Shown here: positions 1 through 64,000 of the stretch, in pieces | Position numbering within the stretch: position 1 is the stretch's first letter | Layout: every line of letters begins with the position of its first letter | Origin: a virus | Reading direction: 5' to 3' (one strand) | Virus record (IMG/VR): IMGVR_UViG_3300045391_000045 | Location: 1-64,000 of that record | Length of the DNA: 64,000 bases | The notes under the pieces: model-generated | What the model saw: the letters and a program-made list of their open reading frames with translations, nothing else | Databases searched by the model: none | Told to the model about the DNA's origin: nothing | Made by a program: the position numbers and the translations under genes

Positions 1-4
1 ATAC

Positions 5-445
5 GTGCAGCAGGTTCCACACGGTGGGCAGAAGGTTCTATTTGGGTCTTCTCAAATTGTGAAGTTGACCTCAAGCAATACAGATGCAAAGCAGATTAAG
101 GGTATGGTTCAGCAGGGTGATAGGCTAGTGGAAAAGCCTATTGGTCGTAGAGTTGACCTAATTGTTGAAAAGAACAAGTTGGGTCCTCAGCATCGTCGTT
201 GTGCATACGATATGTATTACGATGGTCCCCAGGTCGGTGTAGACCTTGCTGGTGAGGTATTTGACCTTGCCGTTGATTTTGGTATCGTAAACAAGTCAGG
301 CGCATGGTTCAATTACAATGACAAGACTGTTTATACACAGGGTCGTCCAGCCTTCCTTGAGGAGATTAAGCGAGATGATGAATTGTACTCACAGTTGAAG
401 AAGGAGGTCAACATCGCCCTGAATGGTGGTGTGATTGACGAGTGA
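5..445 (+). CDS. RecA/UvsX-family recombinase, C-terminal fragment (5' end cut by window edge)
   Basis: ORF track; C-terminal motif GIVNKSGAWFNYNDKTVYTQGRPAFLEE resembles the RecA C-terminal domain. Confidence 0.55.
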   Translation: MQQVPHGGQKVLFGSSQIVKLTSSNTDAKQIKGMVQQGDRLVEKPIGRRVDLIVEKNKLGPQHRRCAYDMYYDGPQVGVDLAGEVFDLAVDFGIVNKSGAWFNYNDKTVYTQGRPAFLEEIKRDDELYSQLKKEVNIALNGGVIDE

Positions 446-633
446 AATTCGGAGACTTTGTTGCTCAAAGTCAAGAGGCTGACAAGCCAGAAGGAATGCC
501 TGTAGAAGGCGGATTCAGTTGCCAGACTTGCTATGAGCAGGTTGACGTTGCGGAGTATTTCCGCATTGAGAAAATTTTGAAGTGGAAGTGTTCGGAGGGA
601 CACATTTCCTATGTTGAGGAATTTGTTCTCTGA
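442..633 (+). CDS. hypothetical small Cys-containing protein
   Basis: ORF start overlaps upstream stop (ATGA), co-directional operon context. Confidence 0.4.
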   Translation: MKFGDFVAQSQEADKPEGMPVEGGFSCQTCYEQVDVAEYFRIEKILKWKCSEGHISYVEEFVL

Positions 634-745
634 GATTGTAGAGAACGTAAGTCTATTTCTCGGCGGTATGCTTTTGGGGGTGGCTTTGGGAATCATTGCC
701 ACCCTCATTGGCGTTACGGCTTATATGAATAAGGATAAAAATTAA

Positions 746-973
746 ATGTGGTGGTCATGGATTTTGACCGCTGTCGGTGTGACAGGTCTGTATTTTGCAG
801 GCAAGAACAATAAGATTGGTTGGGCCATCGGCATCTTTGCTCAGACCTTGTGGACAGCCTACGCTCTGACGACAGAGCAGTATGGATTCCTGGTCTCAGC
901 TTTTGCCTACGGCTGGGTTTATGTGAAGAACTACCTTGCATGGAGGAAAATTGAGCGAAGCGGAAGAGATTAA
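746..973 (+). CDS. small membrane protein (2 TM)
   Basis: hydrophobic 75 aa ORF, RBS-like AAGGATAAAAAT upstream. Confidence 0.4.
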   Translation: MWWSWILTAVGVTGLYFAGKNNKIGWAIGIFAQTLWTAYALTTEQYGFLVSAFAYGWVYVKNYLAWRKIERSGRD

Positions 974-1259
974 GCGAGACGGTGCCACGCCAGTTAAGAA
1001 TTCTGGGCGGGGTATGCACAAGGGTGATGCAATTCTTGAGCCGTTTCTGGTAGACTATAAGGAATACAGCAAGTCCTTTGGCGTGACTCAGGAGATGTGG
1101 GCAAAGATTTCTACAGATTCCATTAAGAATGGACGTAGGCAGCCTGCACTAAAGTTGGTCATCGGTAAGGAAGGCGAGGTTCGTACCCGTCTTTGGGTTA
1201 TCGGTGACAAGATGTTCCATGAGATGCTAGAGGCATGGAAGGAAAAGTATGACGTGTGA
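936..1259 (+). CDS. hypothetical protein
   Basis: 107 aa ORF in operon; true start may be the internal ATG near 1014. Confidence 0.4.
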   Translation: MHGGKLSEAEEIKRDGATPVKNSGRGMHKGDAILEPFLVDYKEYSKSFGVTQEMWAKISTDSIKNGRRQPALKLVIGKEGEVRTRLWVIGDKMFHEMLEAWKEKYDV

Positions 1260-1452
1260 ATATGAAGATGGCTGCTGTGACACATGCGACGGAAAGGGAA
1301 CATCGAATGATGCCCAAACGAGTGGCAAGTGTTGGGATTGCAGAGGGACAGGTCACGTTCATGTAATCGTGGAGGTCAGAGGAGTAATTACAGCAGACCA
1401 AATCAATCGTGAGATTGGTAGAATGATTCAACAGAGTTCGAGGTTTAGGTGA
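1249..1452 (+). CDS. DnaJ-type CxxCxGxG zinc-finger protein
   Basis: repeated CxxC-GxG motifs (CDTCDGKG, CWDCRGTG). Confidence 0.5.
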   Translation: MTCEYEDGCCDTCDGKGTSNDAQTSGKCWDCRGTGHVHVIVEVRGVITADQINREIGRMIQQSSRFR

Positions 1453-1778
1453 CAGACGAGAATCCACTAGAGACTGTCTCTGTTCTAACAGAGTTCAATG
1501 ATTTGACTGAGTTCATGCAGGACGAGCAACTAGACCGTGCTCTTGAACTTGCCATCAAATGTATCGCGCAACCAGATATTGCTGCGGTAAAGGCTCCACG
1601 ACTAATTGTTGAGCTTCAGGCAATTTCGTTCAAGTTCGCTGTGAAGGCTGTTGAGTACGCGACCATTAAGAAGGACCGGGCGGGTACAGATAACAACCAT
1701 CGCAAGAACGTTTATTACTCAACCAAGGAAGCACTAGACCGCTTGGTAGATGCATTGAAGTATGCCGCTAGGGCATAA
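1449..1778 (+). CDS. hypothetical protein
   Basis: 109 aa ORF, overlapping start/stop coupling. Confidence 0.45.
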   Translation: MTDENPLETVSVLTEFNDLTEFMQDEQLDRALELAIKCIAQPDIAAVKAPRLIVELQAISFKFAVKAVEYATIKKDRAGTDNNHRKNVYYSTKEALDRLVDALKYAARA

Positions 1779-1839
1779 ACTAGTCAACCAAGATTTCATG
1801 TGTTACAATGGTTACATAATAAACAATGATTGGAATTAA

Positions 1840-2622
1840 ATGAAGCGAGAGATTATTCAGGGTCTCAAGTTTCGTAAGCAGCCCGAGGGTTTCGATGCTA
1901 ATGAGCTTTCCGAAATCCTTGAGGCTGCTTATCTGAAGCAGCGACGCCCTAACAAGCATACACAGAAGAAGACATTTTCACCTAGCACTATCGGATATGG
2001 GCATGGCACATGCCCACGATATTGGTTCCTTGCCTTTACGGGCGGGATGTTTATTGACCAGGTAGATGCTCTAGGAATTGCCAACATGTCCAATGGTACT
2101 CAGGCTCACGAACGTATTGAGAAGTTGTTTGATGACTCTGGGATTCGCCTAGGAAATGAGATTGAAATTACGATGGACAGCCCGCCTATTCGCGGGTTTG
2201 CTGACGTAGAAATCAATTGGAAGGGTGAAGAGGTAATTGGTGAAATCAAGACAACACGTCAGGAATCGTTCCTTGTACGTCAGTCTACGATGAAGCCTAC
2301 AGCCAATCACCTATTCCAAATTCTCATTTATATGAAGGCTAGGAATCGAAAGATGGGCTTTCTGTTGTATGAGAATAAGAATTCACAGGAATTCCTCATT
2401 CTTCCTATTGAGATGAATGAACAGAACGAGAAGATTGTCAATAATGCACTTGAGTGGATGAGAGAGACATACAAGGCATATACAGAAGGCAATGTTCCAA
2501 ACAGACCACTACAGAAGCGCAGCAAGATTTGTAAGGGCTGCCCATTCTATGATTGGTGCTGGAGTGACGATTCTCCTGAGGGAAAGATTGATATTCCTGT
2601 AATGGAGGTTCCAAAGATTTGA
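1840..2622 (+). CDS. PD-(D/E)xK nuclease, Cas4/RecB-like exonuclease
   Basis: D...EIK nuclease motifs (GFADVE, GEIKTT), QxxxY motif, C-terminal Cys cluster CKGCPFYDWC typical of Cas4-like Fe-S nucleases. Confidence 0.7.
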   Translation: MKREIIQGLKFRKQPEGFDANELSEILEAAYLKQRRPNKHTQKKTFSPSTIGYGHGTCPRYWFLAFTGGMFIDQVDALGIANMSNGTQAHERIEKLFDDSGIRLGNEIEITMDSPPIRGFADVEINWKGEEVIGEIKTTRQESFLVRQSTMKPTANHLFQILIYMKARNRKMGFLLYENKNSQEFLILPIEMNEQNEKIVNNALEWMRETYKAYTEGNVPNRPLQKRSKICKGCPFYDWCWSDDSPEGKIDIPVMEVPKI

Positions 2623-2900
2623 TTACGTGTGCATACGCTGAGTGTGGTCGTTTGTTTGAGGCAAAGACGCATAATCAGCGTTATTGTTCAGACGAATGTT
2701 GCCGAAAGGCGACCAACGCTCGTTTGATGGAGCAATACTACGAAAAGAAGGCTCGTAGACAGGGCCACATTCGTGTATGCAAGAATGCTGACTGTAATAC
2801 AAGACTGTCCAGATACAATGACAGTAATGAATGTCAGCGTTGTGCTTCGGCCAAGGAAACTGAGCGCCGTAAGCAGTTGCTTAATCTAGTAGGAATTTAA
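2619..2900 (+). CDS. Cys-rich zinc-finger protein
   Basis: multiple CxxC pairs, basic. Confidence 0.45.
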   Translation: MITCAYAECGRLFEAKTHNQRYCSDECCRKATNARLMEQYYEKKARRQGHIRVCKNADCNTRLSRYNDSNECQRCASAKETERRKQLLNLVGI

Positions 2901-3487
2901 TGTCACTTGTAGACCTAAAGAAAACTAAGGCGAGTAGGGTCATGGGCATTGACTGCTCGACTCACTCGCTTGCTTTTACCATCTTCTTCAATAGACGTCC
3001 CATCAAGTGGGGCAAGATTAATTTCGAAGGCGCTGACGTTTTTGACAGGCTGGAGGATGCAGCAAATAAGCTGCGGGCAGTCAAGGACGAGTTTGATGTT
3101 GACTACATCGCTTTTGAGAGTGCCATCTTGGCTAGGACCAAGAACGCAGACGTGACAATCAAGTTGGCTATGGTGTATGGTGCTTGTATCGCAGAGCTTA
3201 TGCGTAAGGGTGTCAAGGTCGTAACAGTCAAGCCCTTGACATGGCAGTCGTACATCGGTAATCCTAACTTCAAGCCAGCAGAGAAGCTAGCTCTGAAGAA
3301 GGAGTTCCCAGACAAGTCAGCTTCGTGGTACTCTACAAAAATCAGAGAGCTTCGAAAGCAGAAGACGATGGACTACTTCAATAAGAAGTGGCCGCACATG
3401 GAGCTAACAGATAATGATGTTGGTGACAGCGCGGGAATTGCCTATTACGCCTACTACAGTCTAACGACTCGTGGTAAGGTGGACTAA
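2900..3487 (+). CDS. RuvC-like Holliday junction resolvase
   Basis: GIDCS, DYIAFES and DSAGIA motifs matching the RuvC catalytic D/E/D triad layout. Confidence 0.7.
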   Translation: MSLVDLKKTKASRVMGIDCSTHSLAFTIFFNRRPIKWGKINFEGADVFDRLEDAANKLRAVKDEFDVDYIAFESAILARTKNADVTIKLAMVYGACIAELMRKGVKVVTVKPLTWQSYIGNPNFKPAEKLALKKEFPDKSASWYSTKIRELRKQKTMDYFNKKWPHMELTDNDVGDSAGIAYYAYYSLTTRGKVD

Positions 3488-3731
3488 GGCGCAGGGCTTC
3501 GGCCCAAGCTTAGGAGGAGAAATGTCAGAATACATGGATTGTGATGCATGTGATTGGGTTGACATTGGGGTAGGAATGCAAATGGTTCGTCCTGACCATT
3601 TCTGCCGGGTTAAGAGTCATCGAATCGATGCTTATGCATACTATGATGAACTACGTGGTCAAGAACTTGTTGATGCAGTTGAGGAAAATTGGCCACCATT
3701 TTGGGACCCTGAGGCGGTGAGTGTAGATTGA
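3471..3731 (+). CDS. hypothetical protein
   Basis: 86 aa ORF preceded by hairpin-AAGCTT-AGGAGG. Confidence 0.45.
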   Translation: MVRWTKAQGFGPSLGGEMSEYMDCDACDWVDIGVGMQMVRPDHFCRVKSHRIDAYAYYDELRGQELVDAVEENWPPFWDPEAVSVD

Positions 3732-4216
3732 AGGTAGGAATTACTGGACATAGACCAGAGCGTCTTGAGGACCATGAAGATGCTGTTAAAGAGCTTATAT
3801 CAGAAGCACTTCAGCAATTGAATGCCACCCGTCTTTATCAGGGAATGGCTGCTGGTGTTGACCTTTGGTCTGCTAAAGAAGCATGGAAGCTAAAGATTCC
3901 TTATGCTGCCGTGAAGCCTTGGGCTGGACATAAGCCAAGAGTAGCAGACCGTATTGAGTATGCTAAGGTTCTTAAGCACGCTACCGCAATTATTGATGTT
4001 GACCCATCAATCGAATACCCAGGAGCTTGGGTATACAACAAGCGAAATGAATTTATTGTTGATGAGGTGGGCACGATGATTGCCGTTTGGGATGGAAAGC
4101 CATACGGAGGTACATACAACTGCATCGAATACGCGTGGAAGAAGGCAATCCCAGTTTTGAGGATTGACCCTGAAGAAAGGGTTATTGAATATGTCAGCGA
4201 AGAAGTACCTTTCTAA
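3728..4216 (+). CDS. SLOG/DUF1273-DUF2493-like protein (VGITGHRP motif)
   Basis: N-terminal KVGITGHRP motif typical of YpsA/SLOG-type phage proteins. Confidence 0.4.
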   Translation: MKVGITGHRPERLEDHEDAVKELISEALQQLNATRLYQGMAAGVDLWSAKEAWKLKIPYAAVKPWAGHKPRVADRIEYAKVLKHATAIIDVDPSIEYPGAWVYNKRNEFIVDEVGTMIAVWDGKPYGGTYNCIEYAWKKAIPVLRIDPEERVIEYVSEEVPF

Positions 4217-4276
4217 GGCTTGGCTTTATAGGCAATTTGTAGTCTTGAAAAGAGATGCTGATGCAATCGCAGAGGA

Positions 4277-4981
4277 ATGCGGGGTAAATCGAAGAACGAT
4301 TTATCGAAAACTAGAAGATTTTGGAATCGTAAAGAAAAGATGATTGACAGATACAAGTATACAATCTTTAGCGTAGATGATTCTAGAGCGCACTATATTG
4401 AAAAGATGCGCCCTGTGCTTTCAAGTTTTATGGATGAAGTAGAAACATATTGTGTTGATGGCAGAATTCCAGAAGAGCTAAAGAAAGCACAAGAAAAGCA
4501 TCCATATGAAGTGAAATATGATGCGAAGGTTGGACAGCTAGGAATCTGGTACACTGTGCTCAATGCGCTGGAGAATGCGCCAATCCTGACTCTAGAAGAT
4601 GATGCGCTGCTGCATGAAAACTTCCCAGATAGGTTCGGATGGAATATCAGAGAGTGGCAGCACGATACCGACTTCTTCTCTTTGTTCCTTCCACGAGATA
4701 GTGACCATCTTTATGACGAAAATAGAGATAGGATAGGCCACTACACTTGTCGAACGTATCAGAGATACGGCGGGGTATCTATGTATTACACAAAGCAGGG
4801 TGCTGAAAAGATTAAGGCTTTGCTTGAAAGAGATGGAATTACAGGACAGTACGATGATACATTGTACGCATACTCTAAGGCTGGTGAGCTTAACGGTTAT
4901 TGCTCAATCCCATCACTACCTGACCTAGTTTATATCACAGGTCTAGAAGACAGTATCGTTCAGGAGACGGAATACGCATGA
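4277..4981 (+). CDS. putative glycosyltransferase (GT25-like), start uncertain (possibly 4338)
   Basis: ORF track; weak resemblance to LPS glycosyltransferase family; adjacent to GT2-like gene. Confidence 0.4.
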   Translation: MRGKSKNDLSKTRRFWNRKEKMIDRYKYTIFSVDDSRAHYIEKMRPVLSSFMDEVETYCVDGRIPEELKKAQEKHPYEVKYDAKVGQLGIWYTVLNALENAPILTLEDDALLHENFPDRFGWNIREWQHDTDFFSLFLPRDSDHLYDENRDRIGHYTCRTYQRYGGVSMYYTKQGAEKIKALLERDGITGQYDDTLYAYSKAGELNGYCSIPSLPDLVYITGLEDSIVQETEYA

Positions 4982-5634
4982 GAATTTTGGTTATTGTGCC
5001 TACTCGCGGTAGGCCAGACAATATCGTTCGACTCGACAGGGCGATGCTTGACACACAGGTTGATGTTGAGGTAATGTACTGTGTTGACGAGGACGACCCA
5101 AGTCTTGCAGATTATGTGAGAACTGGAATCCCGCTGGTTATTGGAACACGAAAGAGGCTTGTTGGAACACTGAATGATGTTGCCAAAAGATTTGCTGACG
5201 ATTATGATATCATCGGTTTCCTTGGTGACGATGTTGTTCCTCGTACAATGAGGTGGGACAATGCTATCCGTGACAACTTCAAGCCAAATATGGTAGCCTA
5301 TGGAAATGATGGCCACCAGCGCGAGGGACTTCCAACCGGGGTGTTCCTTGACGCACGAATCGTAAGTGTGCTAGGGTACATGGTAGTTCCAACGCTGATT
5401 CACCTCTTCGCAGATAATTATTGGAAGACTCTTGGTGAAGCACTTGGTACGCTTACATACTTGCCAGATATTGACTTGGAGCACATGCATCCGTATGCTG
5501 GTAAGGCAGACCACGACCAAACTTATGCCGAAGCAAATTCAGGTCCCGTATGGGAACATGATGAAAAGGCATTCAGGTGGTACGTGGAAAACGAACTAGC
5601 ATTTGATGTGGAGATTCTAAGTCTAAATGAGTAA
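4978..5634 (+). CDS. glycosyltransferase family 2-like
   Basis: N-terminal RILVIVPTRGRPDN motif typical of GT-A fold glycosyltransferases; DDD acidic motif. Confidence 0.55.
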   Translation: MRILVIVPTRGRPDNIVRLDRAMLDTQVDVEVMYCVDEDDPSLADYVRTGIPLVIGTRKRLVGTLNDVAKRFADDYDIIGFLGDDVVPRTMRWDNAIRDNFKPNMVAYGNDGHQREGLPTGVFLDARIVSVLGYMVVPTLIHLFADNYWKTLGEALGTLTYLPDIDLEHMHPYAGKADHDQTYAEANSGPVWEHDEKAFRWYVENELAFDVEILSLNE

Positions 5635-6079
5635 TGTAGTTTATACTGGTGGAACATTTGATTTGTTCCATGAAGGTCACGTTGAATTGCTCCGGTCCTG
5701 CAAGAGAATTGCGGGGCCGGATGGTCTTGTCGTGGTATCACTGAACACTGATGAGTTCATTAAGCGATTCAAGATTAATCCTCCGGTTCAGACGTACCGA
5801 GAGCGTGAGGTGGTGTTGACTTCCTGCCGATACGTTGATATGGTAGTGCCGAACGTTGGAGAAGAAAATTCAAAGTTGACTATCGAGAAGTTCATGATTG
5901 ATAACAAGCGTGGCGTAGATATTGTTGCGATTGGCTCTGATTGGGCCGGACGTGACTACTATGGCCAAATGGGATTCACCAAGGCTTGGCTTGATAGTCT
6001 AGATATCACGCTTATCTATGTTGATAGGCGTACTGGAATGTCAACTACAAAGATTAAGGATAAGTTGAGAAATGGCTGA
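5627..6079 (+). CDS. cytidylyltransferase (glycerol-3-phosphate cytidylyltransferase-like)
   Basis: GGTFDLFHEGH (HxGH nucleotidyltransferase motif). Confidence 0.65.
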   Translation: MSNVVYTGGTFDLFHEGHVELLRSCKRIAGPDGLVVVSLNTDEFIKRFKINPPVQTYREREVVLTSCRYVDMVVPNVGEENSKLTIEKFMIDNKRGVDIVAIGSDWAGRDYYGQMGFTKAWLDSLDITLIYVDRRTGMSTTKIKDKLRNG

Positions 6080-6266
6080 TGGACAGCACTACTCCGCCTG
6101 GCCCGATGATGGTATGTATCGTGGAGTGAAGATTCCAGCACGTATCAAGGCTAATTGGAATAACGTTTCCGGCCGGTGGTGGAAGCAGGGTGTAGATGAT
6201 ACACTTGATGCTGTAGCAGAGACAGAGGTATCAGATATGCCTCAGTTTGGAAGGTTTTTCGGATGA
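6072..6266 (+). CDS. hypothetical protein
   Basis: 64 aa ORF, start overlaps upstream stop. Confidence 0.4.
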   Translation: MADGQHYSAWPDDGMYRGVKIPARIKANWNNVSGRWWKQGVDDTLDAVAETEVSDMPQFGRFFG

Positions 6267-6751
6267 AAGAACTTGTATTTGTTGATACTGAAACTACGGG
6301 CCTTGATGCATCGTCTGATTACCTAGTTGAGCTTTCATACGCTCGACTTGATGGCGATATCAAGACGCTGTATTTTGGTGTCAAGGAGGTTCCTGATTTC
6401 ATTGACAACCTCACGAAGTTTTACGAGCGGGGTGTCGATAAGATGCCAGAGGCGACAATGGATGAAATCAGAGAATTCCTGAATGTAATGGAAGGCAACA
6501 CAATGGTTGCTGCTAATCCTGCATTCGATAAGGCGTTTCTTGAAGCAGAGGCTCTTTGGAGCGCTCACTACAGGATGCTTGACATTGAGTCATACGCTAT
6601 GGCAAGGTTGGGTCTTGATGAGGTTCCTTCCATGTTCCAGATTGTAAAGGAACTTGAGAAGCGAGGCTATGTCTTGACACAGCCCGACCACTCGTCATAC
6701 AATGACGTAAAGGCCCTTCGAGAGGCATACAAGATTTTGAGGTATATGTAA
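6263..6751 (+). CDS. DEDD-family 3'-5' exonuclease
   Basis: FVDTETTGLD motif (Exo I) plus YNDVKAL (Exo III-like). Confidence 0.65.
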   Translation: MKELVFVDTETTGLDASSDYLVELSYARLDGDIKTLYFGVKEVPDFIDNLTKFYERGVDKMPEATMDEIREFLNVMEGNTMVAANPAFDKAFLEAEALWSAHYRMLDIESYAMARLGLDEVPSMFQIVKELEKRGYVLTQPDHSSYNDVKALREAYKILRYM

Positions 6752-7315
6752 ATGCAAATTGTCGGTTTGAGCGGTTACGCAAGAGTCGGCAAGGATACGG
6801 CAGCCGAGGCTCTTTCGAGCCTCGGCTTTGTCCGTATTTCCTTCGCTGATAAGTTGCGAGACTTCCTGTATGAATTCAATCCAATTATCGATGTTGAATA
6901 CGAAATTGGCGGGGGTGCTGGAGTAAGGCTCCGTAGCATCATTGATTCATATGGATGGGATGGGTATAAGGAAACAATCTATTACAATGAGATTAGAAGG
7001 AATCTTCAGGTTCTTGGAACAGAATGCGGTCGAAAGATTGTTAGCGACAACATTTGGGTAGATGCTTTGCTAGATGGTCTAAGTGATGGCAAGTACGTCA
7101 TTGCAGATGTTAGATTCCCAAATGAGGCTAATGGCATTCGTGACCGTGGTGGTAAGATTTACCGCATTGAACGTGATGGAATTGGCGCATTTAATGACCA
7201 TCCATCAGAGGTGTCACTTGACCATTATGAATTCGACGGGTTTATCCATAACGATGGAACCCCAGCAGAATTTAAGCATAGTGTAAGGAGAAAGATTCTT
7301 GAGGGTAGGATTTGA
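6752..7315 (+). CDS. deoxynucleoside monophosphate kinase
   Basis: GLSGYARVGKDT P-loop typical of phage dNMP kinases. Confidence 0.65.
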   Translation: MQIVGLSGYARVGKDTAAEALSSLGFVRISFADKLRDFLYEFNPIIDVEYEIGGGAGVRLRSIIDSYGWDGYKETIYYNEIRRNLQVLGTECGRKIVSDNIWVDALLDGLSDGKYVIADVRFPNEANGIRDRGGKIYRIERDGIGAFNDHPSEVSLDHYEFDGFIHNDGTPAEFKHSVRRKILEGRI

Positions 7316-7868
7316 TATCGATGGCGTAATGTACGATTTCGCTGAATCGCTTCGCCAATACATGAGGTACTTTGGTTATGACAAGAAGTATAAGATGTGT
7401 GAGGGTGAAGTCAGCGAATGGTACTTTTACCGTCATTGGGGCATGACAGACAGTGAGTTCGTAAACCACTGTCACAAGGGTGTGGACGCAGGGTTCGTCT
7501 TTGCCCACGGAGGCACCCGTGACAATTCTTCTGACGCTGTGAGATTTGTGAAGGACCTAGGTCACTCGGTTCATATCATCACGGACAGAAGTTTTGGTAG
7601 CACCCCTGAACGGTCCCACTTTGCCACTAGGCAGTGGCTCTATCTGAACGACATTCCGTATGATACGATTGACTTCTCTGCTGACAAGACGTGTCGAGAG
7701 ACTGACATGTTCATTGAGGACAAGTTGGAGAACTATGATGCACTTGTAGCGGCGGGTGTAGACTGCTACCTTGTAAACAGGCCATGGAACATGGTTCCTG
7801 GAGATGACAGGAAGCGTATCAAGAGTATCCAAGAGTATGCTACAATTATTGGAAATCTTAGTGTTTGA
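7299..7868 (+). CDS. HAD-family 5'(3')-deoxyribonucleotidase
   Basis: N-terminal GFDIDGV (DxDxV HAD motif I). Confidence 0.6.
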   Translation: MRVGFDIDGVMYDFAESLRQYMRYFGYDKKYKMCEGEVSEWYFYRHWGMTDSEFVNHCHKGVDAGFVFAHGGTRDNSSDAVRFVKDLGHSVHIITDRSFGSTPERSHFATRQWLYLNDIPYDTIDFSADKTCRETDMFIEDKLENYDALVAAGVDCYLVNRPWNMVPGDDRKRIKSIQEYATIIGNLSV

Positions 7869-7911
7869 CTTTTTGGTTGACTAAGATTACAATTGTTTTA
7901 GAAAGGATAAA

Positions 7912-8088
7912 ATGCCAATTTATACATACTGGTGTCAGTGTTGCGATAACGACCAGGAGAAGATGGCGAAGATTGATGAAAGAGACAATCAGCGCTGTGA
8001 CACATGTGGCAACCGACTTGTTCGAGCCATTGATAAGCCTGGTGCAGTTTGGGCACCAACGAGCACTAGTGGAGGTTTGAGGGTATAA
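7912..8088 (+). CDS. FmdB-family zinc-ribbon protein
   Basis: 58 aa MPIYTYWCQCCDN...CDTCGNRL, classic FmdB CxxC...CxxC; RBS AAAGGATAAA. Confidence 0.5.
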   Translation: MPIYTYWCQCCDNDQEKMAKIDERDNQRCDTCGNRLVRAIDKPGAVWAPTSTSGGLRV

Positions 8089-8396
8089 TGGCACCAAGAA
8101 CAAAGCAGGCGGCCAATCCAAATTCATGGTGGGAACATGCTTATGCAACTCACCCTGATATTGAGGCCACATACGAGTACGAGCACAATGGAGATATCAT
8201 GGTGCCCGGTACGAAGTTCAAGGTAAAATACAGTAGAGGTGAATTTAAGTTCCGTTGTCTAGCGACTAATAAGCGTACTGGTAAGGTATGGATTGACTGC
8301 ATTGAGGTTGGTTCTGCTTTTCGGTCGTTCTACCCAGAAGCAATTAAGGGTGTCGTAAAGCCTAAGATTCGCAGGCGACGAACAAAGAAAGCATGA
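8088..8396 (+). CDS. hypothetical protein
   Basis: 102 aa ORF, ATG overlaps upstream stop. Confidence 0.5.
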   Translation: MAPRTKQAANPNSWWEHAYATHPDIEATYEYEHNGDIMVPGTKFKVKYSRGEFKFRCLATNKRTGKVWIDCIEVGSAFRSFYPEAIKGVVKPKIRRRRTKKA

Positions 8397-8611
8397 GAAG
8401 ATTTAATCTTGTAAGGAATGAAGACGAGTCCGGTGTCTCTGGCACCGGTACCGTCGCACAGGGAATCCAGTTTGATGATGGAACTTGTGCGATGCGATGG
8501 CTTACGGCTAAGGCTAGTGTAGCATTCTATGACTCCATTGGAGACCTAGAGGAAATTCACGGCCATGGTGGTAAGACAGTTATTGAATGGATTGATACGG
8601 TAAATGTCTAA
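8393..8611 (+). CDS. hypothetical protein
   Basis: 72 aa ORF, coupled. Confidence 0.45.
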   Translation: MRRFNLVRNEDESGVSGTGTVAQGIQFDDGTCAMRWLTAKASVAFYDSIGDLEEIHGHGGKTVIEWIDTVNV

Positions 8612-9146
8612 CGAAGTTGAATTGCTCGACAGATATGAGCAAATCAATAAGGTTGCCCAACTATACATTAAGGGCACAACGAACCCAACTACTATTGCTA
8701 AGGAGTTGGGTATTAAGCGTGCCGAAGCAGTTGACCTCATTCAGGAGTGGCGAGAAATCGCACGGGGTAATGATGACATTAAGGAACAGGCTGCCGAAGC
8801 ATTGCAGGCTGGTATTCAGCATTACTCTTTGATTGTGGAACGCTTTTGGGAAACCGTCGAACAGGCAGATACCAACCAGGATTATAAGACAAAGAATGCC
8901 GTCCTAAAGAATATCGCTGATGTTGAAGCAAAGAAGATTGATATGCTTCAAAAGGCGGGTCTTTATGACGATGCTGCAATTGGTGACGAGCTTGCTGAAA
9001 TGGAAGAGAAGCAAGCTATCCTCATTAACATTCTGAAGGAAGTTACCAGTGATTGTGAACATTGTAAGTATGAAGTTGCACGTCGCCTAGCAAAGGTGAC
9101 AGGCAAGACCGAACCAGTTACTATTCCTGGGGAGGTGACAAGCTAA
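8604..9146 (+). CDS. putative terminase small subunit (HTH DNA-binding)
   Basis: HTH-like TTIAKELGIKRAEAVDLIQEW; lies immediately upstream of terminase large subunit. Confidence 0.5.
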   Translation: MSNEVELLDRYEQINKVAQLYIKGTTNPTTIAKELGIKRAEAVDLIQEWREIARGNDDIKEQAAEALQAGIQHYSLIVERFWETVEQADTNQDYKTKNAVLKNIADVEAKKIDMLQKAGLYDDAAIGDELAEMEEKQAILINILKEVTSDCEHCKYEVARRLAKVTGKTEPVTIPGEVTS

Positions 9147-9164
9147 TTACCCTGCCACCGAAAG

Positions 9165-11000
9165 GTGGCGGGGCTATTGGCGTTTCTAATGTCATTTGAT
9201 TTTAACGACCTACTAAATATCCTGGACGGTGAAGATTTTGAAGAGCGTCCAGTGACCATTGAAGAATTTGTGCAGTCTGAGGATTACCTGGGGCTACCTC
9301 CCCTGTCCAAGTATCAGTACACCCTTATCAAAGCATCCACGCAGATTTACAAGCGTGAGACGTTGCATAACCTGTACGGGTTTGAGGAGGGTGAGAAGCG
9401 TTGGGCGCAGACCTGTAACGAAGTCATCTTCCAGCTTGGCAAGGGAAGTGGTAAGGACTACACTTCCACCATTGCCTGTGCTTACATCGTGTACTTGCTG
9501 CTGTGTCTAAAGGACCCGGCCAAGTATTATGGCAAGCCACCAGGAGACACAATCGATATTCTGAACATCGCTATTAACGCACAGCAGGCTACGAACGTCT
9601 TCTTCAAGGGCTTCAAGAACCGCATCGAGCGTTCGCCATGGTTCACAGGAAAGTATGATATCAAGAATGGTCAGGTAACCTTTGACAAGAATGTGAACGT
9701 TTATTCAGGTCACTCCGAGCGTGAGGCTTGGGAGGGATATAACGTTCTTTATGTTGTTCTTGACGAGATTTCCGGATTTGCTCTTGAATCTACTTCAGGA
9801 AATGAGCAGGCAAAGACTGCTGAGGCTGTCTATAAGATGTATAGAGCTTCAGTTTCATCACGATTCCCAGACTTTGGTAAGCTTGTGTTGCTTTCGTTCC
9901 CACGTTTCCGCGATGACTTTATTCAGCAGCGTTACAAGGCTGTAATTGCGGAGAAGGAAACAATTATTCGCAAGCACACATTTAAGCTGGACCCTGATTT
10001 GCCTGAGGGTACTGAAGGAAATGAGTTCTCAATTGAGTGGGAAGAGGACAACATTATCTCATACAAGACACCTAGAGTCTATGCACTCAAGCGTCCTACA
10101 TGGGAGGTTAATCCAACAAAGTCTATTGATGATTTCACTCGTGATTTCTTTGATGACCCGATTGATAGTTTGTCCAGATTCGCATGTATGCCGCCTGACG
10201 CTATCGACGCGTTCTTCAAGGACAGGCAGAAGATTGAGAAGGCTTTTTCTGCACAGGACACGCTAAATCCAGACAACACGTTCCGCCCCAACTTTATTCC
10301 GAACCCTGAGAAAAGGTACTATGTCCACGTAGACCTTGCTCGTGTTCACGACCATGCGGCAGTTGCTCTTGCTCACGTAGAAAAGTGGGAGCAGCGTAAT
10401 ATTGGTGGTAAGATGACGGAACCGGCACCGGTGGTCATTGTTGACCAGGTTCGTTTCTGGACACCATCCAAGACGAAGAACGTAGATTTTACTGACATTC
10501 GAGAATATATCCTGAGTCTCAAGAGACGTGGGTTCAATATCCGTCTCGTTACATTTGACCGCTGGGAGTCTCACGACACCATGCAGTATCTTAACGAGCG
10601 CGGGTTGAAGTCAGAAAGGCTATCTGTGGCAAAGAAGCACTATGACGACTTTGCTATGGTTATTGCTGAAGAAAGAGTGGTTGGTCCAGTAAATGAACTT
10701 CTAATTGAAGAGCTTTTGCAGCTTCGTATTATGAAGAATGACAAGGTTGACCACCCTCGTAAGGGTTCTAAGGACCTTGCTGACGCGGTTTGTGGAGCAA
10801 TCTTCAACGCTATCGCATATACTCCAAAGGAGGAGAATGAGGTAGTTGAGGTAAAGACTCTTGAATCTGTGAGACAGGAAGTTAGAAGAAACACTATCGA
10901 TGAGTATGAGCAAATGAAGAGTGATGGTGTGATTCGTGCCCCGAAGCGGAAGATGCCGAAGGAGCTTGAGGAATATCTTGCCAGAATCTCTACAATCTAG
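9165..11000 (+). CDS. terL: terminase large subunit
   Basis: Walker A GKGSGKDYTS, Walker B VVLDEISGF, C-terminal RNaseH-like nuclease region; GTG start. Confidence 0.85.
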   Translation: MAGLLAFLMSFDFNDLLNILDGEDFEERPVTIEEFVQSEDYLGLPPLSKYQYTLIKASTQIYKRETLHNLYGFEEGEKRWAQTCNEVIFQLGKGSGKDYTSTIACAYIVYLLLCLKDPAKYYGKPPGDTIDILNIAINAQQATNVFFKGFKNRIERSPWFTGKYDIKNGQVTFDKNVNVYSGHSEREAWEGYNVLYVVLDEISGFALESTSGNEQAKTAEAVYKMYRASVSSRFPDFGKLVLLSFPRFRDDFIQQRYKAVIAEKETIIRKHTFKLDPDLPEGTEGNEFSIEWEEDNIISYKTPRVYALKRPTWEVNPTKSIDDFTRDFFDDPIDSLSRFACMPPDAIDAFFKDRQKIEKAFSAQDTLNPDNTFRPNFIPNPEKRYYVHVDLARVHDHAAVALAHVEKWEQRNIGGKMTEPAPVVIVDQVRFWTPSKTKNVDFTDIREYILSLKRRGFNIRLVTFDRWESHDTMQYLNERGLKSERLSVAKKHYDDFAMVIAEERVVGPVNELLIEELLQLRIMKNDKVDHPRKGSKDLADAVCGAIFNAIAYTPKEENEVVEVKTLESVRQEVRRNTIDEYEQMKSDGVIRAPKRKMPKELEEYLARISTI

Positions 11001-11003
11001 GGG

Positions 11004-11033
11004 TTGACAGGGTACAGACGGGAGGGTTAGACT
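11004..11033 (+). promoter_or_regulatory. promoter TTGACA-N18-TAGACT downstream of terminase
   Basis: GGGTTGACAGGGTACAGACGGGAGGGTTAGACT. Confidence 0.45.
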
Positions 11034-11065
11034 AGAAACTAATTAAAACAATTAGTAGCAAAGAG

Positions 11066-11305
11066 ATGAAGATTACTCTAGTTAATACTAATGAAGAATG
11101 TGCGTGCGTAGGGAAGCATATCCCAAAGCCTCACAAGCTCTATCAGGTTGACTATGACGGTGGGACAGTGTACGTTTGTCCTACTGCCTACTCCAACTTG
11201 GTAGCTCTTGAGGAAGAGTATGCAAAGTACGGCGGGCTTCCGCCCGGCTCTGTACGCAAGCACTATTCAGAGTTTACACATAACCTCTACCGCCTCTTGA
11301 CATGA
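11066..11305 (+). CDS. hypothetical protein
   Basis: 79 aa ORF downstream of promoter at 11004. Confidence 0.45.
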   Translation: MKITLVNTNEECACVGKHIPKPHKLYQVDYDGGTVYVCPTAYSNLVALEEEYAKYGGLPPGSVRKHYSEFTHNLYRLLT

Positions 11306-11355
11306 CGGCGGGTGAGGGCTTAAGCTTCTAACACATCGAACGAAGGGAAACGAAA

Positions 11356-11643
11356 GTGTCCACTGTTGAAGAGCGTTTTGAGCTTGCCAAGGGTGCTGTT
11401 GAGGCAGTCTCTCAGGTGACTAAGGACATGCACGCAATTGGTGTGTATGACGAGCCTGAGTACAAGGCTGCTGCGGTATTGCTTATCACCCTGACTCGTG
11501 CTATGGTTGTTCTTGACCCTGAGGCGACGAGGCAGTACAGTAAGGAGTCTCTTGAGGCTGCTAAGACGGACATTCTTGCGAATCGTCCTGACCTTGCAAG
11601 TCTTTTTGAGAGTTCTAACAAGGTTGCTGGTCCTTACCTCTGA
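11356..11643 (+). CDS. hypothetical protein
   Basis: 95 aa ORF. Confidence 0.45.
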   Translation: MSTVEERFELAKGAVEAVSQVTKDMHAIGVYDEPEYKAAAVLLITLTRAMVVLDPEATRQYSKESLEAAKTDILANRPDLASLFESSNKVAGPYL

Positions 11644-11741
11644 TTGCACAAATCGGCTGGTTATGGTAGACTGAAATTGCAGGTTGAGGCTAAGGCGTAT
11701 AGACTTGCTATCGAGTGAGGCCGCTCGTAACAACGGCCAAT

Positions 11742-11812
11742 GTGGATATAGTGAAGTGGTATAACGGGTGTTTTGGGAACATCTGACGTCGGTTCGATTC
11801 CGGCTATCCGCA
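11742..11812 (+). tRNA. tRNA-Pro (anticodon TGG)
   Basis: manual cloverleaf: acceptor GTGGATA/TATCCGC, anticodon stem GGTGT/ACATC, loop TTTGGGA, T-arm GTCGG-TTCGATT-CCGGC. Confidence 0.55.
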
Positions 11813-11997
11813 CGATGGGGAATGTGGAATCTCTCCAGGAGTATCAATCACCCCTATATTAATGGGGAGCGCATGAGAGGATACGAAAACGATACCTAGG
11901 GGACGCCCGGCGTAGTATTGTGTCGATTCCACAAGCTCATTCAATGTGCATTGAAGAACCTCGGTATAGGCACACCGGGCGAAAGAAGTGCCTGCTT

Positions 11998-12071
11998 CGG
12001 GATATGGCGCAGTTTGGTAGCGCGGCGCGTTTGGGGCGCGATGGACGGGGGTTCAAATCCCTCTATCCCGA
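11998..12071 (+). tRNA. tRNA-Pro (anticodon TGG), second copy
   Basis: acceptor CGGGATA/TATCCCG perfect, D-stem GCGC/GCGC, loop TTTGGGG, T-arm GGGGG-TTCAAAT-CCCTC. Confidence 0.6.
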
Positions 12072-12119
12072 CAACTGTTCAAGTCTGCAACATATATTTG
12101 AATGTGGTACAATTCTTAT

Positions 12120-12458
12120 ATGCAAACTGAAGCACAGAAGGCTGCCAAGGCAGCACATTATCAGGCAAATAAGGAAGCGTACAAAGCAAGATTTACAGCT
12201 CGTAAGCGATTGTTTTCTAGAATTGCGGTAGAGCTGAAAACGTTTAACCCGTGTATGGATTGTAAGAACTACTTCCATCCATGCGCAATGCAGTTTGACC
12301 ATCGTCCAGGAACAAATAAGCTTTTCCATGTCTCTGATTATGGAAAATTTAGTTCAGTAGTAAAGTTTCTGGAAGAGATTGATAAGTGTGACCTAGTATG
12401 TGCAAACTGTCATGCAGTTAGAACATATACTCGGCGGGTTGAAGAAGACTCTCAATAA
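12120..12458 (+). CDS. HNH endonuclease
   Basis: HNH motif FDHRPGTNKLFHV...CANCHAV. Confidence 0.6.
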   Translation: MQTEAQKAAKAAHYQANKEAYKARFTARKRLFSRIAVELKTFNPCMDCKNYFHPCAMQFDHRPGTNKLFHVSDYGKFSSVVKFLEEIDKCDLVCANCHAVRTYTRRVEEDSQ

Positions 12459-12480
12459 ATTGCCATGCGAGGAAAGAGAT

Positions 12481-13002
12481 ATGAATGACATAATGACACG
12501 CGAGGAGCTTATCCTTGCGATTGAGGCTAGAGACGGTTTAGACTGTTTCTTGTGTAAGAAGCCATTTTCTAAGGATGTAAATAGTGAATGGCATGAGGTA
12601 ACCATTGACCACTGGTACCCACAGTCTGTAGCATATGCAGAGGGATGGACCTATGAGCAGGTCAATGACCTTTCAAACCTTAGAAAGGCTCACAGACCTT
12701 GTAATACTCAAAAGAGTGACATTGTTCCTAATCCAGATGGTACGCTTCCTGAGCGTCCAAAGAAGGATAGAACAATTCGGGTCCCTCGTCCAGTGTCATG
12801 TGATACTTGCATGAATGGTAGAATTCTTCTTCTTGGAGAGCTTTGCCCAGATTGTAATTCTGGACCACAACCGGCTGCATTTCCTAAGACGCTTCAGAAG
12901 CGACCAAAGGAATGTGACCACAGTAAGTTTCACTGTTGGATGTGTGTCATCGGACACATACCACGTAAGAGCGCTATCCAAGCGATAATAATTGGAGATT
13001 AA
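12481..13002 (+). CDS. HNH endonuclease
   Basis: CFLCKK...HEVTIDHWYPQS...NLRKAHRPCN; RBS GAGGAAAGAGAT. Confidence 0.6.
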   Translation: MNDIMTREELILAIEARDGLDCFLCKKPFSKDVNSEWHEVTIDHWYPQSVAYAEGWTYEQVNDLSNLRKAHRPCNTQKSDIVPNPDGTLPERPKKDRTIRVPRPVSCDTCMNGRILLLGELCPDCNSGPQPAAFPKTLQKRPKECDHSKFHCWMCVIGHIPRKSAIQAIIIGD

Positions 13003-13361
13003 TGTCTGAGTGGGATTGGCCACTGGAGTCATTTAAGGATGAGCCTGACAAGATTGAGAAGCACTATGCTGAACGTTCGAAGTCAGGCTTTTCCACATTT
13101 GACTGGTGGAATTTTGATACATACATTGCTGGAGTTATCGGCCGGGCTGTGAGAGAATTTGCATACGGTCATGGTTACCACAGTGACTTCACCAATATGG
13201 AAGATTTTGCGGCTTTTTGCAAGACAATCTACGAACCCCTTGAGTTTTACGCAAGCAAGGAGTACGGTAGACTTAAGTTCGATGAACAGGCAGTCAAGTA
13301 TGAAGAGGCTGTTGAGGCAATGAAGAAGTTTTCCGAGCGTCTTGGCGCTTGGTGGGACTGA
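13002..13361 (+). CDS. hypothetical protein
   Basis: 119 aa ORF. Confidence 0.45.
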   Translation: MSEWDWPLESFKDEPDKIEKHYAERSKSGFSTFDWWNFDTYIAGVIGRAVREFAYGHGYHSDFTNMEDFAAFCKTIYEPLEFYASKEYGRLKFDEQAVKYEEAVEAMKKFSERLGAWWD

Positions 13362-13363
13362 CT

Positions 13364-13393
13364 TGACAACCCCAGTCGTCAAGTGGTAAGGTA
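13364..13393 (+). promoter_or_regulatory. sigma70-like promoter TTGACA-N18-TAAGGT upstream of tRNA cluster
   Basis: TTGACA at 13364, TAAGGT at 13388. Confidence 0.45.
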
Positions 13394-13464
13394 GTAACAC
13401 GTCCACAGGAACCGACGAATTTGTTCCTCGCAGTTACATCTCTGCGATAGCAAAAGATGGCAAT

Positions 13465-13536
13465 GCTCATTGGTGTAATCGGCAGCACACGGGTCTCTGG
13501 AACCTTTAGTCCGAGTTCGAATCTTGGGTGAGCAGC
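13465..13536 (+). tRNA. tRNA-Gln (anticodon CTG)
   Basis: U1-A72 acceptor TGCTCAT/GTGAGCA (typical of bacterial tRNA-Gln), loop CTCTGGA, T-arm CCGAG-TTCGAAT-CTTGG. Confidence 0.55.
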
Positions 13537-13549
13537 TTTGCAAAACATA

Positions 13550-13620
13550 TCTCAGAGCGTAGGTTGTGTCGGTCGGTCTCCAAAACCGACTCGTGAGAGT
13601 TCGAATCTCTCCTGGGGTGC
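13550..13620 (+). tRNA. tRNA-Trp (anticodon CCA), degenerate D-arm
   Basis: anticodon arm TCGGT-CTCCAAA-ACCGA matches tRNA-Trp, T-arm GAGAG-TTCGAAT-CTCTC, acceptor ATCTCAG/CTGGGGT. Confidence 0.5.
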
Positions 13621-13749
13621 TTGACTTCCAAGTCTTGGAGGTGCTAAGATGGTATATAGATTGAAGGCGCTGTTCTTCAAGTTCCGCCCGGTGGTTGACA
13701 AGCTACTGAGCAGATGGTACGTTAGAAGAACAAAGTAAGCAACAAGCTT

Positions 13750-13868
13750 TCGGGTCGGCTGGATGAGGGTTATCTAACCTAAACAATTATACAGTCAATG
13801 GTAATTCCTGGTGGATTCCAGGGAGTGTGGTGACTATAACACCTCTCCCTCGCCAATAACATATCCGA
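13750..13868 (+). ncRNA. Y RNA-like / YrlA-related repeat unit a (GGGTCGG...TTATCTAAC...ACATATCCG), precedes tRNA-Ile
   Basis: shares 5' GGGTCGG, internal GGTTATCTAAC and 3' ACATATCCG motifs with six other units; multiple hairpins; Ro60 gene nearby. Confidence 0.45.
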
Positions 13869-13874
13869 AAACAA

Positions 13875-13949
13875 TGGGGTATAGCTCGGTCTGGTTAGAG
13901 CATTCCGCTGATAACGGAACGGTCGTCGGTTCAAATCCGACTGCCCCAA
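13875..13949 (+). tRNA. tRNA-Ile (anticodon GAT)
   Basis: D-stem GCTC/GAGC, anticodon arm TTCCG-CTGATAA-CGGAA, T-arm GTCGG-TTCAAAT-CCGAC, acceptor TGGGGTA/TGCCCCA. Confidence 0.6.
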
Positions 13950-13953
13950 CTTT

Positions 13954-14089
13954 ATGGGTCGGATTCAGTAGTTTAACTTAAATCCAAACCGCGTGTCCTA
14001 GGTTCGAATCCTAGTCCCGGCTTTCTTGTCGGGGTAGCTCAGTGGCAGAGCAGTGGTCCTTAAAAAACACTATTGAAACAACATATCCA
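13954..14089 (+). ncRNA. Y RNA-like (YrlA-like) unit b with permuted tRNA-like module (T-arm + 3' acceptor, 5-nt loop, 5' acceptor + D-arm)
   Basis: 13988-14022 ACCGC-GTGTC-CTAGG-TTCGAAT-CCTAG-TCCCGGC followed at 14028 by GTCGGGG-TA-GCTC-AGTGGCA-GAGC-A-GTGGT; acceptor halves pair 7/7, GTGGT pairs ACCGC 5/5. Confidence 0.55.
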
Positions 14090-14107
14090 TTAAATAACTT
14101 AAAATTT

Positions 14108-14249
14108 GCGGGTCGGAAGAATTCAGTTATCTTTCTACCACAAACAATCAGAAAACCGCAGGTTCGACTCCTCGGAGGGATGAATGTGAGAGGTCACAGC
14201 TAGGCATGAAGCTTAGTGAATCCAGCTTCTGAATTCTATAATATATCCG
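14108..14249 (+). ncRNA. Y RNA-like repeat unit c (degenerate T-arm-like element GGTTCGACTCC)
   Basis: 5' GGGTCGG, 3' ATATATCCG, internal ACCGC-AGGTTCGACTCC. Confidence 0.35.
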
Positions 14250-14257
14250 CAAAAGCT

Positions 14258-14355
14258 TTGGGTCGGATGAAGACGTTTATCGTAAGTTCAACTCTTATCA
14301 TCCCCCCTCATGGGGATGGGGCGTGGTGCCCACTCGTTTTCTACAACATACCCAT
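14258..14355 (+). ncRNA. Y RNA-like repeat unit d, precedes tRNA-Ser
   Basis: 5' GGGTCGGATG, hairpins ATCCCC-CCTCAT-GGGGAT and GGGC-GTGGT-GCCC, 3' ACATACCC. Confidence 0.35.
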
Positions 14356-14358
14356 TAT

Positions 14359-14445
14359 GGAAGGTCAATCCGATTGGCGACGGAACTTGTCTTGAAAACA
14401 AGCGAGGTGTGAAAGCCCTTAGGAGTTCGACTCTCCTACCTTCCG
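14359..14445 (+). tRNA. tRNA-Ser (anticodon TGA)
   Basis: acceptor GGAAGGT/ACCTTCC perfect, anticodon arm CTTGT-CTTGAAA-ACAAG, long variable arm, T-arm AGGAG-TTCGACT-CTCCT. Confidence 0.6.
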
Positions 14446-14730
14446 CTTTACCCTAAGGAGTAAAATTGACTGAGACAGAGAATGTCGGTCCTACATCGTA
14501 TCAGCTAGCAATCATCCTTGCACTTCAGAGCAAGCATGTATACGCTAACACAGTTAGTTACGATGAGATTGCACGACGACGTAAGGCAAGCAAGCGAGCG
14601 CGGCTACAGCGCAGAACAAACAGAAGGCTTGACACGACACGTCGCTCGTGATAAGGTTTTATTAGATGGTCGGCAAGCAGGGAAGAGAAGGCTACAGGAG
14701 CTTGAGCAACAACACCTTCCACCATCACAT

Positions 14731-14803
14731 GCGTCGTTAGTTCAGCGGTCAGAGCACTGCCCTGTCAAGGCAGAAGTCGCGGGTTCGAATCCCGTACGGC
14801 GCG
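14731..14803 (+). tRNA. tRNA-Asp (anticodon GTC)
   Basis: acceptor GCGTCGT/ACGGCGC, anticodon arm CTGCC-CTGTCAA-GGCAG, T-arm GCGGG-TTCGAAT-CCCGT. Confidence 0.6.
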
Positions 14804-14833
14804 CTTTCGTAAAGGAATAAAGAGGGAGTTCTA

Positions 14834-15034
14834 ATGGCACGAGTTAAGAAGTTTGACCTTGTTGAGCTTGACAAGGAAGGCTGGTTCTCTGCTAAGGTAA
14901 GTGGAAAGTTCCGGGGTTTGGTCGAGAAGACTGGACGAAGCAACTACACTCTTCACCTTGGCAAGAACGATGTAACTAACTTCAAGACTAAGAAGGCTCT
15001 TGAGACTTGGCTCACCGAGAAGTGGGCATCATAA
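14834..15034 (+). CDS. hypothetical protein
   Basis: 66 aa ORF with RBS AAAGAGGGAG. Confidence 0.45.
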   Translation: MARVKKFDLVELDKEGWFSAKVSGKFRGLVEKTGRSNYTLHLGKNDVTNFKTKKALETWLTEKWAS

Positions 15035-15052
15035 TTAAATATTGATAAACGT

Positions 15053-15114
15053 TCGGGTCGGATGTAATTGCTTATCTATTATGGGAATAAAACGCGATTA
15101 CTCTAACATATCCG
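15053..15114 (+). ncRNA. Y RNA-like repeat unit e (short)
   Basis: GGGTCGGATG...TTATCTATT...ACATATCCG. Confidence 0.3.
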
Positions 15115-15139
15115 TTCTAAACTTCTAGCCCTAACAATT

Positions 15140-15263
15140 TCGGGTCGGAGTTTCTTGGTTACCTTACTATGCATGAGAAGTTGTCGGTTCGAATCCGGCC
15201 GGGTCCATTCATGGGCCTGTAGTTTAATTGGCAAAACTTACACCGAGGAACGTTTCATATCCG
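15140..15263 (+). ncRNA. Y RNA-like (YrlA-like) unit f with permuted tRNA-like module
   Basis: 15183-15207 GTCGG-TTCGAAT-CCGGC-CGGGTCC-A, loop TTCAT, then 15213 GGGCCTG-TA-GTTT-AATTGGCA-AAAC; acceptor halves pair 7/7 with wobbles; bounded by GGGTCGG and CATATCCG. Confidence 0.5.
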
Positions 15264-15306
15264 TCTTAATTGTTAGGGCTAAGCTTTTGTCTAGAAAAGG
15301 AGAGAC

Positions 15307-15493
15307 AATGCCTCGCTACGAGAAGAAGGTCAAGATTAACGCAAACCTCGTAAAGAAGTATGACGAGGAATACTACCGAGTCCTTGACGATGTGCAGATG
15401 CGTGAGCTAAAGTTCAAGGGACATGTCCGGCCGGAAGGTAAGGTTGTTGAAACCAGGACACACATCATCAGCTATTACATTGAGGTGGATTGA
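15307..15493 (+). CDS. hypothetical protein
   Basis: 62 aa, RBS AAAAGGAGAGACA. Confidence 0.45.
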
Positions 15494-15494
15494 T

Positions 15495-15860
15495 ATGCTT
15501 AACTGGCTTGGCCAGGACGTAAAGGTAGGCTCTGTGGTTTTTCGCGGGGCTCGGCAAGGTAACTCTTCCAGTCACAAGATTGGTGTGGTAGAGTCTCTTA
15601 ACGAGAAGACGCGAAAGGCACGGGTGGCCTGGAAGTACGAGCTTGGTGTAGAGTGGATTCGTCCAGTCCAAGGACAGTCTTACTACCTTGAGTGCCCACA
15701 CAAGTTGAGTGAACGTGCAAAGGGGAGTCCTGACGTTGGTCCGCTTGTAGTTGTGCCCCATGGTCTGCTAACCTCAGCAGAGAACATGATTAAGGGTGCA
15801 GAGATGGCTAAGGCACAGAATGTACCATCACATGAGGTTGACAACTTCATTCAGATTTGA
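15495..15860 (+). CDS. hypothetical protein
   Basis: 121 aa, ATG overlaps upstream stop (TGATATG). Confidence 0.45.
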   Translation: MLNWLGQDVKVGSVVFRGARQGNSSSHKIGVVESLNEKTRKARVAWKYELGVEWIRPVQGQSYYLECPHKLSERAKGSPDVGPLVVVPHGLLTSAENMIKGAEMAKAQNVPSHEVDNFIQI

Positions 15861-15933
15861 TAATTTCATAGCCGGTAATACCGGCAAGCTTCCATAAACA
15901 ATATGCCCAAAATGGGCCGAAAGGATTAGAAAA

Positions 15934-17550
15934 ATGTCTAATGCACTTGGTAAGTTTGCTGCTTCTCAGAAGCAGGAGCGCGTTGCTACGCCTCAGACAA
16001 AGCGTACCCCTGGTCGTACGGATGAGGTCAAGAACAACGCGGGCGGGTTTGTGTTCAAGGTAGACGACAAGTCTCGTCTTGAGCGCTTCCTGGTGTTGGG
16101 TACTGACAAGGGTACCTATTACGTTGGTGAGCAGAAGTTGACGGCTCAGAACATTTCCTTCCTGAAGGAGATGGTCCGTAAGGATGAGCGTCTGGTCGTG
16201 GACACTGCTGTTGACGTCTCTGTAAACGCTCGTGCGCTTAAGAATTCTCCTGCGCTGTTCGCTATGGCTCTGGTCATGACGGAGGGCAAGGACAAGGCTT
16301 ACGCTCGTGAGGCCGTACAGAAGGTTGCTCGTACGTCTACCCACCTTTTCGAGTACGCACAGTACATCGATGACCTGGGTGGTTGGGGTCGAGCAAAGCG
16401 TCGTTCTGTCGCTGAGTGGTACGAGAACAAGTCTATCGATGCGCTTGCGTATCAGGCTGTGAAGTACCGTCAGAGGAACGGTTGGACGCACCGTGACCTT
16501 TTCCGTCTTGCTCACCCTCAGGGTGTAGACCAGGGTGTTGGTAACTTCATCCTTGGCAAGGACGTTGAGGCTGAGGTGGAAATTCTTAAGGGCTTCGCTG
16601 CAATGCAGTCTGCGACTTCGGTCAAGGATGTTATTCGCACGCTGGAGACTTTCAAGAACCTTCCTTGGGAGACCATCCCTACTCAGTTCCTCAAGGATGT
16701 GAAGGTCTGGAAGACTCTGTTCTACAACGGTCAGCTTCGTGGCCAGGCTCTCATTCGCAACATTACTCGACTCGCTCGAATTGGTGCGTTTGATGACATG
16801 GTTTTCGCAACTGACTACGCGAACGCAATTGCTAACCAGGAAATGATTCAGAAGACTCGTCTTCACCCAATCAACTTCCTGAATGCGGTTGTTGTTCACG
16901 AGAGTGGACAGATTGACCGTAACGGTTACAGCATGTGGAGTGCCGGACGTAAGAAGGATTGGAAGTCTAACGGAAAGATTGTGGATGCTCTCAATGAGGG
17001 ATTCCACATGGCATTCAAGACTGTCGAGCCTTCTGGCAAGAGGACTCTGGTTGCGACTGACGTGTCTGGCTCAATGAGTCAGGCTGCCATCGGACTTGAC
17101 CTCTCTTGTGCTCAGGTTTCTGCGGCTGTTGCTATGACGGTTGCGCGTTCCGAGCCTTACAGTGACATTGTTGGCTTCTCTAGCAGCATTGTTGACTTGG
17201 GCATTACCGCTAAGAGTTCTTTTGCCGACGCAATGCGTAAGGTGAGTAACAGGAACTTTGGTGGTACGGATGCGGCTGCTGCAATTAAGTACGCTAACCA
17301 GAAGGGAATTCAGGTTGACACCTTCGTAGTTATCACTGATAACGAGACGTGGGGCGGAAGCCAGAAGCCTTTCCAGGCACTTAAGCAGTACCGTCAGAAG
17401 ACCGGAATTGATGCGCGTCTTGCGGTTCTCGGTGTGGCGTCTACGGACTTCACCATCGCTGACCCTACGGACCGTGGAATGATGGACTTCGTTGGTTTCG
17501 ATGCAAATGCGCCTAAGGCCCTCGCGGACTTCAGCGCTGGTCGTATCTGA
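15934..17550 (+). CDS. rsr: Ro60-like ribonucleoprotein (TROVE domain + C-terminal vWA/MIDAS)
   Basis: 538 aa; TROVE-like N-terminal region; MIDAS motif VATDVSGSM...TD; RBS AAAGGATTAGAAAAATG. Confidence 0.8.
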   Translation: MSNALGKFAASQKQERVATPQTKRTPGRTDEVKNNAGGFVFKVDDKSRLERFLVLGTDKGTYYVGEQKLTAQNISFLKEMVRKDERLVVDTAVDVSVNARALKNSPALFAMALVMTEGKDKAYAREAVQKVARTSTHLFEYAQYIDDLGGWGRAKRRSVAEWYENKSIDALAYQAVKYRQRNGWTHRDLFRLAHPQGVDQGVGNFILGKDVEAEVEILKGFAAMQSATSVKDVIRTLETFKNLPWETIPTQFLKDVKVWKTLFYNGQLRGQALIRNITRLARIGAFDDMVFATDYANAIANQEMIQKTRLHPINFLNAVVVHESGQIDRNGYSMWSAGRKKDWKSNGKIVDALNEGFHMAFKTVEPSGKRTLVATDVSGSMSQAAIGLDLSCAQVSAAVAMTVARSEPYSDIVGFSSSIVDLGITAKSSFADAMRKVSNRNFGGTDAAAAIKYANQKGIQVDTFVVITDNETWGGSQKPFQALKQYRQKTGIDARLAVLGVASTDFTIADPTDRGMMDFVGFDANAPKALADFSAGRI

Positions 17551-17602
17551 AACACTGCCCCCTCTTCGGAGGGGGCAAGCTTGTTAAAGGAGAACAGTTT
17601 GA

Positions 17603-18550
17603 ATGTTCATGTATAATGATGCGTATGTAACATACGAGCAAAGAGTAAATCACGAATATAAGGATGTTTATGCTGATGCATTTTCGCCACCATATCAGAT
17701 GCTTGGTAGCGCTAGCATTGTCCACATCCTGAACGTTCGTAGTCTGGATGTTGAAGTTACAGTGACCGCTGAGACTGGCTACGGTTTTTCTCAGGCTGTC
17801 GTAATGTCGTGCCTAGCTGCTGCCGTCAAAAATATTGACGATGGCTACCTTTACACTCTGGTCCGCAAGAGGATTGAGAATCAGATGGGGTTCGAGCTTG
17901 ACGATTTTATTCCGGCCGGGGTTGCTAATCCAACCGACGTAGACCATTCTATTGATGGAACACATTGGAGATTCAACGTAATTGCAAGTCTGAATCACAA
18001 GTATGTTCGGAGACCAAAGTTCGAGCTTATCAAGAATGAGCATCAGTTCGGAATGGTCGAGATGAGGTTGAATTACTATTCTGGAGTACATCCCGGTCAC
18101 ATTAGTCTTCTGATTGAAGAGGGTGTTATCGCAGAAAGCGATTGGAATTCAGTTGAACATGCTCAGATGATGCTTTGGTATAAGGCTTATGAAGAGATGC
18201 CAATGCTTGCACCAGACCTATCCTACATGAGGTATACAGAAGGATTGCTAAACGGAAGTAAGTATCACACGGGCGGGTATTATGTTGATGCCCCCAATAA
18301 GGCACCAAACTTCTCAGGACCACTTGCCAAGCCTGCTGTTTCAGGGTATGGTAAGGATAGTAGGGTCAATGAGTTGCCGGGTGTGAAGGAAATGGTTACA
18401 CATCCGCTAAGTAAGCAAAAGATGACTCTTGAACGTGCTATCATTAGTCTTAATGACCAGCACAAGTGGACAAGGGAACAAATCGCGGATTGGCTTGAAA
18501 CCCTTGACATTGACATTACATTTAAGGTGAATACAGATGAACAAGATTGA
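17603..18550 (+). CDS. hypothetical protein adjacent to Ro60
   Basis: 315 aa ORF after hairpin-CAAGCTT-AAAGGAG; no recognisable motif. Confidence 0.5.
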   Translation: MFMYNDAYVTYEQRVNHEYKDVYADAFSPPYQMLGSASIVHILNVRSLDVEVTVTAETGYGFSQAVVMSCLAAAVKNIDDGYLYTLVRKRIENQMGFELDDFIPAGVANPTDVDHSIDGTHWRFNVIASLNHKYVRRPKFELIKNEHQFGMVEMRLNYYSGVHPGHISLLIEEGVIAESDWNSVEHAQMMLWYKAYEEMPMLAPDLSYMRYTEGLLNGSKYHTGGYYVDAPNKAPNFSGPLAKPAVSGYGKDSRVNELPGVKEMVTHPLSKQKMTLERAIISLNDQHKWTREQIADWLETLDIDITFKVNTDEQD

Positions 18551-18743
18551 TGAGAAGGCAAAGGAACTTCAGGACACCATCAACGAGATTGGCATGAGCG
18601 TGCTTACGGGTTACACTCTTGCTGATGCAATTCGTGAGGGTTCCATGGTATCAAAGCAGGAGTATGGTTGGGGCGATGGGGCTACTGCATGTGCTCTTAC
18701 TGCTGCTGTGATTGGTGCCAAGTCTCGTGGCTACGTCGATTGA
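18537..18743 (+). CDS. hypothetical protein
   Basis: 68 aa. Confidence 0.4.
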   Translation: MNKIDEKAKELQDTINEIGMSVLTGYTLADAIREGSMVSKQEYGWGDGATACALTAAVIGAKSRGYVD

Positions 18744-18767
18744 CATTGCCCGAACTAAGTGTTAAGA
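18739..18767 (+). promoter_or_regulatory. promoter TTGACA-N17-TAAGAT
   Basis: exact -35 and 17-nt spacer ahead of tRNA pair. Confidence 0.5.
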
Positions 18768-18835
18768 TGTAATAAGTCAGGTAGCAGTGGTTACTGCTCA
18801 TAAGGAAGCGACGGTTGCTCGCCCGCCTGATTTAT

Positions 18836-18908
18836 GGTCCCGTAGCTCAGTGGATAGAGCAACGGCTTGCGGAGCCGTGTGTCGGAGGTTCGAATCCTCT
18901 CGGGACTA
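18836..18908 (+). tRNA. tRNA-Arg (anticodon read as GCG; unusual)
   Basis: acceptor GGTCCCG/CGGGACT, D-stem GCTC/GAGC, anticodon arm ACGGC-TTGCGGA-GCCGT, T-arm GGAGG-TTCGAAT-CCTCT. Confidence 0.5.
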
Positions 18909-18912
18909 CTTT

Positions 18913-18990
18913 GCCCCAGTATCGCCACTGGCTTCTAACCAGTCGTTAACAGCGTAATGGAGTATGCAGGTTCGAATCCTGTCTGGGGTA
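18913..18990 (+). tRNA. atypical tRNA-like gene (anticodon TCT, Arg) with 5-nt D region and 22-nt variable arm
   Basis: acceptor GCCCCAG/CTGGGGT, anticodon arm ACTGG-CTTCTAA-CCAGT, T-arm GCAGG-TTCGAAT-CCTGT; no D-arm can be folded. Confidence 0.4.
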
Positions 18991-19162
18991 CGTGAGTCGT
19001 AGAGAACTAATTGTGATGTATGATGGTCTGAGCAATGAGGAAGAAGATGCTCTATTTGAAGCCATCGAAAACGTAATTTGTCCCGACATTGAGGAGGAAG
19101 ACCATTCCGAATCGTGTCGGCTTTTCTGTATGTCAATCAAAACAGTAGAAGAAAGTAATTAA

Positions 19163-19327
19163 ATGGATTGGTTGAGAAAAGATGAGAGGGTAGAAGTCAT
19201 CGCAGGAGAATACGACGGTAAGCGAGGGAAGGTTACCAAAGTAATCTCAAATGACAGATATCTAGTCTCACTTAACGGAGGTTTTACAGTTGAACTTCCG
19301 CGTAGGTCATTGAAGCGACTGGACTAA
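19163..19327 (+). CDS. small KOW/SH3-like protein (paralog family)
   Basis: 54 aa MDWLRKDERVEVIAGEYDGKRGKVTKV; KOW-like GxxGKVxxV. Confidence 0.4.
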   Translation: MDWLRKDERVEVIAGEYDGKRGKVTKVISNDRYLVSLNGGFTVELPRRSLKRLD

Positions 19328-19370
19328 GAATAATATGGATGGTAGGATACTCCTAAGAAGGTTTAGGAGG

Positions 19371-19937
19371 ATGAAAATGCCTAAGAGAAAGTTTTTCTAT
19401 GATACCGAGTTTCACGAAGATGGTAAAACTATTGATTTGATTTCAATTGCTATGGTTCGTGGAGACGGTAAGGAATATTATGCTGTATCATCTGATGCGG
19501 ATTACAAGCGGGTTTTTGAGAACAGTTGGTTGATGAATCATGTTATGAATACAATCGACCATGTTGTTGTTGAAGACCATCACGGTGGCGGATATACAAT
19601 TATCCCAAAGGGTCCTTTCGTAAGAACCAGAGAACAAATCCGTGATGAAATCCTTGAATTCGTAATGGAAAGTCAGGATGAATTTAACGACCCTCATGGT
19701 GAGGCAAAGGCTGAGTTGTGGGCATGGTATGCTGACTATGACCACGTAGCACTTTGTCAACTGTTTGGTAAGATGATTGACCTTCCAACAGGTTTCCCTA
19801 TGTTTACTAGAGATTTGAGGCAGCATTGGGAGTATAAGGGATATCCTGAGCTTCCAAGACAAGACGATGGTGAACACAACGCACTTGACGATGCACGTCA
19901 CAACCTGGTAATGTATAACTACATGGAAGGTCTGTGA
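19371..19937 (+). CDS. DEDDh 3'-5' exonuclease (RNase T / oligoribonuclease-like)
   Basis: FFYDTEF (Exo I), HNALDDARHN (Exo III with His); RBS AGGAGG. Confidence 0.6.
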   Translation: MKMPKRKFFYDTEFHEDGKTIDLISIAMVRGDGKEYYAVSSDADYKRVFENSWLMNHVMNTIDHVVVEDHHGGGYTIIPKGPFVRTREQIRDEILEFVMESQDEFNDPHGEAKAELWAWYADYDHVALCQLFGKMIDLPTGFPMFTRDLRQHWEYKGYPELPRQDDGEHNALDDARHNLVMYNYMEGL

Positions 19938-19942
19938 GAAGC

Positions 19943-20101
19943 ATGGAAGAGTATACTCTGACTTTGCAGTTGACTGTGAAGATTGAGGCACCAGACGCAG
20001 GTGACGCATTGGACGTAGCACTCGACACTTTTGGCAAGGGTTGCGCTGGTGGCGTGGATGTGGTAGAGTATGAGGTGTTGAAGATTGCTGAACCTAAGTG
20101 A
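19943..20101 (+). CDS. hypothetical small protein
   Basis: 52 aa ORF, coupled to upstream gene. Confidence 0.3.
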   Translation: MEEYTLTLQLTVKIEAPDAGDALDVALDTFGKGCAGGVDVVEYEVLKIAEPK

Positions 20102-20288
20102 ACTTGAAAAGGCCGGGGTTACGGTCAAGAAGTTCTGTGGCCTAGATATGAATGATATGGGTTGCACAGGAGAGGCAGTTGGTGATATCATCGCAGAGAT
20201 GGAAGACGGAGTACAGATTCCAATTCCTGTATGCCAGCAACACCTTGACGTAATTCAGTCACAATATGATGTTGAAAGTCTAGGTTGA
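20085..20288 (+). CDS. hypothetical protein
   Basis: 67 aa. Confidence 0.4.
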   Translation: MLNLSELEKAGVTVKKFCGLDMNDMGCTGEAVGDIIAEMEDGVQIPIPVCQQHLDVIQSQYDVESLG

Positions 20289-20313
20289 CACACACACGGA
20301 CTCTTGCTATGAT
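20285..20313 (+). promoter_or_regulatory. promoter TTGACA-N17-TATGAT
   Basis: precedes tRNA-Ala. Confidence 0.5.
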
Positions 20314-20325
20314 AGAAGAGTCAAT

Positions 20326-20398
20326 GGGGGCTTAGCTCATCTGGTAGAGCATCTGCCTTGCAAGCAGAAGGTGACCGGTTCAAGTCCGGTAGTCTCCA
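20326..20398 (+). tRNA. tRNA-Ala (anticodon TGC)
   Basis: acceptor GGGGGCT/AGTCTCC, D GCTC/GAGC, loop CTTGCAA, T-arm ACCGG-TTCAAGT-CCGGT. Confidence 0.6.
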
Positions 20399-20660
20399 CT
20401 GGTCATATTTGACCTACAAGGAGGTATGCACTATGTTGTATACACTACTAGTAATCTTGGTAATCGTCATTATCTTGATGCTGATTTTCTAAGGAGGTTA
20501 GCATGAGAGGTAGCGACGTAGTATGGACCATCGCAGGAGTTCTTATCTGTATTGCTCTCATCGTATGGCTTGCAGATAACGTAAGCTTCTGATAGAGTAA
20601 AGCTCACGAACCTAGGTCGCCTCTGATGCAAGCTGCCTATCAAGTTGTAGTGCACTGCGC

Positions 20661-20690
20661 TTGACACCCCAGTCCTGGGTCGGGTAATAT
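20661..20690 (+). promoter_or_regulatory. promoter TTGACA-N18-TAATAT
   Basis: precedes tRNA-Lys. Confidence 0.45.
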
Positions 20691-20698
20691 GGACACAT

Positions 20699-20771
20699 GC
20701 TCCGGTAGCTCAGTTGGCAGAGCAGGCGGCTCTTAACCGTCGTGTCGGGAGTTCAAGTCTCCCTCGGAGTA
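20699..20771 (+). tRNA. tRNA-Lys (anticodon CTT)
   Basis: acceptor GCTCCGG/TCGGAGT, loop CTCTTAA, T-arm GGGAG-TTCAAGT-CTCCC. Confidence 0.6.
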
Positions 20772-20796
20772 CGTAATATTGTAAAGTAAATTAAAT

Positions 20797-20825
20797 CCCC
20801 GTTAGAATAATCTGGCGGGGATTTC
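20797..20825 (+). terminator. hairpin ATCCCCG-N14-CGGGGAT + TTCC after tRNA-Lys
   Basis: 7-bp GC stem; near-identical hairpin recurs at 43686 after tRNA-Gly. Confidence 0.4.
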
Positions 20826-20850
20826 CTATTAAACAAACAAGGAGAAAACA

Positions 20851-21654
20851 ATGTTCGGTCGTCGTAAGGCTGCTTTCGTTCCCGATACCACCAAGCGTGT
20901 TCTTAAGACTGTCAAGGTTGTTAAGCGAGACCCTTCTACGGCTGCTGCGCCTGTTGACCTGATTAAGAAGGTTGGTGTTTCTTTCGAAAAGAAGGTTGAG
21001 TCTGCTGTTAATCTGAACAAGAATGTCAGTGGCCCTTCTCGCGGTGTTGTCTGGAATGTTATCGGTCTGCTTGATGAGTCGTACTCTATGGCTCCGTTCT
21101 TCAGTGATGGCACTGTTCAGGAGATTGTTGACCGTGTGCTTGCTTGGTCTGCCTCGGTTGATGCTGATGGCCTGGTGCCTTTCGGCGGATTTGCTGACAG
21201 CCACGTTTGGCACGGTGACGTTGACCTGACTAACGTTAATAACGTCGTTGCTACAAACGGCTGGTCGCCTTGGGGTGGTACCAACCTTGCTGACTCTCTT
21301 CAGGCTATCCTTGACATGGTTCGGGACATGGGAGATGCTTGGCAGGAGAACCCCATCCTTCTGTTCATTGTGACAGACGGTATGCCGTTCAATCGGGACC
21401 TTGTAAAGCAGCTTATTCAGGAACTTTCTCAGTACCCTGTCTTTATCAAGATTCTGCGGGTTGGCAATGACCCTGGTGCTAAGGCTTTCGTTGAGGACCT
21501 TGACAACATGGTTGGTGGTCGTCTGGTGGATAATGTTGAGGCTCCGGATGATGGTCTCCGTAAGGGAATGTCTGACGACAAGTTCAATGCAGCGATGATT
21601 CACGACATGGACAAGTATGTCAACGATGCAACTGCGGTTGGCCTGCTTAGTTGA
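20851..21654 (+). CDS. vWA (von Willebrand factor A) domain protein
   Basis: MIDAS-like DESYSM, TNLADSL and FIVTDG motifs. Confidence 0.6.
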   Translation: MFGRRKAAFVPDTTKRVLKTVKVVKRDPSTAAAPVDLIKKVGVSFEKKVESAVNLNKNVSGPSRGVVWNVIGLLDESYSMAPFFSDGTVQEIVDRVLAWSASVDADGLVPFGGFADSHVWHGDVDLTNVNNVVATNGWSPWGGTNLADSLQAILDMVRDMGDAWQENPILLFIVTDGMPFNRDLVKQLIQELSQYPVFIKILRVGNDPGAKAFVEDLDNMVGGRLVDNVEAPDDGLRKGMSDDKFNAAMIHDMDKYVNDATAVGLLS

Positions 21655-21679
21655 CAAGCCCTTGCTAGTCATGTAAGAT
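21651..21679 (+). promoter_or_regulatory. promoter TTGACA-N17-TAAGAT
   Basis: precedes three-tRNA cluster. Confidence 0.5.
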
Positions 21680-21707
21680 ATAAGAACAAGGCGTCGAAAG
21701 ACGCTAT

Positions 21708-21781
21708 GGCGGTATAGCTCAGTTGGTTAGAGCGTTCCCCTCATAAGGGAAAGGCCACTGGTTCGAGTCCAGTTGCCGCTA
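21708..21781 (+). tRNA. tRNA-Met (anticodon CAT), elongator-like
   Basis: acceptor GGCGGTA/TGCCGCT, anticodon arm TTCCC-CTCATAA-GGGAA, T-arm ACTGG-TTCGAGT-CCAGT. Confidence 0.6.
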
Positions 21782-21782
21782 C

Positions 21783-21855
21783 TGCGCGGTAGTGAAGGTA
21801 GGTATCACGCGGGGCTCATAATCCCGAATCAGGAGTTCAAATCTCCTCTGCGCCA
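21783..21855 (+). tRNA. tRNA with CAT anticodon and unpaired 1-72 (initiator-like or Ile2)
   Basis: acceptor TGCGCGG/CTGCGCC with 1-72 mismatch, anticodon stem CGGGG/TCCCG (three G-C pairs), loop CTCATAA, T-arm AGGAG-TTCAAAT-CTCCT. Confidence 0.5.
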
Positions 21856-21856
21856 C

Positions 21857-21932
21857 GGTCCTTTAGCTGAGATGGATTAGCGCGTGTCTGAAGAACACGA
21901 GAGGTATTAGGGTTCGATTCCCACAGGGACCA
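21857..21932 (+). tRNA. tRNA-Phe (anticodon GAA)
   Basis: acceptor GGTCCTT/AGGGACC, anticodon arm CGTGT-CTGAAGA-ACACG, weak 3-bp T-stem. Confidence 0.5.
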
Positions 21933-21933
21933 C

Positions 21934-22083
21934 ATGGTTAATATCAAGAAGAAGCCATTGTATAAGGCTCAGTCCAAGATGGAAGCTGATTCTTGGATTG
22001 ACAGCACCGGCAAGCGTATGTATCCTGGTCAAAAGCTAATCGTTCACCGGCAGGGTGACGAGTGGCACGTCTATAAGGGGTAA
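21934..22083 (+). CDS. small KOW/SH3-like protein starting 2 nt after tRNA-Phe 3' end
   Basis: 49 aa ...GKRMYPGQKLIVHRQGDEWHVYKG; junction ACCACATGG. Confidence 0.4.
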   Translation: MVNIKKKPLYKAQSKMEADSWIDSTGKRMYPGQKLIVHRQGDEWHVYKG

Positions 22084-22085
22084 AA

Positions 22086-22238
22086 ATGGCACTATTTAAG
22101 AAGGATTCTAAGCCTGCAAAGACAGGCGATGATTCTACACCGGAAGAGAAGGCAGAGCAAGCCTTGAAGTTCCACACTGCATCTGCTAGGTTTGGTAAGG
22201 TCGGAAAGAGAGACAAGACATGGGAGCAGAGCAAGTAA
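22086..22238 (+). CDS. hypothetical small protein
   Basis: 50 aa ORF. Confidence 0.35.
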   Translation: MALFKKDSKPAKTGDDSTPEEKAEQALKFHTASARFGKVGKRDKTWEQSK

Positions 22239-22411
22239 CAGTCTACGATGAAACAATCGCTCGAATGGCAGTCCGGTTGGGCTTGACAGTCGAAGAGGTT
22301 GATGCCATCATGGATATGTATACAGAAGAGTCCAAGCAAGTTCACATTGAGCGAGGCCACTTTAGGCCAAAGCCAAGGGTTGCATCAACTAACCGCACTG
22401 TGCTAGACTAA
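22220..22411 (+). CDS. hypothetical protein
   Basis: 63 aa. Confidence 0.4.
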   Translation: MGAEQVTVYDETIARMAVRLGLTVEEVDAIMDMYTEESKQVHIERGHFRPKPRVASTNRTVLD

Positions 22412-22421
22412 GGAGAACAAA

Positions 22422-22610
22422 ATGGGATGCTGGGATATCGAGCCTAAGACTGAAGAGGAAATTCAGGAACAGGCAAAGAAGATGCTCAATCACCCACTTT
22501 ACATCAAGTTTTTCAAGATTCCACAGGACGAAAGTTTTCAGGAAATCTCTGAAAAGATGATGGAAAATCCATCAACACGAGTTGATTATCTCAGATTGAT
22601 GGGAAAGTAA
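22422..22610 (+). CDS. hypothetical protein
   Basis: 62 aa, RBS AAGGAGAACAAAATG. Confidence 0.45.
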   Translation: MGCWDIEPKTEEEIQEQAKKMLNHPLYIKFFKIPQDESFQEISEKMMENPSTRVDYLRLMGK

Positions 22611-22632
22611 GTAAGACGCCCGAAAGGGCAAT

Positions 22633-22718
22633 GGATGTGTAACACGTAATTGGTAGCGTCGCGGCCTGTAAAGCCGTTGTCCGAAAGGGCTCTGGGGGTT
22701 CAAGTCCCTCCGCATCCA
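22633..22718 (+). tRNA. tRNA-Tyr (anticodon GTA)
   Basis: acceptor GGATGTG/CGCATCC, loop CTGTAAA, long variable arm, T-arm GGGGG-TTCAAGT-CCCTC. Confidence 0.6.
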
Positions 22719-22720
22719 CT

Positions 22721-22792
22721 GTGTCGGTAGCTTAATGGTAGAGCGTTGCGTTGTGGTCGCAATGGTTGCGGGTTCAAATCCCGTCCGACACC
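22721..22792 (+). tRNA. tRNA-His (anticodon GTG)
   Basis: acceptor GTGTCGG/CCGACAC perfect, discriminator C, loop TTGTGGT. Confidence 0.6.
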
Positions 22793-22794
22793 CC

Positions 22795-22866
22795 GGTCCT
22801 TTGTTGCGAGTGGCTAGCAATCGGTCTGCAAAACCGAATACGTGGGTTCGAATCCCACAAGGGCCT
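22795..22866 (+). tRNA. tRNA-Cys (anticodon GCA)
   Basis: acceptor GGTCCTT/AAGGGCC, anticodon arm TCGGT-CTGCAAA-ACCGA, T-arm GTGGG-TTCGAAT-CCCAC. Confidence 0.55.
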
Positions 22867-23230
22867 CTATACATTCTCCGCCTGAATGTAGAAGGTAACC
22901 GCAAGTGTAAAACGCCTTGAAAGCGTGCCTGTGAAAGCGGAACGGGACTCCTCTAGCAGGGAGATTGAAACCATAGGGAATAGCCCGTATAGACCTATGG
23001 CACCACGGACTACGATGTGCTAGCATTGGTGGTGGTTCCGGAGAAGAGGCTAGTCACCTCCAACTGGGTATTATGGTAAGATGAGTTTCGGATGTTGGCT
23101 CTTGAAATACTAAGCATTCAGCGGGTAATGTGAGTTAGGCGGGGGAGCCTGCAAACCTCACAGAATGGCCAGGACTGATACATCCTCCCGTGAAACGTAT
23201 TCAGAGCGTAAGCTGCTACTTACGCATCAT

Positions 23231-23306
23231 TCCCCTATAGCATAATCGGCAGTGCACCGGACTGTTAATCCGCAAAGTTCTGGTTCGAATCCAGATGGGG
23301 GAGCCA
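23231..23306 (+). tRNA. tRNA-Asn (anticodon GTT), CCA encoded
   Basis: acceptor TCCCCTA/TGGGGGA, D GCAT/GTGC, loop CTGTTAA, T-arm TCTGG-TTCGAAT-CCAGA, followed by GCCA. Confidence 0.55.
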
Positions 23307-23557
23307 CACGCACAGAATTGGGAAAAGAACGGATTTGGAAACCACGCAATAACCATGGTAAAGGTGGTGAAAGATGAAGGGGAGATACTGAAGAGCGGTG
23401 CGCCAAGACTATTATCTTGGTAAGGCACCCGCGTGGGACCAAGCTTAGTGGCATCGGTCGAGTGCCCATCTAGAACAATTCGTTTATCCTGGTATACGCG
23501 CTTTCGCGGCGGATTGTTTGAAGATAAAGGGGTCACGCCCATTCGGCCTTTTTTAAT

Positions 23558-23630
23558 GCCTCCGTAGTGAAATGGACAATCACGCTAGTCTTCGGAACTA
23601 GAATTACGGGTTCGAATCCTGTCGGGGGTA
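23558..23630 (+). tRNA. tRNA-Arg (anticodon TCG)
   Basis: acceptor GCCTCCG/CGGGGGT, D GTGA/TCAC, anticodon arm CTAGT-CTTCGGA-ACTAG, T-arm ACGGG-TTCGAAT-CCTGT. Confidence 0.6.
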
Positions 23631-23807
23631 CATGGCAAAGGAAGCAAAGGTAGGCTCCATCGTTTTGATTCTTACAGGAGAGGGCGAAGGAGATACTGCA
23701 ACCGTAGATAGAGTTGACAGAAGTGGCAATATTCGGGCCAAGATGAATAGAGGTCCGAAGTCTGGCCAGTCTGTCTTGTCTCGAAAGGGAAATTACAGGG
23801 TGATTTC

Positions 23808-23981
23808 ATGATTAAGAAGAATGATAAGGTACGCATCTTATACGGAAACCGGGCGGGTGTAATGGCCAAGGTGCTCCGTGTGTATGACACCAATAACATC
23901 AAGGCTAGGGTAATTACTGACGGACCCTTCAAGGGCGAAATCCTTGAGGTAGTCAGAGAAGGTCACTACGCCAAGGCTTGA
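23808..23981 (+). CDS. small KOW/SH3-like protein (paralog family)
   Basis: 57 aa MIKKNDKVRILYGNRAGVMAKVLRV. Confidence 0.45.
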   Translation: MIKKNDKVRILYGNRAGVMAKVLRVYDTNNIKARVITDGPFKGEILEVVREGHYAKA

Positions 23982-24006
23982 CAGTACGAAGCACAGACTG
24001 TAAGGT
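23978..24006 (+). promoter_or_regulatory. promoter TTGACA-N17-TAAGGT
   Basis: overlaps end of KOW gene, precedes tRNA-Arg. Confidence 0.45.
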
Positions 24007-24014
24007 CTGTGTAT

Positions 24015-24086
24015 GCCCTTGAAGTTCAAAGGATGAACAACTCCCTCCTAAGGAGCAGGCTGCTGGTTCGAATCCAGTCAGGGGCA
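24015..24086 (+). tRNA. tRNA-Arg (anticodon CCT)
   Basis: acceptor GCCCTTG/CAGGGGC, D GTTC/GAAC, loop CTCCTAA, T-arm GCTGG-TTCGAAT-CCAGT. Confidence 0.6.
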
Positions 24087-24191
24087 CAAGAAAAAATATA
24101 CAAGGCACAGGGGTTTGGCCCGTCCCCGAATCATGAGCCTTGGGTTCTCGTCCATAGAGAATTTAAGTCAACGGGCCTGCCAAGGAGTGAT

Positions 24192-24386
24192 ATGGCTAAG
24201 ACAAGGAAAATGATTGGCGTCTACTTCGGCAATGATAAGAAAAAGAACTGGATTGGTTCTGCTCATAACAAAGCCATGGTAGAGTTGCTTATTGAAGCAC
24301 ATATGGGCGCTACTGGAAGAAAGCGCAATGAGTACAAAACGTTCAACTATACTGATGACCCTGAAAAATTGGGGCCACCAGACTAA
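24192..24386 (+). CDS. hypothetical protein
   Basis: 64 aa; RBS CAAGGAGTGATATG; the longer track ORF 24009-24386 overlaps tRNA-Arg. Confidence 0.45.
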   Translation: MAKTRKMIGVYFGNDKKKNWIGSAHNKAMVELLIEAHMGATGRKRNEYKTFNYTDDPEKLGPPD

Positions 24387-24665
24387 GGGGTAGCTTGGTT
24401 TCGACTTTGCTGGACGGGATATAAACGCAACCCTTCTTGGTCAAAGAAGTAAAACGGGCCAACCAAATAAATGCAAACTCTATGAATGCATCTGCTTTCG
24501 CTCTAGCAGCGTAAAAGCCGGGTTTGTCGGGAACCTAGGAACAGAATCCCGACTAGTACAAAATGTGTAGATAATGTGTAAGACCCTTCAGTGTGATTGA
24601 CAATGGTTGTAGAACGGTTATATGCTAGATAGTAAAGGACGCGGGTTCGACTCCCGCCTACTCCA
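24387..24665 (+). ncRNA. ssrA: tmRNA (ssrA), tag ANSMNASAFALAA
   Basis: 5' GGGGTAGCTTGGTTTCGAC...GGACGGGAT like tmRNA 5' end; in-frame tag GCA AAC TCT ATG AAT GCA TCT GCT TTC GCT CTA GCA GCG TAA (24473-24514); 3' T-arm GCGGG-TTCGACT-CCCGC + acceptor CTACTCC pairing GGGGTAG. Confidence 0.8.
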
Positions 24666-24676
24666 CACAGAAAGAT

Positions 24677-24856
24677 ATGGTAATGAGAGTAACAAATCTC
24701 TACATCTATGGTACTGTCGAGTACCTGCGTAGGCTTGAGGAAGACTACGTGTTCATGGGTAGACAAGTGAGACTTGAAGATGATAGGCTCATCGTGTTCG
24801 CGCTTCCCAGGAAGAAGCGAAAGAAGTCTCCCAGTAAGCAGCGCCGTAGGCGTTGA
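24677..24856 (+). CDS. hypothetical basic small protein
   Basis: 59 aa ORF with Lys/Arg-rich tail. Confidence 0.3.
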   Translation: MVMRVTNLYIYGTVEYLRRLEEDYVFMGRQVRLEDDRLIVFALPRKKRKKSPSKQRRRR

Positions 24857-25447
24857 CAGACAGGGTTGGAACCTGTTAAGGTATAAGTAGAAGGTCAGGC
24901 AGTCGGACAAGGCTTAGGCGAGTGAGAGTAGTTCAAGCGGTGGTAACTTAAATGCCCACTTAATGATGCTCAACAAATCGGTGGGATGCGAGTGGACTAG
25001 TCCTGACCTTTTAAGCTTCAATCTGTGGATAACGAAAGGGGTCCGGCGTTCTGTGAACTGGCAGTCGGGTAGCCTGGCATGATACAATAAACCTCTAGCG
25101 GGGTTAGTCACCCAAGAGTAAAGTTCATTGAGGGTGAGCAGATTGAAAACTAGGTTGCGAGAGGGACAACGGGTGTGCTAAGGTTAGGTACCGAATCAAG
25201 GCACCAAGGTAGATAAGGGGAGAACAGCAAAGGGTCTCCGTGTATCGCAACCAAGCTTTGCAGCAAGCAGGCCAAACGCTATAGACAGGGATACAAGGTT
25301 CTGAAAAGATAACGCCCATTTGGCAGGGTAGAAAGTTATCACCTGATGCTATCCACGCTGCAACTATGGAGATGACCGGAAACTTCTCCATAAGCTTCCT
25401 TCGTACAAAGCTGTAGGAATAAAAACAAACACGAAGGGTATTAAAAT

Positions 25448-26332
25448 ATGTGGTACATTGGTTTCGCCAGTCTCTTTATTCTCGTCGGTCTGGTCGCTTT
25501 CGTAGTCGGTTTCATGACTAAGAATGACCCGAGCGTTCGAAAGGGGGCCTATGGTGTAACTGCCGCAATGGTTCTTCTGCTTGTGGTTGTCACTGCGTTT
25601 AATTCTGTGACTAAGGTTGATGCTCGTAACGTCGGTATTCAGACTGCTTTTGGTCGGTACCAGGGACAGCTTGACAATGGTCTTCAGATTATCGCACCTT
25701 GGTCTGAGCACGAGGATTTCTCGACGCAGATTCAGTACCTTGACCTTGATGGCGACAAGTGGGCTGATGGCGCTCCGGTCACGTTTTCTGGTGGTGGTCG
25801 TGGTGTTGTTTACGCTACTCCGCGTTGGTACATCAACAAGGAGGATGCTGGTCAGCTCTGGAAGAAGTACAAGACTCTTGACAACGTGAGTGACCGTCTT
25901 GTAAGGTCTTCTGTGAAGGACTCGTTCCGAGCCGTCATGACGGAGTACACCCCGAATGACGCTCGTACCAACGTTCGTGAGATTACTCAGAAGGTCGAAG
26001 ATGACCTTGCCCGTACGCTTGGTGATGATGGTATTAAGATTGACTCCATCAGCATCCGTGATATTCAGCTTGACGACCGTACTCAGGCTTCTCTCGACAA
26101 GATTGTTCAGGCGAACAACGACATTGAGCGAGCCAAGGCGGAGCAGCAGCGTGCTAAGATTGACGCTGAGACGCTGAAGATTAAGCAGAAGGGCGGTAAC
26201 CTTACCGAGGGTGGTCTTACTGACAAGTGTCTCACGGTGATGGACAAGTGGGACGTCAAGAAGAATGGTAACCTTCCTGCGGGATTCTCCTGCAATGGTG
26301 TGGGTACTCCGTTCACTGTCACCAACAAGTGA
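25448..26332 (+). CDS. SPFH/band-7 (stomatin/prohibitin-like) membrane protein
   Basis: N-terminal TM then SPFH-like core, C-terminal coiled coil. Confidence 0.65.
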   Translation: MWYIGFASLFILVGLVAFVVGFMTKNDPSVRKGAYGVTAAMVLLLVVVTAFNSVTKVDARNVGIQTAFGRYQGQLDNGLQIIAPWSEHEDFSTQIQYLDLDGDKWADGAPVTFSGGGRGVVYATPRWYINKEDAGQLWKKYKTLDNVSDRLVRSSVKDSFRAVMTEYTPNDARTNVREITQKVEDDLARTLGDDGIKIDSISIRDIQLDDRTQASLDKIVQANNDIERAKAEQQRAKIDAETLKIKQKGGNLTEGGLTDKCLTVMDKWDVKKNGNLPAGFSCNGVGTPFTVTNK

Positions 26333-26388
26333 CAATCGCGGCCCTTCGGGGCCGCAAGCTTACCTGACAATTTACCTAAGGAGTTGAA

Positions 26389-26691
26389 ATGGCTACCGGC
26401 AAGGAGCGCGGCTACAAGGATTGGAAGCTCTCCAAGGAATTCAAGCGCAGTGCTCGAAACTACACTGAGACCGATGTTATGCCCGCTCGTAAGGTTCGAC
26501 CCAAGAACGCCAAGAAGTGGTGCAAGAAGAAGATTGGTCGTGAGCACAAGTTTGAGAAGACCGGAATGACTTTCTTCTGGGCGGGTTACTTTCCTTGGCA
26601 GATTCGTGACGAATGGCGCACTAGCTACAAGTGTACTGACTGTGGTGCTACCAAGACCGAAAGCGTTTTTCGAGACGTTCCGGTTGACTGA
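26389..26691 (+). CDS. hypothetical protein with C-terminal zinc ribbon
   Basis: 100 aa; hairpin-CAAGCTT upstream; CTDCG. Confidence 0.5.
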   Translation: MATGKERGYKDWKLSKEFKRSARNYTETDVMPARKVRPKNAKKWCKKKIGREHKFEKTGMTFFWAGYFPWQIRDEWRTSYKCTDCGATKTESVFRDVPVD

Positions 26692-26725
26692 TTGGACACT
26701 CAATCTCTCACTGGTATAATGGAGA

Positions 26726-27172
26726 ATGAATCCATCAAGTTGGGAGGAAATTATGAGCGATACATTCCTAGAACAAATGGGATTTAAGTTCATTGCCGAC
26801 CTTTTGACGGAAATCCGAAATGGCCAGTTGAGATTGGAGGAAATCATGGCAGACCTACAGACAGAAGTTGCAGAGCTTCGTGATGCAGTTTCAGGCGTAT
26901 CAGCACGTGTTGATGCACTCGTTGGACCACTTACGGATGCCGTACGAGAGGCACAGGATGCTCTAGCAGCAGAGCGTGAGGCAGCGGCTAATCTAGCAGC
27001 AGCAGAAGACGCTGAGGACGTTGAGCAGAATCGTCAGCTAGATGAGGCTAAGGCAGCTACAGACGCAGCCCTAGCAAACGCTCAGCAGGCATCAGATGAA
27101 ATTAGTGCGGAAACAGACCGTCTAAATTCAATTGCACAGCCAACCACAACTCCAGAAGAGCCACAGGCTTGA
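26726..27172 (+). CDS. coiled-coil protein
   Basis: Ala/Glu-rich heptad-like region. Confidence 0.45.
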   Translation: MNPSSWEEIMSDTFLEQMGFKFIADLLTEIRNGQLRLEEIMADLQTEVAELRDAVSGVSARVDALVGPLTDAVREAQDALAAEREAAANLAAAEDAEDVEQNRQLDEAKAATDAALANAQQASDEISAETDRLNSIAQPTTTPEEPQA

Positions 27173-27195
27173 TAATTAAATAACTTTCAGAACCC

Positions 27196-27226
27196 CGCTT
27201 CGGCGGGGTTTCTGTTTTTGGAGGAT
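27196..27226 (+). terminator. rho-independent terminator
   Basis: AACCCCGC-TTCG-GCGGGGTT then TCTGTTTTT. Confidence 0.7.
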
Positions 27227-27228
27227 AA

Positions 27229-27411
27229 ATGAGAAAGTTCTACGCTATTGGATATGATGAAGCATCAGCACTAAAGGCATGTGTGAATGGCTGGTACACA
27301 AACCAACCTTTCTGGCCTGAGTATGATACACTCCTTCCATATCTTGAGCAAGCAAAGAAGATTGTTCCTGAGATTCCATTGAGGATTTACACAATCAAGG
27401 TTGGTGGATAG
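27229..27411 (+). CDS. hypothetical protein
   Basis: 60 aa, RBS GGAGGATAAATG. Confidence 0.45.
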   Translation: MRKFYAIGYDEASALKACVNGWYTNQPFWPEYDTLLPYLEQAKKIVPEIPLRIYTIKVGG

Positions 27412-27673
27412 AATGTCAAAGAGCCGGAAGAAGTTTCTTTGCCTGGACTGTGGAGTTGATACGGGCCGGATTGGCGAACACTACATGCTCATTGATGAGA
27501 CGTGGCACTTGACAGGGCTTCGCAAGTATGGAATGCTCTGTATTGAGCACGTAGAGAAGCGCATCGGTCGTGAGCTTACGGCCAGTGACTTCAACGACTC
27601 GTACCTGAACAACGCTCGTACAGGTATCGTAAGCCAAAGACTTGCAGAGCGTATGGGTCTTATGGTAAGGTAG
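27401..27673 (+). CDS. zinc-finger protein
   Basis: CLDCG...C..H. Confidence 0.45.
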   Translation: MVDRMSKSRKKFLCLDCGVDTGRIGEHYMLIDETWHLTGLRKYGMLCIEHVEKRIGRELTASDFNDSYLNNARTGIVSQRLAERMGLMVR

Positions 27674-27695
27674 ATTTATCGCCCTTCGGGGCAAT

Positions 27696-27778
27696 GCACA
27701 TATGGCGGAATGGCAGACGCGCTAGCTTGAGGTGCTAGTCTCAGAAATGGGGTGGGAGTTCGACTCTCCCTATGTGCA
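27696..27778 (+). tRNA. tRNA-Leu (anticodon GAG)
   Basis: acceptor GCACATA/TATGTGC perfect, anticodon arm CTAGC-TTGAGGT-GCTAG, long variable arm, T-arm GGGAG-TTCGACT-CTCCC. Confidence 0.6.
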
Positions 27779-27784
27779 CGTCCT

Positions 27785-27934
27785 TGTAGCTTAAAAGGAA
27801 GAGCGCCGTAAAAACGGAGACGGGTCATAATAGGAAAGGTTGCGGATGCACCGAATGGCTCTAGTAGGGTCTGTAGGGAAGCGCGTTTTCCAAGCCTATT
27901 TACAGTGGTGTGAGTTCGAATCTCACCAGGGACA
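27785..27934 (+). ncRNA. interrupted tRNA-like gene: tRNA 5' half and 3' half separated by ~95-nt insertion
   Basis: 5' GTCCTTG-TA-GCTT-AAAAGGAA-GAGC pairs with 3' ...GTGAG-TTCGAAT-CTCAC-CAGGGAC-A; no anticodon arm can be folded between them. Confidence 0.4.
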
Positions 27935-27935
27935 C

Positions 27936-28109
27936 ATGGCTTATCTAAGAGTAGGTGCACAGGTTACAATTTGTGAGAACTTCAATAAGAAGGGTCGAAA
28001 TTGGAAGAACGTAACTGGCTATATTCTTATGATGACTCGCAAGGAAGTGACAGTGCAAACAGAGTATGGTCAAATTATCGTACCTAGGAAAAAGGTGGTG
28101 GCTAATTGA
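27936..28109 (+). CDS. small KOW/SH3-like protein starting 2 nt after tRNA-like 3' end
   Basis: 57 aa MAYLRVGAQVTICENF...; junction CAGGGACACATGG. Confidence 0.4.
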   Translation: MAYLRVGAQVTICENFNKKGRNWKNVTGYILMMTRKEVTVQTEYGQIIVPRKKVVAN

Positions 28110-28381
28110 GCTACATTGTCTGGCGCGACCTTCTTGATATGGATGAGAATGACCCACTTTTCGAGCGGGTTAGCGGTCTTGATGACATTATCACTCAGAA
28201 ATACCAGCAGGGTTGGGTAGAAGATGAATTCGGAATTGGCTGGACCATTGAACAGGCTGAGGAATACATGAAGGAAAAGGGTTATCCATGTATCTTTCCA
28301 GAGCCTAGTTGCTACAATACTCTACTTATCCTGGCATACATGATTAAGAATGGAGAAATTGACCTCAATGGGAATCTTTAA
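28106..28381 (+). CDS. hypothetical protein
   Basis: 91 aa. Confidence 0.45.
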   Translation: MSYIVWRDLLDMDENDPLFERVSGLDDIITQKYQQGWVEDEFGIGWTIEQAEEYMKEKGYPCIFPEPSCYNTLLILAYMIKNGEIDLNGNL

Positions 28382-28538
28382 TCGAGACGGATTCAAGAAC
28401 GGTCAGAAGGTTTATATCCCTAAGATGGCTCAGTATGGTACCGTAAAGATGAAGCGTGGTGGTCTCATCAAGGTTAAGCCGTACAAGAGTAGTGATGAAA
28501 TTTGGGTTCACCCTCATGAGATTGAGGATGGACGCTGA
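28350..28538 (+). CDS. small KOW/SH3-like protein (paralog family)
   Basis: GQKVYIPKMAQYGTVKMKRGGLIKV. Confidence 0.45.
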   Translation: MEKLTSMGIFNRDGFKNGQKVYIPKMAQYGTVKMKRGGLIKVKPYKSSDEIWVHPHEIEDGR

Positions 28539-28552
28539 GCCCGAAAGGGCAT

Positions 28553-28642
28553 GGAAGTGTGGCTGAGTCCGGTTTAAGGCGCTTCACTGCTAATGAAGTG
28601 GTTTCGTAAAGAGGCCCGCAGGTTCGAATCCTGTCACTTCCG
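28553..28642 (+). tRNA. tRNA-Ser (anticodon GCT)
   Basis: acceptor GGAAGTG/CACTTCC perfect, anticodon arm TTCAC-TGCTAAT-GAAGT, long variable arm, T-arm GCAGG-TTCGAAT-CCTGT. Confidence 0.6.
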
Positions 28643-28656
28643 CTGGAGTTGATAAC

Positions 28657-28815
28657 ATGAAACTCTTCAAGAGAAAGTTTCCTTTTAAGAAAAAGGATTG
28701 TCCACACATGCATGTTCGTAATATCTACGGTGATGAAATCATTGCTGCTGGATGGCGTAGAAGTCAGTGTATGGACTGTAGTACATTCTTTAAGAGCCTA
28801 AACGGAAAGGCATAG
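28657..28815 (+). CDS. small zinc-ribbon protein
   Basis: 52 aa CPHMH...CMDC. Confidence 0.35.
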   Translation: MKLFKRKFPFKKKDCPHMHVRNIYGDEIIAAGWRRSQCMDCSTFFKSLNGKA

Positions 28816-28817
28816 AA

Positions 28818-29885
28818 ATGGTACACGTTTCGAAGATTTTCTCGCTCGATGCGTTGCAGAAGGATATCGATGCGGGATTGGTACGTTCACAGGTAAATGA
28901 GGATGGGACGCTCCGCATTTACAATTACACCGAAGAGGTTCAGTACAAGCGAATGTGGAATGACGTTACGCTGAATTGTCGTGGCCTTATTCTCGACAAT
29001 TACATGCACGTTGTTGCTCGTCCATGGAAGAAGTTCTTCAATTTCGGTGAGCGTCCTCTTCTATTCAGCACTGACACTCCGGTTGAGGTGACTGACAAGA
29101 AGGATGGTTCATTGGGTATTCTTTATCGTCACCCAATGACCGGGGATTACCGAATTGCAACTCGTGGCTCTTTCTTGTCTGACCAGGCTATTCACGCTAC
29201 AAAGGTCTGGGACAACAAGTACAGCCACATCGCACAGCCTTGGGATGGAGTTACATTCCTGTTTGAGATTGTGTACCCTGACAATCGCATTGTGCTGGAT
29301 TACGGTGAGCTTGATGACCTAATCTTGCTGGGTGCCGTTCACAATCAGTATGGATGGTACTACGGTCCGAACGAGGCTGCTGGGATGCTCAACTGGACTG
29401 GTCCTGTCACTGAGGTCTTTGAGTACCGGACCACGAACGACTGCTTCAAGGTGCACCGTTCAAATGCTGAGGGTCTGGTAATTCGGGCCGGTAGCGAGAT
29501 GGTCAAGTTGAAGCAGGAGGACTACGTGGCTTTGCACAAGCTAGTCACAGGTCTGAACGAGCGTGCTGTATGGGAGCGCTTGAAGGCAGGCGAGACACGT
29601 GATAGTATCTGTGCATCGCTTCCCGATGAGTTCCACGGATTTGTTGACAAGGTTGCGGATGAGCTAGAGACAAAGTTCAACGAGATTTACCACAGTTCCC
29701 ACGTGGATTACTGTAAGGTGTTGAACATAATGCCTGGCAAATCAAGCATGAGTAAGGCAGACTGGCGTAAGATGTTCGCATCGCACGCTGTTAAGATGCC
29801 TAACTACGACTTGATTTTCAACTACCTTGACAACCGTCCGGTACAGGAGTCTATTTGGAAAATGATTCGTCCTAAGGGCGAGTAA
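28818..29885 (+). CDS. ATP-dependent RNA ligase, Rnl1-like
   Basis: nucleotidyltransferase motif I VTDKKDGSLG (KxDG), 355 aa. Confidence 0.65.
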   Translation: MVHVSKIFSLDALQKDIDAGLVRSQVNEDGTLRIYNYTEEVQYKRMWNDVTLNCRGLILDNYMHVVARPWKKFFNFGERPLLFSTDTPVEVTDKKDGSLGILYRHPMTGDYRIATRGSFLSDQAIHATKVWDNKYSHIAQPWDGVTFLFEIVYPDNRIVLDYGELDDLILLGAVHNQYGWYYGPNEAAGMLNWTGPVTEVFEYRTTNDCFKVHRSNAEGLVIRAGSEMVKLKQEDYVALHKLVTGLNERAVWERLKAGETRDSICASLPDEFHGFVDKVADELETKFNEIYHSSHVDYCKVLNIMPGKSSMSKADWRKMFASHAVKMPNYDLIFNYLDNRPVQESIWKMIRPKGE

Positions 29886-29924
29886 TTTTTCGGCGGGGTT
29901 CGCCCCGCCAAGCTTGGAGGAGAA

Positions 29925-30203
29925 ATGAAAAATCTGGATTATGAAAAAGTCATTGATGGATATAACGACCTTCGTGAAACATGCCTTGTAATTGCTAAGC
30001 TTAACGATGAGCTGATGGGTCCTGACAGATGGCTGAAGTTTGCCATCCAAGACTCGGATATCACGTTGATGTTTACAGAGCGAGGCATCGTGTGCTATGG
30101 TAGTGCTTACACGACACAGACGATGGACAACGAACACTTCAGTTTCATGATTCCGTTTGAATATCTAGAGGAGTTTGAGGCAAATGCTAGAACTGGTGAT
30201 TAA
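29925..30203 (+). CDS. hypothetical protein
   Basis: hairpin-CAAGCTT-GGAGGAGAAATG upstream. Confidence 0.5.
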   Translation: MKNLDYEKVIDGYNDLRETCLVIAKLNDELMGPDRWLKFAIQDSDITLMFTERGIVCYGSAYTTQTMDNEHFSFMIPFEYLEEFEANARTGD

Positions 30204-30603
30204 CCGGGGGATTCCTGGTAGTGGAAAGTCAACATATGCTCGTGAGTGGGTATTGAAGCCAGGAACCAGACGTGCTAGGGTTAATCGTGATGACATTCGA
30301 ATGCAGCTCTATGGAGTTGAATTCGGTGTCCCGATTGAGGAGACTGTAGTAACGGCGGTTGAAGACCAGATGATTAACACCTTGCTTTCTGAGGGTGTCT
30401 CAGTCATCATTGATGACTGTAACATCAGTCAGCGATACATCAACAGGTTTACAAAGATGGGCGAGAAGCATGGCGCAGAGGTGAGAGTTAATCTCATCAA
30501 CGTTGACCTTGCGACTGCTCTGGACCGGAATAGCAAGCGTGACCGTTTCGTTCCAACCCATGTAATTCAGGATATGTATAAGAGACTTCAGGAGTCGCTG
30601 TAA
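30175..30603 (+). CDS. polynucleotide 5'-kinase (P-loop, T4 Pnk kinase-domain-like)
   Basis: Walker A GIPGSGKST, RxxxR; adjacent to RNA ligase. Confidence 0.6.
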   Translation: MRQMLELVINRGIPGSGKSTYAREWVLKPGTRRARVNRDDIRMQLYGVEFGVPIEETVVTAVEDQMINTLLSEGVSVIIDDCNISQRYINRFTKMGEKHGAEVRVNLINVDLATALDRNSKRDRFVPTHVIQDMYKRLQESL

Positions 30604-30797
30604 TGTTTCTAGGAATTCTGGGCGGACTGCTAGTGACCTGGTTTCTCGCCGGGTTTTTCCTTGCAGGTGCTTGGGCCGGTATAGGAGGAGATAGATGGTA
30701 TGACAGACTGTTTGGATGGTCTGTCAGCATTGTTTGTTTCCTTCTATGGTATTGGATTGTAGGCACCCACATCAATTGGGGAGGTTTGATTAAGTGA
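30603..30797 (+). CDS. membrane protein
   Basis: two hydrophobic segments. Confidence 0.4.
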   Translation: MFLGILGGLLVTWFLAGFFLAGAWAGIGGDRWYDRLFGWSVSIVCFLLWYWIVGTHINWGGLIK

Positions 30798-31015
30798 ACA
30801 TTCCTGAGGCGGATTACTTTGATAACATTGAGGTAATGCCGCATGAAGAAGACTTCACTATGTGGAAGGTTGTTGGTGTCAGGGTTGACATTGACAATAT
30901 CAAGATGACCACTCTTAAGGAGTACATCGCTAACAAGCCTCTTGCGGAAGCGTTCGTAAGATGGTACACTGATAAGTATTGGTCGGACATGCTCGATGGT
31001 GCACAAGACTGTTGA
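30794..31015 (+). CDS. hypothetical protein
   Basis: 73 aa. Confidence 0.45.
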   Translation: MNIPEADYFDNIEVMPHEEDFTMWKVVGVRVDIDNIKMTTLKEYIANKPLAEAFVRWYTDKYWSDMLDGAQDC

Positions 31016-31039
31016 GCAACTGCGGCTTCGGCCGCAAGC

Positions 31040-31068
31040 TTGACAACCACATCGGTTGTCTGTTAAGA
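31040..31068 (+). promoter_or_regulatory. promoter AAGCTTGACA-N17-TTAAGAT
   Basis: hairpin GCGGCTTCGGCCGC then AAGCTTGACA; precedes tRNA-Leu. Confidence 0.5.
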
Positions 31069-31085
31069 TAGAATACATAACGCAA

Positions 31086-31170
31086 GCGGGTGTGGCGGAA
31101 CTAGGCAGACGCGATAGGTTTAGGTCCTATTGTCCTTGTGGCGTGCAGGTTCGATTCCTGTCACCCGTAC
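31086..31170 (+). tRNA. tRNA-Leu (anticodon TAG)
   Basis: acceptor GCGGGTG/CACCCGT, anticodon arm ATAGG-TTTAGGT-CCTAT, long variable arm, T-arm GCAGG-TTCGATT-CCTGT. Confidence 0.6.
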
Positions 31171-31201
31171 TTCAATCGTTGATACGAGGGAGTTAAATAT
31201 A

Positions 31202-31375
31202 ATGCAGTTTAAGCGTGGAGATAAGGTTATGACTGGTGATGGCCATGAGGGTAAGGTCATTGCTACAGACGCACGTCGTGGCCTGGTTGCTGTGAAGGTC
31301 GAGAAGCCTGGTACAGTTGGTCGTAACAAGGGTGACGAGATTAGTTATCGAGAGTCCGAGTTGCGAAAGCGCTAA
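31202..31375 (+). CDS. small KOW/SH3-like protein
   Basis: KRGDKVMTGDGHEGKVIAT. Confidence 0.45.
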   Translation: MQFKRGDKVMTGDGHEGKVIATDARRGLVAVKVEKPGTVGRNKGDEISYRESELRKR

Positions 31376-31415
31376 AAAACAGGTGGGGTTCGCCCCACCA
31401 AGCTTAGGAGGTAAA

Positions 31416-31616
31416 ATGGCTAGGAAGGTCAAAAACGGTACTCCCGTAAGAGTGCATGACCCAAGAAACTTGAACGCCTCTTATAGGAACCAGCTTGGAA
31501 TTATCAAGGATAGCACGAAACTAATTGGCGGGGTTTGGTCATATAAGGTCAAGCTAAACAGTGGTCGTGAAGCCTGGTTTGATGAGGGAGAGCTAAGAGT
31601 TCTAAAGAATACATGA
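31416..31616 (+). CDS. small KOW/SH3-like protein
   Basis: hairpin-CAAGCTT-AGGAGG upstream. Confidence 0.45.
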   Translation: MARKVKNGTPVRVHDPRNLNASYRNQLGIIKDSTKLIGGVWSYKVKLNSGREAWFDEGELRVLKNT

Positions 31617-31801
31617 AACTACCACATTACATTAGTAGATTGTCATGGCACCAGGGAGACCGGGTTATCGTGGCAGTTGGACAGTTCAAGGGCAAGCATG
31701 GTACAGTAACCATGAGAGCTGAAAAGGGAAACTATCTAGTCCTTCTCGATGGAGAGAAGCGACCAAGGAAGTTCCTCAAGGGAGCACTTGACCCAGAGTA
31801 G
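31613..31801 (+). CDS. small KOW/SH3-like protein
   Basis: GDRVIVAVGQFKGKHGTV. Confidence 0.45.
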   Translation: MKLPHYISRLSWHQGDRVIVAVGQFKGKHGTVTMRAEKGNYLVLLDGEKRPRKFLKGALDPE

Positions 31802-31815
31802 AAAGATGGTATAAG

Positions 31816-31980
31816 ATGCCTAGAGAAGATTTGGCAGCCCCAGGGATGCCACCTAAGGCACTACATCCTGTAGACTGTGAAAAGGGTGGAAAGCATAGGC
31901 CAACCACCAGAGAAATGAAGCAGGAAAACGGACAACACTTGAAGTACAATTACTGTACTAAGTGTCGTAAGATTCCGTGA
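31816..31980 (+). CDS. hypothetical small Cys-containing protein
   Basis: 54 aa. Confidence 0.3.
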   Translation: MPREDLAAPGMPPKALHPVDCEKGGKHRPTTREMKQENGQHLKYNYCTKCRKIP

Positions 31981-32005
31981 AATACCGCCCCGTAAGGGGC
32001 ATCAA

Positions 32006-32077
32006 GCCGGTGTAGCTCAGTGGGAGAGCGTCTGCCTTACAAGCAGAGGGTCGGGAGTTCAATTCTCTTCGCCGGTA
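32006..32077 (+). tRNA. tRNA-Val (anticodon TAC)
   Basis: acceptor GCCGGTG/CGCCGGT, D GCTC/GAGC, loop CTTACAA, T-arm GGGAG-TTCAATT-CTCTT. Confidence 0.55.
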
Positions 32078-32194
32078 CGTTCAGAGGAATGACAGCGCTG
32101 GATTTCCTCAGCTTTGAAATTCTGGATGCATACAGAACGATAGGTGAATCGCAGAGGACGATTGGGGGCTGCGTTAAAAAACATCCCAAGGCTT

Positions 32195-32268
32195 GGCCGC
32201 GTAGCCCAATGGCAGGAGGCGACTCTCTCAAAAAGAGTACAGTGTGGGTTCGAATCCCACCGTGGCTA
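32195..32268 (+). tRNA. tRNA with CAA anticodon (Leu by codon) and short variable arm
   Basis: acceptor GGCCGCG/CGTGGCT, anticodon arm ACTCT-CTCAAAA-AGAGT perfect, T-arm GTGGG-TTCGAAT-CCCAC. Confidence 0.5.
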
Positions 32269-32294
32269 CTTCCCGAAACAAAAAGGAGAAAATA

Positions 32295-32507
32295 ATGCAG
32301 TTTACCCAGGTTGATGAAGACGCTTACAATGTTCTCGTGAATCTTAACACGATTTCTCGAATCGGTGAAGCGTTCGATGCTCTTGTTGCTTCTGGCAATG
32401 CTGACGAGCGGGATGAGGCTCTTCGTAACTCCTTCAATGGTGCTTATGCGAAGTTGTCTGAGCCTGAGACTGATGTGGTTGACGAGTCCGATTCCGGACT
32501 TGAGTGA
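32295..32507 (+). CDS. hypothetical acidic protein
   Basis: RBS AAAAGGAGAAAATAATG. Confidence 0.5.
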   Translation: MQFTQVDEDAYNVLVNLNTISRIGEAFDALVASGNADERDEALRNSFNGAYAKLSEPETDVVDESDSGLE

Positions 32508-32508
32508 C

Positions 32509-32540
32509 CGTGCGGCCCTTCGGGGCCGCTAGCTTTTTGA
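32509..32540 (+). terminator. rho-independent terminator
   Basis: GCGGCCC-TTCG-GGGCCGC then TAGCTTTTT. Confidence 0.65.
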
Positions 32541-32554
32541 GAGAGGGTAGGATA

Positions 32555-32782
32555 ATGTCCAAATGGATTCAGCCTGGTAACAGGATTATGGACAAGGCGT
32601 ATTTGCGCCATGGTCGCGTGACATACACAGGTGAGCAGCTTGTACTTGCATTGCTGCTACACACGAAGGGTAAGACCCGAAGAGGTCAGAATGAGCTAGA
32701 GCAGGTTGCTAAGATGCTTGATGACCCTAATATTAATAGAAATCGAAAGAGAACACCCCGTAGGAAGCCTAAGGCAGCCTGA
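32555..32782 (+). CDS. hypothetical basic protein
   Basis: RBS GAGAGGGTAGGATAATG. Confidence 0.45.
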   Translation: MSKWIQPGNRIMDKAYLRHGRVTYTGEQLVLALLLHTKGKTRRGQNELEQVAKMLDDPNINRNRKRTPRRKPKAA

Positions 32783-32810
32783 CGGGGTTTTCCCGTTTAA
32801 GGAGATAAAC

Positions 32811-33164
32811 GTGGCACAAATCATTATCAATCGCTCTGAATCCCGTTGTGGTAGTTGTGGACAAGGAGCTTTCATGGAAGAAACGGGACATTATACAATT
32901 GCAGGATACAAGAACAATGGCCTACCTGGTTGCGGTGAGGCTTGGGATGGTGTAAGCTCTGACTATCTCAACATCCCCGCGATGCTTGCGGCTGGTAGTG
33001 AAGGCTACTGGTTCGCTGAGAATTTGCGTGGGCTTCCTGTTTATGATGCAGCACATGCAGAGCCGATTGGAGTTTATGGTGGCCCGTCAAGAAAGAATGC
33101 GGAAGTGTCAGCGTTGCGGCGTCAGGCGGATATCTCCGTTTCTCAAGACAACGACGTGCGGTAA
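32811..33164 (+). CDS. hypothetical protein (GTG start)
   Basis: RBS AAGGAGATAAAC then GTG. Confidence 0.4.
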   Translation: MAQIIINRSESRCGSCGQGAFMEETGHYTIAGYKNNGLPGCGEAWDGVSSDYLNIPAMLAAGSEGYWFAENLRGLPVYDAAHAEPIGVYGGPSRKNAEVSALRRQADISVSQDNDVR

Positions 33165-33184
33165 CTGTCAAGCACTAGAAATTA

Positions 33185-33367
33185 TTGAAGGGATTCGTAA
33201 TGGCGGATTGGTACAAGGACCACAATGTGAGTCCGGACGCAGTGAGTGAAGAAGAGTATCGTGATTGGCTTGCTGTGAACGTGGGGGTTGAAGAGGCAGA
33301 CCGTTTCTGGTATGGTATTGACGATGCAGAGTTCCTAGGGGATGATGATTATGGCCGGGCTTCCTAA
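33185..33367 (+). CDS. hypothetical acidic protein
   Basis: 60 aa. Confidence 0.4.
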   Translation: MKGFVMADWYKDHNVSPDAVSEEEYRDWLAVNVGVEEADRFWYGIDDAEFLGDDDYGRAS

Positions 33368-33584
33368 GAAGATGTACTATGTGCTTATCAAGCCTGGTGG
33401 TAAGCCTCTAAGATATGGTAGAAAGGGTGGTGGCTCATACACCCTTGAGAATAACGCTCGTGGTCAGTATGAACACTTGAAGTCTCAGGGTTGCAAGGTT
33501 GAGCTTTACACTACCGAAGTTGAGTGGAACATGCTAGAGTCCAATGTAAACGAACCAATTGAAGGGCAGGAGCCTCTATGGTAA
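33342..33584 (+). CDS. hypothetical protein
   Basis: 80 aa. Confidence 0.4.
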   Translation: MMIMAGLPKKMYYVLIKPGGKPLRYGRKGGGSYTLENNARGQYEHLKSQGCKVELYTTEVEWNMLESNVNEPIEGQEPLW

Positions 33585-34054
33585 CGTATGTCAAGGGTGA
33601 TGCAACTAAGCCTCAGGGTGATGGCAGGAAGATTATCGCCCATGTTTGTAATGACGAAGGTGGTTGGGGCGCGGGATTTGTCCTTGCTGTGGACAAGTTG
33701 TCTTCGCAGCCACGAATCAGTTATCGAATGGCTTATGACCACTGGACTAAGGAAGAGGGGTTGACTTTCATCCCACTTGGATGGACTCAGCTTGATTATG
33801 TTGGCAATAACATTTACGTTGCCAATATGGTTGCTCAGCATCGTACAATCCGTAGTGTTGAGAAGCCAATTTGTTACAAGAGCCTTGAGGTATGCCTGGA
33901 AAAGGTTGCTAAGAGTGCAATTGCTCTTGATGCTACAGTACACATGCCTCGCATCGGATGTGGACTTGCAGGTGGCGACTGGAATGTGGTAGAGTCAATC
34001 ATCAACCGAACCCTAACGCTGAGGGATGTTCATGTCACAGTCTACGACCTTTGA
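33578..34054 (+). CDS. macro domain (ADP-ribose binding/processing) protein
   Basis: IIAHVCNDEGGWGAGFVLAV and GCGLAGGDW resemble macro domain Gly-rich ADP-ribose pocket motifs. Confidence 0.6.
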   Translation: MVTYVKGDATKPQGDGRKIIAHVCNDEGGWGAGFVLAVDKLSSQPRISYRMAYDHWTKEEGLTFIPLGWTQLDYVGNNIYVANMVAQHRTIRSVEKPICYKSLEVCLEKVAKSAIALDATVHMPRIGCGLAGGDWNVVESIINRTLTLRDVHVTVYDL

Positions 34055-34265
34055 GCAGATTCCATTGTTTGACGTTGACGAAATTCCATGGGGATATTGC
34101 TATGACTGCTATCTCAAGGTGGAATTTGACATCAACCACAGACTTCCATGGTGTTCAAATTGCAGCAAGGAAGTTCATTCATATGATTGGACAACGACTG
34201 CAAAGTTCAAGCCAATTCGTATCTCACCATCACAAGTGTTGAAGTCTAACACTGTACCCTGGTAA
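34026..34265 (+). CDS. zinc-binding protein
   Basis: CYDCY...CSNCS. Confidence 0.45.
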   Translation: MFMSQSTTFEQIPLFDVDEIPWGYCYDCYLKVEFDINHRLPWCSNCSKEVHSYDWTTTAKFKPIRISPSQVLKSNTVPW

Positions 34266-34330
34266 TCAGGGCGGGGTTCATAAAGAGCCCCGCAAGCTTC
34301 ATTGGTTCGAAAACAAAGGAGATATAACCA

Positions 34331-36256
34331 ATGCGACCTAATGCAAATGTGGCTGAACGCAAGGGTGACCTTGGTGGCCAGAAGATTGCAATGACGTTCG
34401 ACCAGAATAGTCTTGCACATCTTATGTCGGTTATGACTGACCTGTATTCTGACCCTGAGCTTGCGGTAATTCGTGAGTACAGCACAAATGCGTGGGATTC
34501 CCACAAGGCTGCTGGGGTTACTCGTCCTATTGAGGTTACGCTCCCTAATGGTCTTTCTCCTTACTTCAAGGTCAAGGATTACGGCCTTGGTATGGATATT
34601 GACGACATTGAGAATATCTATTCTCAGTATGGTGCGTCAACGAAGCGTGACACTGATGACCAGGTTGGTATGCTTGGTCTTGGTTGTAAGTCTGCGCTGT
34701 CTTATACTTCCCAATTCACGCTTATTGCTGTGAAGGATGGAATGAAGTATAATGTAGCTATTAGCCGTACAGAGAATGGCTCCGGAGTCATGGAGGTTGT
34801 TCTTGCAACCGAGACTGACGAAGAGAATGGCGTTGAAATTGTCATTCCGGCTAAGCGTGGTAACAACTTTGCACACAAGGCAAATGAATTCTACCAGTTC
34901 TGGGAGAAGGGCAGTGTGCTTATTGATGGTGAAGAGCCTAAGTACATTTCTGGCCGGGAGGTCAAGAATGGAATTATGATGGTCTCTGACCTTTCCAAGG
35001 ATTATCTTATCATGGGTAACGTCGGTTATCCTCTTGATGAGCGTCACCAGATTGGTGAGCGCAATTACTATTCCCGCTATGGCGTAGTGGCGCGGGTTGA
35101 CATTGGAGACGTGAACTTTACGCCTTCTCGTGAATCCCTGCATTACACTAAGCGTACTGAGGACACAATCAATCGAATTCGGACTGAATTCAAGGCGGGT
35201 CTCGATGGTATTGTTGAGCGAGACGTTACGGCATGTGCAACTCAGGAAGAGGCTCTTACGACTTACCTTGAGTGGTACAATCTTCTTGGTGGTGGTTACA
35301 GCCGTTACAAGTTCCCTGAGGTTGAGTACCGGGGTAAGAAGGTTCCGATGAACATTCAGCACCCGTTCCTCTCCTACAAGGTGAACCACACGCGGTATGC
35401 AGTTGATTCACACAACTGGATTGATATTAAGACTGCTCGTGATACCCCCATCATTTATGGGTTCGCTGGTGAAAAGATTAGCGGCCATCAGCGTGAGAAG
35501 ATGCGTACTTGGCGCACGCTCAATGGATTCACTTCTAGCAACATCCTGATTTGTGATGAACTGCCGGATGTTCTTGAAGAGGATTGGATTCCTGAGAGCA
35601 AGGTATATTCTTGGGAGGATGTTAAGACTGCTAAGGTTCCGGGACAGAAGTCTGGTCGTCCTGCTGCTGTTTACGATGTTTACCTTCCTGGTTCTACTCG
35701 TATCAAGCAGGTAAAGGCTGACGAATTCCCTGACGACGTTGAGATTGCCCTTGTGGCTCCGCGAGATGTTCCTAATTTCCGGACCGTTAAGGCTTTCCTT
35801 GAGGAGAAGACGGATGTTATGATTGTTCGACTTCAGCAGTACCGATGGGAAAAGTTCCGCAGGACATATCCTGACGCTAAGGACCTTACGTCATTCTTCA
35901 AGGAGATGTACGAGAGCGCAGTAAAGGGCCTTACCGATGAGGACAAGTTCAACCTTGGCCTTGACTATCGTGTCCGCAATCTGCTACAGTCTCTTAATGA
36001 GACGGAGATTGAAGACCCGGAACTTGTAAAGGCTATCATTGCTGCAAAGCAGGTCAAGCCTAGTGATACTCTCAAGCGATATGAGGAAATGAAGGAAACC
36101 TATGGTACCTTTAACTTCGCTCGATATGGTCAGGCTGAAATTGACCGGGTTAACCCGCTTGAGCAGTACGTTCTTCTGAAGTACCATTACTACGACATGG
36201 ATGTTACGCACGCTACGGTTTATATCAATGCAGCGTACCACGCTTTCGTAAAGTGA
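34331..36256 (+). CDS. GHKL-family ATPase, Hsp90/HtpG-like
   Basis: N-box VIREYSTNAWDS, G1 box VKDYGLGMD, G2 box GMLGLGCKSALSY; 641 aa. Confidence 0.6.
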   Translation: MRPNANVAERKGDLGGQKIAMTFDQNSLAHLMSVMTDLYSDPELAVIREYSTNAWDSHKAAGVTRPIEVTLPNGLSPYFKVKDYGLGMDIDDIENIYSQYGASTKRDTDDQVGMLGLGCKSALSYTSQFTLIAVKDGMKYNVAISRTENGSGVMEVVLATETDEENGVEIVIPAKRGNNFAHKANEFYQFWEKGSVLIDGEEPKYISGREVKNGIMMVSDLSKDYLIMGNVGYPLDERHQIGERNYYSRYGVVARVDIGDVNFTPSRESLHYTKRTEDTINRIRTEFKAGLDGIVERDVTACATQEEALTTYLEWYNLLGGGYSRYKFPEVEYRGKKVPMNIQHPFLSYKVNHTRYAVDSHNWIDIKTARDTPIIYGFAGEKISGHQREKMRTWRTLNGFTSSNILICDELPDVLEEDWIPESKVYSWEDVKTAKVPGQKSGRPAAVYDVYLPGSTRIKQVKADEFPDDVEIALVAPRDVPNFRTVKAFLEEKTDVMIVRLQQYRWEKFRRTYPDAKDLTSFFKEMYESAVKGLTDEDKFNLGLDYRVRNLLQSLNETEIEDPELVKAIIAAKQVKPSDTLKRYEEMKETYGTFNFARYGQAEIDRVNPLEQYVLLKYHYYDMDVTHATVYINAAYHAFVK

Positions 36257-36316
36257 TTGGTCGGCCCCGAAAGGGGCCAAGCTCCGGAAATGTCTAATAT
36301 TAGGAGATAAAACAAA

Positions 36317-37324
36317 ATGAAGTATAATCTCGTTCAGGTTGAAGATGGCGGAGAGGCAAACCTTACCGTTGTCCACGATGGAGAGATGTATGTGGCCACT
36401 GACACTCACCCTAATTTCGAGCGAATTGTCGCGGGTGTTGTCGCCGGAGATGAAAGTGTAGTTGAACTGTTTGATGTTCAGAAGACTGCACAGAAGCGAT
36501 TCGACAGGCTTTCCGAGCGTGTCACTGTTTCAAATGGTAAGGTCTACCTTGATGGTGAAGAGGTTGACAATGCACTTACCCAGCAGGTTATCAACTTTGT
36601 GAATAACGGAGTTGAGGACTTTAAGCCTCTCGTTGCTTTCTTCGAGAAGGTTGAGACTAACCCGAATTCTCACAGCCGAGTTCAGCTTTACGCTTGGCTT
36701 CGTGACCGTAACATTACCCTTACTGAGGATGGAAACTTCATCGCTTACAAGGGTGTGAAGGTCGAGAATGGCGAGTATTTCAGCATTTCCACTGGAAAGG
36801 CAATTTCCAATGGTGTTGAGTACAATGGTGCAATTCCTAACCCGCTCGGTGCGATTGTTGAGATGCCTCGCTCTGAGGTTCAGCACGACCCTAGCGTTGG
36901 GTGCCACACCGGTCTCCATGCTGGTACGTGGAATTACGCCAGTGGTTTTGCGCGGGGTGCGGTTCTGACCGTAGAGATTAATCCGCGTGACGTTGTTTCC
37001 GTTCCTACGGACTGTGATGCGCAGAAGTTGCGTGTCTGTCGCTACGTGGTTAAGGACGTGACTGAGACTGAGCTTGACACTCCGGTCTACAGCACTTACC
37101 CTGACCTTGATGGTTACGAGGATGAGGAGTACGACGACTACGGCTACGATTATGACGAGCCGGATGTTGACACAGACGAGCCTGTTGAGGTAGAGTCTGA
37201 GGACAAGGAAGGAACCGAGTCCACCGGTGTTGTAACTGCGGATGTTTCTAGCGCAATTACGTGGCGTCCTGTGGAGTCCACTTGGGCTCCGGAAGACCCC
37301 GATGCACCTTGGAACCGAGTCTAA
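36317..37324 (+). CDS. hypothetical protein with acidic Tyr/Asp/Glu-rich tail
   Basis: 335 aa. Confidence 0.55.
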   Translation: MKYNLVQVEDGGEANLTVVHDGEMYVATDTHPNFERIVAGVVAGDESVVELFDVQKTAQKRFDRLSERVTVSNGKVYLDGEEVDNALTQQVINFVNNGVEDFKPLVAFFEKVETNPNSHSRVQLYAWLRDRNITLTEDGNFIAYKGVKVENGEYFSISTGKAISNGVEYNGAIPNPLGAIVEMPRSEVQHDPSVGCHTGLHAGTWNYASGFARGAVLTVEINPRDVVSVPTDCDAQKLRVCRYVVKDVTETELDTPVYSTYPDLDGYEDEEYDDYGYDYDEPDVDTDEPVEVESEDKEGTESTGVVTADVSSAITWRPVESTWAPEDPDAPWNRV

Positions 37325-37331
37325 TCGGTTC

Positions 37332-37352
37332 GCCCCTTCGGGGGCAAGCTTA
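37332..37352 (+). promoter_or_regulatory. conserved intergenic element: GC hairpin + CAAGCTT (representative copy)
   Basis: GCCCCTTCGGGGGC then AAGCTT, 13 nt before AAGGAGG RBS. Confidence 0.5.
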
Positions 37353-37365
37353 CTAAGGAGGAACA

Positions 37366-37524
37366 ATGACGGTAGCGGAATTGATTGCGAAGTTGCAGAC
37401 GTATCAGAACCAGGATGCTATGGTTAAGGTCTTGGTTGACGACGGATGTGGTTGTTGTTCGAGTGGGGGAACTTACGAGGACATTGATGTTGATGTAGTT
37501 GATGGAGAAATCCGAATCTCGTGA
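37366..37524 (+). CDS. hypothetical small protein
   Basis: 52 aa, strong RBS TAAGGAGGAACAATG. Confidence 0.45.
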   Translation: MTVAELIAKLQTYQNQDAMVKVLVDDGCGCCSSGGTYEDIDVDVVDGEIRIS

Positions 37525-37571
37525 TACACTAGCCTCTCCGGAGGCAAGCTTCCTAACGAAAGGAGATATTA

Positions 37572-38348
37572 ATGTCCAAGATTATGATTCTGGGCGACGT
37601 TCACGGTGAGACAAAGTGGCTGGTGAACATGATTAACAAGGCCAGTCGAATGGGCGTCAAGAAGATTCTCCAGGTTGGAGATTTCGGAATCTGGACTCAT
37701 GAGGCTGAGGGACACCGGTTCCTTGACCGCGCAAATGAGGAGCTTCGTAAGCATGGCATTAAGCTCTATTTCGTTGGCGGCAATCATGAGAACTGGGACC
37801 ACCTGAATTGGCACGAGAAGAATGGTGCTAAGGACTGGAATGGTCACACATTTATTCGGTCTCACATTCTTTACACTGGTCGGGTGAATCGCTGGACCTG
37901 GGGTGAGAAGGGTGAGGAGAAGGTCTTTCAGGCTGTTGGTGGTGCCTTTTCAATTGACCGGCGTCGGCGGGTTGTTGGAAAGACTCTCTGGCTTGATGAG
38001 GAGATTCCTGACCGGGTTGTTTATGGTCTGGAGAAGGCTGGTCGGAAGTGTGATTACCTTTTCACGCATGATGGTCCTAGCTGTCTTCCATTCGCAAATC
38101 TGAAGCCTGATATCGACTCTGATATGCACCGGCAGAAGATGGACCGAATTGGGCGGGCTACTCGGCCTAATCTTTGGTTCCACGGTCACTATCACAAGTG
38201 GATGGAGTACAGCTTTATGCACCAGGAGGGTTATTCCTTCGTGTATGGGCTTGACCGGGACTATCAGTTCTACTCTTACGCCATTCTTGATACTGCATCT
38301 GGTGACGTTGAGACTGCAACTGGTAAGATTATCGAGCACGGAAACTGA
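37572..38348 (+). CDS. calcineurin-like metallophosphoesterase (Ser/Thr phosphatase-like or 2',3'-phosphoesterase)
   Basis: GDVHG, GDFG, GNHE motifs. Confidence 0.65.
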   Translation: MSKIMILGDVHGETKWLVNMINKASRMGVKKILQVGDFGIWTHEAEGHRFLDRANEELRKHGIKLYFVGGNHENWDHLNWHEKNGAKDWNGHTFIRSHILYTGRVNRWTWGEKGEEKVFQAVGGAFSIDRRRRVVGKTLWLDEEIPDRVVYGLEKAGRKCDYLFTHDGPSCLPFANLKPDIDSDMHRQKMDRIGRATRPNLWFHGHYHKWMEYSFMHQEGYSFVYGLDRDYQFYSYAILDTASGDVETATGKIIEHGN

Positions 38349-38434
38349 GATTTGCCATTTGAATAGTTATCCAATACAATGAAATGTATGGAGGTTAGTC
38401 CTCCGATAGATTTTTGAGGAGGTGTACTATTCAA

Positions 38435-38869
38435 ATGGCAAATGAAGAGAAGAACGAGTCACGCATTCTTTCAGCCGATGAGCGCGCTGCTGCTCTGAAG
38501 GAGTCTGACGCTAAGGCTGCAAAGGCAGACTACAAGCCTGTTACGGCTGTTGACGCTGTTGAGCCACACGGCCCACACGGTGTTGAGGAGGCTGCCGCTA
38601 AGCGTGCGAAGGACGCTGGTGTGACTGACCCTGCATTCGTTAATTACGCAGAGGCTCTAGAAAACTACCAGGCTCGTCCAGACGTTGAGCCACTAGACGA
38701 GCGTCGCGCTCGTGAGGGTGGACGTGATTTCCAGGCTGCATCTTTCCGCCGTGAAATTGGTGGAACGGACAACTCTGGAGTTACGACTTCTGAGGATGTA
38801 TCAACCGATTCAGGTGATGACAAGACAGCTAACAAGACTGCTGCTGTCCGTAAGCCTGCTGGTAAGTAA
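38435..38869 (+). CDS. hypothetical Ala/Glu-rich protein
   Basis: RBS GAGGAGGTG. Confidence 0.5.
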   Translation: MANEEKNESRILSADERAAALKESDAKAAKADYKPVTAVDAVEPHGPHGVEEAAAKRAKDAGVTDPAFVNYAEALENYQARPDVEPLDERRAREGGRDFQAASFRREIGGTDNSGVTTSEDVSTDSGDDKTANKTAAVRKPAGK

Positions 38870-38889
38870 GGTTTATTCTTTGTGGCGAA

Positions 38890-38927
38890 ACCCGGTGTTG
38901 ACAAAGCACCGGGTTTTTGCTTATACT
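38890..38927 (+). terminator. terminator hairpin AACCCGGTG...CACCGGGTTTTT overlapping a TTGACA-N18-TATACT promoter
   Basis: stem 9 bp + T5; TTGACA sits in the loop. Confidence 0.55.
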
Positions 38928-38938
38928 ATAACAACAAC

Positions 38939-39011
38939 GATTCCTTAGCTCAGTTGGTAGAGCAGCGGACTTTTAATCCGAAGCGCGTCAGTTCGAGTCT
39001 GACAGGAATCA
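38939..39011 (+). tRNA. tRNA-Lys (anticodon TTT)
   Basis: acceptor GATTCCT/AGGAATC perfect, D GCTC/GAGC, loop CTTTTAA, T-arm GTCAG-TTCGAGT-CTGAC. Confidence 0.6.
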
Positions 39012-39014
39012 CTA

Positions 39015-39044
39015 TTGACACTCAGTTGTCAATCATGTTAAGAT
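39015..39044 (+). promoter_or_regulatory. promoter TTGACA-N18-TAAGAT
   Basis: palindromic TTGACACTCAGTTGTCAA. Confidence 0.45.
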
Positions 39045-39081
39045 GTTTGTATAATGCAACTTAAGCGAAAGGTAAGGACTA

Positions 39082-39315
39082 ATGCCTAATCTCGATTACA
39101 AGGCAGCGCACCGATTTGTGCGGGAGCAGCGTCGGAATGGAAATGACGTTCGTTGGGAAGGCTGGGATATGGTATTCTGGAAGCCTACTCGACATGGATT
39201 CACCAGCATTAACGGAGCGTTCAAGAACGGCCGTTGGGGTGTTGAGTCTCGAATTTCCGTCAATTCTGACGGGGTGTGGATGGTCCCGAATAAGAATGTC
39301 AAGTCTACTCGATGA
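39082..39315 (+). CDS. hypothetical protein
   Basis: 77 aa. Confidence 0.4.
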   Translation: MPNLDYKAAHRFVREQRRNGNDVRWEGWDMVFWKPTRHGFTSINGAFKNGRWGVESRISVNSDGVWMVPNKNVKSTR

Positions 39316-39604
39316 ACTAGGACTAGACCCCGAAGATTTCCAGTGGCAAGACTTGGCTCTGTGCTCCAATATGCCAACATCTTTCTTCTATGATTCGTAT
39401 GAGTCAGACCAAGAAACGGCAAAGGCAACAGACCAAGTCTGCCTTCATTGTCCAGTAATAAAGCAATGCTTTTTTGCCGGGTCAGATGGAGAACACGGAG
39501 TTTGGGGTGGGGTTTACTGGAATGGTGCAGGTAAGCCCGATAAGAACAGAAATGCACATAAAACTGAACAGGTTTGGGTTGAAATCAGGAGCAAGGTCGA
39601 ATGA
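39296..39604 (+). CDS. whiB: WhiB-like [4Fe-4S] transcription factor
   Basis: four Cys (C..C..HC..C) plus GVWGG turn and basic tail. Confidence 0.6.
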   Translation: MSSLLDELGLDPEDFQWQDLALCSNMPTSFFYDSYESDQETAKATDQVCLHCPVIKQCFFAGSDGEHGVWGGVYWNGAGKPDKNRNAHKTEQVWVEIRSKVE

Positions 39605-39861
39605 GTCTATATACGAATAACGTACAGAAAATCTTTAAGACCATGAAGGCTCCGTATCCAAATTTCGTCGTGGATATTGTAGAATATCATGACTACCTTG
39701 CACTGAGAGTTTACAAGGATAATATCGAATCGTTCAGCGACAATCATAAGATTGCACTCGCTGAATATCTCTATCAACTTAGAGATGCAATTAGGTCCGA
39801 ATGTAAATGCCACATTGAAGGAGTCGAAAATGCACCACCGTCTAGAGGAAGACCGCAATAG
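39601..39861 (+). CDS. hypothetical protein
   Basis: 86 aa. Confidence 0.45.
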   Translation: MSLYTNNVQKIFKTMKAPYPNFVVDIVEYHDYLALRVYKDNIESFSDNHKIALAEYLYQLRDAIRSECKCHIEGVENAPPSRGRPQ

Positions 39862-40027
39862 TTATCCTCTTATTTACATCATTGAAGAGCGAGTGTGGGG
39901 GTTTCTCGTCCAAGAGAATGCCTACTTTTCCGAAGTGAAGTATAGCATTGGCGGTATTGAATATAATACTTGTCTGGAGAATGATGAATTCTTTATTCCA
40001 GACCAGATTGGATATGAGAAGGGTTAA
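39830..40027 (+). CDS. hypothetical protein
   Basis: RBS GAAGGAGTCGAAAATG. Confidence 0.4.
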   Translation: MHHRLEEDRNSYPLIYIIEERVWGFLVQENAYFSEVKYSIGGIEYNTCLENDEFFIPDQIGYEKG

Positions 40028-40266
40028 TGAGCCAAGCGGAATGCAGTTCATGCGGGAAGCAGCACAATGACCTGAGAGCATATAAGTCGAAGTTGCTACT
40101 AGGTACAACTTTTCTTATGTGTCCACATTGCCGAGCCGGAAAGATGGAGCCGAGATTTGCCATCATTCTTGCTGGCAGGGCTCAGGGTGTTGATTCCGTA
40201 GTTGAGTATGTCAAGAATAGACGCTATTGCGGCAATGAGATTCTTGCCAAGGAATTGATGGTTTAA
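40027..40266 (+). CDS. zinc-ribbon protein
   Basis: CSSCG...CPHC. Confidence 0.45.
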   Translation: MSQAECSSCGKQHNDLRAYKSKLLLGTTFLMCPHCRAGKMEPRFAIILAGRAQGVDSVVEYVKNRRYCGNEILAKELMV

Positions 40267-40297
40267 CAACTAAAAACGGGCGGGTTTAGACCCGCTA

Positions 40298-40370
40298 CCC
40301 CTGGTTAGCTAATAGGTAAAGCAGCCGATTTATAGTCGGATATATATGGGTTCGAATCCCGTACCGGGGA
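40298..40370 (+). tRNA. tRNA with TAT anticodon (Ile AUA reader?)
   Basis: acceptor CCCTGGT/ACCGGGG, anticodon arm GCCGA-TTTATAG-TCGGA, T-arm ATGGG-TTCGAAT-CCCGT. Confidence 0.45.
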
Positions 40371-40373
40371 CTT

Positions 40374-40402
40374 TTGACATTTAAGTATACGGAAGTTATA
40401 CT
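40374..40402 (+). promoter_or_regulatory. promoter TTGACA-N17-TATACT
   Basis: directly after tRNA. Confidence 0.45.
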
Positions 40403-40837
40403 TTGATTATGTCCAGACTAGTGAACCTAGCTAAGGCTGTGTCAGAAAAGCCTACAGAGGCAATCGAGTACATCATTTCGATGGCAGTGTTCTTTGTAGG
40501 AATCTGGTTCCTAAGTCCTTTCTATAAGCCGTCTACGTCAGTTCAGTCACAGATTTGGGAAAGTACCCACATTCCTCAATATACTGGTGCTGTTCAGGCA
40601 TTTCTAGCCGCGCTTCTATTCATTGCACTGGTCAGAAAGAATTGGGTGAGGAGGCAAGCGGTCCGTCGGCAGACAACGTTTGCCATTTTTGTTCTTTACC
40701 TGTTTTATGGATTCTCTTCTACAATCATCCTTGGGATGGGGAGGGTTTCTTGGGTATCCACATTCGCAATTGCGCTAATCTCAGGTGTGGTGAACCTAAG
40801 GTTGAAGTGGGAGGAGGGTAATCATGCCGGAAATTAG
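40403..40837 (+). CDS. membrane protein (4 TM)
   Basis: hydrophobic profile. Confidence 0.5.
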   Translation: MIMSRLVNLAKAVSEKPTEAIEYIISMAVFFVGIWFLSPFYKPSTSVQSQIWESTHIPQYTGAVQAFLAALLFIALVRKNWVRRQAVRRQTTFAIFVLYLFYGFSSTIILGMGRVSWVSTFAIALISGVVNLRLKWEEGNHAGN

Positions 40838-41123
40838 CCAGGCGTGGCTTGCCCTTATCGGGGCTGTTCTTGGTGGTTCAGGACTTAAGATTATCGAATA
40901 TTGGCTAAACCGCTCGAAAGTGAGGGAAGATGCTGCTACGCAAATGCGTACTGAGCTTAGAGATGAAATCAAGTCTCTTCGTGAGGAATTGCGTACAGTT
41001 GAAGACGAACTAGACAAGTGGCGTGGCAAGTATTATGAACTAATGGATGAGTTCATGAAGGCCAAGGGCGACCTTGCAGAAGCCTTGCGTAAAGCACAAA
41101 GCAAGCCTAGTGAAGACTCTTGA
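40824..41123 (+). CDS. membrane-anchored coiled-coil protein
   Basis: N-terminal TM + charged coiled coil. Confidence 0.45.
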   Translation: MPEISQAWLALIGAVLGGSGLKIIEYWLNRSKVREDAATQMRTELRDEIKSLREELRTVEDELDKWRGKYYELMDEFMKAKGDLAEALRKAQSKPSEDS

Positions 41124-41206
41124 CCTAAGCTGCGAGCGAGCGGAGCGCTATATCTCCGCATTTTCTTTCTAAACGATTATGTAGTAGAATAGTTACTGAT
41201 AAGGAG

Positions 41207-41497
41207 GTGCTAATTTTGGCATTTTACCAGGTAACATCATTCTATTATGATGAGACGACAGGAAACATTTTCATCCAGCTTGCAAAGGATGTAGACGTTT
41301 CATATACCCACCTACCAGAGGAGCAGCCACAGGACATTTTTGAAGCTCAGATTTTCCTAGATGGCGGAACAACCCTAGTTGGAAAGTATCGTCCATCAAG
41401 TGAAGATGGTACAGTTACAGGTGGTCACTACGGTCGTCAGGCGGGTGCATCACCAGACTCAGCAGTCGTTGCCCCACTTGAAGACGCTCCAGAGTGA
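41207..41497 (+). CDS. hypothetical protein
   Basis: 96 aa. Confidence 0.45.
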   Translation: MLILAFYQVTSFYYDETTGNIFIQLAKDVDVSYTHLPEEQPQDIFEAQIFLDGGTTLVGKYRPSSEDGTVTGGHYGRQAGASPDSAVVAPLEDAPE

Positions 41498-41499
41498 GC

Positions 41500-41529
41500 T
41501 TGACAGACTCCTTGAAGGTCTGATAAGGT
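41500..41529 (+). promoter_or_regulatory. promoter TTGACA-N18-TAAGGT
   Basis: precedes tRNA-Glu. Confidence 0.45.
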
Positions 41530-41571
41530 ATTAAGTACAAGGTAAGGCAACCGCCAAAGAGTTGCCAACAT

Positions 41572-41647
41572 GCTCCGGTGGTCTAGTTCGGTCTAGGATA
41601 CTGCACTCTCAATGCAGAGGTCACGGGTTCAAATCCCGTTCGGAGTA
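41572..41647 (+). tRNA. tRNA-Glu (anticodon CTC)
   Basis: Glu-type D region GTCTAG-TTCGGTC-TAGGAT, anticodon arm CTGCA-CTCTCAA-TGCAG, T-arm ACGGG-TTCAAAT-CCCGT. Confidence 0.55.
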
Positions 41648-41654
41648 CAAGCAT

Positions 41655-41682
41655 TGACAATCTAGTGTACTAGCGCTAGTAT
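41655..41682 (+). promoter_or_regulatory. promoter TTGACA-N16-TAGTAT
   Basis: -35 exact, 16-nt spacer. Confidence 0.35.
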
Positions 41683-41808
41683 ATAAAGAGAATCACGAAG
41701 TTGTCAGTGAATAGGTTGAGTAGCTACCATTACGAACGCTCAATAACCGCAGCGGATTTTCGGCCTTCAAATCCCGAGTTTACCGCTATAGAAAAGAAAC
41801 CGGGACAT

Positions 41809-41883
41809 GCCCCGTTAGTCTAGCGGCCTAGGATTCCGGATTTTCACTCCGCGAGAACATCGGTTCGAATCCGATACGGGGTA
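41809..41883 (+). tRNA. tRNA-Glu (anticodon TTC)
   Basis: acceptor GCCCCGT/ACGGGGT, D region GTCTAGCGGCCTAGGAT, loop TTTTCAC, T-arm ATCGG-TTCGAAT-CCGAT. Confidence 0.55.
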
Positions 41884-41884
41884 C

Positions 41885-42079
41885 ATGGGACAAAAGGGAA
41901 AGACACCAAAGTATCACAGAGGTCAGAGAGTATATTCAAAGACCTGGGGGTGCAATGCTACGGTAGTTGCATCTGATAACACCAGGTCTTTCCAAACTGT
42001 TTTTTACATCATCAGACTTGATGGTGCTAAGCAAGACAGTTACAATATTCCGGAGCACCTACTTGCTCCACCAAGATAA
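41885..42079 (+). CDS. small KOW/SH3-like protein starting 2 nt after tRNA-Glu 3' end
   Basis: junction ACGGGGTACATGG. Confidence 0.45.
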   Translation: MGQKGKTPKYHRGQRVYSKTWGCNATVVASDNTRSFQTVFYIIRLDGAKQDSYNIPEHLLAPPR

Positions 42080-42101
42080 AAACTATGGGCTTCGGCCCTA
42101 T

Positions 42102-42175
42102 TCCGGTGTAGTCCAATGGTAGGACACCACTTTGCCAAAGTGGTAGCGCGAGTTCGATTCTCGTCACCGGGACCA
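42102..42175 (+). tRNA. tRNA-Gly (anticodon GCC), CCA encoded
   Basis: acceptor TCCGGTG/CACCGGG, D GTCC/GGAC, anticodon arm CCACT-TTGCCAA-AGTGG perfect, T-arm GCGAG-TTCGATT-CTCGT, then ACCA. Confidence 0.6.
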
Positions 42176-42179
42176 TGAA

Positions 42180-42218
42180 CAGGCACACCAGGTAATGCTG
42201 CACTGCCTGTCTCTTTTT
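42180..42218 (+). terminator. rho-independent terminator
   Basis: ACAGGCA...TGCCTGT then CTCTTTTT. Confidence 0.6.
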
Positions 42219-42245
42219 GTCCGATTAACATAGTTAGGATTACAA

Positions 42246-42764
42246 ATGATTCAGCCTGGTATTCGTGTTCGAGTCCGTGACAACTACGCTGGCGGACTTG
42301 ACAACGTAGTGGGTCGTACTGGTAAGGTTCTTCGTGTCAGTCAGGATGGTCTTTACCTGCTTGACATTAAGGGTCGTCGTAAGGCTTCTTGGGGTGACTA
42401 CACCTATGACCGTGAGGTTATTGTCAACGAGTCTGAAATTGAGACTGTAGACTTTGACCTGAAGGATGCCAAGGGTCGTAAGATTGAGCTTGGCGATGAG
42501 GTTGCCTATGGTCCTCTCGGTGGTGGTGTTATCATTGGAACGGTCGTTGACATTGACGAGCGTGAGGGTCGGTATGGTCGAAAGACTGTGAAGTTCCGTC
42601 TTGAAACTAAGACGAAGGAGTTTTACACTGATGGTGGTGACCGTACGATTAGTGGTGCTAACGTTACTAGCTATCGCTGGTATGAGCACTCTGGTCGTTG
42701 TGTTGTCATCAGTAAGAATCCGATTAATGACAACGTATTTACAATTAAGGTTCCTACTTTCTGA
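42246..42764 (+). CDS. tandem KOW/SH3-like repeat protein
   Basis: two repeats of the small-protein family. Confidence 0.5.
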   Translation: MIQPGIRVRVRDNYAGGLDNVVGRTGKVLRVSQDGLYLLDIKGRRKASWGDYTYDREVIVNESEIETVDFDLKDAKGRKIELGDEVAYGPLGGGVIIGTVVDIDEREGRYGRKTVKFRLETKTKEFYTDGGDRTISGANVTSYRWYEHSGRCVVISKNPINDNVFTIKVPTF

Positions 42765-42955
42765 TGGCTAAGAAGAAGCCGAAGCCAATTGGCTCAGGCA
42801 ATTACACTGTTTGTAGAAAGTGCAGAGGCACTGGTCAGACATTCGATATCAAGAAGGCAAACAATCCAAAGGGTCAAGCGATTCTGTGGATTCCCTGCCC
42901 TGATTGTAAGGATGGTACCGGCCAGTCTAGAGGTTGGGTTGACGCAGAGCGTTGA
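42764..42955 (+). CDS. zinc-ribbon protein
   Basis: CRKCRGTG...CPDC. Confidence 0.45.
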   Translation: MAKKKPKPIGSGNYTVCRKCRGTGQTFDIKKANNPKGQAILWIPCPDCKDGTGQSRGWVDAER

Positions 42956-42988
42956 CATGTGTTAAGATAGATACATCGGGTCGGACGG

Positions 42989-43017
42989 TTGACAAATAAT
43001 CCGACCTAACATACACT
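42989..43017 (+). promoter_or_regulatory. promoter TTGACA-N17-TACACT
   Basis: within GGGTCGGACGG...TCCGAC hairpin region. Confidence 0.4.
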
Positions 43018-43023
43018 TAGAGT

Positions 43024-43473
43024 ATGAAAACGTGCTCTAAGTGTAAGCTTGAAAAGCCTCTTGAGGATTTTCCAAAGAAGGGTTTCGTAAAGGGTAAGCA
43101 AGTTTATCGTTCGGACTGTAAAGATTGTAAGTCCGAATTGGATAAGAAGGTTTATGCCAATACAGACCTAGAAAGACGAAGAATTCTACAGGCCGAAGCC
43201 ACTAAGCGAAGGCTTGCTAATAACAGGAAATTGGTGTATGACTACCTGAAGAACCATCCATGTGTAGATTGTGGACAGGACAACATCATTGTGCTAGAGT
43301 TTGACCACGTAAGAGGTGAGAAGACGCAAAGCATTTCAACAATGGTTGCTAGACATAGACCAGAGTCAGAAATCCTAGAGGAAATTGAGAAGTGCGATGT
43401 TCGATGTGCAAATTGCCATCGTATCGTAACGGCTCAACGTGGTGGTTGGAATGTACTTGACCACCTAGACTGA
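43024..43473 (+). CDS. HNH endonuclease
   Basis: N-terminal Cys cluster, EFDHV...N...CANCH. Confidence 0.6.
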   Translation: MKTCSKCKLEKPLEDFPKKGFVKGKQVYRSDCKDCKSELDKKVYANTDLERRRILQAEATKRRLANNRKLVYDYLKNHPCVDCGQDNIIVLEFDHVRGEKTQSISTMVARHRPESEILEEIEKCDVRCANCHRIVTAQRGGWNVLDHLD

Positions 43474-43493
43474 ATGTGTTAAACTTGAATATA

Positions 43494-43595
43494 TCGGGTC
43501 GATTGGATAGGGTTATCTAACAATCAATTGGTGATGAGCCTTCGGGCAACCCTGCGGCGGGTATAGCCGCATCTCCCTTCCTCAACATATCCGAT
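43494..43595 (+). ncRNA. Y RNA-like repeat unit g (GGGTCG...GGGTTATCTAACAATCAATTGG...ACATATCCG), precedes tRNA-Gly
   Basis: same terminal motifs as units a-f; internal UUAUCU-AA-UCAAUUG resembles the loop of vertebrate Y RNAs. Confidence 0.4.
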
Positions 43596-43602
43596 GTATT
43601 TG

Positions 43603-43674
43603 CGGGTGTAACTCAATTGGCAGAGTGCTAGCCTTCCAAGCTAGATGTTGCCGGTTCGACCCCGGTCACCCGCT
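43603..43674 (+). tRNA. tRNA-Gly (anticodon TCC)
   Basis: acceptor GCGGGTG/CACCCGC perfect, anticodon arm CTAGC-CTTCCAA-GCTAG perfect, T-arm GCCGG-TTCGACC-CCGGT. Confidence 0.6.
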
Positions 43675-43682
43675 CGAAACAA

Positions 43683-43716
43683 ATGCCCCGCTGGTAAATA
43701 ACTGGCGGGGATTTGT
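43683..43716 (+). terminator. hairpin CCCCG-N14-CGGGGATTTG (copy of 20797 element) after tRNA-Gly
   Basis: GCCCCGCTGGTAAATAACTGGCGGGGATTTGTTGTTTC. Confidence 0.45.
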
Positions 43717-43739
43717 TGTTTCTATGGTAAGATGGAGTC

Positions 43740-43937
43740 ATGGAAGAAATCGTATCCTACAGTTTTGCTGTAGACATTTACAAGAATGAGTCTGGAACGT
43801 ACACTTATGGTGTGTTCCAAGAGATTGAATCTGATGAAGAGGACGAACTACAGTTGCTTGAGTCTGGTGAGACTGATACACTAGCTGAAGCGGCAGAGGT
43901 TGCGGGCCGAAGCATCAAGACACTGTTCACTGTTTGA
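43740..43937 (+). CDS. hypothetical acidic protein
   Basis: 65 aa. Confidence 0.4.
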   Translation: MEEIVSYSFAVDIYKNESGTYTYGVFQEIESDEEDELQLLESGETDTLAEAAEVAGRSIKTLFTV

Positions 43938-43957
43938 CTATGGCCCGAAAGGGTCAA

Positions 43958-44029
43958 TCCCCCTTAGTGTAATTGGCAGCACAACGGATTTTGGTTCCGT
44001 TAGTTCGAGTTCGAGTCTCGCCGGGGGAG
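43958..44029 (+). tRNA. tRNA-Gln (anticodon TTG)
   Basis: U1-A72 acceptor TCCCCCT/CGGGGGA, D GTGT/GCAC, anticodon arm ACGGA-TTTTGGT-TCCGT. Confidence 0.5.
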
Positions 44030-44050
44030 CTTCCATCGTAAAAAGGAGAA

Positions 44051-44290
44051 ATGATGGTTATTGCAGCAACTGTTATTTGGATTGTCGGATTTCTCTTCCT
44101 CCTGATTTTCGGAGGTGTGGTGATTGTTGATTCAGAGATTCATCATGAAGAGCCTTTCGAACAGTATTATGAGTCATGGGGTGGAGTCAGATTCTACTCC
44201 GTTGTATTCCTTGCGCTGCTCATTGCAACGTCTGTCTGGCCTATCACTCTGCTCACTATCTACATCGTAGCTCTTATTAGGAAGTGGTAA
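44051..44290 (+). CDS. membrane protein
   Basis: hydrophobic 79 aa. Confidence 0.45.
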   Translation: MMVIAATVIWIVGFLFLLIFGGVVIVDSEIHHEEPFEQYYESWGGVRFYSVVFLALLIATSVWPITLLTIYIVALIRKW

Positions 44291-44291
44291 G

Positions 44292-44507
44292 ATGATTTTC
44301 CTGTGGATTTATTTGGCCGGGTTGACTGTCTGCATCATTGGTGGTACGGTTACAGCACTGTACGAGAAGCGCAAGTTCGGTGAAGACAAGGTATCAGCTA
44401 CCGCATGGGGTTCTATCGTCCTGTATTCTTTTTGGTGGCCATTCATCATGCTTCTCAATCTTATCTGCCTCCCCTTCGACATTCTTGAGAAGAGGCGGGG
44501 TCAGTAA
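44292..44507 (+). CDS. membrane protein
   Basis: hydrophobic 71 aa. Confidence 0.45.
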   Translation: MIFLWIYLAGLTVCIIGGTVTALYEKRKFGEDKVSATAWGSIVLYSFWWPFIMLLNLICLPFDILEKRRGQ

Positions 44508-44554
44508 GATATCGGGGGTTCGCCCCCAAGCTTCCATTACAAAAGGAGAAGATA

Positions 44555-45010
44555 ATGGATATTCTGTTCTGGATTTGGGTAGTACCGGCCGGATTCTTCA
44601 CTACAATTTTCCTGCTGGTTGCACTATTCGCTTCGTTGATTAACATTCAGACAGGCGCTGTTCTTGGCGGATTGGCAATTGGAATCTTTGGTCCGCCTGT
44701 TGCTGTCGCTCTTGGTGCTCTCTGGCCTGTTACTTGGCCTCTGTTTTCACTTCTTGGTAAGCTGGATGAAAAGCGAACCGAAAAGCGCAATCAGGAATAT
44801 GAGAAGCAGCTTGCTAAGGGAAAGAACTATGGCAAGTTGATGAAGATTACCGAGAGCTATCCTCACCTTCCCGATGAGTACCTTGGTGCTATCGTAAAGG
44901 TCATTCAGTGGCATGAGCCTGGCAAGCACAATGCTTACGTTGAGTTTATTGACCAGAAGATTCGCCCTGGTCGATTCTATTGGCGACACTCCATGATGGA
45001 GGAAGTCTGA
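44555..45010 (+). CDS. membrane protein with soluble C-terminal domain
   Basis: hairpin-CAAGCTT-AAAAGGAG upstream. Confidence 0.5.
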   Translation: MDILFWIWVVPAGFFTTIFLLVALFASLINIQTGAVLGGLAIGIFGPPVAVALGALWPVTWPLFSLLGKLDEKRTEKRNQEYEKQLAKGKNYGKLMKITESYPHLPDEYLGAIVKVIQWHEPGKHNAYVEFIDQKIRPGRFYWRHSMMEEV

Positions 45011-45053
45011 TAGAATGGGACTTCGGTCCCAAGCTTCCCGAAAGGAGATTGTT

Positions 45054-45353
45054 ATGGGATGGGTGTTGGTCGTTGCTATCCTGGCTGCGCTATGGTACCG
45101 TAGCAATTACAAGGGTGCCATGAAGATGTACGAGCATGAGCGTGAACTGAGTAAGCTTGCTAGTGGCGAAAACTACCGTCGTCTGGTAAGGTTCACTCAT
45201 AACAACAGGAAGTACGAGGCTCGTATTCGTAGGTGGGATGTTCCTGAGTCAGACGAGAATGTTGCTGAACTTTGGTGCGTTGAAGGTTCCAATCCTGACG
45301 GATGGACACAGTTCTTTCTTTGGGATAAGGATGAACTGAAGTTCGTTGATTGA
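45054..45353 (+). CDS. hypothetical protein (N-terminal TM)
   Basis: RBS AAAGGAGATTGTTATG. Confidence 0.45.
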   Translation: MGWVLVVAILAALWYRSNYKGAMKMYEHERELSKLASGENYRRLVRFTHNNRKYEARIRRWDVPESDENVAELWCVEGSNPDGWTQFFLWDKDELKFVD

Positions 45354-45403
45354 GAATCCGCCCGGTTTCGTAAACGGGCAAGCTTTAGTAATAAGGAGGA
45401 AGT

Positions 45404-45652
45404 ATGACCGCTTGGATTATGGGAATCTATTTCGTTGGTTTCGGCCTCTGTTTCCTGTTTCTGCTTGTTATGGCGGGAGTTGGCAATAGTCCTGGCCTTG
45501 GCAGTTCACTTGGTTCTGAGGTAGTAACGTTCGTAATGCTCGGTTCCTTTCTGTGGCCTGTGCTTCTTGTAATTTCAATTATGGCTGGTGGCTGGTATGC
45601 CGTCAGGCGACTGCTTGGAAAGGAAAAGAATGGACTTCGTAACACTGCATGA
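45404..45652 (+). CDS. membrane protein
   Basis: RBS AAGGAGGAAGTATG. Confidence 0.45.
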   Translation: MTAWIMGIYFVGFGLCFLFLLVMAGVGNSPGLGSSLGSEVVTFVMLGSFLWPVLLVISIMAGGWYAVRRLLGKEKNGLRNTA

Positions 45653-46244
45653 AATGATTCCTCGGGCAACCGGAGATAAACTTCATGTGATGGAAATGAA
45701 GCCATATCCTAACATTACCCTCGCTATGCCGGGAAGGCATCAGAATGATACCGACCCTGTTGGCGGGGATTTTGTTGTTATGGTAGATGATGTAAATATG
45801 GGTTGGGTAAAGCATCAGTTTACTCATGGCGACCTTTGGGATGACCTTGAGAGCAAGTTGATTGCCGACCCTATGAGTGCTAAGATGCTCATGCGTGATT
45901 ACGCGATGGTCGTTCGTGGTGCTGCGCCTGAAGACACAGCATGGGACTTTGAGAACGGTTTGGTTCCTGAGGACCTAGATGAGCCTTGGGACAATACGCT
46001 GTTGCCTCAAACGTTTCTGTACGCCGTTCAGTGCCTAGCTGTGGCTGAGCATCGACGCTACTGGAAGCACGAACGAGACGGAGGCGGAAGGTACTTGCCA
46101 GCACGCTTCTCCATGGGTATCATAGAAGGCAGATGGAAGGCAGAAGACGCCAAGGCTTATCAGTATCGTGGTCGTCAAGGGCTTGAGAATCTGATTAAGG
46201 AGAAGGGCCGTCCGACTTCTCTGAAGAAGTTTGCTGAACAGTAA
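45630..46244 (+). CDS. hypothetical protein
   Basis: 204 aa. Confidence 0.5.
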   Translation: MDFVTLHEMIPRATGDKLHVMEMKPYPNITLAMPGRHQNDTDPVGGDFVVMVDDVNMGWVKHQFTHGDLWDDLESKLIADPMSAKMLMRDYAMVVRGAAPEDTAWDFENGLVPEDLDEPWDNTLLPQTFLYAVQCLAVAEHRRYWKHERDGGGRYLPARFSMGIIEGRWKAEDAKAYQYRGRQGLENLIKEKGRPTSLKKFAEQ

Positions 46245-46290
46245 ATTTCGTGGGGTTTCGTAAAGAAGCCCCAAGCTGTATACTAGACAC

Positions 46291-46560
46291 ATGGATGAAA
46301 TTTGTGAGGAACTAGCGCACTGGTTTCTAGTGCATGATTACAAGTGGAAGTTTGATTACGGCCATGGCAATCCCGATGAAAAGGATATTGCAGCAGTAAT
46401 CAAAAAGGCAATGCAACTGCTTAGTGTTGAAGAAACAGATACCAGACTTGAGGTTGGTAGGCTAATCTTCATGAAGAATGCTGAGCTTGGTCTAGTAGAC
46501 ATTTATGTTCACGCTGGGACTATTGAGGAGAATTCACTAAATGAGGACAGCAACGTTTGA
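46291..46560 (+). CDS. hypothetical protein
   Basis: 89 aa. Confidence 0.45.
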   Translation: MDEICEELAHWFLVHDYKWKFDYGHGNPDEKDIAAVIKKAMQLLSVEETDTRLEVGRLIFMKNAELGLVDIYVHAGTIEENSLNEDSNV

Positions 46561-46963
46561 CTACACTGAGATGGCCGTAGTTGACAGCAGCTTTATCGAC
46601 GCTGTTTACTACAACGACAAGAGCAGTGAGCTTGCCGTTTCAATGCTGAATGGCGACACGCATTTCTATGCGGATGTGCCTGCACGCGTTTTCTACAGCA
46701 TGGTTGACGGTTCTTCCGCTGGTGCTGCCTATAACCGAGAGGTTAAGGACCAGTACACAAACATTGCGGGCGGACCTGTTCATGAGGTACAGTTTGTTGA
46801 GCACGAGGTTGGTGTAACCAAGCGCTTCAACGTAAAGGCTGTGGTAGTATTTCAGCAGTGGTTTGACGCTGAATCTGCTGCGGACGCTGCCAAGCAGATG
46901 GAGAAGTACATGGCTCCGAACTATGGCAACGTATCAATCACGGAGGTTAAGGAAGTTGGGTGA
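46541..46963 (+). CDS. hypothetical protein
   Basis: 140 aa. Confidence 0.45.
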   Translation: MRTATFDYTEMAVVDSSFIDAVYYNDKSSELAVSMLNGDTHFYADVPARVFYSMVDGSSAGAAYNREVKDQYTNIAGGPVHEVQFVEHEVGVTKRFNVKAVVVFQQWFDAESAADAAKQMEKYMAPNYGNVSITEVKEVG

Positions 46964-47267
46964 GGTTCGTAAGGTCCGTACACTAACGGAACTTCACGAA
47001 ATTATGAACGACAATGATAAGGTCGTTCTTGACTTGGCTGCACCGTCATGGTGTGTTCCTTGTCAGAGGCTTGAGCCTCATTTTAAGAAGGCTGCTGAAA
47101 AGTCGGAGGCTGCGTTCGTTCAGGTAGATATTGAGGATGCCGAACAGGATATTCTCAACACCTATCCGACACAAAGTGTTCCAACGGTTCTTCTCTTGCA
47201 GAAGGGTGAGCCAACTGCTACGCTTAAGGGACGTACTTCGGTAGCACTTCTTAAGGAGATTGGGTAA
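46956..47267 (+). CDS. thioredoxin (TTG start inferred)
   Basis: WCVPC active site ~30 aa from inferred start; GGAGG 8 nt upstream of TTG. Confidence 0.55.
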   Translation: MGEVRKVRTLTELHEIMNDNDKVVLDLAAPSWCVPCQRLEPHFKKAAEKSEAAFVQVDIEDAEQDILNTYPTQSVPTVLLLQKGEPTATLKGRTSVALLKEIG

Positions 47268-47318
47268 ATCTCGCGGGGGTTTCGTAAAGAGACCCCCAAG
47301 CTTCTCAACAAAGGAGAA

Positions 47319-47576
47319 ATGATGCTGAGCGATATTGACCTTCCTGAACTTCCTTCTGGATATCGATGGAAGTTTTATAGGAGCAAGGCAAGTGGGAGCG
47401 ATATCTTGGCTATCCAGAAGCGCTGGCTTGGTGTTTGGTATAGCGAAGAAATCTCATTCCCTAGTATTTATAAGTCATATGGTGATAGTAATGAGAAGGC
47501 TATTAAGAAGGCTGCACAGTCAGCTTTCAGACGATTCAATCAGGACTTCTCTCGATACTATGGTACTAAGCCGTAA
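47319..47576 (+). CDS. hypothetical protein
   Basis: hairpin-CAAGCTT-AAAGGAG upstream. Confidence 0.45.
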   Translation: MMLSDIDLPELPSGYRWKFYRSKASGSDILAIQKRWLGVWYSEEISFPSIYKSYGDSNEKAIKKAAQSAFRRFNQDFSRYYGTKP

Positions 47577-47595
47577 TTCTATAAAGGAGACATAG

Positions 47596-47760
47596 TGGCT
47601 AACATTGGTGGTGCTTCCCCTAAGAATCTGATTATGCGGGCAGAGTTGATGATTGATAGCCTGCCTGACTATAATGCAGACCTTAAGGCTGAAAAGGCTG
47701 AGTTGCTTCTTCGTCTTGCTGAGGCTAAGATGGAGTTCCTGAAGCAACCCGAGGAGTAAC
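47596..47760 (+). CDS. hypothetical small protein (GTG start)
   Basis: RBS ATAAAGGAGACATA then GTG. Confidence 0.35.
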
Positions 47761-47818
47761 ACAATGGGCCGAAAGGCCCAAGCTTTCCTACTAACATACA
47801 CAGAAAAGGAATAGGAAA

Positions 47819-48055
47819 ATGACTAACATTACCCCTGAGCAGGAGCAGCAGAGCCGCGATTTCGTTAAGGTTGCTGCGCTTGCAGCGGTTCACATTCAGG
47901 CAGTGAATGAGGCCGTGAAGTTGGGTGACATGGACCTTCTTCAGGGAAGCCTTGACTTCGGTAACGAGGTTTCCACCACGATTCTTTCTCAGATTCCTGA
48001 GGAGATTCGTATGGAGGTTCTGCTTGAGCTGCTTGGTTCCGCTCTGAGCATCTGA
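47819..48055 (+). CDS. hypothetical protein
   Basis: 78 aa. Confidence 0.45.
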   Translation: MTNITPEQEQQSRDFVKVAALAAVHIQAVNEAVKLGDMDLLQGSLDFGNEVSTTILSQIPEEIRMEVLLELLGSALSI

Positions 48056-48072
48056 TATTGCAGTACAATTGG

Positions 48073-48100
48073 GCTAGGGGAGAAATCCCCTAGCCTTTTT
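48073..48100 (+). terminator. rho-independent terminator
   Basis: CTAGGGG-AGAAA-TCCCCTAG then CCTTTTT. Confidence 0.65.
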
Positions 48101-48118
48101 GTATTGGAGGAAGCTTGT

Positions 48119-48343
48119 ATGTCCATTGAGAGATGGGAAAATGAAGGAGGATTTATCCAGATGACTCATTCATATTTTGACAGAATGGGTTTTGAGGAAA
48201 CACACGAAGGCAGTCAGACAGACTGTCCAACCAAGCAGTGTCGTAAGGAACGCGCCTACTACCGCAGGATTCCAGCGATGGACCCGTGGCCTGATGGTTC
48301 CGGGCCATACGGCACCGACCCATGGATGCAGGAGGGTATCTAA
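48119..48343 (+). CDS. hypothetical protein
   Basis: RBS TGGAGGAAGCTTGTATG. Confidence 0.4.
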   Translation: MSIERWENEGGFIQMTHSYFDRMGFEETHEGSQTDCPTKQCRKERAYYRRIPAMDPWPDGSGPYGTDPWMQEGI

Positions 48344-48347
48344 ACAA

Positions 48348-48842
48348 ATGCACGTCGTACCAAAATTTGAAGGTGACCACTTCTTCCTGTCTAACTTTTA
48401 CGAGGCTCCCATACGTTTTGTGATGGGTGATGAGATGGTGGTCATGGCTACTGGGGAGCACGCTTTCCAGGCTGCCAAGGGCAACGCCATCCTTGACAAG
48501 GCAGAGAAGATGAGATACGTTCTTTCTGTTGCCGATGCCCCAACACCTGCCAAGGCAAAGTACCTTGGTCGTTCAGTCAAGATAGACCTTGACTGGTGGG
48601 AACGCATCAAGGTAGACTGTATGCGCGAAATTGTATTCCAGAAGTTTTTGCAGAACCCTGAGCTGAGAGTTAAGCTCTTGAATACAGGTGATGCTATGCT
48701 TGTGGAAGGAAATACCTGGGATGATAAATTCTGGGGGCGAGTAGATGGCAAGGGCTATAATAAGCTTGGTGTCATTTTGATGGAAGTGCGCGGATACTGG
48801 TATTGGCAGACACGTAGAAACAATCCGGAGATGGGGTCATGA
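48348..48842 (+). CDS. NADAR (DUF1768, YbiA-like) domain protein
   Basis: FLSNFYEAPIRF, GEHAFQAAK, WDDKFWG motifs typical of NADAR N-glycosidase-like domain. Confidence 0.6.
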   Translation: MHVVPKFEGDHFFLSNFYEAPIRFVMGDEMVVMATGEHAFQAAKGNAILDKAEKMRYVLSVADAPTPAKAKYLGRSVKIDLDWWERIKVDCMREIVFQKFLQNPELRVKLLNTGDAMLVEGNTWDDKFWGRVDGKGYNKLGVILMEVRGYWYWQTRRNNPEMGS

Positions 48843-49000
48843 GCGATAGACAGCCCAATTTTGCCGTGCGAGATGAAGTGGTGTATCTAGGAATGCTGGG
48901 TATCGTAAAGCGAGTTCTTCCTGGCAGGGGTATAAGGTATGTCGTGGAATTCGAGCATGGTAGGCAGACAATTCCCGAAGGAAAGTTGAAGAGAGCGTGA
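48839..49000 (+). CDS. small KOW/SH3-like protein
   Basis: VRDEVVYLGMLGIVKRV. Confidence 0.4.
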   Translation: MSDRQPNFAVRDEVVYLGMLGIVKRVLPGRGIRYVVEFEHGRQTIPEGKLKRA

Positions 49001-49164
49001 GTCAAAAGTATCGTAAGGCTCAGCGTCTTATTGCGTCCCGCCGTTATTTTCGGCGGGTTCGTAATAGATGGCGCAAATACGGTTGTTCGTGCGGAAAGCA
49101 CAACATGAGAGGCGACAGATAGTCGCTAGGGTTAGGGAAATAGCCCTGAAAGGAAAATAAAATA

Positions 49165-49329
49165 ATGGAAAAGAAGCCTAAGTACAAGGTTGGACAAAGA
49201 GTGAAGTTCAATGGAGACACTGGTACCATTACGAAGGTCTGGACTACAGACAAGAATATGCCAAAGTACACTGTTGATTTCATCTTCCACACCCATGTAC
49301 TAAGGGAAGACCAGATTAGAAAGGCGTAA
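49165..49329 (+). CDS. small KOW/SH3-like protein
   Basis: KVGQRVKFNGDTGTITKV. Confidence 0.45.
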   Translation: MEKKPKYKVGQRVKFNGDTGTITKVWTTDKNMPKYTVDFIFHTHVLREDQIRKA

Positions 49330-49330
49330 A

Positions 49331-49606
49331 ATGTGTAACTGTCAGTGCCAATGCAATCAGACTAAGAAGGTTTTTGCAGTTGGCGATGTTATTCATGGAT
49401 TCTGTGGTGGACATTTCGGGCGGGATTCCTATTCGTGCAAGAAGGTGGAATACATTGGTCCTGATTACATCGTATTCCGCATCCTAAATGATTGGGGCGC
49501 TGGTGGTGTTACCATTTATTCTGGTACGCAAGAGGCGATTTATAGCGACCTGTCTGAGTATATGGAAAAGCCAGACTCCGAATACTACGAGACTTGCGAC
49601 TGCTAA
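49331..49606 (+). CDS. Cys-rich protein
   Basis: 91 aa. Confidence 0.45.
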   Translation: MCNCQCQCNQTKKVFAVGDVIHGFCGGHFGRDSYSCKKVEYIGPDYIVFRILNDWGAGGVTIYSGTQEAIYSDLSEYMEKPDSEYYETCDC

Positions 49607-49714
49607 AAATCTTGGAGGGTAGCTCTTGACAAGCTACCCTCAAGCTAGTTAAACTAGAAAAAGAATAAAACAAGTTATAGCAAAGAGAAGAATATAGAAT
49701 AGGTTAATATAATT

Positions 49715-49903
49715 ATGACTATTTCAGTTATGTTGGTTCTCGGTGCACTTGTTGCAATGTTCATCATCAAGGATGGACTTAACAAGTTCCAGGCCATTGT
49801 CCTCATTCTCTTTGGTATCTACCTTGGTGATACTGCTTTTGGTGGAAACCTGCATGAATGGACGGACAACTTTTTCCACATGATTTCTCAGATGAATTTC
49901 TGA
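49715..49903 (+). CDS. small membrane protein
   Basis: 62 aa. Confidence 0.4.
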   Translation: MTISVMLVLGALVAMFIIKDGLNKFQAIVLILFGIYLGDTAFGGNLHEWTDNFFHMISQMNF

Positions 49904-49962
49904 GGTATCGTAAAGGGGCTTTCGTAAAGAAGGCCCCTTAAGCTTCCTAAAGGAGAGGTGAT

Positions 49963-50613
49963 ATGAGAGAGTATTCAAAGACCGATAACCTTTACAAGCG
50001 TAACCCTAAGAAGAAGTCTGAGCTTATCGTCGGAGATTACACCCGGCCGGAATTCGCTCATATCGTTTCTTGGTGGGTTACCGAGAAGGTTGATGGTACT
50101 AACGTTCGTCTTTGGTTCGACAAGGACGAGAACAGTGAATATCGTGGGCGTACAGACAATGCACATTTCAGCCCGGTGCAGCATGAATTCATGAACAACC
50201 TTCGTGATTCAATTAAGGAAGATGCAGTAAGCCTTATCCATCGTTTTGGGCTTGATGAGCTGCTTATCTTTGGTGAGCTTTATGGACCGAAGATTCTTTC
50301 TGGTGGCAACTACTCTGACAGTCTGGAGTTCCGAGCGTTTGACATGATGGTTAACGATAAGGTATGGTTGCGACCTGACGCAGTTGAGGAGAACGCAGCA
50401 GACCTTGGGCTGACCATGGTTCCGAACCTTGGCATGATGACTACGGCTCAAATCTTTTTCATGGTAGCTGGCGGATTCAAGTCCACCTTTGCCAAGAACA
50501 AGGATTTCGATGCTGAGGGTGTTATTGCACAGCCTGCGGTAAACCTGTATGACCAGCGTGGAGAGCGTGTTAAGTTCAAGTTGAAGCACAACGATTTGAA
50601 GCATGTAAGTTGA
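49963..50613 (+). CDS. Rnl2-family RNA ligase (minimal adenylyltransferase domain)
   Basis: motif I TEKVDGTN (KxDG), LIFGELYG, KFKLK; 216 aa. Confidence 0.6.
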   Translation: MREYSKTDNLYKRNPKKKSELIVGDYTRPEFAHIVSWWVTEKVDGTNVRLWFDKDENSEYRGRTDNAHFSPVQHEFMNNLRDSIKEDAVSLIHRFGLDELLIFGELYGPKILSGGNYSDSLEFRAFDMMVNDKVWLRPDAVEENAADLGLTMVPNLGMMTTAQIFFMVAGGFKSTFAKNKDFDAEGVIAQPAVNLYDQRGERVKFKLKHNDLKHVS

Positions 50614-50644
50614 AGTGTGTGATATTTCATGCTATGATTAATGC

Positions 50645-51121
50645 ATGATTACATTCACAGATAAGCACTGGAATAAAATTGCGATTACCGGTCCAAATGA
50701 TTGCTGGATTTGGACCGGTTCTTGCGATTCTAGAGGATATGGACAAATTAGAGTATCTAAAAATTACGCACCAAGGGTTACAAGAGTAATGTTGGCATGG
50801 GTTGATGGAATTGAAATTCCAGACAAAAATACGTTCGTTTTGCATTCATGTGATACACCCTCATGCGTCAATCCAATGCATCTGAGATGGGGTTCTCACA
50901 AAGAGAATGTTAAGGATGCAGTAGGAAGAAAAAGATACAAGAATAATTTCAATATGCAGGGCGAGACGCATTGGCGTGCTAAGCTGGCAGAAAATGACGT
51001 TATTGAAATTCGTAATCGTCATGACAATGGAGAAAAGAAGCGGGCTCTGTCTACTGAGTATGGAGTCAGTTTTCAAACAATTAGTCATATTGTAAATAGG
51101 GTCACATGGACCCATATCTAA
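50645..51121 (+). CDS. HNH endonuclease (HNH_3/AP2-like)
   Basis: CWIWTGSCDSRGYGQI...VLHSCDTPSCVNPMHL. Confidence 0.6.
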   Translation: MITFTDKHWNKIAITGPNDCWIWTGSCDSRGYGQIRVSKNYAPRVTRVMLAWVDGIEIPDKNTFVLHSCDTPSCVNPMHLRWGSHKENVKDAVGRKRYKNNFNMQGETHWRAKLAENDVIEIRNRHDNGEKKRALSTEYGVSFQTISHIVNRVTWTHI

Positions 51122-51132
51122 GGAGAAATAAA

Positions 51133-51339
51133 ATGGCTCAGATGCCTGAAGAGATGAAGAACCTTGGTGCCCTTATCGCAGTTTCCAAGATTATTGAGGT
51201 TTTTGGTAACCTCTGTGATGCTGCGGAGAAGGCCACTCCTGAGGTTAAGGCTTTCGTAAAGCCTTTCCAAGATGAGGTTGAGAAGTCAGCAGAGGCTCTT
51301 GAGGCTCTGTTTGGCAAGGGTTTTATGGACACTAAGTGA
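51133..51339 (+). CDS. hypothetical protein
   Basis: RBS CTAAGGAGAAATAAAATG. Confidence 0.45.
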   Translation: MAQMPEEMKNLGALIAVSKIIEVFGNLCDAAEKATPEVKAFVKPFQDEVEKSAEALEALFGKGFMDTK

Positions 51340-51383
51340 AATTGGGCGGGTTGTTCGTTGACCCGCCAAGCTTTGGAGGAAAC

Positions 51384-51581
51384 ATGGCTATTTACAAGTA
51401 TGAGATTACTGTGGTAGAGTCAGAGCGTGGTTGGGGCAGAGACTCATGGACTGAAGAATTTGACACCCCAGAAAAGGCTCAGGAACGAATTAACGAAATC
51501 AATTCAAAGAACAAGCCCGGTCCTGCACCAGACTATTACATGCAGGCGTACGACGAAATCCGTGCCGTTCGTAAGGATTGA
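51384..51581 (+). CDS. hypothetical protein
   Basis: hairpin-CAAGCTT-TGGAGGAAACATG. Confidence 0.45.
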   Translation: MAIYKYEITVVESERGWGRDSWTEEFDTPEKAQERINEINSKNKPGPAPDYYMQAYDEIRAVRKD

Positions 51582-51604
51582 CACAGCCACGACTAGGAGG
51601 TAGG

Positions 51605-51748
51605 ATGGCTGCAAAGTTGCCCGGACACAAGTGGCAAGTCACTGGTTCGGATAAGAAGAAGTCTGCTTTTGTGTATACCTGTCGCAAGTGCAAGTGTGTT
51701 ACACTTAGTGGTGAGCCGCTACCGGCTCCGTATGATAAGACATGCTAG
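51605..51748 (+). CDS. small Cys protein
   Basis: RBS CTAGGAGGTAGGATG. Confidence 0.4.
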   Translation: MAAKLPGHKWQVTGSDKKKSAFVYTCRKCKCVTLSGEPLPAPYDKTC

Positions 51749-51749
51749 C

Positions 51750-51779
51750 TTGACAACCAACAAGGAAGGTTGGTAGTAT
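51750..51779 (+). promoter_or_regulatory. promoter TTGACA-N18-TAGTAT, followed 8 nt later by ATG (leaderless transcript candidate)
   Basis: TAGTAT at 51774, ATG at 51787. Confidence 0.4.
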
Positions 51780-51786
51780 CTGAGAC

Positions 51787-51966
51787 ATGAGATACGAAGT
51801 GAGACCGGAAGAAACCAAAGACGGTCGGAAGGTGATAAAGCAATGGGTTATTTGGGATAACGTCGAGAACAAGGTTTTCGCGCGGTTCAGTAATCCAGAG
51901 CAGCCTACTGACATTGTTAACAAGTATCACGCTGCGCAAATGGCAGCCGAAGCAAGAGCGGAGTAA
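51787..51966 (+). CDS. hypothetical small protein, candidate leaderless mRNA
   Basis: 59 aa, no RBS. Confidence 0.35.
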   Translation: MRYEVRPEETKDGRKVIKQWVIWDNVENKVFARFSNPEQPTDIVNKYHAAQMAAEARAE

Positions 51967-51968
51967 AC

Positions 51969-52349
51969 ATGATTGAGTATAACACCACCTGTATTGTCGG
52001 TGGAAGTGAGATGCTTTGTGACCTTAAGTATGATGTTGATAGTCCTGCTGAGGTCAGCTTTACATTCCATACCCCCGACAAGTCTCCTGAGTGGGTTTTC
52101 TCAAGGGAGCTTCTTAAGGAAGCAATGTCTGACCGTGGAATGTCTGGAGAAGGTGACGTTCTTTTCTATGACCATGGTGATGCAGTCAGTATGCTTCTAA
52201 AGTCTCCGGAGGGAACTGGACTCGCCATTTTCCAGCGGGGTGTTATCAAGGAATTCGTTGAAGAAATCTACCATGAGGTAGAAGAGGACGACGACAAGTA
52301 TTTCCTTCCAGACCAGGAACTTAAGGAATGGCTGGAAGGTTTGGTTTAA
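51969..52349 (+). CDS. SsgA-like protein (SsgB-like)
   Basis: FHTPDKSPEWVFSRELLKEA...GEGDV matches conserved FHT/WVFxRxLL/GDV pattern of SsgA-like proteins. Confidence 0.5.
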   Translation: MIEYNTTCIVGGSEMLCDLKYDVDSPAEVSFTFHTPDKSPEWVFSRELLKEAMSDRGMSGEGDVLFYDHGDAVSMLLKSPEGTGLAIFQRGVIKEFVEEIYHEVEEDDDKYFLPDQELKEWLEGLV

Positions 52350-52367
52350 TAAGCTCTTGGGGGTACA

Positions 52368-52553
52368 ATGGACTCAGGAGGCAATATGAATCTGGATTTC
52401 AGCATGAACCCTGGCTTGGAAGTATGGCTAGGAATTCTTCCACCACAATGGGATGACGATGACTTTGATGATTGGGAAGAGGAAGACATGAGGGTTCAGC
52501 AAAAGAGACGAATCATTAAGATTCGCAAGTCAGATTTCAAGAGGAGTTCGTAA
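52368..52553 (+). CDS. hypothetical protein
   Basis: 61 aa. Confidence 0.4.
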   Translation: MDSGGNMNLDFSMNPGLEVWLGILPPQWDDDDFDDWEEEDMRVQQKRRIIKIRKSDFKRSS

Positions 52554-52590
52554 AGGACTCGCCCCACGAAAGTGGGGCAAGCTTCAGGGG

Positions 52591-52620
52591 TTGACAAGGG
52601 GTCCCCCTCTCATCTAAGGT
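52591..52620 (+). promoter_or_regulatory. promoter TTGACA-N18-TAAGGT
   Basis: after hairpin GCCCCAC-GAAAGT-GGGGC-AAGCTT. Confidence 0.45.
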
Positions 52621-52831
52621 GGTTCACATGCAGGTCGGAGGAATTTACAGGTTCCAGGGTGCATCTACCACGGTTCGTGTGGTAGGCTTTGAGCGTGTCG
52701 GATGGTTTCGCCGGTACGTCAAGTTCGTAACGCTGCATAATGGTCAGGTTTGTGGTCCGACACGTGAAGTTCTCGTAAGCTACGCAAAGAACAACTGGGA
52801 ACCGGTTGACGTAGACCACTCGGTAGTGTAA
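52619..52831 (+). CDS. small KOW/SH3-like protein
   Basis: 70 aa. Confidence 0.45.
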   Translation: MVHMQVGGIYRFQGASTTVRVVGFERVGWFRRYVKFVTLHNGQVCGPTREVLVSYAKNNWEPVDVDHSVV

Positions 52832-52869
52832 GGTAGTCATCATAACGACAAGCCAAGGAGGCTAACACA

Positions 52870-53220
52870 ATGAAGGTTTCGACTCGTGTCTCTCGCAAGG
52901 GCGGTATCTCCATCAAGAAGCTGGGGCGTCAGTCTCAGTCTCACAAGGCTGGCACGGTTGTCATGCGTAAGGTTCGCTTCAACGGCTCCATCCTGGGTGA
53001 CCTGGTTGAGGAGTCTCAGAACCGCTACGTGCCTCGTGTGAAGTCTTCTGTCACCTTCACGTCCGATGGTGAGCTGAACATCGTTCAGGGTATCATGGAC
53101 TGGGGTCAGGCTCGTTACATCAAGTCTCTTGGTGGTTACTACAACATCAAGAACGGTCAGCGTGTTGAGTCTGCGGAGTACGTCTACATCGTTGGTGACA
53201 AGATTTTCTACACCAACTGA
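52870..53220 (+). CDS. hypothetical protein
   Basis: RBS CAAGGAGGCTAACACAATG. Confidence 0.5.
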   Translation: MKVSTRVSRKGGISIKKLGRQSQSHKAGTVVMRKVRFNGSILGDLVEESQNRYVPRVKSSVTFTSDGELNIVQGIMDWGQARYIKSLGGYYNIKNGQRVESAEYVYIVGDKIFYTN

Positions 53221-53279
53221 TTGACACGCACCACCCAAGTCCTGTAAGGTATGACTACCGACAACGAAGGAGAAGGAAA

Positions 53280-53855
53280 ATGGCAACTGAGCGTGAGTAC
53301 CTGGTAACCCTTGGTCTGGCCAAGGCTGGTCGTGGCCGATTTTCGGCGGAAGCTAAGGCGGCCCTGGCAAAGGCTAAGTCTGAGGGAATGACGTTCGACA
53401 TGACTGCTGCTGAGGTTGCGAAGGCAGAGCGTCAGAACAAGCCTCAGAAGGTTCGTAAGACTGTCCAGGCTGTGAAGGAGGTTCGCCCCTCTCAGGATGC
53501 CTACGACGCCAAGTCTGTGCGTTCCTGGGGTGAGCAGGTGGGTATGATTGAGCGTGGCAAGCGTGGTAAGCTTCCTACGGCTCTCATCAACGCTTACCTT
53601 GCAGCGAACAAGACTGAGAAGAAGGTGACCGTTCGTCGGTCCGTTGGTAAGATTGACAAGGTTCGTGACGTTGCAGTAGGCTTCACTTACGCTCGTCGTG
53701 GTCCGAAGGACCCTGCCTTTATCTCTGAGCCGCTGGTGGCTGTTCAGTCTTGCGGTTCCTGCTCTAAGGGTGTAGCGTACTGCAAGTGCCAGAGTGGTCC
53801 CGTCGCCCCGAAGTACCTTGGTGGTGAGGTTCTGCTTCTGACTCGTCCGGAGTAA
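53280..53855 (+). CDS. lsr2: Lsr2-like nucleoid-associated DNA-binding protein
   Basis: C-terminal SVRSWGEQVGMIERGKRGKLPTALINAYLAA resembles Lsr2 DNA-binding domain (RGR AT-hook-like). Confidence 0.55.
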   Translation: MATEREYLVTLGLAKAGRGRFSAEAKAALAKAKSEGMTFDMTAAEVAKAERQNKPQKVRKTVQAVKEVRPSQDAYDAKSVRSWGEQVGMIERGKRGKLPTALINAYLAANKTEKKVTVRRSVGKIDKVRDVAVGFTYARRGPKDPAFISEPLVAVQSCGSCSKGVAYCKCQSGPVAPKYLGGEVLLLTRPE

Positions 53856-53950
53856 AAGTTCCCCGGCTGGGGAGTTGACACAAGACTCCCCAGCCTGATA
53901 GTCTTAGTACATCAAGGCAAGACAAACAAACTCTAAGGAGAATACAGAAA

Positions 53951-54973
53951 ATGCCCGCTGGTATCGAGACCTACAAGGAAATGGCCGCGTTCGCTTCTCT
54001 CCGTCAGCCTGCCTGGCACGACCTGGGAACCGTTTTCGATAAGCCTGTCTCTACCGCTGAGATGCTTGAGCTTGCTCACATGGCCGGATGGAACCTCCGC
54101 TTTGAGGACGCTTCCGACTGGATGCCCGGATTCACTTTCGTGGATGAGACGCTTCACGTGGTCCGCGATAACCCGTTCATTCCTGGTCAGAAGGATGTTC
54201 TCGGAACTGTTGGTGGTCGGTATAACATCTTCTCGAATGAGCAGATTTTCGACTTTGCCGACACTCTGACGGATGGTCGTCGTCGGTGGGAAACGGCCGG
54301 TAGCATTAAGAACGGCCAGAAGGTTTTCGCAACGCTTGTTGCAACCGATGACCTGGTTCTTGACCCGAATGGCTCTGGTGATGTTATTCGCCGGTACATC
54401 ATGCTGGTTTCGTCTCACGACGGTTCCACCACCATGATTGTTAAGATGGTGAATACGCGAGTGGTTTGCCAGAACACGCTCAACATCGCTCTTGGCGAGA
54501 AGGGTGCAGAATTCAAGATTCGCCACACTCAGGGAATGGAAACCAAGATTCAGGATGCAAAGAAGGCTCTTGGACTTGCTACCATCTACGATGAGGTTTT
54601 TGAAAAGGAAATGCAGGCGCTCTTTGAGGCTGAGATGACTCTCACTCAGTTTGAGAAGATTGTCATGGATGTTTTCCCTGAGCCGGAAGAGGACGTTCGC
54701 GGAAGTCAGAAGAAGTGGGATGACAAGATGGACACCATTCTGAACATGTGGCAGAATTCCACTGGTTCGGTTGAGAATCTTCCGAACAACGCTTACAAGG
54801 GCCTTCAGGTCCTTACCGAGCACAACCAGTGGTTCCGTGGAATTCGTAAGGACAAGACTGGTAACCCGAACACTGAGAACTTCCTCGCTGCGGGTGGCGG
54901 TTTCGACCTTAAGACGAATGAGTTCCGGACTGACATGTTCCTTCGAATGAAGGAATTCGCTCTCTCCGCGTAA
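53951..54973 (+). CDS. conserved phage protein (DUF932-like?)
   Basis: 340 aa, RBS CTAAGGAGAATACAGAAAATG. Confidence 0.55.
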   Translation: MPAGIETYKEMAAFASLRQPAWHDLGTVFDKPVSTAEMLELAHMAGWNLRFEDASDWMPGFTFVDETLHVVRDNPFIPGQKDVLGTVGGRYNIFSNEQIFDFADTLTDGRRRWETAGSIKNGQKVFATLVATDDLVLDPNGSGDVIRRYIMLVSSHDGSTTMIVKMVNTRVVCQNTLNIALGEKGAEFKIRHTQGMETKIQDAKKALGLATIYDEVFEKEMQALFEAEMTLTQFEKIVMDVFPEPEEDVRGSQKKWDDKMDTILNMWQNSTGSVENLPNNAYKGLQVLTEHNQWFRGIRKDKTGNPNTENFLAAGGGFDLKTNEFRTDMFLRMKEFALSA

Positions 54974-54979
54974 TACCTA

Positions 54980-55005
54980 GCGGCCCCTTCGGGGGCCGCA
55001 AGCTT
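54980..55005 (+). promoter_or_regulatory. conserved intergenic element: GC hairpin + CAAGCTT (representative copy)
   Basis: GCGGCCCCTTCGGGGGCCGC-AAGCTT. Confidence 0.5.
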
Positions 55006-55026
55006 TTTCCTAGGAAGGGAAAATAA

Positions 55027-55224
55027 ATGAATGAATTCGGCTGGTCGCTTATCGGTTCTGCTGTAGTTGGTGGCGGAATTACTATGGTTGCCAACGGTCA
55101 TTTTGGTCAGCACTGGAATTTTCTGATTGTATCTGCTATAGTATTTGTTATCTACTGGCTGGTGCGTCTTGGTTTCGGTGATGATATAGACTTTGACCTT
55201 AGTGACGTTAACCCGTTTGATTAA
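55027..55224 (+). CDS. small membrane protein
   Basis: 65 aa. Confidence 0.4.
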   Translation: MNEFGWSLIGSAVVGGGITMVANGHFGQHWNFLIVSAIVFVIYWLVRLGFGDDIDFDLSDVNPFD

Positions 55225-55264
55225 GAAAGACCGGGGTTTCGGCCCCAAGCTGCAAGGAGGAAAT

Positions 55265-55603
55265 ATGGAAATGCTAAACGTATCCAAAACATTGGGTACG
55301 AAGGTGGTAGATGGTCGAGTATATTTCGACCTAGAACAATTGCTGTCCATTATGTATGATTCATGTAATGAGATGGCTGTCCTTGCTACCGAAACAAGGG
55401 ACCCTGTACTGGGGACCATGAACCTAGGCGTAGCGAACATGTGCAAGGCTCTGGACGCCGTTCTAAGCCTCAAGAAGGAGGCTCACGGTATCTGGGATGA
55501 CCCTCGCCCCTGTGGCTCGTCTAAGCCTCATACAGAGCATCTACGCTCGGTAGGAAGCAAGATGGTTCGGTGTCCTGGGGTTGCTAAGCCAGAGGAAACC
55601 TGA
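55265..55603 (+). CDS. hypothetical protein
   Basis: hairpin-CAAGCTG-CAAGGAGGAAATATG. Confidence 0.45.
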   Translation: MEMLNVSKTLGTKVVDGRVYFDLEQLLSIMYDSCNEMAVLATETRDPVLGTMNLGVANMCKALDAVLSLKKEAHGIWDDPRPCGSSKPHTEHLRSVGSKMVRCPGVAKPEET

Positions 55604-55883
55604 TAAACTAAATACATGTTCGTTAGGTGATAGGACACCTTTTCTCTCAAAGGATTCCGGTACCTCTATCAGTCTAGTCAGGCGAGAGGCTAAGTAACAA
55701 GTCGGCTGTTATGCCGGAATCCATTCACTTTGGTATATGGTAATGTAAACTACTATGAATGGAGAAGAAAGATGCCCAACGTTTTTGATTACGATGACGA
55801 GTCCAACGACGTTCGCATTGAGGCGGATTCTCCGGAGGACAGCATTTACATTCGTGATGGACTTATCGATTTCTAGGAGTTAA

Positions 55884-56144
55884 TTGATGACCGGACTTGA
55901 GAATACCAGTGATGCCGTAATTATTCAGCTTATTAGTAATCTTAAGTCCGGCATCCTTAAGGTTGCAGAAATGGGAGATGAGGCTTACAAGTCTCGTGGA
56001 CCCAAGGAAAACCCCCCGATTTCAGCAGTTGAAGTTAACATGAGTTTGATTGGCGCGTTTGAGCCTGAGTGCAAGAGGCGTGGAATTGATGTTGATGCAA
56101 TTGAGCCTGATATCCGGGAGATTAGTATTGTATGGACTTACTAA
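55884..56144 (+). CDS. hypothetical protein
   Basis: 86 aa. Confidence 0.45.
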   Translation: MMTGLENTSDAVIIQLISNLKSGILKVAEMGDEAYKSRGPKENPPISAVEVNMSLIGAFEPECKRRGIDVDAIEPDIREISIVWTY

Positions 56145-56159
56145 GAAAAGGAAAAAACA

Positions 56160-56369
56160 TTGGCAATTGTACGTATCAGCACTATTCTGAAGAATGCTCC
56201 GTCTGTTGGTATCCAGTCTTGTATCTATGGTGTCGAGTGTGAAACCATTGAGGCTAATGACCCGGCCGGAATTGTCTTTGAACTAATGGGAAGCCGAGAG
56301 AAGATTGCCAACGTTGTTGGCCGCACTGGTTCCCGCATTCTTAGTGTTGCTGAGCCTGTAGGTAAGTGA
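56160..56369 (+). CDS. hypothetical protein (TTG start)
   Basis: 69 aa. Confidence 0.35.
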   Translation: MAIVRISTILKNAPSVGIQSCIYGVECETIEANDPAGIVFELMGSREKIANVVGRTGSRILSVAEPVGK

Positions 56370-56371
56370 GA

Positions 56372-56402
56372 CTGCCCCGTCAGAAATGGCGGGGTTTTCT
56401 TG
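56372..56402 (+). terminator. rho-independent terminator
   Basis: GCCCCGTCAGAAATGGCGGGG then TTTTCTT. Confidence 0.65.
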
Positions 56403-56415
56403 TCTCACTGGTAGG

Positions 56416-56445
56416 TTGACAGACCTACCAAGCTTGCTGTAGAGT
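56416..56445 (+). promoter_or_regulatory. promoter TTGACA-N18-TAGAGT (contains CAAGCTT)
   Basis: TTGACAGACCTACCAAGCTTGCTGTAGAGT. Confidence 0.45.
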
Positions 56446-56472
56446 TCTTCTCAGAACGAAGGGAGACATAGA

Positions 56473-57153
56473 GTGTCCAAGGCAACGTATCCTCTGGGTA
56501 AGCTGATGAAGCGTGACAAGGGTGTCTGCTGGCTTTGTAGGAAGCTTGTAGACCGTGACCATGCTACGCGTGACCACGTGATTCCGTACTCGCATGGCGG
56601 ACCGAATCATGAGGCCAACCTTAAGCTTGCTCATCGTAAGTGCAACGAGAAGCGTGAGAACAAGGTCTTGATTTCTAAGGCTGAAAAGCTTACAATTCTC
56701 CTGAAGGTACAGAGCCACATGTGCTTTAGGTGTGTAAAGCCTTTGCACAGTGATGATGCAATGATTTCTCAGGACTGCCCGCGTGGCTCTCTTCGTGAAA
56801 TCAAGATTGCAATTTGTAAGTCGGGATGCGAAAAGAACTATGGCATTCCCTTCCAGCAGCGTCGGAAGTTGAATGAGGTTCGCATCGCTAAGCGAATTGA
56901 GTCGAGAAAGAATAGGATTCCAATGGAAATGGTTGTTGCTGATTCTCTTTCTGCTGACCAGCTTGAGTCTGGCGATTACGTCAGGTTTTTCGCTGAGAAT
57001 GCTCTTCGGTTCGGAATTGTCCGGGATGTAGTGGACAATGACGAATTCTTTACCATCACCCTTGAAGATGACGTTGAGGGAGATGTTGAAGAGTACGCGG
57101 TTGACCCTGAAACCGTGTTTTCTCTTCTTGTTCATGAGGCTGTTGCAGTCTAA
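56473..57153 (+). CDS. HNH endonuclease (GTG start)
   Basis: CWLCRK...DHVIPYSHGGPNHEANLKLAHRKCN. Confidence 0.6.
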   Translation: MSKATYPLGKLMKRDKGVCWLCRKLVDRDHATRDHVIPYSHGGPNHEANLKLAHRKCNEKRENKVLISKAEKLTILLKVQSHMCFRCVKPLHSDDAMISQDCPRGSLREIKIAICKSGCEKNYGIPFQQRRKLNEVRIAKRIESRKNRIPMEMVVADSLSADQLESGDYVRFFAENALRFGIVRDVVDNDEFFTITLEDDVEGDVEEYAVDPETVFSLLVHEAVAV

Positions 57154-57166
57154 TTGAACGGGCGGG

Positions 57167-57196
57167 TTGACAAAACTCGCCCAAGCTTGCTAGTCT
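57167..57196 (+). promoter_or_regulatory. promoter TTGACA-N18-TAGTCT (contains CAAGCTT)
   Basis: GGGTTGACAAAACTCGCCCAAGCTTGCTAGTCT. Confidence 0.45.
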
Positions 57197-57239
57197 TCTT
57201 ACATAAGCCCAATGAAGGGAGAATTGTAAGGAGAAGACT

Positions 57240-57626
57240 ATGCGTAAGAATTGGATTATAGGTGGCTCACTAGCCATCCTAACAGCACTAGCCGTGCTGA
57301 TGGTACTATTGCTGAGTGGCGACAGTCACCACAGTAAGTTTGACAATTACGAAAGGTATGCAAAGCAGGTAAACGTTGTTGATTGGTCAATCAGCGAAGA
57401 TACTGCTAAGCAGTTTGCTGAGGCCAATTGCGATAAGCTCGCAGTAGGCGAAATGCCAGCAATTAAGTTTAGAAGCACTGACCATGTAAAGTCTAGTGCT
57501 GCTGTTCTAGCAGCCTATTGCCCAAACTCGCTTGACAATTTTGAGGCGGGTATTATTATGAAGTATCCAGAATACAAGAGTACAGCTCTCTACCTAAACG
57601 AAAGGCTTAAGGTTGATTCTCATTGA
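57240..57626 (+). CDS. secreted/membrane-anchored protein
   Basis: N-terminal signal/TM segment. Confidence 0.45.
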   Translation: MRKNWIIGGSLAILTALAVLMVLLLSGDSHHSKFDNYERYAKQVNVVDWSISEDTAKQFAEANCDKLAVGEMPAIKFRSTDHVKSSAAVLAAYCPNSLDNFEAGIIMKYPEYKSTALYLNERLKVDSH

Positions 57627-57882
57627 GACTCTTGTCAAGGCAGTCTGTTACGGACTTGCGGCGGCTGCTGGTGTTGTGGTAGGGTTCTACCTGTTCATGT
57701 TTATGGCAACTCACGGATGGCTGGGATGAAGAAGAATAAGATAAAGGACCCTTGGGAAGAATTCTTTGAAGAACTAGTAGGTCCATTCGTAATTGGTGGT
57801 GCCCTAGCTGCTCTTGCAATCTTTGTTCTTCCTCTGATAGGAATTGGAATCGGTATTGGCTACTGGATTTGGGGATAAGAGA

Positions 57883-58098
57883 ATGACTGACTATCGTGTT
57901 ACCGAAAGTCGTCACATGACTGCTCGTGTGGTCATTGGCTGCATTACTGCTATGCTCGTTCTGGTTGCGCTGATTGGTGGCATCACGTACACTGCTCATC
58001 AGAACAACGAGAAGGCGCAGAAGTTTGGCGTAGAGTGTATGAAGCATGGCGGAGAGTGGCGAGAGCGCAACAATGGTGAAGCGTACTGCGATAACTGA
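57883..58098 (+). CDS. membrane protein
   Basis: RBS GGGGATAAGAGAATG. Confidence 0.4.
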   Translation: MTDYRVTESRHMTARVVIGCITAMLVLVALIGGITYTAHQNNEKAQKFGVECMKHGGEWRERNNGEAYCDN

Positions 58099-58162
58099 GC
58101 AGTACGAGGGGGGTTGACTCTGACCCCCAAGCTTTGGTAAGGTTGTCCCACAACGAAGGGAG

Positions 58163-58579
58163 ATGGACATGGAGTCCACGGAAGGTTACAAGCTAGCTCT
58201 GTCTAAGCACGCAAGGGAACAGCTCATTAAGAAGACTGGTACCATGGGTATCACGCGTGCTGAGCAGGCATTTGAGACCCCGGATAAGATTTATCCGAAC
58301 AAGAAGTATCAGGGTCAGTTCCGGATTGTTGGTAAGGGTCTTTGCCTTATCGGACGTCCTACTGCAAATGGTCTTTTCAGGGTCTTTACGGTTTATGAGG
58401 ATGGGGTTATGACTCCGCCGCGCCCCGACCAGCTTGGCACTCCTGAGGGAGACGCTTATGCTGAGCTTTATCGTAAGGCTCAGCAGACCGGAAAGGTTGC
58501 GCGAAACAACGAGTATTACCCTCGCGCTAAGAAGCGGCGTCAGGCTCCCCGTGACGTACGTCACACTTACATTCGATAA
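58163..58579 (+). CDS. hypothetical protein
   Basis: RBS GAAGGGAGATGGACATG. Confidence 0.5.
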   Translation: MDMESTEGYKLALSKHAREQLIKKTGTMGITRAEQAFETPDKIYPNKKYQGQFRIVGKGLCLIGRPTANGLFRVFTVYEDGVMTPPRPDQLGTPEGDAYAELYRKAQQTGKVARNNEYYPRAKKRRQAPRDVRHTYIR

Positions 58580-58657
58580 TTGAATATGTGATACCCTAGT
58601 GAAATCCGCCGCCCTCAATTCCGGGGGCGGCGCGTAATAAACTTAGGAGATTTAAAT

Positions 58658-59125
58658 ATGTATAAGAAGACTGCGGTAATCGGAACGCTTCTTGCTTCAT
58701 CTATTGTAATGGCTATTCCGGCAAATGCCGAAGCTGCTACGATTCAGGATAAGGCAGCAAGTGTAGCTAAGGCCCAAATTGGTGACCCTTACAAGTGGGG
58801 AGCCAAGGGACCGAATGCATTCGATTGCTCCGGACTTGCCTGGTACTCATTCTATAAGGCTGGAAAGAATTGGAGTTACAAGCCTACAAATAGCATGAGG
58901 AAGTATCAGACGAATGACATTACGGTAAGTCAGCGAAAGGTTGGAGACCTTATCTTCTTCCGTCGTAAGGGTTCGTCTGATTGGAGCCATGTTGGAATCT
59001 ACGTTGGTAGTGGATACATGGTTAATGCGGTAAATGGTAACACGTACAAGGGTGTTCGCAAGGGTAAGGTAGTTGATGGATACTGGAACAAGTATTACGT
59101 CGCTGACTACCGCCGCGTAAAGTAA
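58658..59125 (+). CDS. NlpC/P60-family cell-wall peptidase with signal peptide
   Basis: signal peptide, catalytic DCSGL...H...H pattern. Confidence 0.6.
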   Translation: MYKKTAVIGTLLASSIVMAIPANAEAATIQDKAASVAKAQIGDPYKWGAKGPNAFDCSGLAWYSFYKAGKNWSYKPTNSMRKYQTNDITVSQRKVGDLIFFRRKGSSDWSHVGIYVGSGYMVNAVNGNTYKGVRKGKVVDGYWNKYYVADYRRVK

Positions 59126-59198
59126 GACCTGAAAATCAGAAATACGCGGGGTGTTTTCCCTTGACACCCCGCAAGCTTGTAACACAAAAAGGAGAAGC

Positions 59199-59348
59199 AT
59201 GACTTTCACTGGTATTGTTTTCTTTGTGCTGGCATTCATCTGTGGTCTCTTCTCTATGGAGACTGAATGGCTAGCTAATGTTGCAGTGTTTTTCTTCGGT
59301 TGGTCTGTCGCGTTCATCATGCTTGGCATGGTACCCAAGAGGGGTTGA
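59199..59348 (+). CDS. small membrane protein
   Basis: RBS AAAAAGGAGAAGCATG. Confidence 0.4.
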   Translation: MTFTGIVFFVLAFICGLFSMETEWLANVAVFFFGWSVAFIMLGMVPKRG

Positions 59349-59373
59349 CACAGACCTCAGAGCAAGGTAAGTT
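59345..59373 (+). promoter_or_regulatory. promoter TTGACA-N17-TAAGTT
   Basis: GGGGTTGACACAGACCTCAGAGCAAGGTAAGTT. Confidence 0.4.
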
Positions 59374-59425
59374 AGTTCCTGTCAGAGCGGGTCACCCGCA
59401 TCGAACATAGAAGGAGAAACAACAA

Positions 59426-59737
59426 ATGCCCAAGCTCCGTGCGAAGAACGACCGTAGCGGTATCGCTGACCTTGGTGCTCACCACTCGTACAAGGCTCCG
59501 CGCATTCCCAACCCTCGCGTTTCCACTGAGGACTTCTGCGCTGACCACCACAGGCTTCAGGTGGCTCTTAGCCACAACCAGGTCACCGTGCGTCTTGCAG
59601 GAAAGGCCCTTGTTCGTCGTCAGAACACTGAGAACATCGAAAAGCTGAAGGCTGCTAAGGCGAACGTGCAGGTAACGAAGGAAATGATTTTCGAGCACAT
59701 CACGAATTGTGGTCAGTGTTCTTCGATTTCCGTCTGA
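59426..59737 (+). CDS. hypothetical protein
   Basis: RBS GAAGGAGAAACAACAAATG. Confidence 0.5.
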   Translation: MPKLRAKNDRSGIADLGAHHSYKAPRIPNPRVSTEDFCADHHRLQVALSHNQVTVRLAGKALVRRQNTENIEKLKAAKANVQVTKEMIFEHITNCGQCSSISV

Positions 59738-59785
59738 GAAACCAGGCCCGAAAGGGCCAAGCTTCCACAACAAAAGGAGATTGCA

Positions 59786-59974
59786 ATGGATGACGACGGC
59801 TTCCTCATTATCTTTTTCACCATGGTTTTTGCCGTGTTCATCATAATAATGGTAGCCTTTGCTGTCCATTCAGATGATAGTGGTGACCAGAAGCGTGAGG
59901 ATAAGCGATACGAAAAGTGTATCGACAAGGGAATGCAGTGGGTTGACGGAAACTGCATTGGTTCTGCAAAGTAA
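59786..59974 (+). CDS. small membrane protein
   Basis: hairpin-CAAGCTT-AAAAGGAG upstream. Confidence 0.4.
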   Translation: MDDDGFLIIFFTMVFAVFIIIMVAFAVHSDDSGDQKREDKRYEKCIDKGMQWVDGNCIGSAK

Positions 59975-60029
59975 TACCGGGCGGGACTTTGGTCCCGCTA
60001 AGCTTCCCATAAATCTAAGGAGAGATAAA

Positions 60030-60320
60030 ATGGGCGTTCGAAAGCAGTTCAGGAATTGGGCGTATGATGGTCGATATGGCCGTGACCCCAATCACAAGGT
60101 TTGGGGTGGATGGTCGAATCTCGTATCTGATGACCAACTCCTTCCTGGTGCTGAAATTCGAGTGGTTGATGAGACAATGTCCGTTGCATTCGAAGATGAG
60201 AATGGCGGCGGGACTTACGGAAACAATCAAGACCGTGAGAGGCTGATTCAAAGCTTTATCCGACACCTTGATTCTGGTCTGGAATTCACAGTAACCGTCA
60301 AGCGATATGAGGAGAGCTAA
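60030..60320 (+). CDS. hypothetical protein
   Basis: hairpin-TAAGCTT-CTAAGGAGAGATAAAATG. Confidence 0.5.
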   Translation: MGVRKQFRNWAYDGRYGRDPNHKVWGGWSNLVSDDQLLPGAEIRVVDETMSVAFEDENGGGTYGNNQDRERLIQSFIRHLDSGLEFTVTVKRYEES

Positions 60321-60598
60321 TGAGCATTCATGGCGGGGTTAGTCGGCAAATGACTCTTCTATCCTTTGAATGGAAGAAGAACATTGATGAATACGATGGA
60401 ACGCTTGATGAGACATGGCACCTTACCATTACGCTTGGATGGTGGGATATCACGATTGAGCGAATTCCAAATCGTAAGCACTTCAGCCTGAAGTATGGTG
60501 TCTGTGGTTTCGGATACTGGCTTAATGTTAATAGGAATTACGAGACAATTGAAAAGCACACATTCGGAGACGCAAGCGAAAGGTTGCTGAAGAAGTGA
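60320..60598 (+). CDS. hypothetical protein
   Basis: 92 aa. Confidence 0.45.
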   Translation: MSIHGGVSRQMTLLSFEWKKNIDEYDGTLDETWHLTITLGWWDITIERIPNRKHFSLKYGVCGFGYWLNVNRNYETIEKHTFGDASERLLKK

Positions 60599-60856
60599 GA
60601 TATACAAGGGTCATTGTTCACTTTACGAATGACAAGTCTGCTGAATTCAATCATGTGATTGAGCAGCAGAGTACAGATGGTGAGTATCGATTTGAAGGAC
60701 AGCATTATCATACTCGATACGCAGTAATGAAGAGGAACGTCAATTACATTGAGAGGATTAAGTAATGGGCGATGACATGCACCCTGCATCATGCCTTCTG
60801 TGGCTGATTGCAATTGGATTGGTTATCTGGCTTATCGTGGATACGGTGAAGAGCTA

Positions 60857-61036
60857 ATGACAAACGGTGAATTGATTGAGTATCTGAAGAAGTTTCCAAG
60901 GGATGCTCAAGTTGATGGACTTCTGGTTACTGAGCATGGTAAGATGTTCCCTGTGCTTGAGAGCAGCACCCTAGATTCTCAGGATGGAGAGATTTCCTGG
61001 GAGCTTTACACTGGTGAGGAATACGACTGTTCGTAA
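60857..61036 (+). CDS. hypothetical protein
   Basis: 59 aa. Confidence 0.4.
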   Translation: MTNGELIEYLKKFPRDAQVDGLLVTEHGKMFPVLESSTLDSQDGEISWELYTGEEYDCS

Positions 61037-61110
61037 TCCAAACCCGCCCGGATTTCCGGGCAAGCTTTCTTCCTATAATATAAATTGATTATGTTCAATA
61101 GGAGGATGAA

Positions 61111-61263
61111 ATGAAGATATGGATTATCAAGACTGAGTGCGCTTGTGGATGGTACTCTGGAGAAGAAATCGCTGGAGCCTACACCACTGAAGAAAAGGCA
61201 GAGGAAGCCTTGGAGGAATTCGACGGAGAGTTCTATTACATCAGTGAGTTGGAGGTAAAGTGA
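61111..61263 (+). CDS. hypothetical small protein (paralog of next ORF)
   Basis: RBS AATAGGAGGATGAAATG. Confidence 0.4.
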   Translation: MKIWIIKTECACGWYSGEEIAGAYTTEEKAEEALEEFDGEFYYISELEVK

Positions 61264-61408
61264 GAGTCTGGTTTGTAAGTGAAGGTAATTGTGATTGCTG
61301 TATGTACGTAGCTGCGGTCTTCTCTACCGAAGAGAAGGCCAATGCTTACAAGACAGATAGCAAGTATGTAGAAATTAATTGGCATATCGTAGACGAAGAG
61401 GATTAAAA

Positions 61409-61978
61409 ATGGCAACGTTTTTCACGAGTGACACGCATTTCGGTCATCAGCGAATTATCGAGCTGTGCGAGCGGCCTTTCGATTCTGTTGATGAAATGAA
61501 TGAGGCAATGATTGAGCGCTGGAATGAGACTGTAAAGCCTGAGGACATTGTTTTTCACCTTGGTGATGTGGCACTCGGTAAGATTGCTGAGTCCCTTCCA
61601 CTTATTGGTCGTCTGAATGGCAGCATTTTCCTTGTTCCTGGTAATCACGACCGCATTTTCTCTGGTGAAAAGGAGAAGCAGCGCGTTCGATTCCTGCCTG
61701 AGTACAAGAAGGTCTTTACTGGCATCATGGCTGAGAGCCTGCGTATGGTCCTAGGAGGCTCTGAGGTTATGGTGAGCCACTTCCCCTACGTTGGGGACTC
61801 CCATGGGGCAGACAGGCACGCTGACAAGCGTCCTAAGGATGAGGGTCTGCCTATCATTCACGGCCACGTGCATGATGAGTGGGCAGAAAACGGCCGGATG
61901 TTCAATGCAGGCGTGGACGTTCGAGACTTTCGGCCCGTTCATGAGGACGTGGTAGTTGACTGGCTCAAGAGCCTGTAG
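61409..61978 (+). CDS. metallophosphoesterase (YfcE/MJ0936-like)
   Basis: SDTHFGH, GDV, GNHD, GH motifs. Confidence 0.6.
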   Translation: MATFFTSDTHFGHQRIIELCERPFDSVDEMNEAMIERWNETVKPEDIVFHLGDVALGKIAESLPLIGRLNGSIFLVPGNHDRIFSGEKEKQRVRFLPEYKKVFTGIMAESLRMVLGGSEVMVSHFPYVGDSHGADRHADKRPKDEGLPIIHGHVHDEWAENGRMFNAGVDVRDFRPVHEDVVVDWLKSL

Positions 61979-62035
61979 TAGAGTGGGGGTTGTTCGAGAG
62001 GGACAGCCCCCAAGCTTCCCGGATAAGGAGATAGT

Positions 62036-62227
62036 ATGTGTGCTAAGTGTGGTATTGATGATACGAAGGTCACTAAGCTGGACTTCGTACTTGAAGTTGC
62101 TTGGATGATTGCAGCTATTTACCTGGGACTCACCACTGAGAGTTATGTGATTGCTTACATTGACGCAATCTTCTTCGTGGTACTTCTTAGCTCTGTTTGC
62201 GACAAGGCCAAGGCCGTTTTTGCATAA
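62036..62227 (+). CDS. small membrane protein
   Basis: hairpin-CAAGCTT-GGATAAGGAG upstream. Confidence 0.4.
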   Translation: MCAKCGIDDTKVTKLDFVLEVAWMIAAIYLGLTTESYVIAYIDAIFFVVLLSSVCDKAKAVFA

Positions 62228-62235
62228 TTCAATAT

Positions 62236-62253
62236 GCCCGAAAGGGCAAGCTT
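62236..62253 (+). promoter_or_regulatory. conserved intergenic element: GC hairpin + CAAGCTT (representative copy)
   Basis: GCCCGAAAGGGC-AAGCTT. Confidence 0.5.
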
Positions 62254-62276
62254 CCTCCCTAACCCTAAGGAGAATC

Positions 62277-62732
62277 ATGGACCTGTTTAACGCAGAACGT
62301 CACGCAAAGCTGCTCATGGCTGCATATGGGCTTACTGAAAAGGGTTGGCGTTTCGAATGGGACAATGCCGCCCGGCGATTTGGTCAGTGTCGCTATTCCA
62401 CAAAGACAATTTCAATGTCTCGTCAGCTCACTAAGCAGCGTTCCGAGGCTTCTGTCAGGAATACGATGCTTCACGAAATTGCTCACGCTCTTACGCCTGG
62501 TGCTGGTCACGGCCCGGTTTGGCGTGCAAAGGCTATCTCTATCGGATGCGATGGAAACCGTTGTTCTGATGACCAGGTTGAGGTAGATTACAAGTACGTT
62601 GCTAAGTGCCCCAATGGACACGTGGCAAAGAAGTACCTTCGTAAGCCTCGTGCAACTGCTAGGTCTCGTTCTTGCGGAAAGTGCAGTCCCGTTTACAATG
62701 CTAAGTACGCAATCAAGGTATACGCACTCTAG
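62277..62732 (+). CDS. SprT-like zinc metalloprotease domain protein
   Basis: HEIAHAL (HExxH) + downstream Cys zinc ribbon. Confidence 0.5.
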   Translation: MDLFNAERHAKLLMAAYGLTEKGWRFEWDNAARRFGQCRYSTKTISMSRQLTKQRSEASVRNTMLHEIAHALTPGAGHGPVWRAKAISIGCDGNRCSDDQVEVDYKYVAKCPNGHVAKKYLRKPRATARSRSCGKCSPVYNAKYAIKVYAL

Positions 62733-62807
62733 AATGGACTGGTTCCCCATTCTGTGAATAGGCGGGGGTTTTAAATAACCCCCGCCAAGCTTGTTTTAGG
62801 AGGTTAC

Positions 62808-62984
62808 ATGAAGGACACAGTTCCATTCAATATATACAAGGAACATGTCAAGATGGGTCACGAATGGAATGACCACACTGATGATTTGGAGAGATTCAAT
62901 ATCGATACGGTAAGTAAGAGAATCTATCGCTGTTCATGTGGCTGGATGGGATGGTTCAGAAGTGAAGATTTGGCTGGACGATGA
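62808..62984 (+). CDS. hypothetical small protein
   Basis: RBS TTTTAGGAGGTTACATG. Confidence 0.35.
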   Translation: MKDTVPFNIYKEHVKMGHEWNDHTDDLERFNIDTVSKRIYRCSCGWMGWFRSEDLAGR

Positions 62985-63273
62985 GCGTAATCCAAATGAT
63001 TGGGTAGAAAACCCAAAGTCTTGGTTTTGGGTTAAGAATAGCTATGATGCTATTGAATTGCTCGATGACATTCGTCGTAAGGGTAACACAGTTGACGTCA
63101 TGTCGTTTGACCATGACCTAGGGGGTAGCGATACCTCACGTCGTGTGGTACTGTGGTGCTGTGAGCAAGAGTGGTGGCCCAATGAGTGTCGAGTCCACTC
63201 TGCGAACCCTGTAGGATATGAGTGGTTGTCTGGTATGATTAACCGATACGCACCCGAAGGGACGTTGAAGTGA
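62938..63273 (+). CDS. hypothetical protein
   Basis: 111 aa. Confidence 0.4.
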   Translation: MAGWDGSEVKIWLDDERNPNDWVENPKSWFWVKNSYDAIELLDDIRRKGNTVDVMSFDHDLGGSDTSRRVVLWCCEQEWWPNECRVHSANPVGYEWLSGMINRYAPEGTLK

Positions 63274-63719
63274 AGGCTTACATGGTGTACCATCGTGACG
63301 CAGACTCATGGAATTCCAGCAACGAGCTTCCCAAGGCAGTGTTTCTTGACAGGGATGCGGCTGAAGGGTATGCTTCTAAGCAGCCTGGTTACGGGCTTAA
63401 TGTAGACTGGTTTGTCAAGGACGTTCCCCTGAATCCGGAGGTTAATATGAGCGAGTGGGCCGATGATGTTGTCAAGGAACTGGATGAGCAGTACAATGTT
63501 CCTGCGAATGTTGAGGGAAACATCGTAAAGAAGGTTGAAATTGACCTTCCTGGCAAGCACTACCTTGACATTACGAATCACAGCCTTTACGGTTTCATTG
63601 TCACACTGACAATTTGTGACGAGACTGGCGGGGTTATCGCTGAGAAGGAACTGCTTATTGGTGTTAAGCGGGAAGACCTTGCTAGTGATGTGGCAGGTAT
63701 TTACAATTCCTACGAATGA
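63270..63719 (+). CDS. hypothetical protein
   Basis: 149 aa. Confidence 0.5.
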   Translation: MKAYMVYHRDADSWNSSNELPKAVFLDRDAAEGYASKQPGYGLNVDWFVKDVPLNPEVNMSEWADDVVKELDEQYNVPANVEGNIVKKVEIDLPGKHYLDITNHSLYGFIVTLTICDETGGVIAEKELLIGVKREDLASDVAGIYNSYE

Positions 63720-63725
63720 GGGGTA

Positions 63726-63917
63726 ATGGGAATTAGAAAGTGGACGGACCTTACTCCATCTGAAAAGATGCAGTGGTTCGATAACTCAATACGAATGCAT
63801 GAAAACCTTCCTATCCAGAAGAAGCGCAAGATTTGGGCGCGGATTGAGAAGGAACGCAAGAAGGCTGAACAGAGAGCCAAAAGGCGTAAGCCTAAGTGGT
63901 GGCAGCGTAAGAAGTAG
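63726..63917 (+). CDS. hypothetical basic protein
   Basis: 63 aa. Confidence 0.4.
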   Translation: MGIRKWTDLTPSEKMQWFDNSIRMHENLPIQKKRKIWARIEKERKKAEQRAKRRKPKWWQRKK

Positions 63918-63931
63918 CCACATGGGAGGGG

Positions 63932-63960
63932 TTGACAGCCTCTCCCAAGCTTGCTAGACT
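63932..63960 (+). promoter_or_regulatory. promoter TTGACA-N17-TAGACT (contains CAAGCTT)
   Basis: GGGTTGACAGCCTCTCCCAAGCTTGCTAGACT. Confidence 0.45.
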
Positions 63961-64000
63961 TCACTCACAACGAAGGGAAGAGCATGAAGCCTAAGCCAAA

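Follow-up and report, generated by a model that had tools for sequence, protein, structure and literature searches.

Results

A GC hairpin with an AAGCTT tail recurs between genes of the early region

The window analyzed here, a 64,000-nucleotide stretch (positions 1 to 64,000 of IMG/VR record IMGVR_UViG_3300045391_000045), comes from a ~130-kb Streptomyces siphovirus of the Stanwilliamsviridae, Loccivirinae, whose nearest relatives are Francob, Gilson, and Comrade. Among its tRNA genes and ORFs, which include an RNA ligase gene, a Ro-like gene, rIIA, and rIIB, it carries a recurrent unit: a GC hairpin of free sequence with a G-C closing pair, followed at zero gap by AAGCT(T). By coordinates, all 32 copies listed in the original prediction were present, with AAGCT[TCG] starting at 3506, 17577, 26356, 29910, 31036, 31400, 34294, 36279, 37346, 37546, 44528, 45031, 45380, 46273, 47298, 47780, 49940, 51368, 52579, 55000, 55247, 56430, 57183, 58129, 59173, 59759, 60000, 61062, 62012, 62248, 62787, and 63947 (+ strand, as for the copies, junction hairpins, and window terminators located below). 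Two copies had not been listed (15871 to 15891 and 49615 to 49647, the latter with the tail AAGCTA), and hits inside ORFs at 43045 and 58731 are probably due to chance. AAGCTT occurred 52 times in the window (20.6 ± 4.4 expected), and the strict composite of hairpin and AAGCT[TCG] occurred 34 times, compared to a mean of 0.26 and a maximum of 3 in 200 dinucleotide shuffles; a single composite was found in the opposite orientation. In an unbiased count of the hexamers that come after GC hairpins, AAGCTT was by far the most frequent, on the + strand only. We found no published description of the element.

The first copy (3494..3511; gggc-TTCG-gccc plus AAGCTT) lies 6 nt past the stop codon at 3487, adjoins the Shine-Dalgarno (SD) sequence, and is identical in Francob. 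One unlisted copy (15871; gccggt-AAT-accggc plus AAGCTT, with the stem gccggg-TAT-cccggc in Francob) lies upstream of the Ro-like gene, and another copy follows that gene (17556..17582; gccccctc-TTCG-gagggggc plus AAGCTT). Further copies occur at 26338..26361 (gcggccc-TTCG-gggccgc plus AAGCTT) and after the RNA ligase gene (29892..29915), where relatives have an extra small ORF just before their copy. At 31021..31041, AAGCTT overlaps the promoter AAGCTTGACA-N18-TAAGAT, which drives the tRNA-Leu at 31086. The next copy (31382..31405; ggtgggg-TTCG-ccccacc plus AAGCTT) differs from that of Francob (ggcaggg/ccctgcc) by two compensatory pairs, and a near-miss with the tail TAGCTT (32512..32535; gcggccc-TTCG-gggccgc) is found where more distant relatives carry AAGCTT. 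Copies precede rIIA (34271..34299; loop TTCATAAAGAG), separate rIIA from rIIB (36263..36284; tail AAGCTC), and follow rIIB (37332..37351); the last of these forms the left edge, and the copy at 37532..37551 the right edge, of a 52-amino-acid ORF cassette missing from Francob. Six copies then stand in a row (motifs 44528 to 47780; 44514..47785) with no full promoter between them, and this run ends at a canonical terminator (48071..48105; 11-bp stem, then TTTTTGTATT). The motifs from 49940 to 55247 fall within 49913..55252 and those from 59173 to 62787 within 59146..62792, where six copies are in series downstream of a promoter at 59345.

Other copies are fused to promoters. In the unlisted copy at 49615..49647, TTGACA is in the loop and the −10 is TAAACT; in the three copies at 56409..58134 (motifs 56430, 57183, and 58129), the −35 is in the loop, AAGCTT is in the spacer, and a TAnnnT −10 follows 2 to 4 nt on; and at 63923..63952, TTGACA in the loop is followed by AAGCTT, gc, and TAGACT. 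Immediately upstream of the copy at 56409 is a second canonical terminator (56374..56404, followed by TTTTCTTGT); a 3′ cap at this copy seems redundant.

Every listed copy had a GC-rich perfect stem, as predicted, although the stems measured 4 to 10 bp rather than the 8 to 14 bp reported. The predicted abutment also held, except at 60000, where one extra T separates stem and motif. Tetraloops made up 54% of the loops in pooled copies (TTCG, 44; GAAA, 30). All seven positions of C-AAGCT-T were nearly invariant, and no conservation was detected downstream of the tail. The closing base at −1 was C in 97% of copies and has no partner at +6, making the flanks asymmetric. AAGCTT itself is a palindrome.

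Position relative to stop codons and tRNAs

We pooled 166 copies to measure spacing. The distance from the upstream stop codon to the hairpin was 4 to 8 nt in 83% of these copies (mode, 5 to 6 nt) and less than 4 nt in only 2. A fixed geometry of 8 to 25 nt upstream of the ribosome-binding site had been proposed; however, the gap between AAGCTT and the SD sequence varied from 0 to 61 nt in the pooled set, so that the constant distance is that from stop codon to hairpin. Within the window, the end of AAGCTT was 9 to 51 nt from the start codon. Copies were dense where ORFs are small and variable, and the element was absent from the late structural block of Francob.

Junctions with tRNAs followed a different pattern. 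All seven ORF-to-tRNA junctions (22619..22632 and six immediately preceding the tRNAs with starts at 27696, 28553, 32006, 40299, 42102, and 43958) had a hairpin without AAGCTT whose end was 2 to 5 nt from the RNase P site at the tRNA 5′ end. At tRNA-to-ORF junctions (at least 10), both hairpin and AAGCTT were lacking. Since the hairpin is present at the former and not the latter junctions, and precedes the predicted start site where a copy is fused to a promoter, it is more likely a 3′ cap than a 5′ stabilizer. The earlier suggestion of a stabilizing 5′ hairpin for the downstream transcript thus has the arrangement the wrong way round: the hairpin follows the upstream ORF.

Stems co-vary while the tail is conserved

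Conservation in related phages had been proposed as a check, and AAGCTT was indeed retained at orthologous sites while the stems changed. Of 57 orthologous sites that were not preselected for structure, 56 form a hairpin directly next to the motif. Stem changes at orthologous sites comprised 14 compensatory changes, 17 one-sided changes that preserved pairing, and 3 broken pairs; 29 further hairpins had been rebuilt outright between relatives, 28 of which still abut AAGCTT. Selection is therefore on structure and not on stem sequence, with an invariant tail, and the co-variation indicates that it acts on a folded single strand. The seven near-invariant positions held across rIIB divergence down to ~61% amino acid identity.

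Among the viral contigs compared, the element was confined to Loccivirinae-type contigs. The signal was absent from Jay2Jay, a member of the sister subfamily that infects the same hosts, whose ortholog of the hairpin at 17556..17582 has a TTTGTT T-tract and a promoter in place of AAGCTT. Promoter-fused hairpins likewise carry either an AAGCTT tail or, at 38898, a T-tract tail. By both comparisons, AAGCTT occupies the position of the U-tract.

The element is unlikely to be a promoter

The original prediction offered a middle or late promoter, recognized by a phage sigma factor or activator, as one possible function. A phage-specific site acting on DNA would suit a motif that is intergenic, oriented with transcription, limited to one block of the genome, and palindromic, like many protein-binding DNA sites. 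Seven copies also overlap sigma-70-like promoters, contrary to the claim that the motif carries no −35/−10 pair. The fusion of AAGCTT to TTGACA (AAGCTTGACA), described earlier for several copies, occurs only at 31036; five other copies have TTGACA within the hairpin loop. Nevertheless, the promoter elements in fused copies are of the ordinary host type, and their −10 is a variable 1 to 4 nt from AAGCTT. AAGCTT can directly adjoin the SD sequence (0 nt) and lie 9 to 10 nt from the ATG, such that a transcript begun downstream would be without an SD sequence. The location set by the upstream stop codon, the asymmetric flanks, the co-varying stems, the lack of an element before ORFs that follow tRNAs, and its absence from the Francob late block all argue against action on DNA. 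Neither a sigma factor, an RNA polymerase, nor the RNA-binding protein suggested earlier was found in the annotations of relatives or in Pfam scans of 25 proteins. We consider a DNA promoter or activator site very unlikely.

Transcription must read through the element

For 26 genuine copies in the window, no promoter-like site intervenes between the copy and the next start codon, and as many as six copies stand in series; read-through of the element is therefore required. Canonical hairpin-plus-T-tract terminators are found at the true unit ends of these genomes; Francob has them past the capsid gene and at 48.3, 110.1, and 121.06 kb. These data bear out the view that the hairpins are not ordinary intrinsic terminators, which had been argued from the missing U-tract. 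That argument alone is too weak, since 3′ ends that are structured but U-less are abundant in Streptomyces Term-seq data (PMC8269248, PMC8914203).

Could the element instead be a U-less, noncanonical terminator or attenuator that halts some of the polymerases, perhaps only if the preceding ORF is untranslated, and so grades operon expression? The GC hairpins, with terminator-type tetraloops directly past stop codons, resemble such ends, and AAGCTT lies exactly where Jay2Jay and the 38898 hairpin have a T-tract. The terminators of phiC31, reportedly described by Ingham in 1995, are said to be without poly-U tails. However, with up to six copies in series and 26 downstream genes lacking a promoter, a modest level of termination per copy would be enough to silence distal genes. 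The "I-shaped" Streptomyces ends (PMC8269248, PMC8914203) share a GC hairpin right after the gene, but they differ from the present element in its obligatory read-through, its conserved non-U tail, and the canonical terminators that coexist with it. In Escherichia coli, a terminator placed 5 to 6 nt past a stop codon, the spacing seen here, is repressed by the ribosome under coupled translation (PMC4824070), and mycobacterial RNA polymerase needed a U-tract for termination in vitro (PMC3993855). Termination would also leave unexplained both the requirement for AAGCTT and its loss before tRNAs. We judge this alternative improbable.

Copies flank variable cassettes

Three insertions, deletions, or replacements between the window and Francob have a copy on both sides (37359 to 37532, 55021 to 55242, and 62031 to 62246), several more are flanked on one side, and in Francob the rIIB junction has hairpin 1 followed by the downstream flank belonging to copy 2. 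Together with the density of copies among small, variable ORFs and the seven composites of stem-loop and early-type promoter, these junctions might suggest a conserved cassette boundary that promotes recombinational gain, loss, or exchange of small ORFs, any RNA role being secondary. There is documented precedent in the PeSLs of T4-type phages (PMC2839356, PMC4122927), short regulatory units with a stem-loop that border variable small ORFs in the plastic early part of the genome and at which indels between close relatives break. PeSLs, however, are longer, conserved in sequence, and always accompanied by a promoter; here, 7 nt are conserved, a promoter is missing from ~80% of copies, and the −35, where present, is within the loop and not past the stem-loop. 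The ~7 nt common to copies is too little for homologous recombination, and since an indel of a whole gene has to break between genes regardless of where the element is, such an association is to be expected in any case. Neither the strict stop-to-hairpin spacing, the compensatory stems, nor the tRNA-junction pattern is explained by a boundary function, which we consider quite improbable.

Discussion

About 35 to 40 early-region genes of a group of large Streptomyces phages end in a GC hairpin with an abutting AAGCTT. The element is neither a promoter nor a canonical terminator. We give an even chance to its being an intercistronic RNA punctuation signal at cistron 3′ ends in long polycistronic early-region RNAs, which would also contain ~30 tRNAs. 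Host RNA polymerase would initiate at many TTGACA-N17/18-TAnnnT promoters and pass through the U-tract-less hairpins, each placed ~5 to 6 nt from the stop codon, as near as a ribosome terminating there may permit, and many presumably stabilized by UUCG or GNRA tetraloops. An endonuclease would then cleave the single-stranded tail, leaving an upstream message with the hairpin and a ~3-nt tail that should resist 3′ exonucleases and a downstream message starting just ahead of a strong SD sequence. Where a tRNA follows an ORF, RNase P would make the equivalent cut, so that AAGCUU could be dispensed with; where a tRNA precedes an ORF, tRNA 3′ processing would suffice, and no element would be needed. 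We infer from sequence that cleavage occurs, where it falls, and which enzyme performs it; of the three functions originally proposed, an RNA processing site nevertheless fits best. GCUU is predicted to be of no more than average accessibility (pairing probability, 0.45 to 0.64), which counts against cleavage, and the punctuation model gives no account of the palindromic tail.

Mitochondrial polycistronic transcripts offer an analogy of layout in an unrelated system: tRNAs among ORFs give processing sites, and a substitute structure serves at tRNA-less junctions, the substitute here being a defined hairpin plus hexamer. Intercistronic or stabilizing hairpins are also familiar from T4 [C(UUCG)G], REP-type 3′ stabilizers, and the RNase III sites of T7 and SP82 early RNA. 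Like the present element, these are GC hairpins located between cotranscribed genes and frequently capped by UUCG or GNRA loops; their structure is conserved while the stem sequence is free, and they presumably define and protect upstream cistron 3′ ends. Unlike them, every hairpin here is abutted by an almost invariant 7-nt C-AAGCU-U tail at a fixed spacing from the stop codon, and RNase III would require longer hairpins than these. To our knowledge, none of these systems has such a tail. The SAS and ESAS repeats of Cluster K mycobacteriophages (11 to 19 copies, partly with inverted repeats) are similarly lineage specific within actinobacteriophages, in one orientation, and in the nonstructural genome half (PMC3203893). 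However, the 13-bp SAS contains the SD sequence and is fixed to the start codon, and the inverted repeats of ESAS show sequence conservation, whereas the conserved part here is not an SD sequence and is fixed to the upstream stop codon, and the stems are free in sequence.

For the proposed punctuation signal, the most economical candidate nuclease would be host RNase E, acting at AAG|CUU. The actinobacterial hosts possess an RNase E homologue, and AAG|CUU fits the actinobacterial consensus RR|CNU at every specified position. Mycobacterial RNase E cleaves RR|CNU, with >90% of mapped cuts 5′ of C, and its cuts are enriched in untranslated regions between cotranscribed genes; flanking positions contribute weakly according to the authors, and this specificity is documented for mycobacteria, not Streptomyces (PMC10641625, PMC6448022). 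In contrast to that loose consensus, which has no tie to an adjacent hairpin, the whole hexamer is fixed here, and the near-invariant C-AAGCT-T holds far more information than RR|CNU needs. Because the sister subfamily on the same hosts is without the signal, confinement of the signal to the Loccivirinae is easier to reconcile with a recognition factor encoded by the phage, or with historical contingency, than with a general host enzyme.

The strict conservation of the signal and its limitation to one lineage thus leave room for a phage-encoded factor, be it a sequence-specific endoribonuclease, a 3′-end binding protein, or a termination or shut-off factor, that would read the G-C stem base and AAGCUU. 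This alternative differs from host-based punctuation only in the identity of the trans-acting factor. It would account for the seven near-invariant positions down to ~61% rIIB identity, the absence from Jay2Jay, the limitation to one expression block, the zero gap between stem and tail, the 97% G-C closing pair, and the fixed orientation. Against it, no such factor is needed given the fit to the RNase E consensus of the host, and no endoribonuclease, RNA-binding protein, or sigma factor was found by Pfam in 25 proteins or in relatives' annotations, although most small ORFs are without an assigned function. We regard a phage factor as rather unlikely. T4 RegB, which targets early mRNAs, provides an analogy; if such a factor does act on these hairpins, the element would serve the temporal control of early messages.

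Overrepresentation and anatomy of the hairpin-AAGCTT element

By megablast, the window is 82 to 87% identical in nucleotide sequence to Francob, Phredrick, Gilson, and Comrade, ~130-kb Streptomyces siphoviruses classified in GenBank as Stanwilliamsviridae, Loccivirinae, Gilsonvirus. Francob ~53 to 117 kb is the counterpart of window positions 1 to 64000. Every gene of the window lies on the + strand, and 31 tRNA genes and a tmRNA are present. A tRNA-like Rfam match (18913 to 18990; 34 bits) with no ARAGORN call lies directly 3′ of tRNA-Arg (18836 to 18909). The gene for a Ro-like (TROVE) protein (15934 to 17550) and its flanks have no Y-RNA-like Rfam match nearby at the gathering threshold. 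Other encoded products include two RNA ligases, NADAR, a macro-like domain, DUF932, and a vWA/TerF-like protein; a WhiB-like factor was found among the 25 proteins examined with Pfam.

AAGCTT occurs 52 times in the window, compared to 20.6 ± 4.4 expected. At all 32 positions of the original prediction, a perfect GC-rich stem runs with its 3′ arm directly into AAGCT[TCG] (with one extra T at 60000), and we located further copies at 15871 to 15891 and, with the tail AAGCTA, at 49615 to 49647, as well as a degenerate copy with the tail TAGCTT (32512 to 32535). The composite of hairpin and AAGCT[TCG] was observed 34 times (mean of 0.26 and maximum of 3 in 200 dinucleotide shuffles). Since AAGCTT is its own reverse complement, the opposite arrangement serves as a natural control, and it was observed once. 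In a motif-free census of hexamers following GC hairpins in the window, Francob, Gilson, and Comrade, AAGCTT was by far the commonest, and on the + strand only. The element is real, strongly nonrandom, and under selection.

Anatomy was quantified in 170 copies pooled from the window and relatives, with AAGCT as the search key. In 97% of copies the stem ends in C, and in 89% AAGCT is followed by T; there is no conservation further 3′. Stems are perfect, with at least 4 G-C pairs, and measure 4 to 10 bp rather than the 8 to 14 bp originally predicted. Tetraloops account for 54% of loops (TTCG, 44; GAAA, 30; plus TCCG and GCAA); the remainder are longer, and several include TTCGTAAAG or TTGACA. 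No curated RNA family in Rfam 15 matched the element at the gathering threshold, at which the window yielded only the tRNAs and the tmRNA. A separate octamer, TCGTAAAG, occurs 17 times in the window (1.6 expected; 16/17 on the + strand), including sites at 46258, 47282, 49908, 49922, 52548, and 28604. It nearly always forms a hairpin loop (UUU-CGUAA-AAG) in hairpins whose tails are AAGCTT or a T-tract, one copy lies within the variable arm of a tRNA-Ser, and the octamer is kept in distant relatives.

The element is tied to the upstream gene

The spacing between the upstream stop codon and the first paired base, counted from the codon's last nucleotide, is 4 to 8 nt in 83% of 166 copies (mode 5 to 6 nt) and below 4 nt in only two, with no conservation of linker sequence. 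AAGCTT lies 0 to 61 nt from the Shine-Dalgarno (SD) sequence, which it may abut, and 9 to 51 nt from the start codon in the window. The fixed geometry first ascribed to the ribosome binding site is thus a property of the stop-to-hairpin interval. Because this interval is constant and the distances to the SD and start codon vary, we assign the unit to the 3′ end of the upstream gene. Judging by ribosome footprints, when a ribosome occupies the stop codon, a spacer of ~6 nt brings the base of the stem to its mRNA entrance. In Escherichia coli, when a terminator was repositioned with 5 bp between it and a stop codon, its efficiency dropped from ~90% to under 10%, with the terminating ribosome as the cause (PMC4824070). 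In some copies (34300 to 34333, 44534 to 44558, 47786 to 47816, and 55006 to 55025), a weak second hairpin directly follows AAGCTT and holds the SD in its loop; its stem takes in the start codon in some cases, for example, at 34300 to 34333.

Of the internal evidence, junctions with tRNA genes discriminate best. At seven ORF-to-tRNA junctions (hairpin at 22619 to 22632 and hairpins just 5′ of the tRNAs starting at 27696, 28553, 32006, 40299, 42102, and 43958), the stop-proximal GC tetraloop hairpin is present and AAGCTT is absent; the hairpin ends 2 to 5 nt 5′ of the mature tRNA 5′ end, typically as ...gggc-AAT|G. At tRNA-to-ORF junctions, of which there are at least 10, the downstream ORF has an SD but neither hairpin nor AAGCTT. 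The hairpin therefore accompanies the upstream ORF, and AAGCTT is found only where no tRNA provides a processing site. This layout resembles known tRNA punctuation. RNase P would leave an upstream product ending in hairpin plus AAU-3′; with cleavage at AAG|CUU, that product would end in hairpin plus AAG-3′. A 5′ stabilizer or translation enhancer for the downstream gene was rejected, since the hairpin follows upstream ORFs even before a tRNA, is missing before ORFs located behind tRNAs, and lies 5′ of the start site in copies built into promoters.

The element is neither a promoter nor an efficient terminator

In the complete Francob genome, 41/41 copies fall within 47.5 to 120.6 kb, mostly 79 to 121 kb, with none in the structural block, the minus-strand genes, or the last 8 kb. 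In the late/replication block, hairpin-plus-T-tract terminators are used (those behind the capsid and major tail genes are examples), together with TATAAT promoters that consist of a -10 only and lie 5 to 7 nt from ATG, a spacing that suggests leaderless late mRNAs. Examples of signals within Francob 5 to 56 kb are at 10566 to 10713, 12398 to 12485, 16816 to 16914, and 33389 to 33434. The element-rich block carries full TTGACA-N17/18-TAnnnT promoters and tRNAs, and it is ended by a strong canonical terminator at 121.06 kb. Following this terminator and a 1.7-kb noncoding gap, Francob 121 to 128.8 kb is GC-richer, has intergenic gaps of 80 to 130 nt, and contains no AAGCTT hairpins and neither promoter type; these terminal 8 kb appear to represent a third expression style.

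Loose matches to TTGACN-N16-19-TAnnnT number 71 on the + strand of the window versus 5 on the - strand. Examples of such host-type promoters on the + strand are at 11297, 38898, 49626, 53875, 56416, 57167, 58114, and 63932; in many, the -35 hexamer lies within the loop of a GC hairpin, and the downstream 5′ untranslated regions have ACAACGAAGGGAGA in common. The motif had been predicted to carry no -35/-10 pair; however, 7/35 copies, and only these, are merged with host-type promoters. In five (49615, 56409, 57160, 58109, and 63923), the loop carries the -35 and the spacer contains AAGCTT, with the -10 following 1 to 4 nt after it; in two (31021 and 52561), the promoter directly follows the copy. 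At 38898, the same design with a loop-borne -35 ends in a T-tract. For the other 26 genuine window copies, nothing resembling a promoter precedes the next start codon, and as many as six stand in series between promoters. Transcription must therefore pass through these copies, and an efficient terminator is excluded.

The canonical terminators inside the window lie elsewhere (48071 and 56374), further arguing against efficient termination. Although the hairpin is GC-rich like that of a canonical terminator, there is no 7- to 9-nt U-tract, AAGCTT being followed by nonconserved sequence, and the 26 copies without a downstream promoter do not mark transcription unit ends. On both counts, the view that these are not ordinary intrinsic terminators held up. 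A terminator scan detected just three copies, because Ts happen to come after the motif there.

A middle or late promoter recognized by a phage sigma factor or activator had also been proposed. A promoter downstream of the motif is excluded by the proximity of AAGCTT to ATG, and the variable AAGCTT-SD distance is at odds with a fixed distance to a start site preceding the SD. The annotations of Francob, Gilson, Comrade, and Jay2Jay (a comparison genome from a sister subfamily) list no sigma factor, RNA polymerase, or activator, and Pfam detected none in 25 proteins. Given this geometry, the absence of the element at tRNA-to-ORF junctions, and the failure of that search to yield a sigma factor or polymerase, we consider a promoter function highly improbable.

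Selection acts on a folded strand with a sequence-specific tail

Conservation in related phages was assessed at orthologous junctions located by flanking coding sequence, without preselecting hairpins, in Francob, Gilson, Comrade, Annadreamy, Blueeyedbeauty, and one metagenomic contig. AAGCTN was kept at 57/58 junctions, with a hairpin abutting it at 56/57, and only 3 orthologs were identical to the window copy. Among 25 orthologs of the same geometry, we counted 14 double compensatory substitutions and 17 one-sided changes that preserve pairing versus 3 disruptions. Another 29 orthologs had rebuilt hairpins with a different stem length or loop, including TTCG-to-GAAA swaps, and 28/29 of these still abut AAGCTT. 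Such changes are the mark of selection for a single strand that folds and carries a sequence-specific tail. The element is kept even in relatives whose rIIB protein is only 61 to 68% identical.

Jay2Jay (Boydwoodruffvirinae) lacks the element, and its intergenic hairpins are followed by T-rich tracts. After its Ro-like gene stands gcccctc-TTCG-gaggggc plus TTTGTT, followed by a promoter; the window counterpart at 17556 is gccccctc-TTCG-gagggggc plus AAGCTT. Judged by sequence, the two hairpins are plainly orthologous. In exact-pattern scans of 2.9 million viral contigs, multicopy loci were limited to Loccivirinae-type contigs of about 127 to 130 kb.

Indels and replacements at copies

Between the window and Francob, three indels or replacements are bounded by copies on both sides and about six on one side. 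Small-ORF cassettes lying between two copies at 37352 to 37531, 55006 to 55232, and 62018 to 62234 are absent from Francob or replaced there by unrelated sequence. At the Francob rIIB junction, hairpin 1 runs into the sequence that flanks copy 2 on its downstream side, which looks like excision of a 52-amino-acid ORF cassette between the two AAGCTT sites. These breaks resemble the PeSL cassettes of T4-type phages (PMC2839356, PMC4122927). However, PeSLs are stem-loop and early promoter composites, a feature of only 7 copies here, and recombination between copies would need more sequence identity than C-AAGCT-T, the only part in common here. Because copies share just 7 nt and whole-gene indels must break in intergenic DNA, the pattern is only suggestive of an evolutionary side effect.

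A candidate nuclease and alternative readings

The host genus, Streptomyces, belongs to the actinobacteria and has an RNase E homologue. Mycobacterial RNase E cuts single-stranded RNA at RR|CNU, with >90% of mapped in vivo cuts 5′ of C and overrepresentation of cuts between cotranscribed genes (PMC10641625, PMC6448022). AAG|CUU fits all specified positions of this mycobacterial consensus (purines at -2/-1, C at +1, and U at +3) in 151/170 copies, and the other 19 depart from it at +3 only. Most likely, the element is an RNA punctuation signal at gene ends, and we put at about even the chance that it acts as such together with a host nuclease. On the other hand, RR|CNU is a loose consensus, and the tail here hardly varies; the specificity of RNase E is documented for mycobacteria, whereas the host is Streptomyces; and the signal is lineage restricted. 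Predicted accessibility of GCUU is also only average (mean pairing probability of 0.45 to 0.64, and 0.26 for AA, near background). Owing to these weaknesses, the same punctuation logic carried out by a phage-encoded factor is a serious alternative, if an unlikely one. More specifically, the hairpin base plus CAAGCUU could be the recognition site of a putative Loccivirinae-encoded RNA-binding or RNA-cleaving protein, which we rate as rather unlikely; such a protein would punctuate early polycistronic transcripts or impose their timed shut-off. If true, this would constitute a phage-specific, sequence-defined mRNA 3′-end formation system alongside tRNA punctuation.

Three other ideas were set aside. 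As for a link to HindIII-type DNA methylation, the methyltransferase of the relatives is a truncated C5-cytosine type. Tail-tail pairing of two copies gained -3.6 kcal/mol on cofolding versus -4.1 for a nonpalindromic control and is thus unsupported, and pairing of GCUU(CC) with the anti-SD was weak and inconsistent.

Comparison with known systems and implications

SAS/ESAS sequences of Cluster K include the SD within the conserved sequence and keep a fixed distance to the start codon; the tail here is not an SD and varies in that distance. The element thus lacks defining features of canonical terminators, promoters, SAS/ESAS, and PeSLs. By analogy, it would seem to work most like intercistronic stabilizer or processing hairpins combined with a tRNA punctuation layout. 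We found no published description of the motif in the BE1 genome announcement or the literature on Streptomyces phage hairpins, Stanwilliamsviridae, and cluster BK.

To our knowledge, very few studies have addressed how large lytic actinophages express their genes, and the element offers a clean, highly repeated, easily mutable signal at about 40 gene junctions per genome. It also aids annotation by flagging true gene ends among tiny ORFs. If the punctuation model is true, synthetic operons in Streptomyces would gain a compact "cistron separator" of natural origin, and the element would provide an in vivo readout of Streptomyces RNase E specificity or else point to a new RNA factor with sequence specificity. 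Likewise, a bacterial virus would arrange its 60-kb early region like a mitochondrial genome, with tRNAs and the hairpin plus hexamer as interchangeable cut marks.

What the first reader, a model, noticed from the sequence alone, without database searches (positions are those of the whole stretch)
13750..17550. Phage-encoded Ro60 (TROVE+vWA) orthologue with an array of Y RNA-like units embedded in the tRNA cluster
A 538 aa protein (15934-17550) carries a TROVE-like body and a C-terminal MIDAS motif (DVSGSM...TD), i.e. a Ro60/Rsr orthologue. Ro60 proteins bind Y RNAs, and in bacteria and phages the cognate YrlA RNAs are encoded near rsr and contain a tRNA-like module. Immediately upstream, and again at 43494, there are at least seven repeated 60-140 nt units (a-g), each beginning with TTYGGGTCGG(A) and ending with (A)ACATATCCG. 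Several share an internal GGTTATCTAAC(A)ATCAATTGG element that resembles the UUAUCUCAAUUGAUUG loop of vertebrate Y RNAs. Three units (a, d, g) sit directly upstream of bona fide tRNA genes (Ile, Ser, Gly). This looks like a Ro60/Y RNA ribonucleoprotein toolkit integrated with the tRNA island, and it is unlikely to be annotated in any automated pipeline.
Basis: partly seen in the sequence, partly recalled or inferred. Interest (0 to 1): 0.85.

Follow-up and report, generated by a model that had tools for sequence, protein, structure and literature searches.

The report
Phage Ro60 with seven Y RNAs
A Streptomyces phage carries a Ro60 RNA-binding protein gene plus seven unannotated small RNA genes of the Y RNA type packed among its tRNA genes; this expands a partnership already known from bacteria and other phages and is not a new kind of system.

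Summary
The window comes from a cluster BE-type Streptomyces phage, about 90% identical to Gilson and Francob. ORF 15934-17550 is a full-length Ro60/Rsr orthologue with TROVE and vWA domains and an intact MIDAS motif, and GenBank relatives already annotate it as "Ro-like RNA binding protein". There are exactly seven repeat units, all on the + strand. Each has a covarying terminal helix (NNNGGGU/AUCCNNN), an internal loop (CGRA opposite AAYAU), a covarying 8-bp upper stem, a UUAUC element and a variable inner module. Units b and f carry a permuted tRNA-like module (T arm, 7-8 bp acceptor-like stem, D arm), which is the YrlA design. A covariance model built only from 16 units of distant Ro60-encoding phages recovers these seven units as its top seven window hits (E from 1e-20 to 6e-5). 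It also hits the known YrlA locus of mycobacteriophage Alice. An RNA-only pattern search of IMG/VR lands on Ro60-encoding contigs in 48 of 62 cases. The units abut tRNAs, and unit g sits in a promoter-unit-tRNA-terminator cassette. The Ro60/Y RNA reading is supported. Phage Ro60-Y RNA pairs are published (2014, 2025), so this is a new member of a known kind. Expression and binding remain untested.

The parts
15934..17550 (+). Ro60/Rsr orthologue, 538 aa, with a TROVE ring and a vWA domain carrying a MIDAS motif
   Evidence: Pfam vWA_Ro60 5.4e-56 and TROVE 3.2e-37. PDB 2NVO 6.6e-100 and 1YVP 3.8e-85. Translation shows the MIDAS residues. Annotated 'Ro-like RNA binding protein' in Gilson and other relatives.
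13749..13869 (+). Unit a: Y RNA-like, with no tRNA-like module; ends 5 nt before tRNA-Ile
   Evidence: R2 32.2 bits, E 8.7e-6. MFE fold shows the terminal helix UUCGGGU/AUCCGAA plus an upper stem. Own-arm duplex -13.1 kcal/mol.
13875..13950 (+). tRNA-Ile(GAU), flanked by units a and b
   Evidence: ARAGORN; Rfam tRNA 65.4 bits.
13953..14091 (+). Unit b: YrlA-type Y RNA with a permuted tRNA-like module (anticodon-stem analogue, T arm, 7-bp acceptor-like stem, D arm); starts 2 nt after tRNA-Ile
   Evidence: R2 94.3 bits, E 1e-20. Rfam YrlA 29.0 bits against GA 69. RNAalifold consensus with compensatory changes.
14107..14251 (+). Unit c: Y RNA-like, with a degenerate T arm and a three-way module in place of the acceptor and D arms
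   Evidence: R2 35.6 bits, E 1.3e-6. Fold. Orthologues in L004, L040 and L041 keep the helices.
14257..14356 (+). Unit d: Y RNA-like, with two inner hairpins; ends 2 nt before tRNA-Ser
   Evidence: R2 28.7 bits, E 6.2e-5. Fold. This is the weakest of the seven: its 3' motif is ACAUACCCA.
14359..14446 (+). tRNA-Ser(UGA), closing the 698-nt stretch a-tRNA-b-c-d-tRNA
   Evidence: ARAGORN.
15052..15116 (+). Unit e: minimal 65-nt Y RNA-like core, comparable to YrlB
   Evidence: R1 60.4 bits; R2 33.4 bits, E 4.4e-6. A promoter-like site lies at 15007-15035.
15139..15265 (+). Unit f: YrlA-type Y RNA with T arm, 8-bp acceptor-like stem and D arm, 669 nt upstream of Ro60
   Evidence: R2 73.4 bits, E 1e-15. 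Rfam YrlA 28.5 bits over the tRNA-like part. Included in A3.
43457..43485 (+). Promoter-like site TTGACC-17-TAAACT with an upstream TG, ending 7 nt before unit g
   Evidence: A promoter-like string is also present in Gilson and SparkleGoddess in the alignment.
43493..43595 (+). Unit g: Y RNA-like, 25.9 kb downstream of Ro60; ends 6 nt before tRNA-Gly(UCC)
   Evidence: R2 32.0 bits, E 9.7e-6. Orthologous position occupied in BE relatives, with a compensated upper stem in Gilson.
43602..43675 (+). tRNA-Gly(UCC), probably co-transcribed with unit g
   Evidence: ARAGORN; Rfam 66.8 bits.
43686..43710 (+). Terminator-like hairpin (10 bp, 7 G-C) followed by a T-rich tail, closing the g-tRNA-Gly cassette
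42975..43020 (+). Truncated unit-like start (GGGTCGGACGG...AACATACAC) behind a promoter-like site. It is not a complete unit because no terminal helix is possible.
   Evidence: Sequence; promoter-like site 42939-42968. R1 and R2 give only about 13 bits.

Best explanation
The locus encodes a phage Ro60 ribonucleoprotein system: one Ro60/Rsr protein and seven paralogous Y RNA-type small RNAs.

Shown computationally:
- Every unit closes its 5' and 3' ends into a covarying 5-7 bp helix.
- This helix is followed by a conserved asymmetric internal loop: 5' C-G-R-A plus one nt, opposite 3' A-A-Y-A-U with a 5-7 nt spacer.
- Then come a covarying 8-bp stem and a UUAUC element that opens a variable inner module.
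- Units b and f hold a complete tRNA-like module wired through the anticodon-stem position, which is the YrlA design. Unit c keeps only a T arm. Units a, d and g carry other hairpins. Unit e is a bare core.

Inferred:
- Ro60 binds the conserved GGGUCGRA/AAYAUAUCC bulged helix of each RNA. The matching GNCGAA/GGUCCGA element is its binding site in bacteria and vertebrates.
- The differing inner modules act as adaptors or gates. They could tether the Ro60 ring to different partners, such as host PNPase or tRNA-recognising enzymes, to remodel or degrade structured RNAs during infection.
- Biogenesis is coupled to the tRNA island. The units are co-transcribed with tRNAs from phage promoters. RNase P cutting at the 5' end of the downstream tRNA sets the 3' ends of a, d and g, and 3' processing of tRNA-Ile sets the 5' end of b.
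- With their 7-8 bp acceptor-like stems, b and f may themselves be cut by RNase P and receive CCA, as happens for M. smegmatis YrlA.
For: Protein identity.

Seven units and no more.

Structure:
- Terminal helix: 92.6% paired, covariation 0.394 against 0.188 in shuffles, 0/500 shuffles as high, and the three outer pairs change on both sides.
- Upper stem: own-partner duplex -10.1 kcal/mol against -3.3 for cross-partners among the seven window units, permutation 1/10000.
- YrlA-type units: RNAalifold consensus of terminal helix, upper stem, T arm, 7-bp acceptor-like stem and D arm, with 22 of 30 pairs showing compensatory changes.
- 34 units aligned to R2: 93.1% paired, 26 of 27 pairs with double changes, covariation score 0.499 against 0.158, and slid controls at most 0.121.

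Homology without circularity: model R2 was built from 16 units of other phages whose Ro60 is 31-64% identical to the window protein. Its top seven window hits are b 94.3, f 73.4, c 35.6, e 33.4, a 32.2, g 32.0 and d 28.7 bits, with the next hit at E 0.03. In mycobacteriophage Alice it scores 83 bits at the place where Rfam YrlA gives its partial hit, plus two flanking short units.

Link to Ro60:
- A strict motif-plus-helix scan finds 66 units on the Ro60 strand and 0 on the other strand in 887 kb.
- All 57 R2 hits in 35 Ro60 loci lie on the Ro60 strand, many within 1 kb upstream of the gene.
- An RNA-only pattern search of 2.9 million IMG/VR contigs hits 62 contigs, 48 of which show Ro60 in the DNA held; 27 of those were not found through the protein.
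- Relatives carry the canonical GUCGAAUG, matching the GNCGAAN0-1G motif of Chen 2014.

tRNA coupling: 36 of 66 units lie within 2 nt after, or 7 nt before, a tRNA. Unit g sits in a promoter-unit-tRNA-terminator cassette.

Context: a T4 Rnl1-type RNA ligase and a P-loop kinase lie in the same island.

Precedent: phage Ro60 binds phage Y RNA-like RNAs and host PNPase in Thermus phage phiLo (PMC12135203). M. smegmatis YrlA is cut by RNase P and receives CCA (PMC4201824).
Against: - There are no expression, end-mapping or binding data for any BE phage, so all functional steps are inferred.
- Rfam YrlA scores for b and f (29.0 and 28.5 bits) are far below the gathering score of 69. No related locus reaches it, although the known Alice YrlA also fails at 37.4 bits.
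- The window motif GUCGGA departs by one base from GNCGAA.
- Five of the seven units lack the tRNA-like domain that defines YrlA.
- Unit g lies 26 kb from Ro60, outside the 4-kb criterion used by Chen 2014.
- Phage Annadreamy has lost Ro60 but keeps its a-, b-, c- and e-type units. The units therefore persist without the protein for a time, and neither is needed for plaque formation.
- The A6 alignment used was fitted to the model's structure and so leans towards it.
Confidence: 0.8

Rival explanations
1. The units are cis-acting structural elements of polycistronic tRNA transcripts, such as processing, stability or punctuation signals for RNase P, Z, E or III. They work independently of Ro60, and their nearness to Ro60 is an accident of the tRNA island.
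For: More than half of all detected units abut a tRNA within a few nucleotides. Unit g is 26 kb from Ro60 and shares a cassette with tRNA-Gly. Annadreamy keeps four units after losing Ro60.
Against: The RNA signature alone predicts Ro60 in 48 of 62 IMG/VR contigs. The same core occurs directly upstream of Ro60 with no tRNA next to it in mycobacteriophage Alice and in bacterial MAG contigs. Units e and f have no abutting tRNA. The conserved single-stranded motif matches the published Ro60-binding motif. The Annadreamy breakpoint lies inside unit f, which points to a recent deletion rather than long-term independence.
Confidence: 0.08
2. The units are decaying tRNA-derived repeats or small mobile repeat elements that spread through the tRNA island by recombination and have no function of their own.
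For: Copy number varies from 4 to 7 among close relatives: Comrade-type phages lack b and c, and a g-type sequence sits at the a position in L019 and Faust. Several units hold T-arm fragments. A truncated copy lies at 42975.
Against: Every helix shows compensatory change across phages whose Ro60 proteins are only 31-64% identical. Spacing is constant between GGGUCG and UUAUC and between the upper stem and AUAUCC. Strand bias is absolute, 66 to 0. None of this fits neutral decay. No inverted terminal repeats or target duplications were seen.
Confidence: 0.04
3. The RNAs are real Y RNA mimics, but their main target is the host. They would sponge or redirect a host Ro60/Rsr or host PNPase rather than serve the phage Ro60.
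For: Seven RNAs for one protein suggests an excess of RNA. phiLo Yrl RNAs bind host PNPase on their own in EMSA (PMC12135203). The units persist in the Ro60-less phage Annadreamy.
Against: The RNA signature and a phage-borne Ro60 co-occur tightly across very divergent phages. No test was made for a host Rsr in the Streptomyces hosts.
Confidence: 0.06

Closest known systems
YrlA/YrlB Y RNAs of bacteria and mycobacteriophages (Chen et al. 2014, PMC4201824; Rfam RF02553)
   Same: They are encoded on the same strand as a Ro60 orthologue and mostly within about 2 kb upstream of it. The 5' and 3' ends pair. They carry a 5' G-N-C-G-A/G-A motif and a YUAY-type element (UUAU/UUAC) that opens the inner region. 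Units b and f have T arm, acceptor-like stem and D arm in the same permuted order. The shorter units lack a full tRNA-like domain, like YrlB. The same model (R2) scores 83 bits on mycobacteriophage Alice at its Rfam YrlA hit.
   Different: There are seven copies rather than one to three. They are interleaved with genuine tRNAs at gaps of 2-6 nt, and one copy lies 26 kb away. The window motif is GUCGGA rather than GNCGAA. Rfam YrlA reaches only 29 bits (GA 69), because the terminal helix is in a different register (GGGU/AUCC outside the CGRA).
Thermus phage phiLo Ro60 with Yrl1/Yrl2 (PMC12135203, 2025)
   Same: A phage-encoded Ro60 has Y RNA-like genes upstream. The RNAs have a 5'-3' stem flanking an internal loop that carries a CGAA-type motif. 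That system has experimental support for binding and for a complex with host PNPase.
   Different: The host and phage lineage are different. phiLo has two RNAs and no reported interleaving with tRNAs. The phiLo Ro60 did not appear among the PDB sequence hits at E<=0.001, so the proteins are distant.
M. smegmatis rsr locus (YrlA plus YrlB processed from one precursor)
   Same: Several Y RNAs lie upstream of rsr and are co-transcribed and processed. A 7-bp acceptor-like stem makes YrlA an RNase P substrate with CCA addition. Units b and f have 7- and 8-bp stems at the same position.
   Different: Cleavage and CCA addition are untested here, and the phage array is mixed with real tRNAs.
Vertebrate Y RNAs (hY1-hY5; Rfam RF00019)
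   Same: The general plan is shared: paired termini with a conserved bulged Ro60-binding helix (GGUCCGA in vertebrates, GGUCGGA here) and a variable loop.
   Different: There is no detectable match to the Rfam Y_RNA model at E<=10. Vertebrate Y RNAs have no tRNA-like domain.
D. radiodurans Rsr-Yrn1-PNPase (RYPER)
   Same: The closest solved protein relative is Rsr 2NVO, at 6.6e-100. It provides the model for a Y RNA acting as a tether between the Ro60 ring and an exonuclease.
   Different: No PNPase gene was seen in the annotated island, so any partner would have to come from the host. Yrn1 has a different arm order.

Membership tests
Ro60/Rsr protein family | TROVE (HEAT-repeat ring) domain followed by a vWA domain | tested here: met
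   Pfam TROVE 3.2e-37 and vWA_Ro60 5.4e-56 covering profile positions 1-164 of 165. Full-length match to 2NVO, 9NEN and 1YVP.
Ro60/Rsr protein family | MIDAS motif (DxSxS ... T ... D) in the vWA domain | tested here: met
   DVSGSM at 375-380, GGTD and ITDNE read in the translation. Metal binding itself is not testable here.
Y RNA / YrlA family | Encoded near a Ro60 orthologue on the same strand (within 4 kb in Chen 2014) | tested here: met
   Units a-f lie 0.67-2.2 kb upstream of Ro60 on the + strand. Unit g fails the distance criterion at 25.9 kb downstream. Across loci, all 57 R2 hits are on the Ro60 strand.
Y RNA / YrlA family | 5' and 3' ends pair into a stem that carries the conserved Ro60-binding motif (GNCGAAN0-1G in bacteria, GGUCCGA in vertebrates) | tested here: inconclusive
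   The stem is present and covaries. The window motif is GUCGGA(U/A/G)G in six units and GUCGAUUG in g, one base off the published pattern. Related phages have an exact GUCGAAUG or GUCGAAAG.
Y RNA / YrlA family | tRNA-like domain: T arm, acceptor-like stem-loop and D arm in permuted order (this defines YrlA as opposed to YrlB) | tested here: met
   Met for b and f. Unit c has only a T arm. Units a, d, e and g have none and would be classed as YrlB-like.
Y RNA / YrlA family | Score at or above the Rfam RF02553 gathering threshold (69 bits) | tested here: not met
   Unit b scores 29.0 and f 28.5 bits. No hit at GA in seven related loci. The criterion is weak for phages, since the published-class mycobacteriophage Alice YrlA reaches only 37.4 bits.
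Y RNA / YrlA family | Homology to accepted members shown by a structure-aware model that does not contain the candidates | tested here: met
   R2, built from 16 non-window units, gives the seven units as its top seven hits at E 1e-20 to 6e-5. It scores 83 bits on the Alice YrlA locus.
Y RNA / YrlA family | Stable small RNA bound by Ro60 in vivo | not testable with these tools
   No transcriptome or RIP data were available. A literature search found no such data for BE phages.
Vertebrate Y RNA (Rfam RF00019) | Match to the Y_RNA covariance model | tested here: not met
   No Y_RNA hit at E<=10 in 13300-15950 or 42900-43750.

The most novel reading that the evidence does not exclude
The seven Y RNA paralogs may be a deliberately diversified adaptor set wired into tRNA biogenesis. 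Each inner module (tRNA mimic, T-arm-only, GGGUAUA-loop hairpin, bare core) would direct the single phage Ro60 ring to a different partner or substrate. The Y-unit/tRNA fusions (a-Ile, d-Ser, g-Gly, Ile-b) would place Ro60 on nascent phage pre-tRNAs. Ro60 would then act in surveillance or protection of the phage tRNA pool, together with the island's RNA ligase and kinase, against host tRNA-targeting defences.
Probability: 0.15. Interest if true: 0.7.

Novelty: new member of a known kind. Interest (0 to 1): 0.45.

Why it matters
Y RNAs are thought to work as modular adaptors for the Ro60 ring, but in bacteria the role of the tRNA-like module is still unknown. This phage offers seven natural variants: one shared Ro60-binding core joined to different modules, next to a single Ro60 gene, in phages that are easy to grow. 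A natural Ro60 deletion, Annadreamy, is already in culture collections. That makes module-by-module tests practical: which units bind Ro60, which partners each recruits, and whether tRNA processing defines their ends. On the practical side, about 115 Streptomyces and 212 Mycobacterium phage records with Ro60 homologues probably carry unannotated Y RNA genes that Rfam's gathering threshold misses. The core signature given here (NNNGGGUCGRA-N8-UUAUC ... AAYAUAUCCNNN) or model R2 would find them.

Tried and rejected
1. Rfam at gathering thresholds on the window and on seven related loci found only tRNAs and tmRNA. Rfam is therefore not usable as the membership test. The known Alice YrlA also fails it.
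2. A 54-position covariance model of the trimmed core (R1) found only the 65-nt unit e, at 60.4 bits. Units with long inner modules exceed the model's maximal hit length. R1 was replaced by the full-length model R2.
3. RNAalifold on the distant-phage alignment A5 mispredicted the upper stem because MAFFT misaligned the 3' strands. The pairs were re-derived column by column. The D arm was left out of R2 because half the rows were out of register.
4. GGGTCGG at 20677, 32048 and 42566, and the three minus-strand sites, are not units: they sit in a promoter spacer, a tRNA or coding sequence. The R2 hit at 24601-24710 is the tmRNA T arm. The hit at 34301-34332 is a short unrelated hairpin.
5. Coding potential of the a-d array was checked and rejected. 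It holds only ORFs of 59 aa or fewer with non-ATG starts that run through tRNAs.
6. I tried to read two Wolin-lab reviews (PMC10870794, PMC6047535) for statements on phage Y RNAs. They are not held.
7. No structure prediction was run. The sequence match to solved Ro60 structures is already decisive.

Full report
**Where the window comes from.** Megablast of 13300-17600 finds 44 phage records, 42 of them Streptomyces phages of about 128-131 kb. The best are Gilson (91.7% identity over 94% of the query) and Francob (89.5% over 97%). These belong to the Stanwilliamsviridae (actinobacteriophage cluster BE). The window holds 31 tRNA genes and a tmRNA, all on the + strand between 11.7 and 44 kb.

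**The protein.** ORF 15934-17550 encodes 538 aa.
- Pfam gives vWA_Ro60 at 5.4e-56 (essentially the whole profile) and TROVE at 3.2e-37.
- The PDB sequence search gives D. radiodurans Rsr 2NVO at 6.6e-100, human Ro60 at 1.1e-87 and Xenopus Ro60 1YVP at 3.8e-85, each over nearly the full length.
- The MIDAS residues DVSGSM, GGTD and ITDNE are present.
- The gene is not overlooked. Relatives annotate it as "Ro-like RNA binding protein". tblastn finds homologues in 358 GenBank phage records: 212 Mycobacterium, 115 Streptomyces, and some Gordonia and Microbacterium.

**The units.** There are seven, all on the + strand: a 13749-13869, b 13953-14091, c 14107-14251, d 14257-14356, e 15052-15116, f 15139-15265 and g 43493-43595.
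- GGGTCGG is over-represented: 13 against 5.0 expected, with 0 of 100 shuffles reaching that count.
- A profile of the 5' half returns these seven as its top seven hits, and the next hit has E>3.
- The long "GGTTATCTAACAATCAATTGG" string is really a feature of g alone. The shared element is UUAUC(U), 11 nt after GGGUCG (12 nt in a).
- The a-d array contains no credible ORF.

**Anatomy of a unit.** The MFE folds of all seven agree. Each unit has these elements, from the outside in:
- a terminal helix, NNNGGGU paired with AUCCNNN;
- an asymmetric internal loop, with 5' CGRA plus 1-2 nt opposite a 5-7 nt 3' spacer ending in AAYAU;
- an 8-bp upper stem whose sequence differs in every unit;
- the UUAUC element;
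- an inner module of very variable size.

*Terminal helix.* On 27 units from the window and related phages, the terminal helix is 92.6% paired. Its three outer pairs change on both sides in 3, 12 and 14 sequences. Covariation is 0.394 against 0.188 in shuffles, with 0 of 500 shuffles as high, and slid controls reach at most 0.108.

*Upper stem.* I paired each unit's 5' arm with its own 3' arm and with the 3' arms of the other units. Among the seven window units the own-arm energy is -10.1 kcal/mol and the cross-arm energy is -3.3 kcal/mol. Only 1 of 10,000 permutations reaches the observed mean.

*Inner modules.* Units b and f contain a T arm (GGUUCGAAUCC loop), a 7- or 8-bp acceptor-like hairpin and a D arm (AGCUCAGUGGCAGAGC type), in that order. 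Unit b also has a 5-bp anticodon-stem analogue, so it forms a cloverleaf joined to the Y stem where the anticodon loop would be. RNAalifold on 13 such units from seven phages predicts exactly these helices, and 22 of 30 pairs show compensatory changes. This is the YrlA design described by Chen et al. 2014 (PMC4201824). Unit c keeps only a bulged T arm plus a three-way module. Units a, d and g carry other hairpins. Unit e is a 65-nt bare core.

**Is it the known family?** Rfam is a poor judge here.
- YrlA (RF02553) gives 29.0 bits for b and 28.5 for f, against a gathering score of 69. In both cases only the tRNA-like part is aligned correctly.
- No related locus reaches the gathering score.
- The YrlA of mycobacteriophage Alice, a member of the phage group in which Chen et al. 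reported YrlA, also reaches only 37.4 bits.

I therefore built model R2 from 16 units taken only from other, distant phages, whose Ro60 is 31-64% identical to the window protein. The structure was restricted to helices verified column by column. Scanned over the whole window with filters off, R2's top seven hits are the seven units, with exactly the boundaries I had drawn:

| unit | bits | E-value |
|---|---|---|
| b | 94.3 | 1e-20 |
| f | 73.4 | 1e-15 |
| c | 35.6 | 1.3e-6 |
| e | 33.4 | 4.4e-6 |
| a | 32.2 | 8.7e-6 |
| g | 32.0 | 9.7e-6 |
| d | 28.7 | 6.2e-5 |

The next hit has E 0.03 and is a tRNA T arm. In Alice the same model scores 83 bits over the Rfam YrlA site, and 36 and 34 bits on two short flanking units. 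By eye these carry homologous motifs: AGGCCGAR ... GGUUAYC ... CACCAUGUCU. On 34 hits aligned to R2, 93.1% of cells pair and 26 of 27 pairs show double changes. The covariation score is 0.499 against 0.158, with 0 of 500 shuffles as high and slid controls at most 0.121. That alignment is fitted to the model and leans towards it.

Relatives of the window phage with Ro60 at 47-63% identity carry GUCGAAUG or GUCGAAAG, an exact match to the published GNCGAAN0-1G motif. The window has GUCGGA, one base off. Rfam's vertebrate Y_RNA model gives nothing at E<=10. The proposed likeness to the hY loop is therefore unsupported, and UUAUC fits the YUAY element of YrlA instead.

**Link to Ro60.**
- A strict scan (motifs plus both helices) over 887 kb of Ro60-centred loci finds 66 units on the Ro60 strand and none on the other strand.
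- R2 over 35 Ro60 loci gives 57 hits at E<=1e-4, all on the Ro60 strand and many within 1 kb upstream of the gene.
- The reverse test used an RNA-only pattern, GGGTCG-N11-13-TTANC-N8-38-GGTTCGAATCC, against 2.9 million IMG/VR contigs. It hit 62 contigs, of which 48 show a Ro60 homologue in the few kb of DNA held. Of those 48, 27 had not been found through the protein.
- Bacterial MAG contigs with Ro60 relatives (Poribacteria, Chthonomonas, and a likely phage contig binned as a cyanobacterium) have 2-6 tandem R2 hits directly upstream of Ro60. Multi-copy arrays are therefore not peculiar to this phage.
- One relative, Annadreamy, has lost Ro60 through a deletion that starts inside unit f and ends at tRNA-Arg. 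It keeps its a-, b-, c- and e-type units. This looks recent, and it shows that Ro60 is dispensable for plaque formation.

**Coupling to tRNAs.** Positions 13749-14446 are fully occupied by six RNA genes separated by only a few nucleotides:
- unit a, then a 5-nt gap;
- tRNA-Ile, then a 2-nt gap;
- unit b, then a 15-nt gap;
- unit c, then a 5-nt gap;
- unit d, then a 2-nt gap;
- tRNA-Ser.

Across all loci, 36 of 66 units start within 2 nt after a tRNA or end within 7 nt before one. Unit g lies in a compact cassette:
- a promoter-like site, TTGACC-17-TAAACT with an upstream TG, at 43457-43485;
- the unit, starting at 43493;
- tRNA-Gly at 43602-43675;
- a 10-bp terminator-like hairpin with a T-rich tail at 43686-43710.

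The g position is occupied in all BE1-type relatives. In Gilson the upper stem is rewritten with compensation (GAAGACGG/CCGUCUUC in place of GGAUAGGG/CCCUUCC). Copy number varies from 4 to 7 among close relatives, and a g-type sequence sits at the a position in L019 and Faust. The same island holds a T4 Rnl1-type RNA ligase (28818-29885) and a P-loop kinase annotated as polynucleotide kinase in Gilson (30175-30603).

**Most likely mechanism.** What is shown: seven structured RNAs with a common, conserved, partly single-stranded core and diverse inner modules, genetically linked to Ro60 and physically interleaved with tRNAs.

What is inferred from the established behaviour of Ro60 systems (Xenopus, D. 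radiodurans, S. Typhimurium, M. smegmatis, Thermus phage phiLo; PMC4201824, PMC12135203):
- Ro60 binds the GGGUCGRA/AAYAUAUCC bulged helix.
- The modules tether or gate the ring. Host PNPase and tRNA-recognising enzymes are the obvious candidate partners.
- The RNAs are released from tRNA-containing precursors by RNase P and the tRNA 3'-end machinery.
- Units b and f may be cut and given CCA, like M. smegmatis YrlA.

I put 0.8 on "Y RNA-family RNAs serving the phage Ro60". I put much less on any specific downstream role. Rivals are cis-acting tRNA-processing elements (0.08), host-directed decoys (0.06) and decaying repeats (0.04).

**Novelty.** Phage Ro60 with YrlA was reported for 22 phages in 2014. 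A phage Ro60-Yrl-PNPase complex was characterised in 2025. Genome announcements for BE phages mention the Ro-like protein but no Y RNAs, and no paper in the searchable library describes Y RNAs in Streptomyces phages. GenBank records leave the units unannotated. This is therefore a new member of a known kind. Its noteworthy features are seven paralogs with different modules and tight interleaving with tRNAs. I rate interest as moderate, at 0.45.

Noticed in passing
window 18913-18990 (+): An atypical tRNA-like gene lies directly after tRNA-Arg(GCG). Rfam tRNA gives 34.2 bits, but ARAGORN does not call it. The acceptor stem, T arm and an anticodon loop CUUCUAA (UCU, Arg) are visible, but there is no normal D arm and there is a long extra arm.
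   Followed up: partly
window 42975-43020 (+): A truncated unit-like start (GGGTCGGACGG...AACATACAC) follows a promoter-like site at 42939-42968, upstream of the ORF starting at 43025. The promoter-proximal string matches the one in front of the g-position unit of Gilson, which suggests duplication of a promoter plus unit 5' end.
   Followed up: partly
window 28818-29885 and 30175-30603 (+): A T4 Rnl1-type RNA ligase (PF09511, 1.8e-13) and a P-loop kinase (AAA_33, 1.3e-19; 'polynucleotide kinase' in Gilson) lie inside the tRNA island. Together they look like a tRNA-repair pair, alongside Ro60, the tmRNA and 31 tRNAs.
   Followed up: partly
L040 (Streptomyces phage Annadreamy NC_048719.1) about 7770-7950: This is a natural deletion that starts inside unit f and removes two small ORFs, Ro60, two further ORFs and tRNA-Arg(ACG). 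The a-, b-, c- and e-type units are retained. It amounts to a ready-made Ro60 knockout.
   Followed up: partly
L042 (Mycobacterium phage Alice NC_028986.1) 4600-4943: Three tandem Y RNA-like units lie directly upstream of Ro60, overlapping the annotated small ORFs gp218 and gp219. The middle unit is the YrlA type. The outer two are short and may not have been reported.
   Followed up: partly
L111-L117 (bacterial MAG contigs: Poribacteria, Chthonomonas, Fimbriimonadia, and a 'cyanobacterium' bin): Model R2 finds tandem arrays of 2-6 Y RNA-like units immediately upstream of the Ro60 homologues. L111 (Ro60 61% identical, six hits) may be a phage contig binned into a MAG.
   Followed up: no
L019 13199-13272 (IMG/VR 3300015242_000042): A related phage contig carries a tRNA with a CUA anticodon, which ARAGORN labels tRNA-Pyl. 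This is a possible amber suppressor.
   Followed up: no
window 24387-24668 (+): A phage-encoded tmRNA (Rfam 84.4 bits) with tag peptide ANSMNASAFALAA. Gilson annotates the orthologue as tmRNA.
   Followed up: no
window 13549-13620 (+): tRNA-Trp(CCA) scores only 29.1 bits in Rfam, right at the threshold, with a poorly matching D region. It may be a divergent or decaying tRNA.
   Followed up: no
L005 (Comrade-type) and L043/L045 (Gilson) compared with the window: Unit content is polymorphic among phages about 90% identical to one another. Comrade-type genomes lack b and c. Gilson has a different variant at the g position. A g-type sequence occupies the a position in L019 and Faust.
   Followed up: partly
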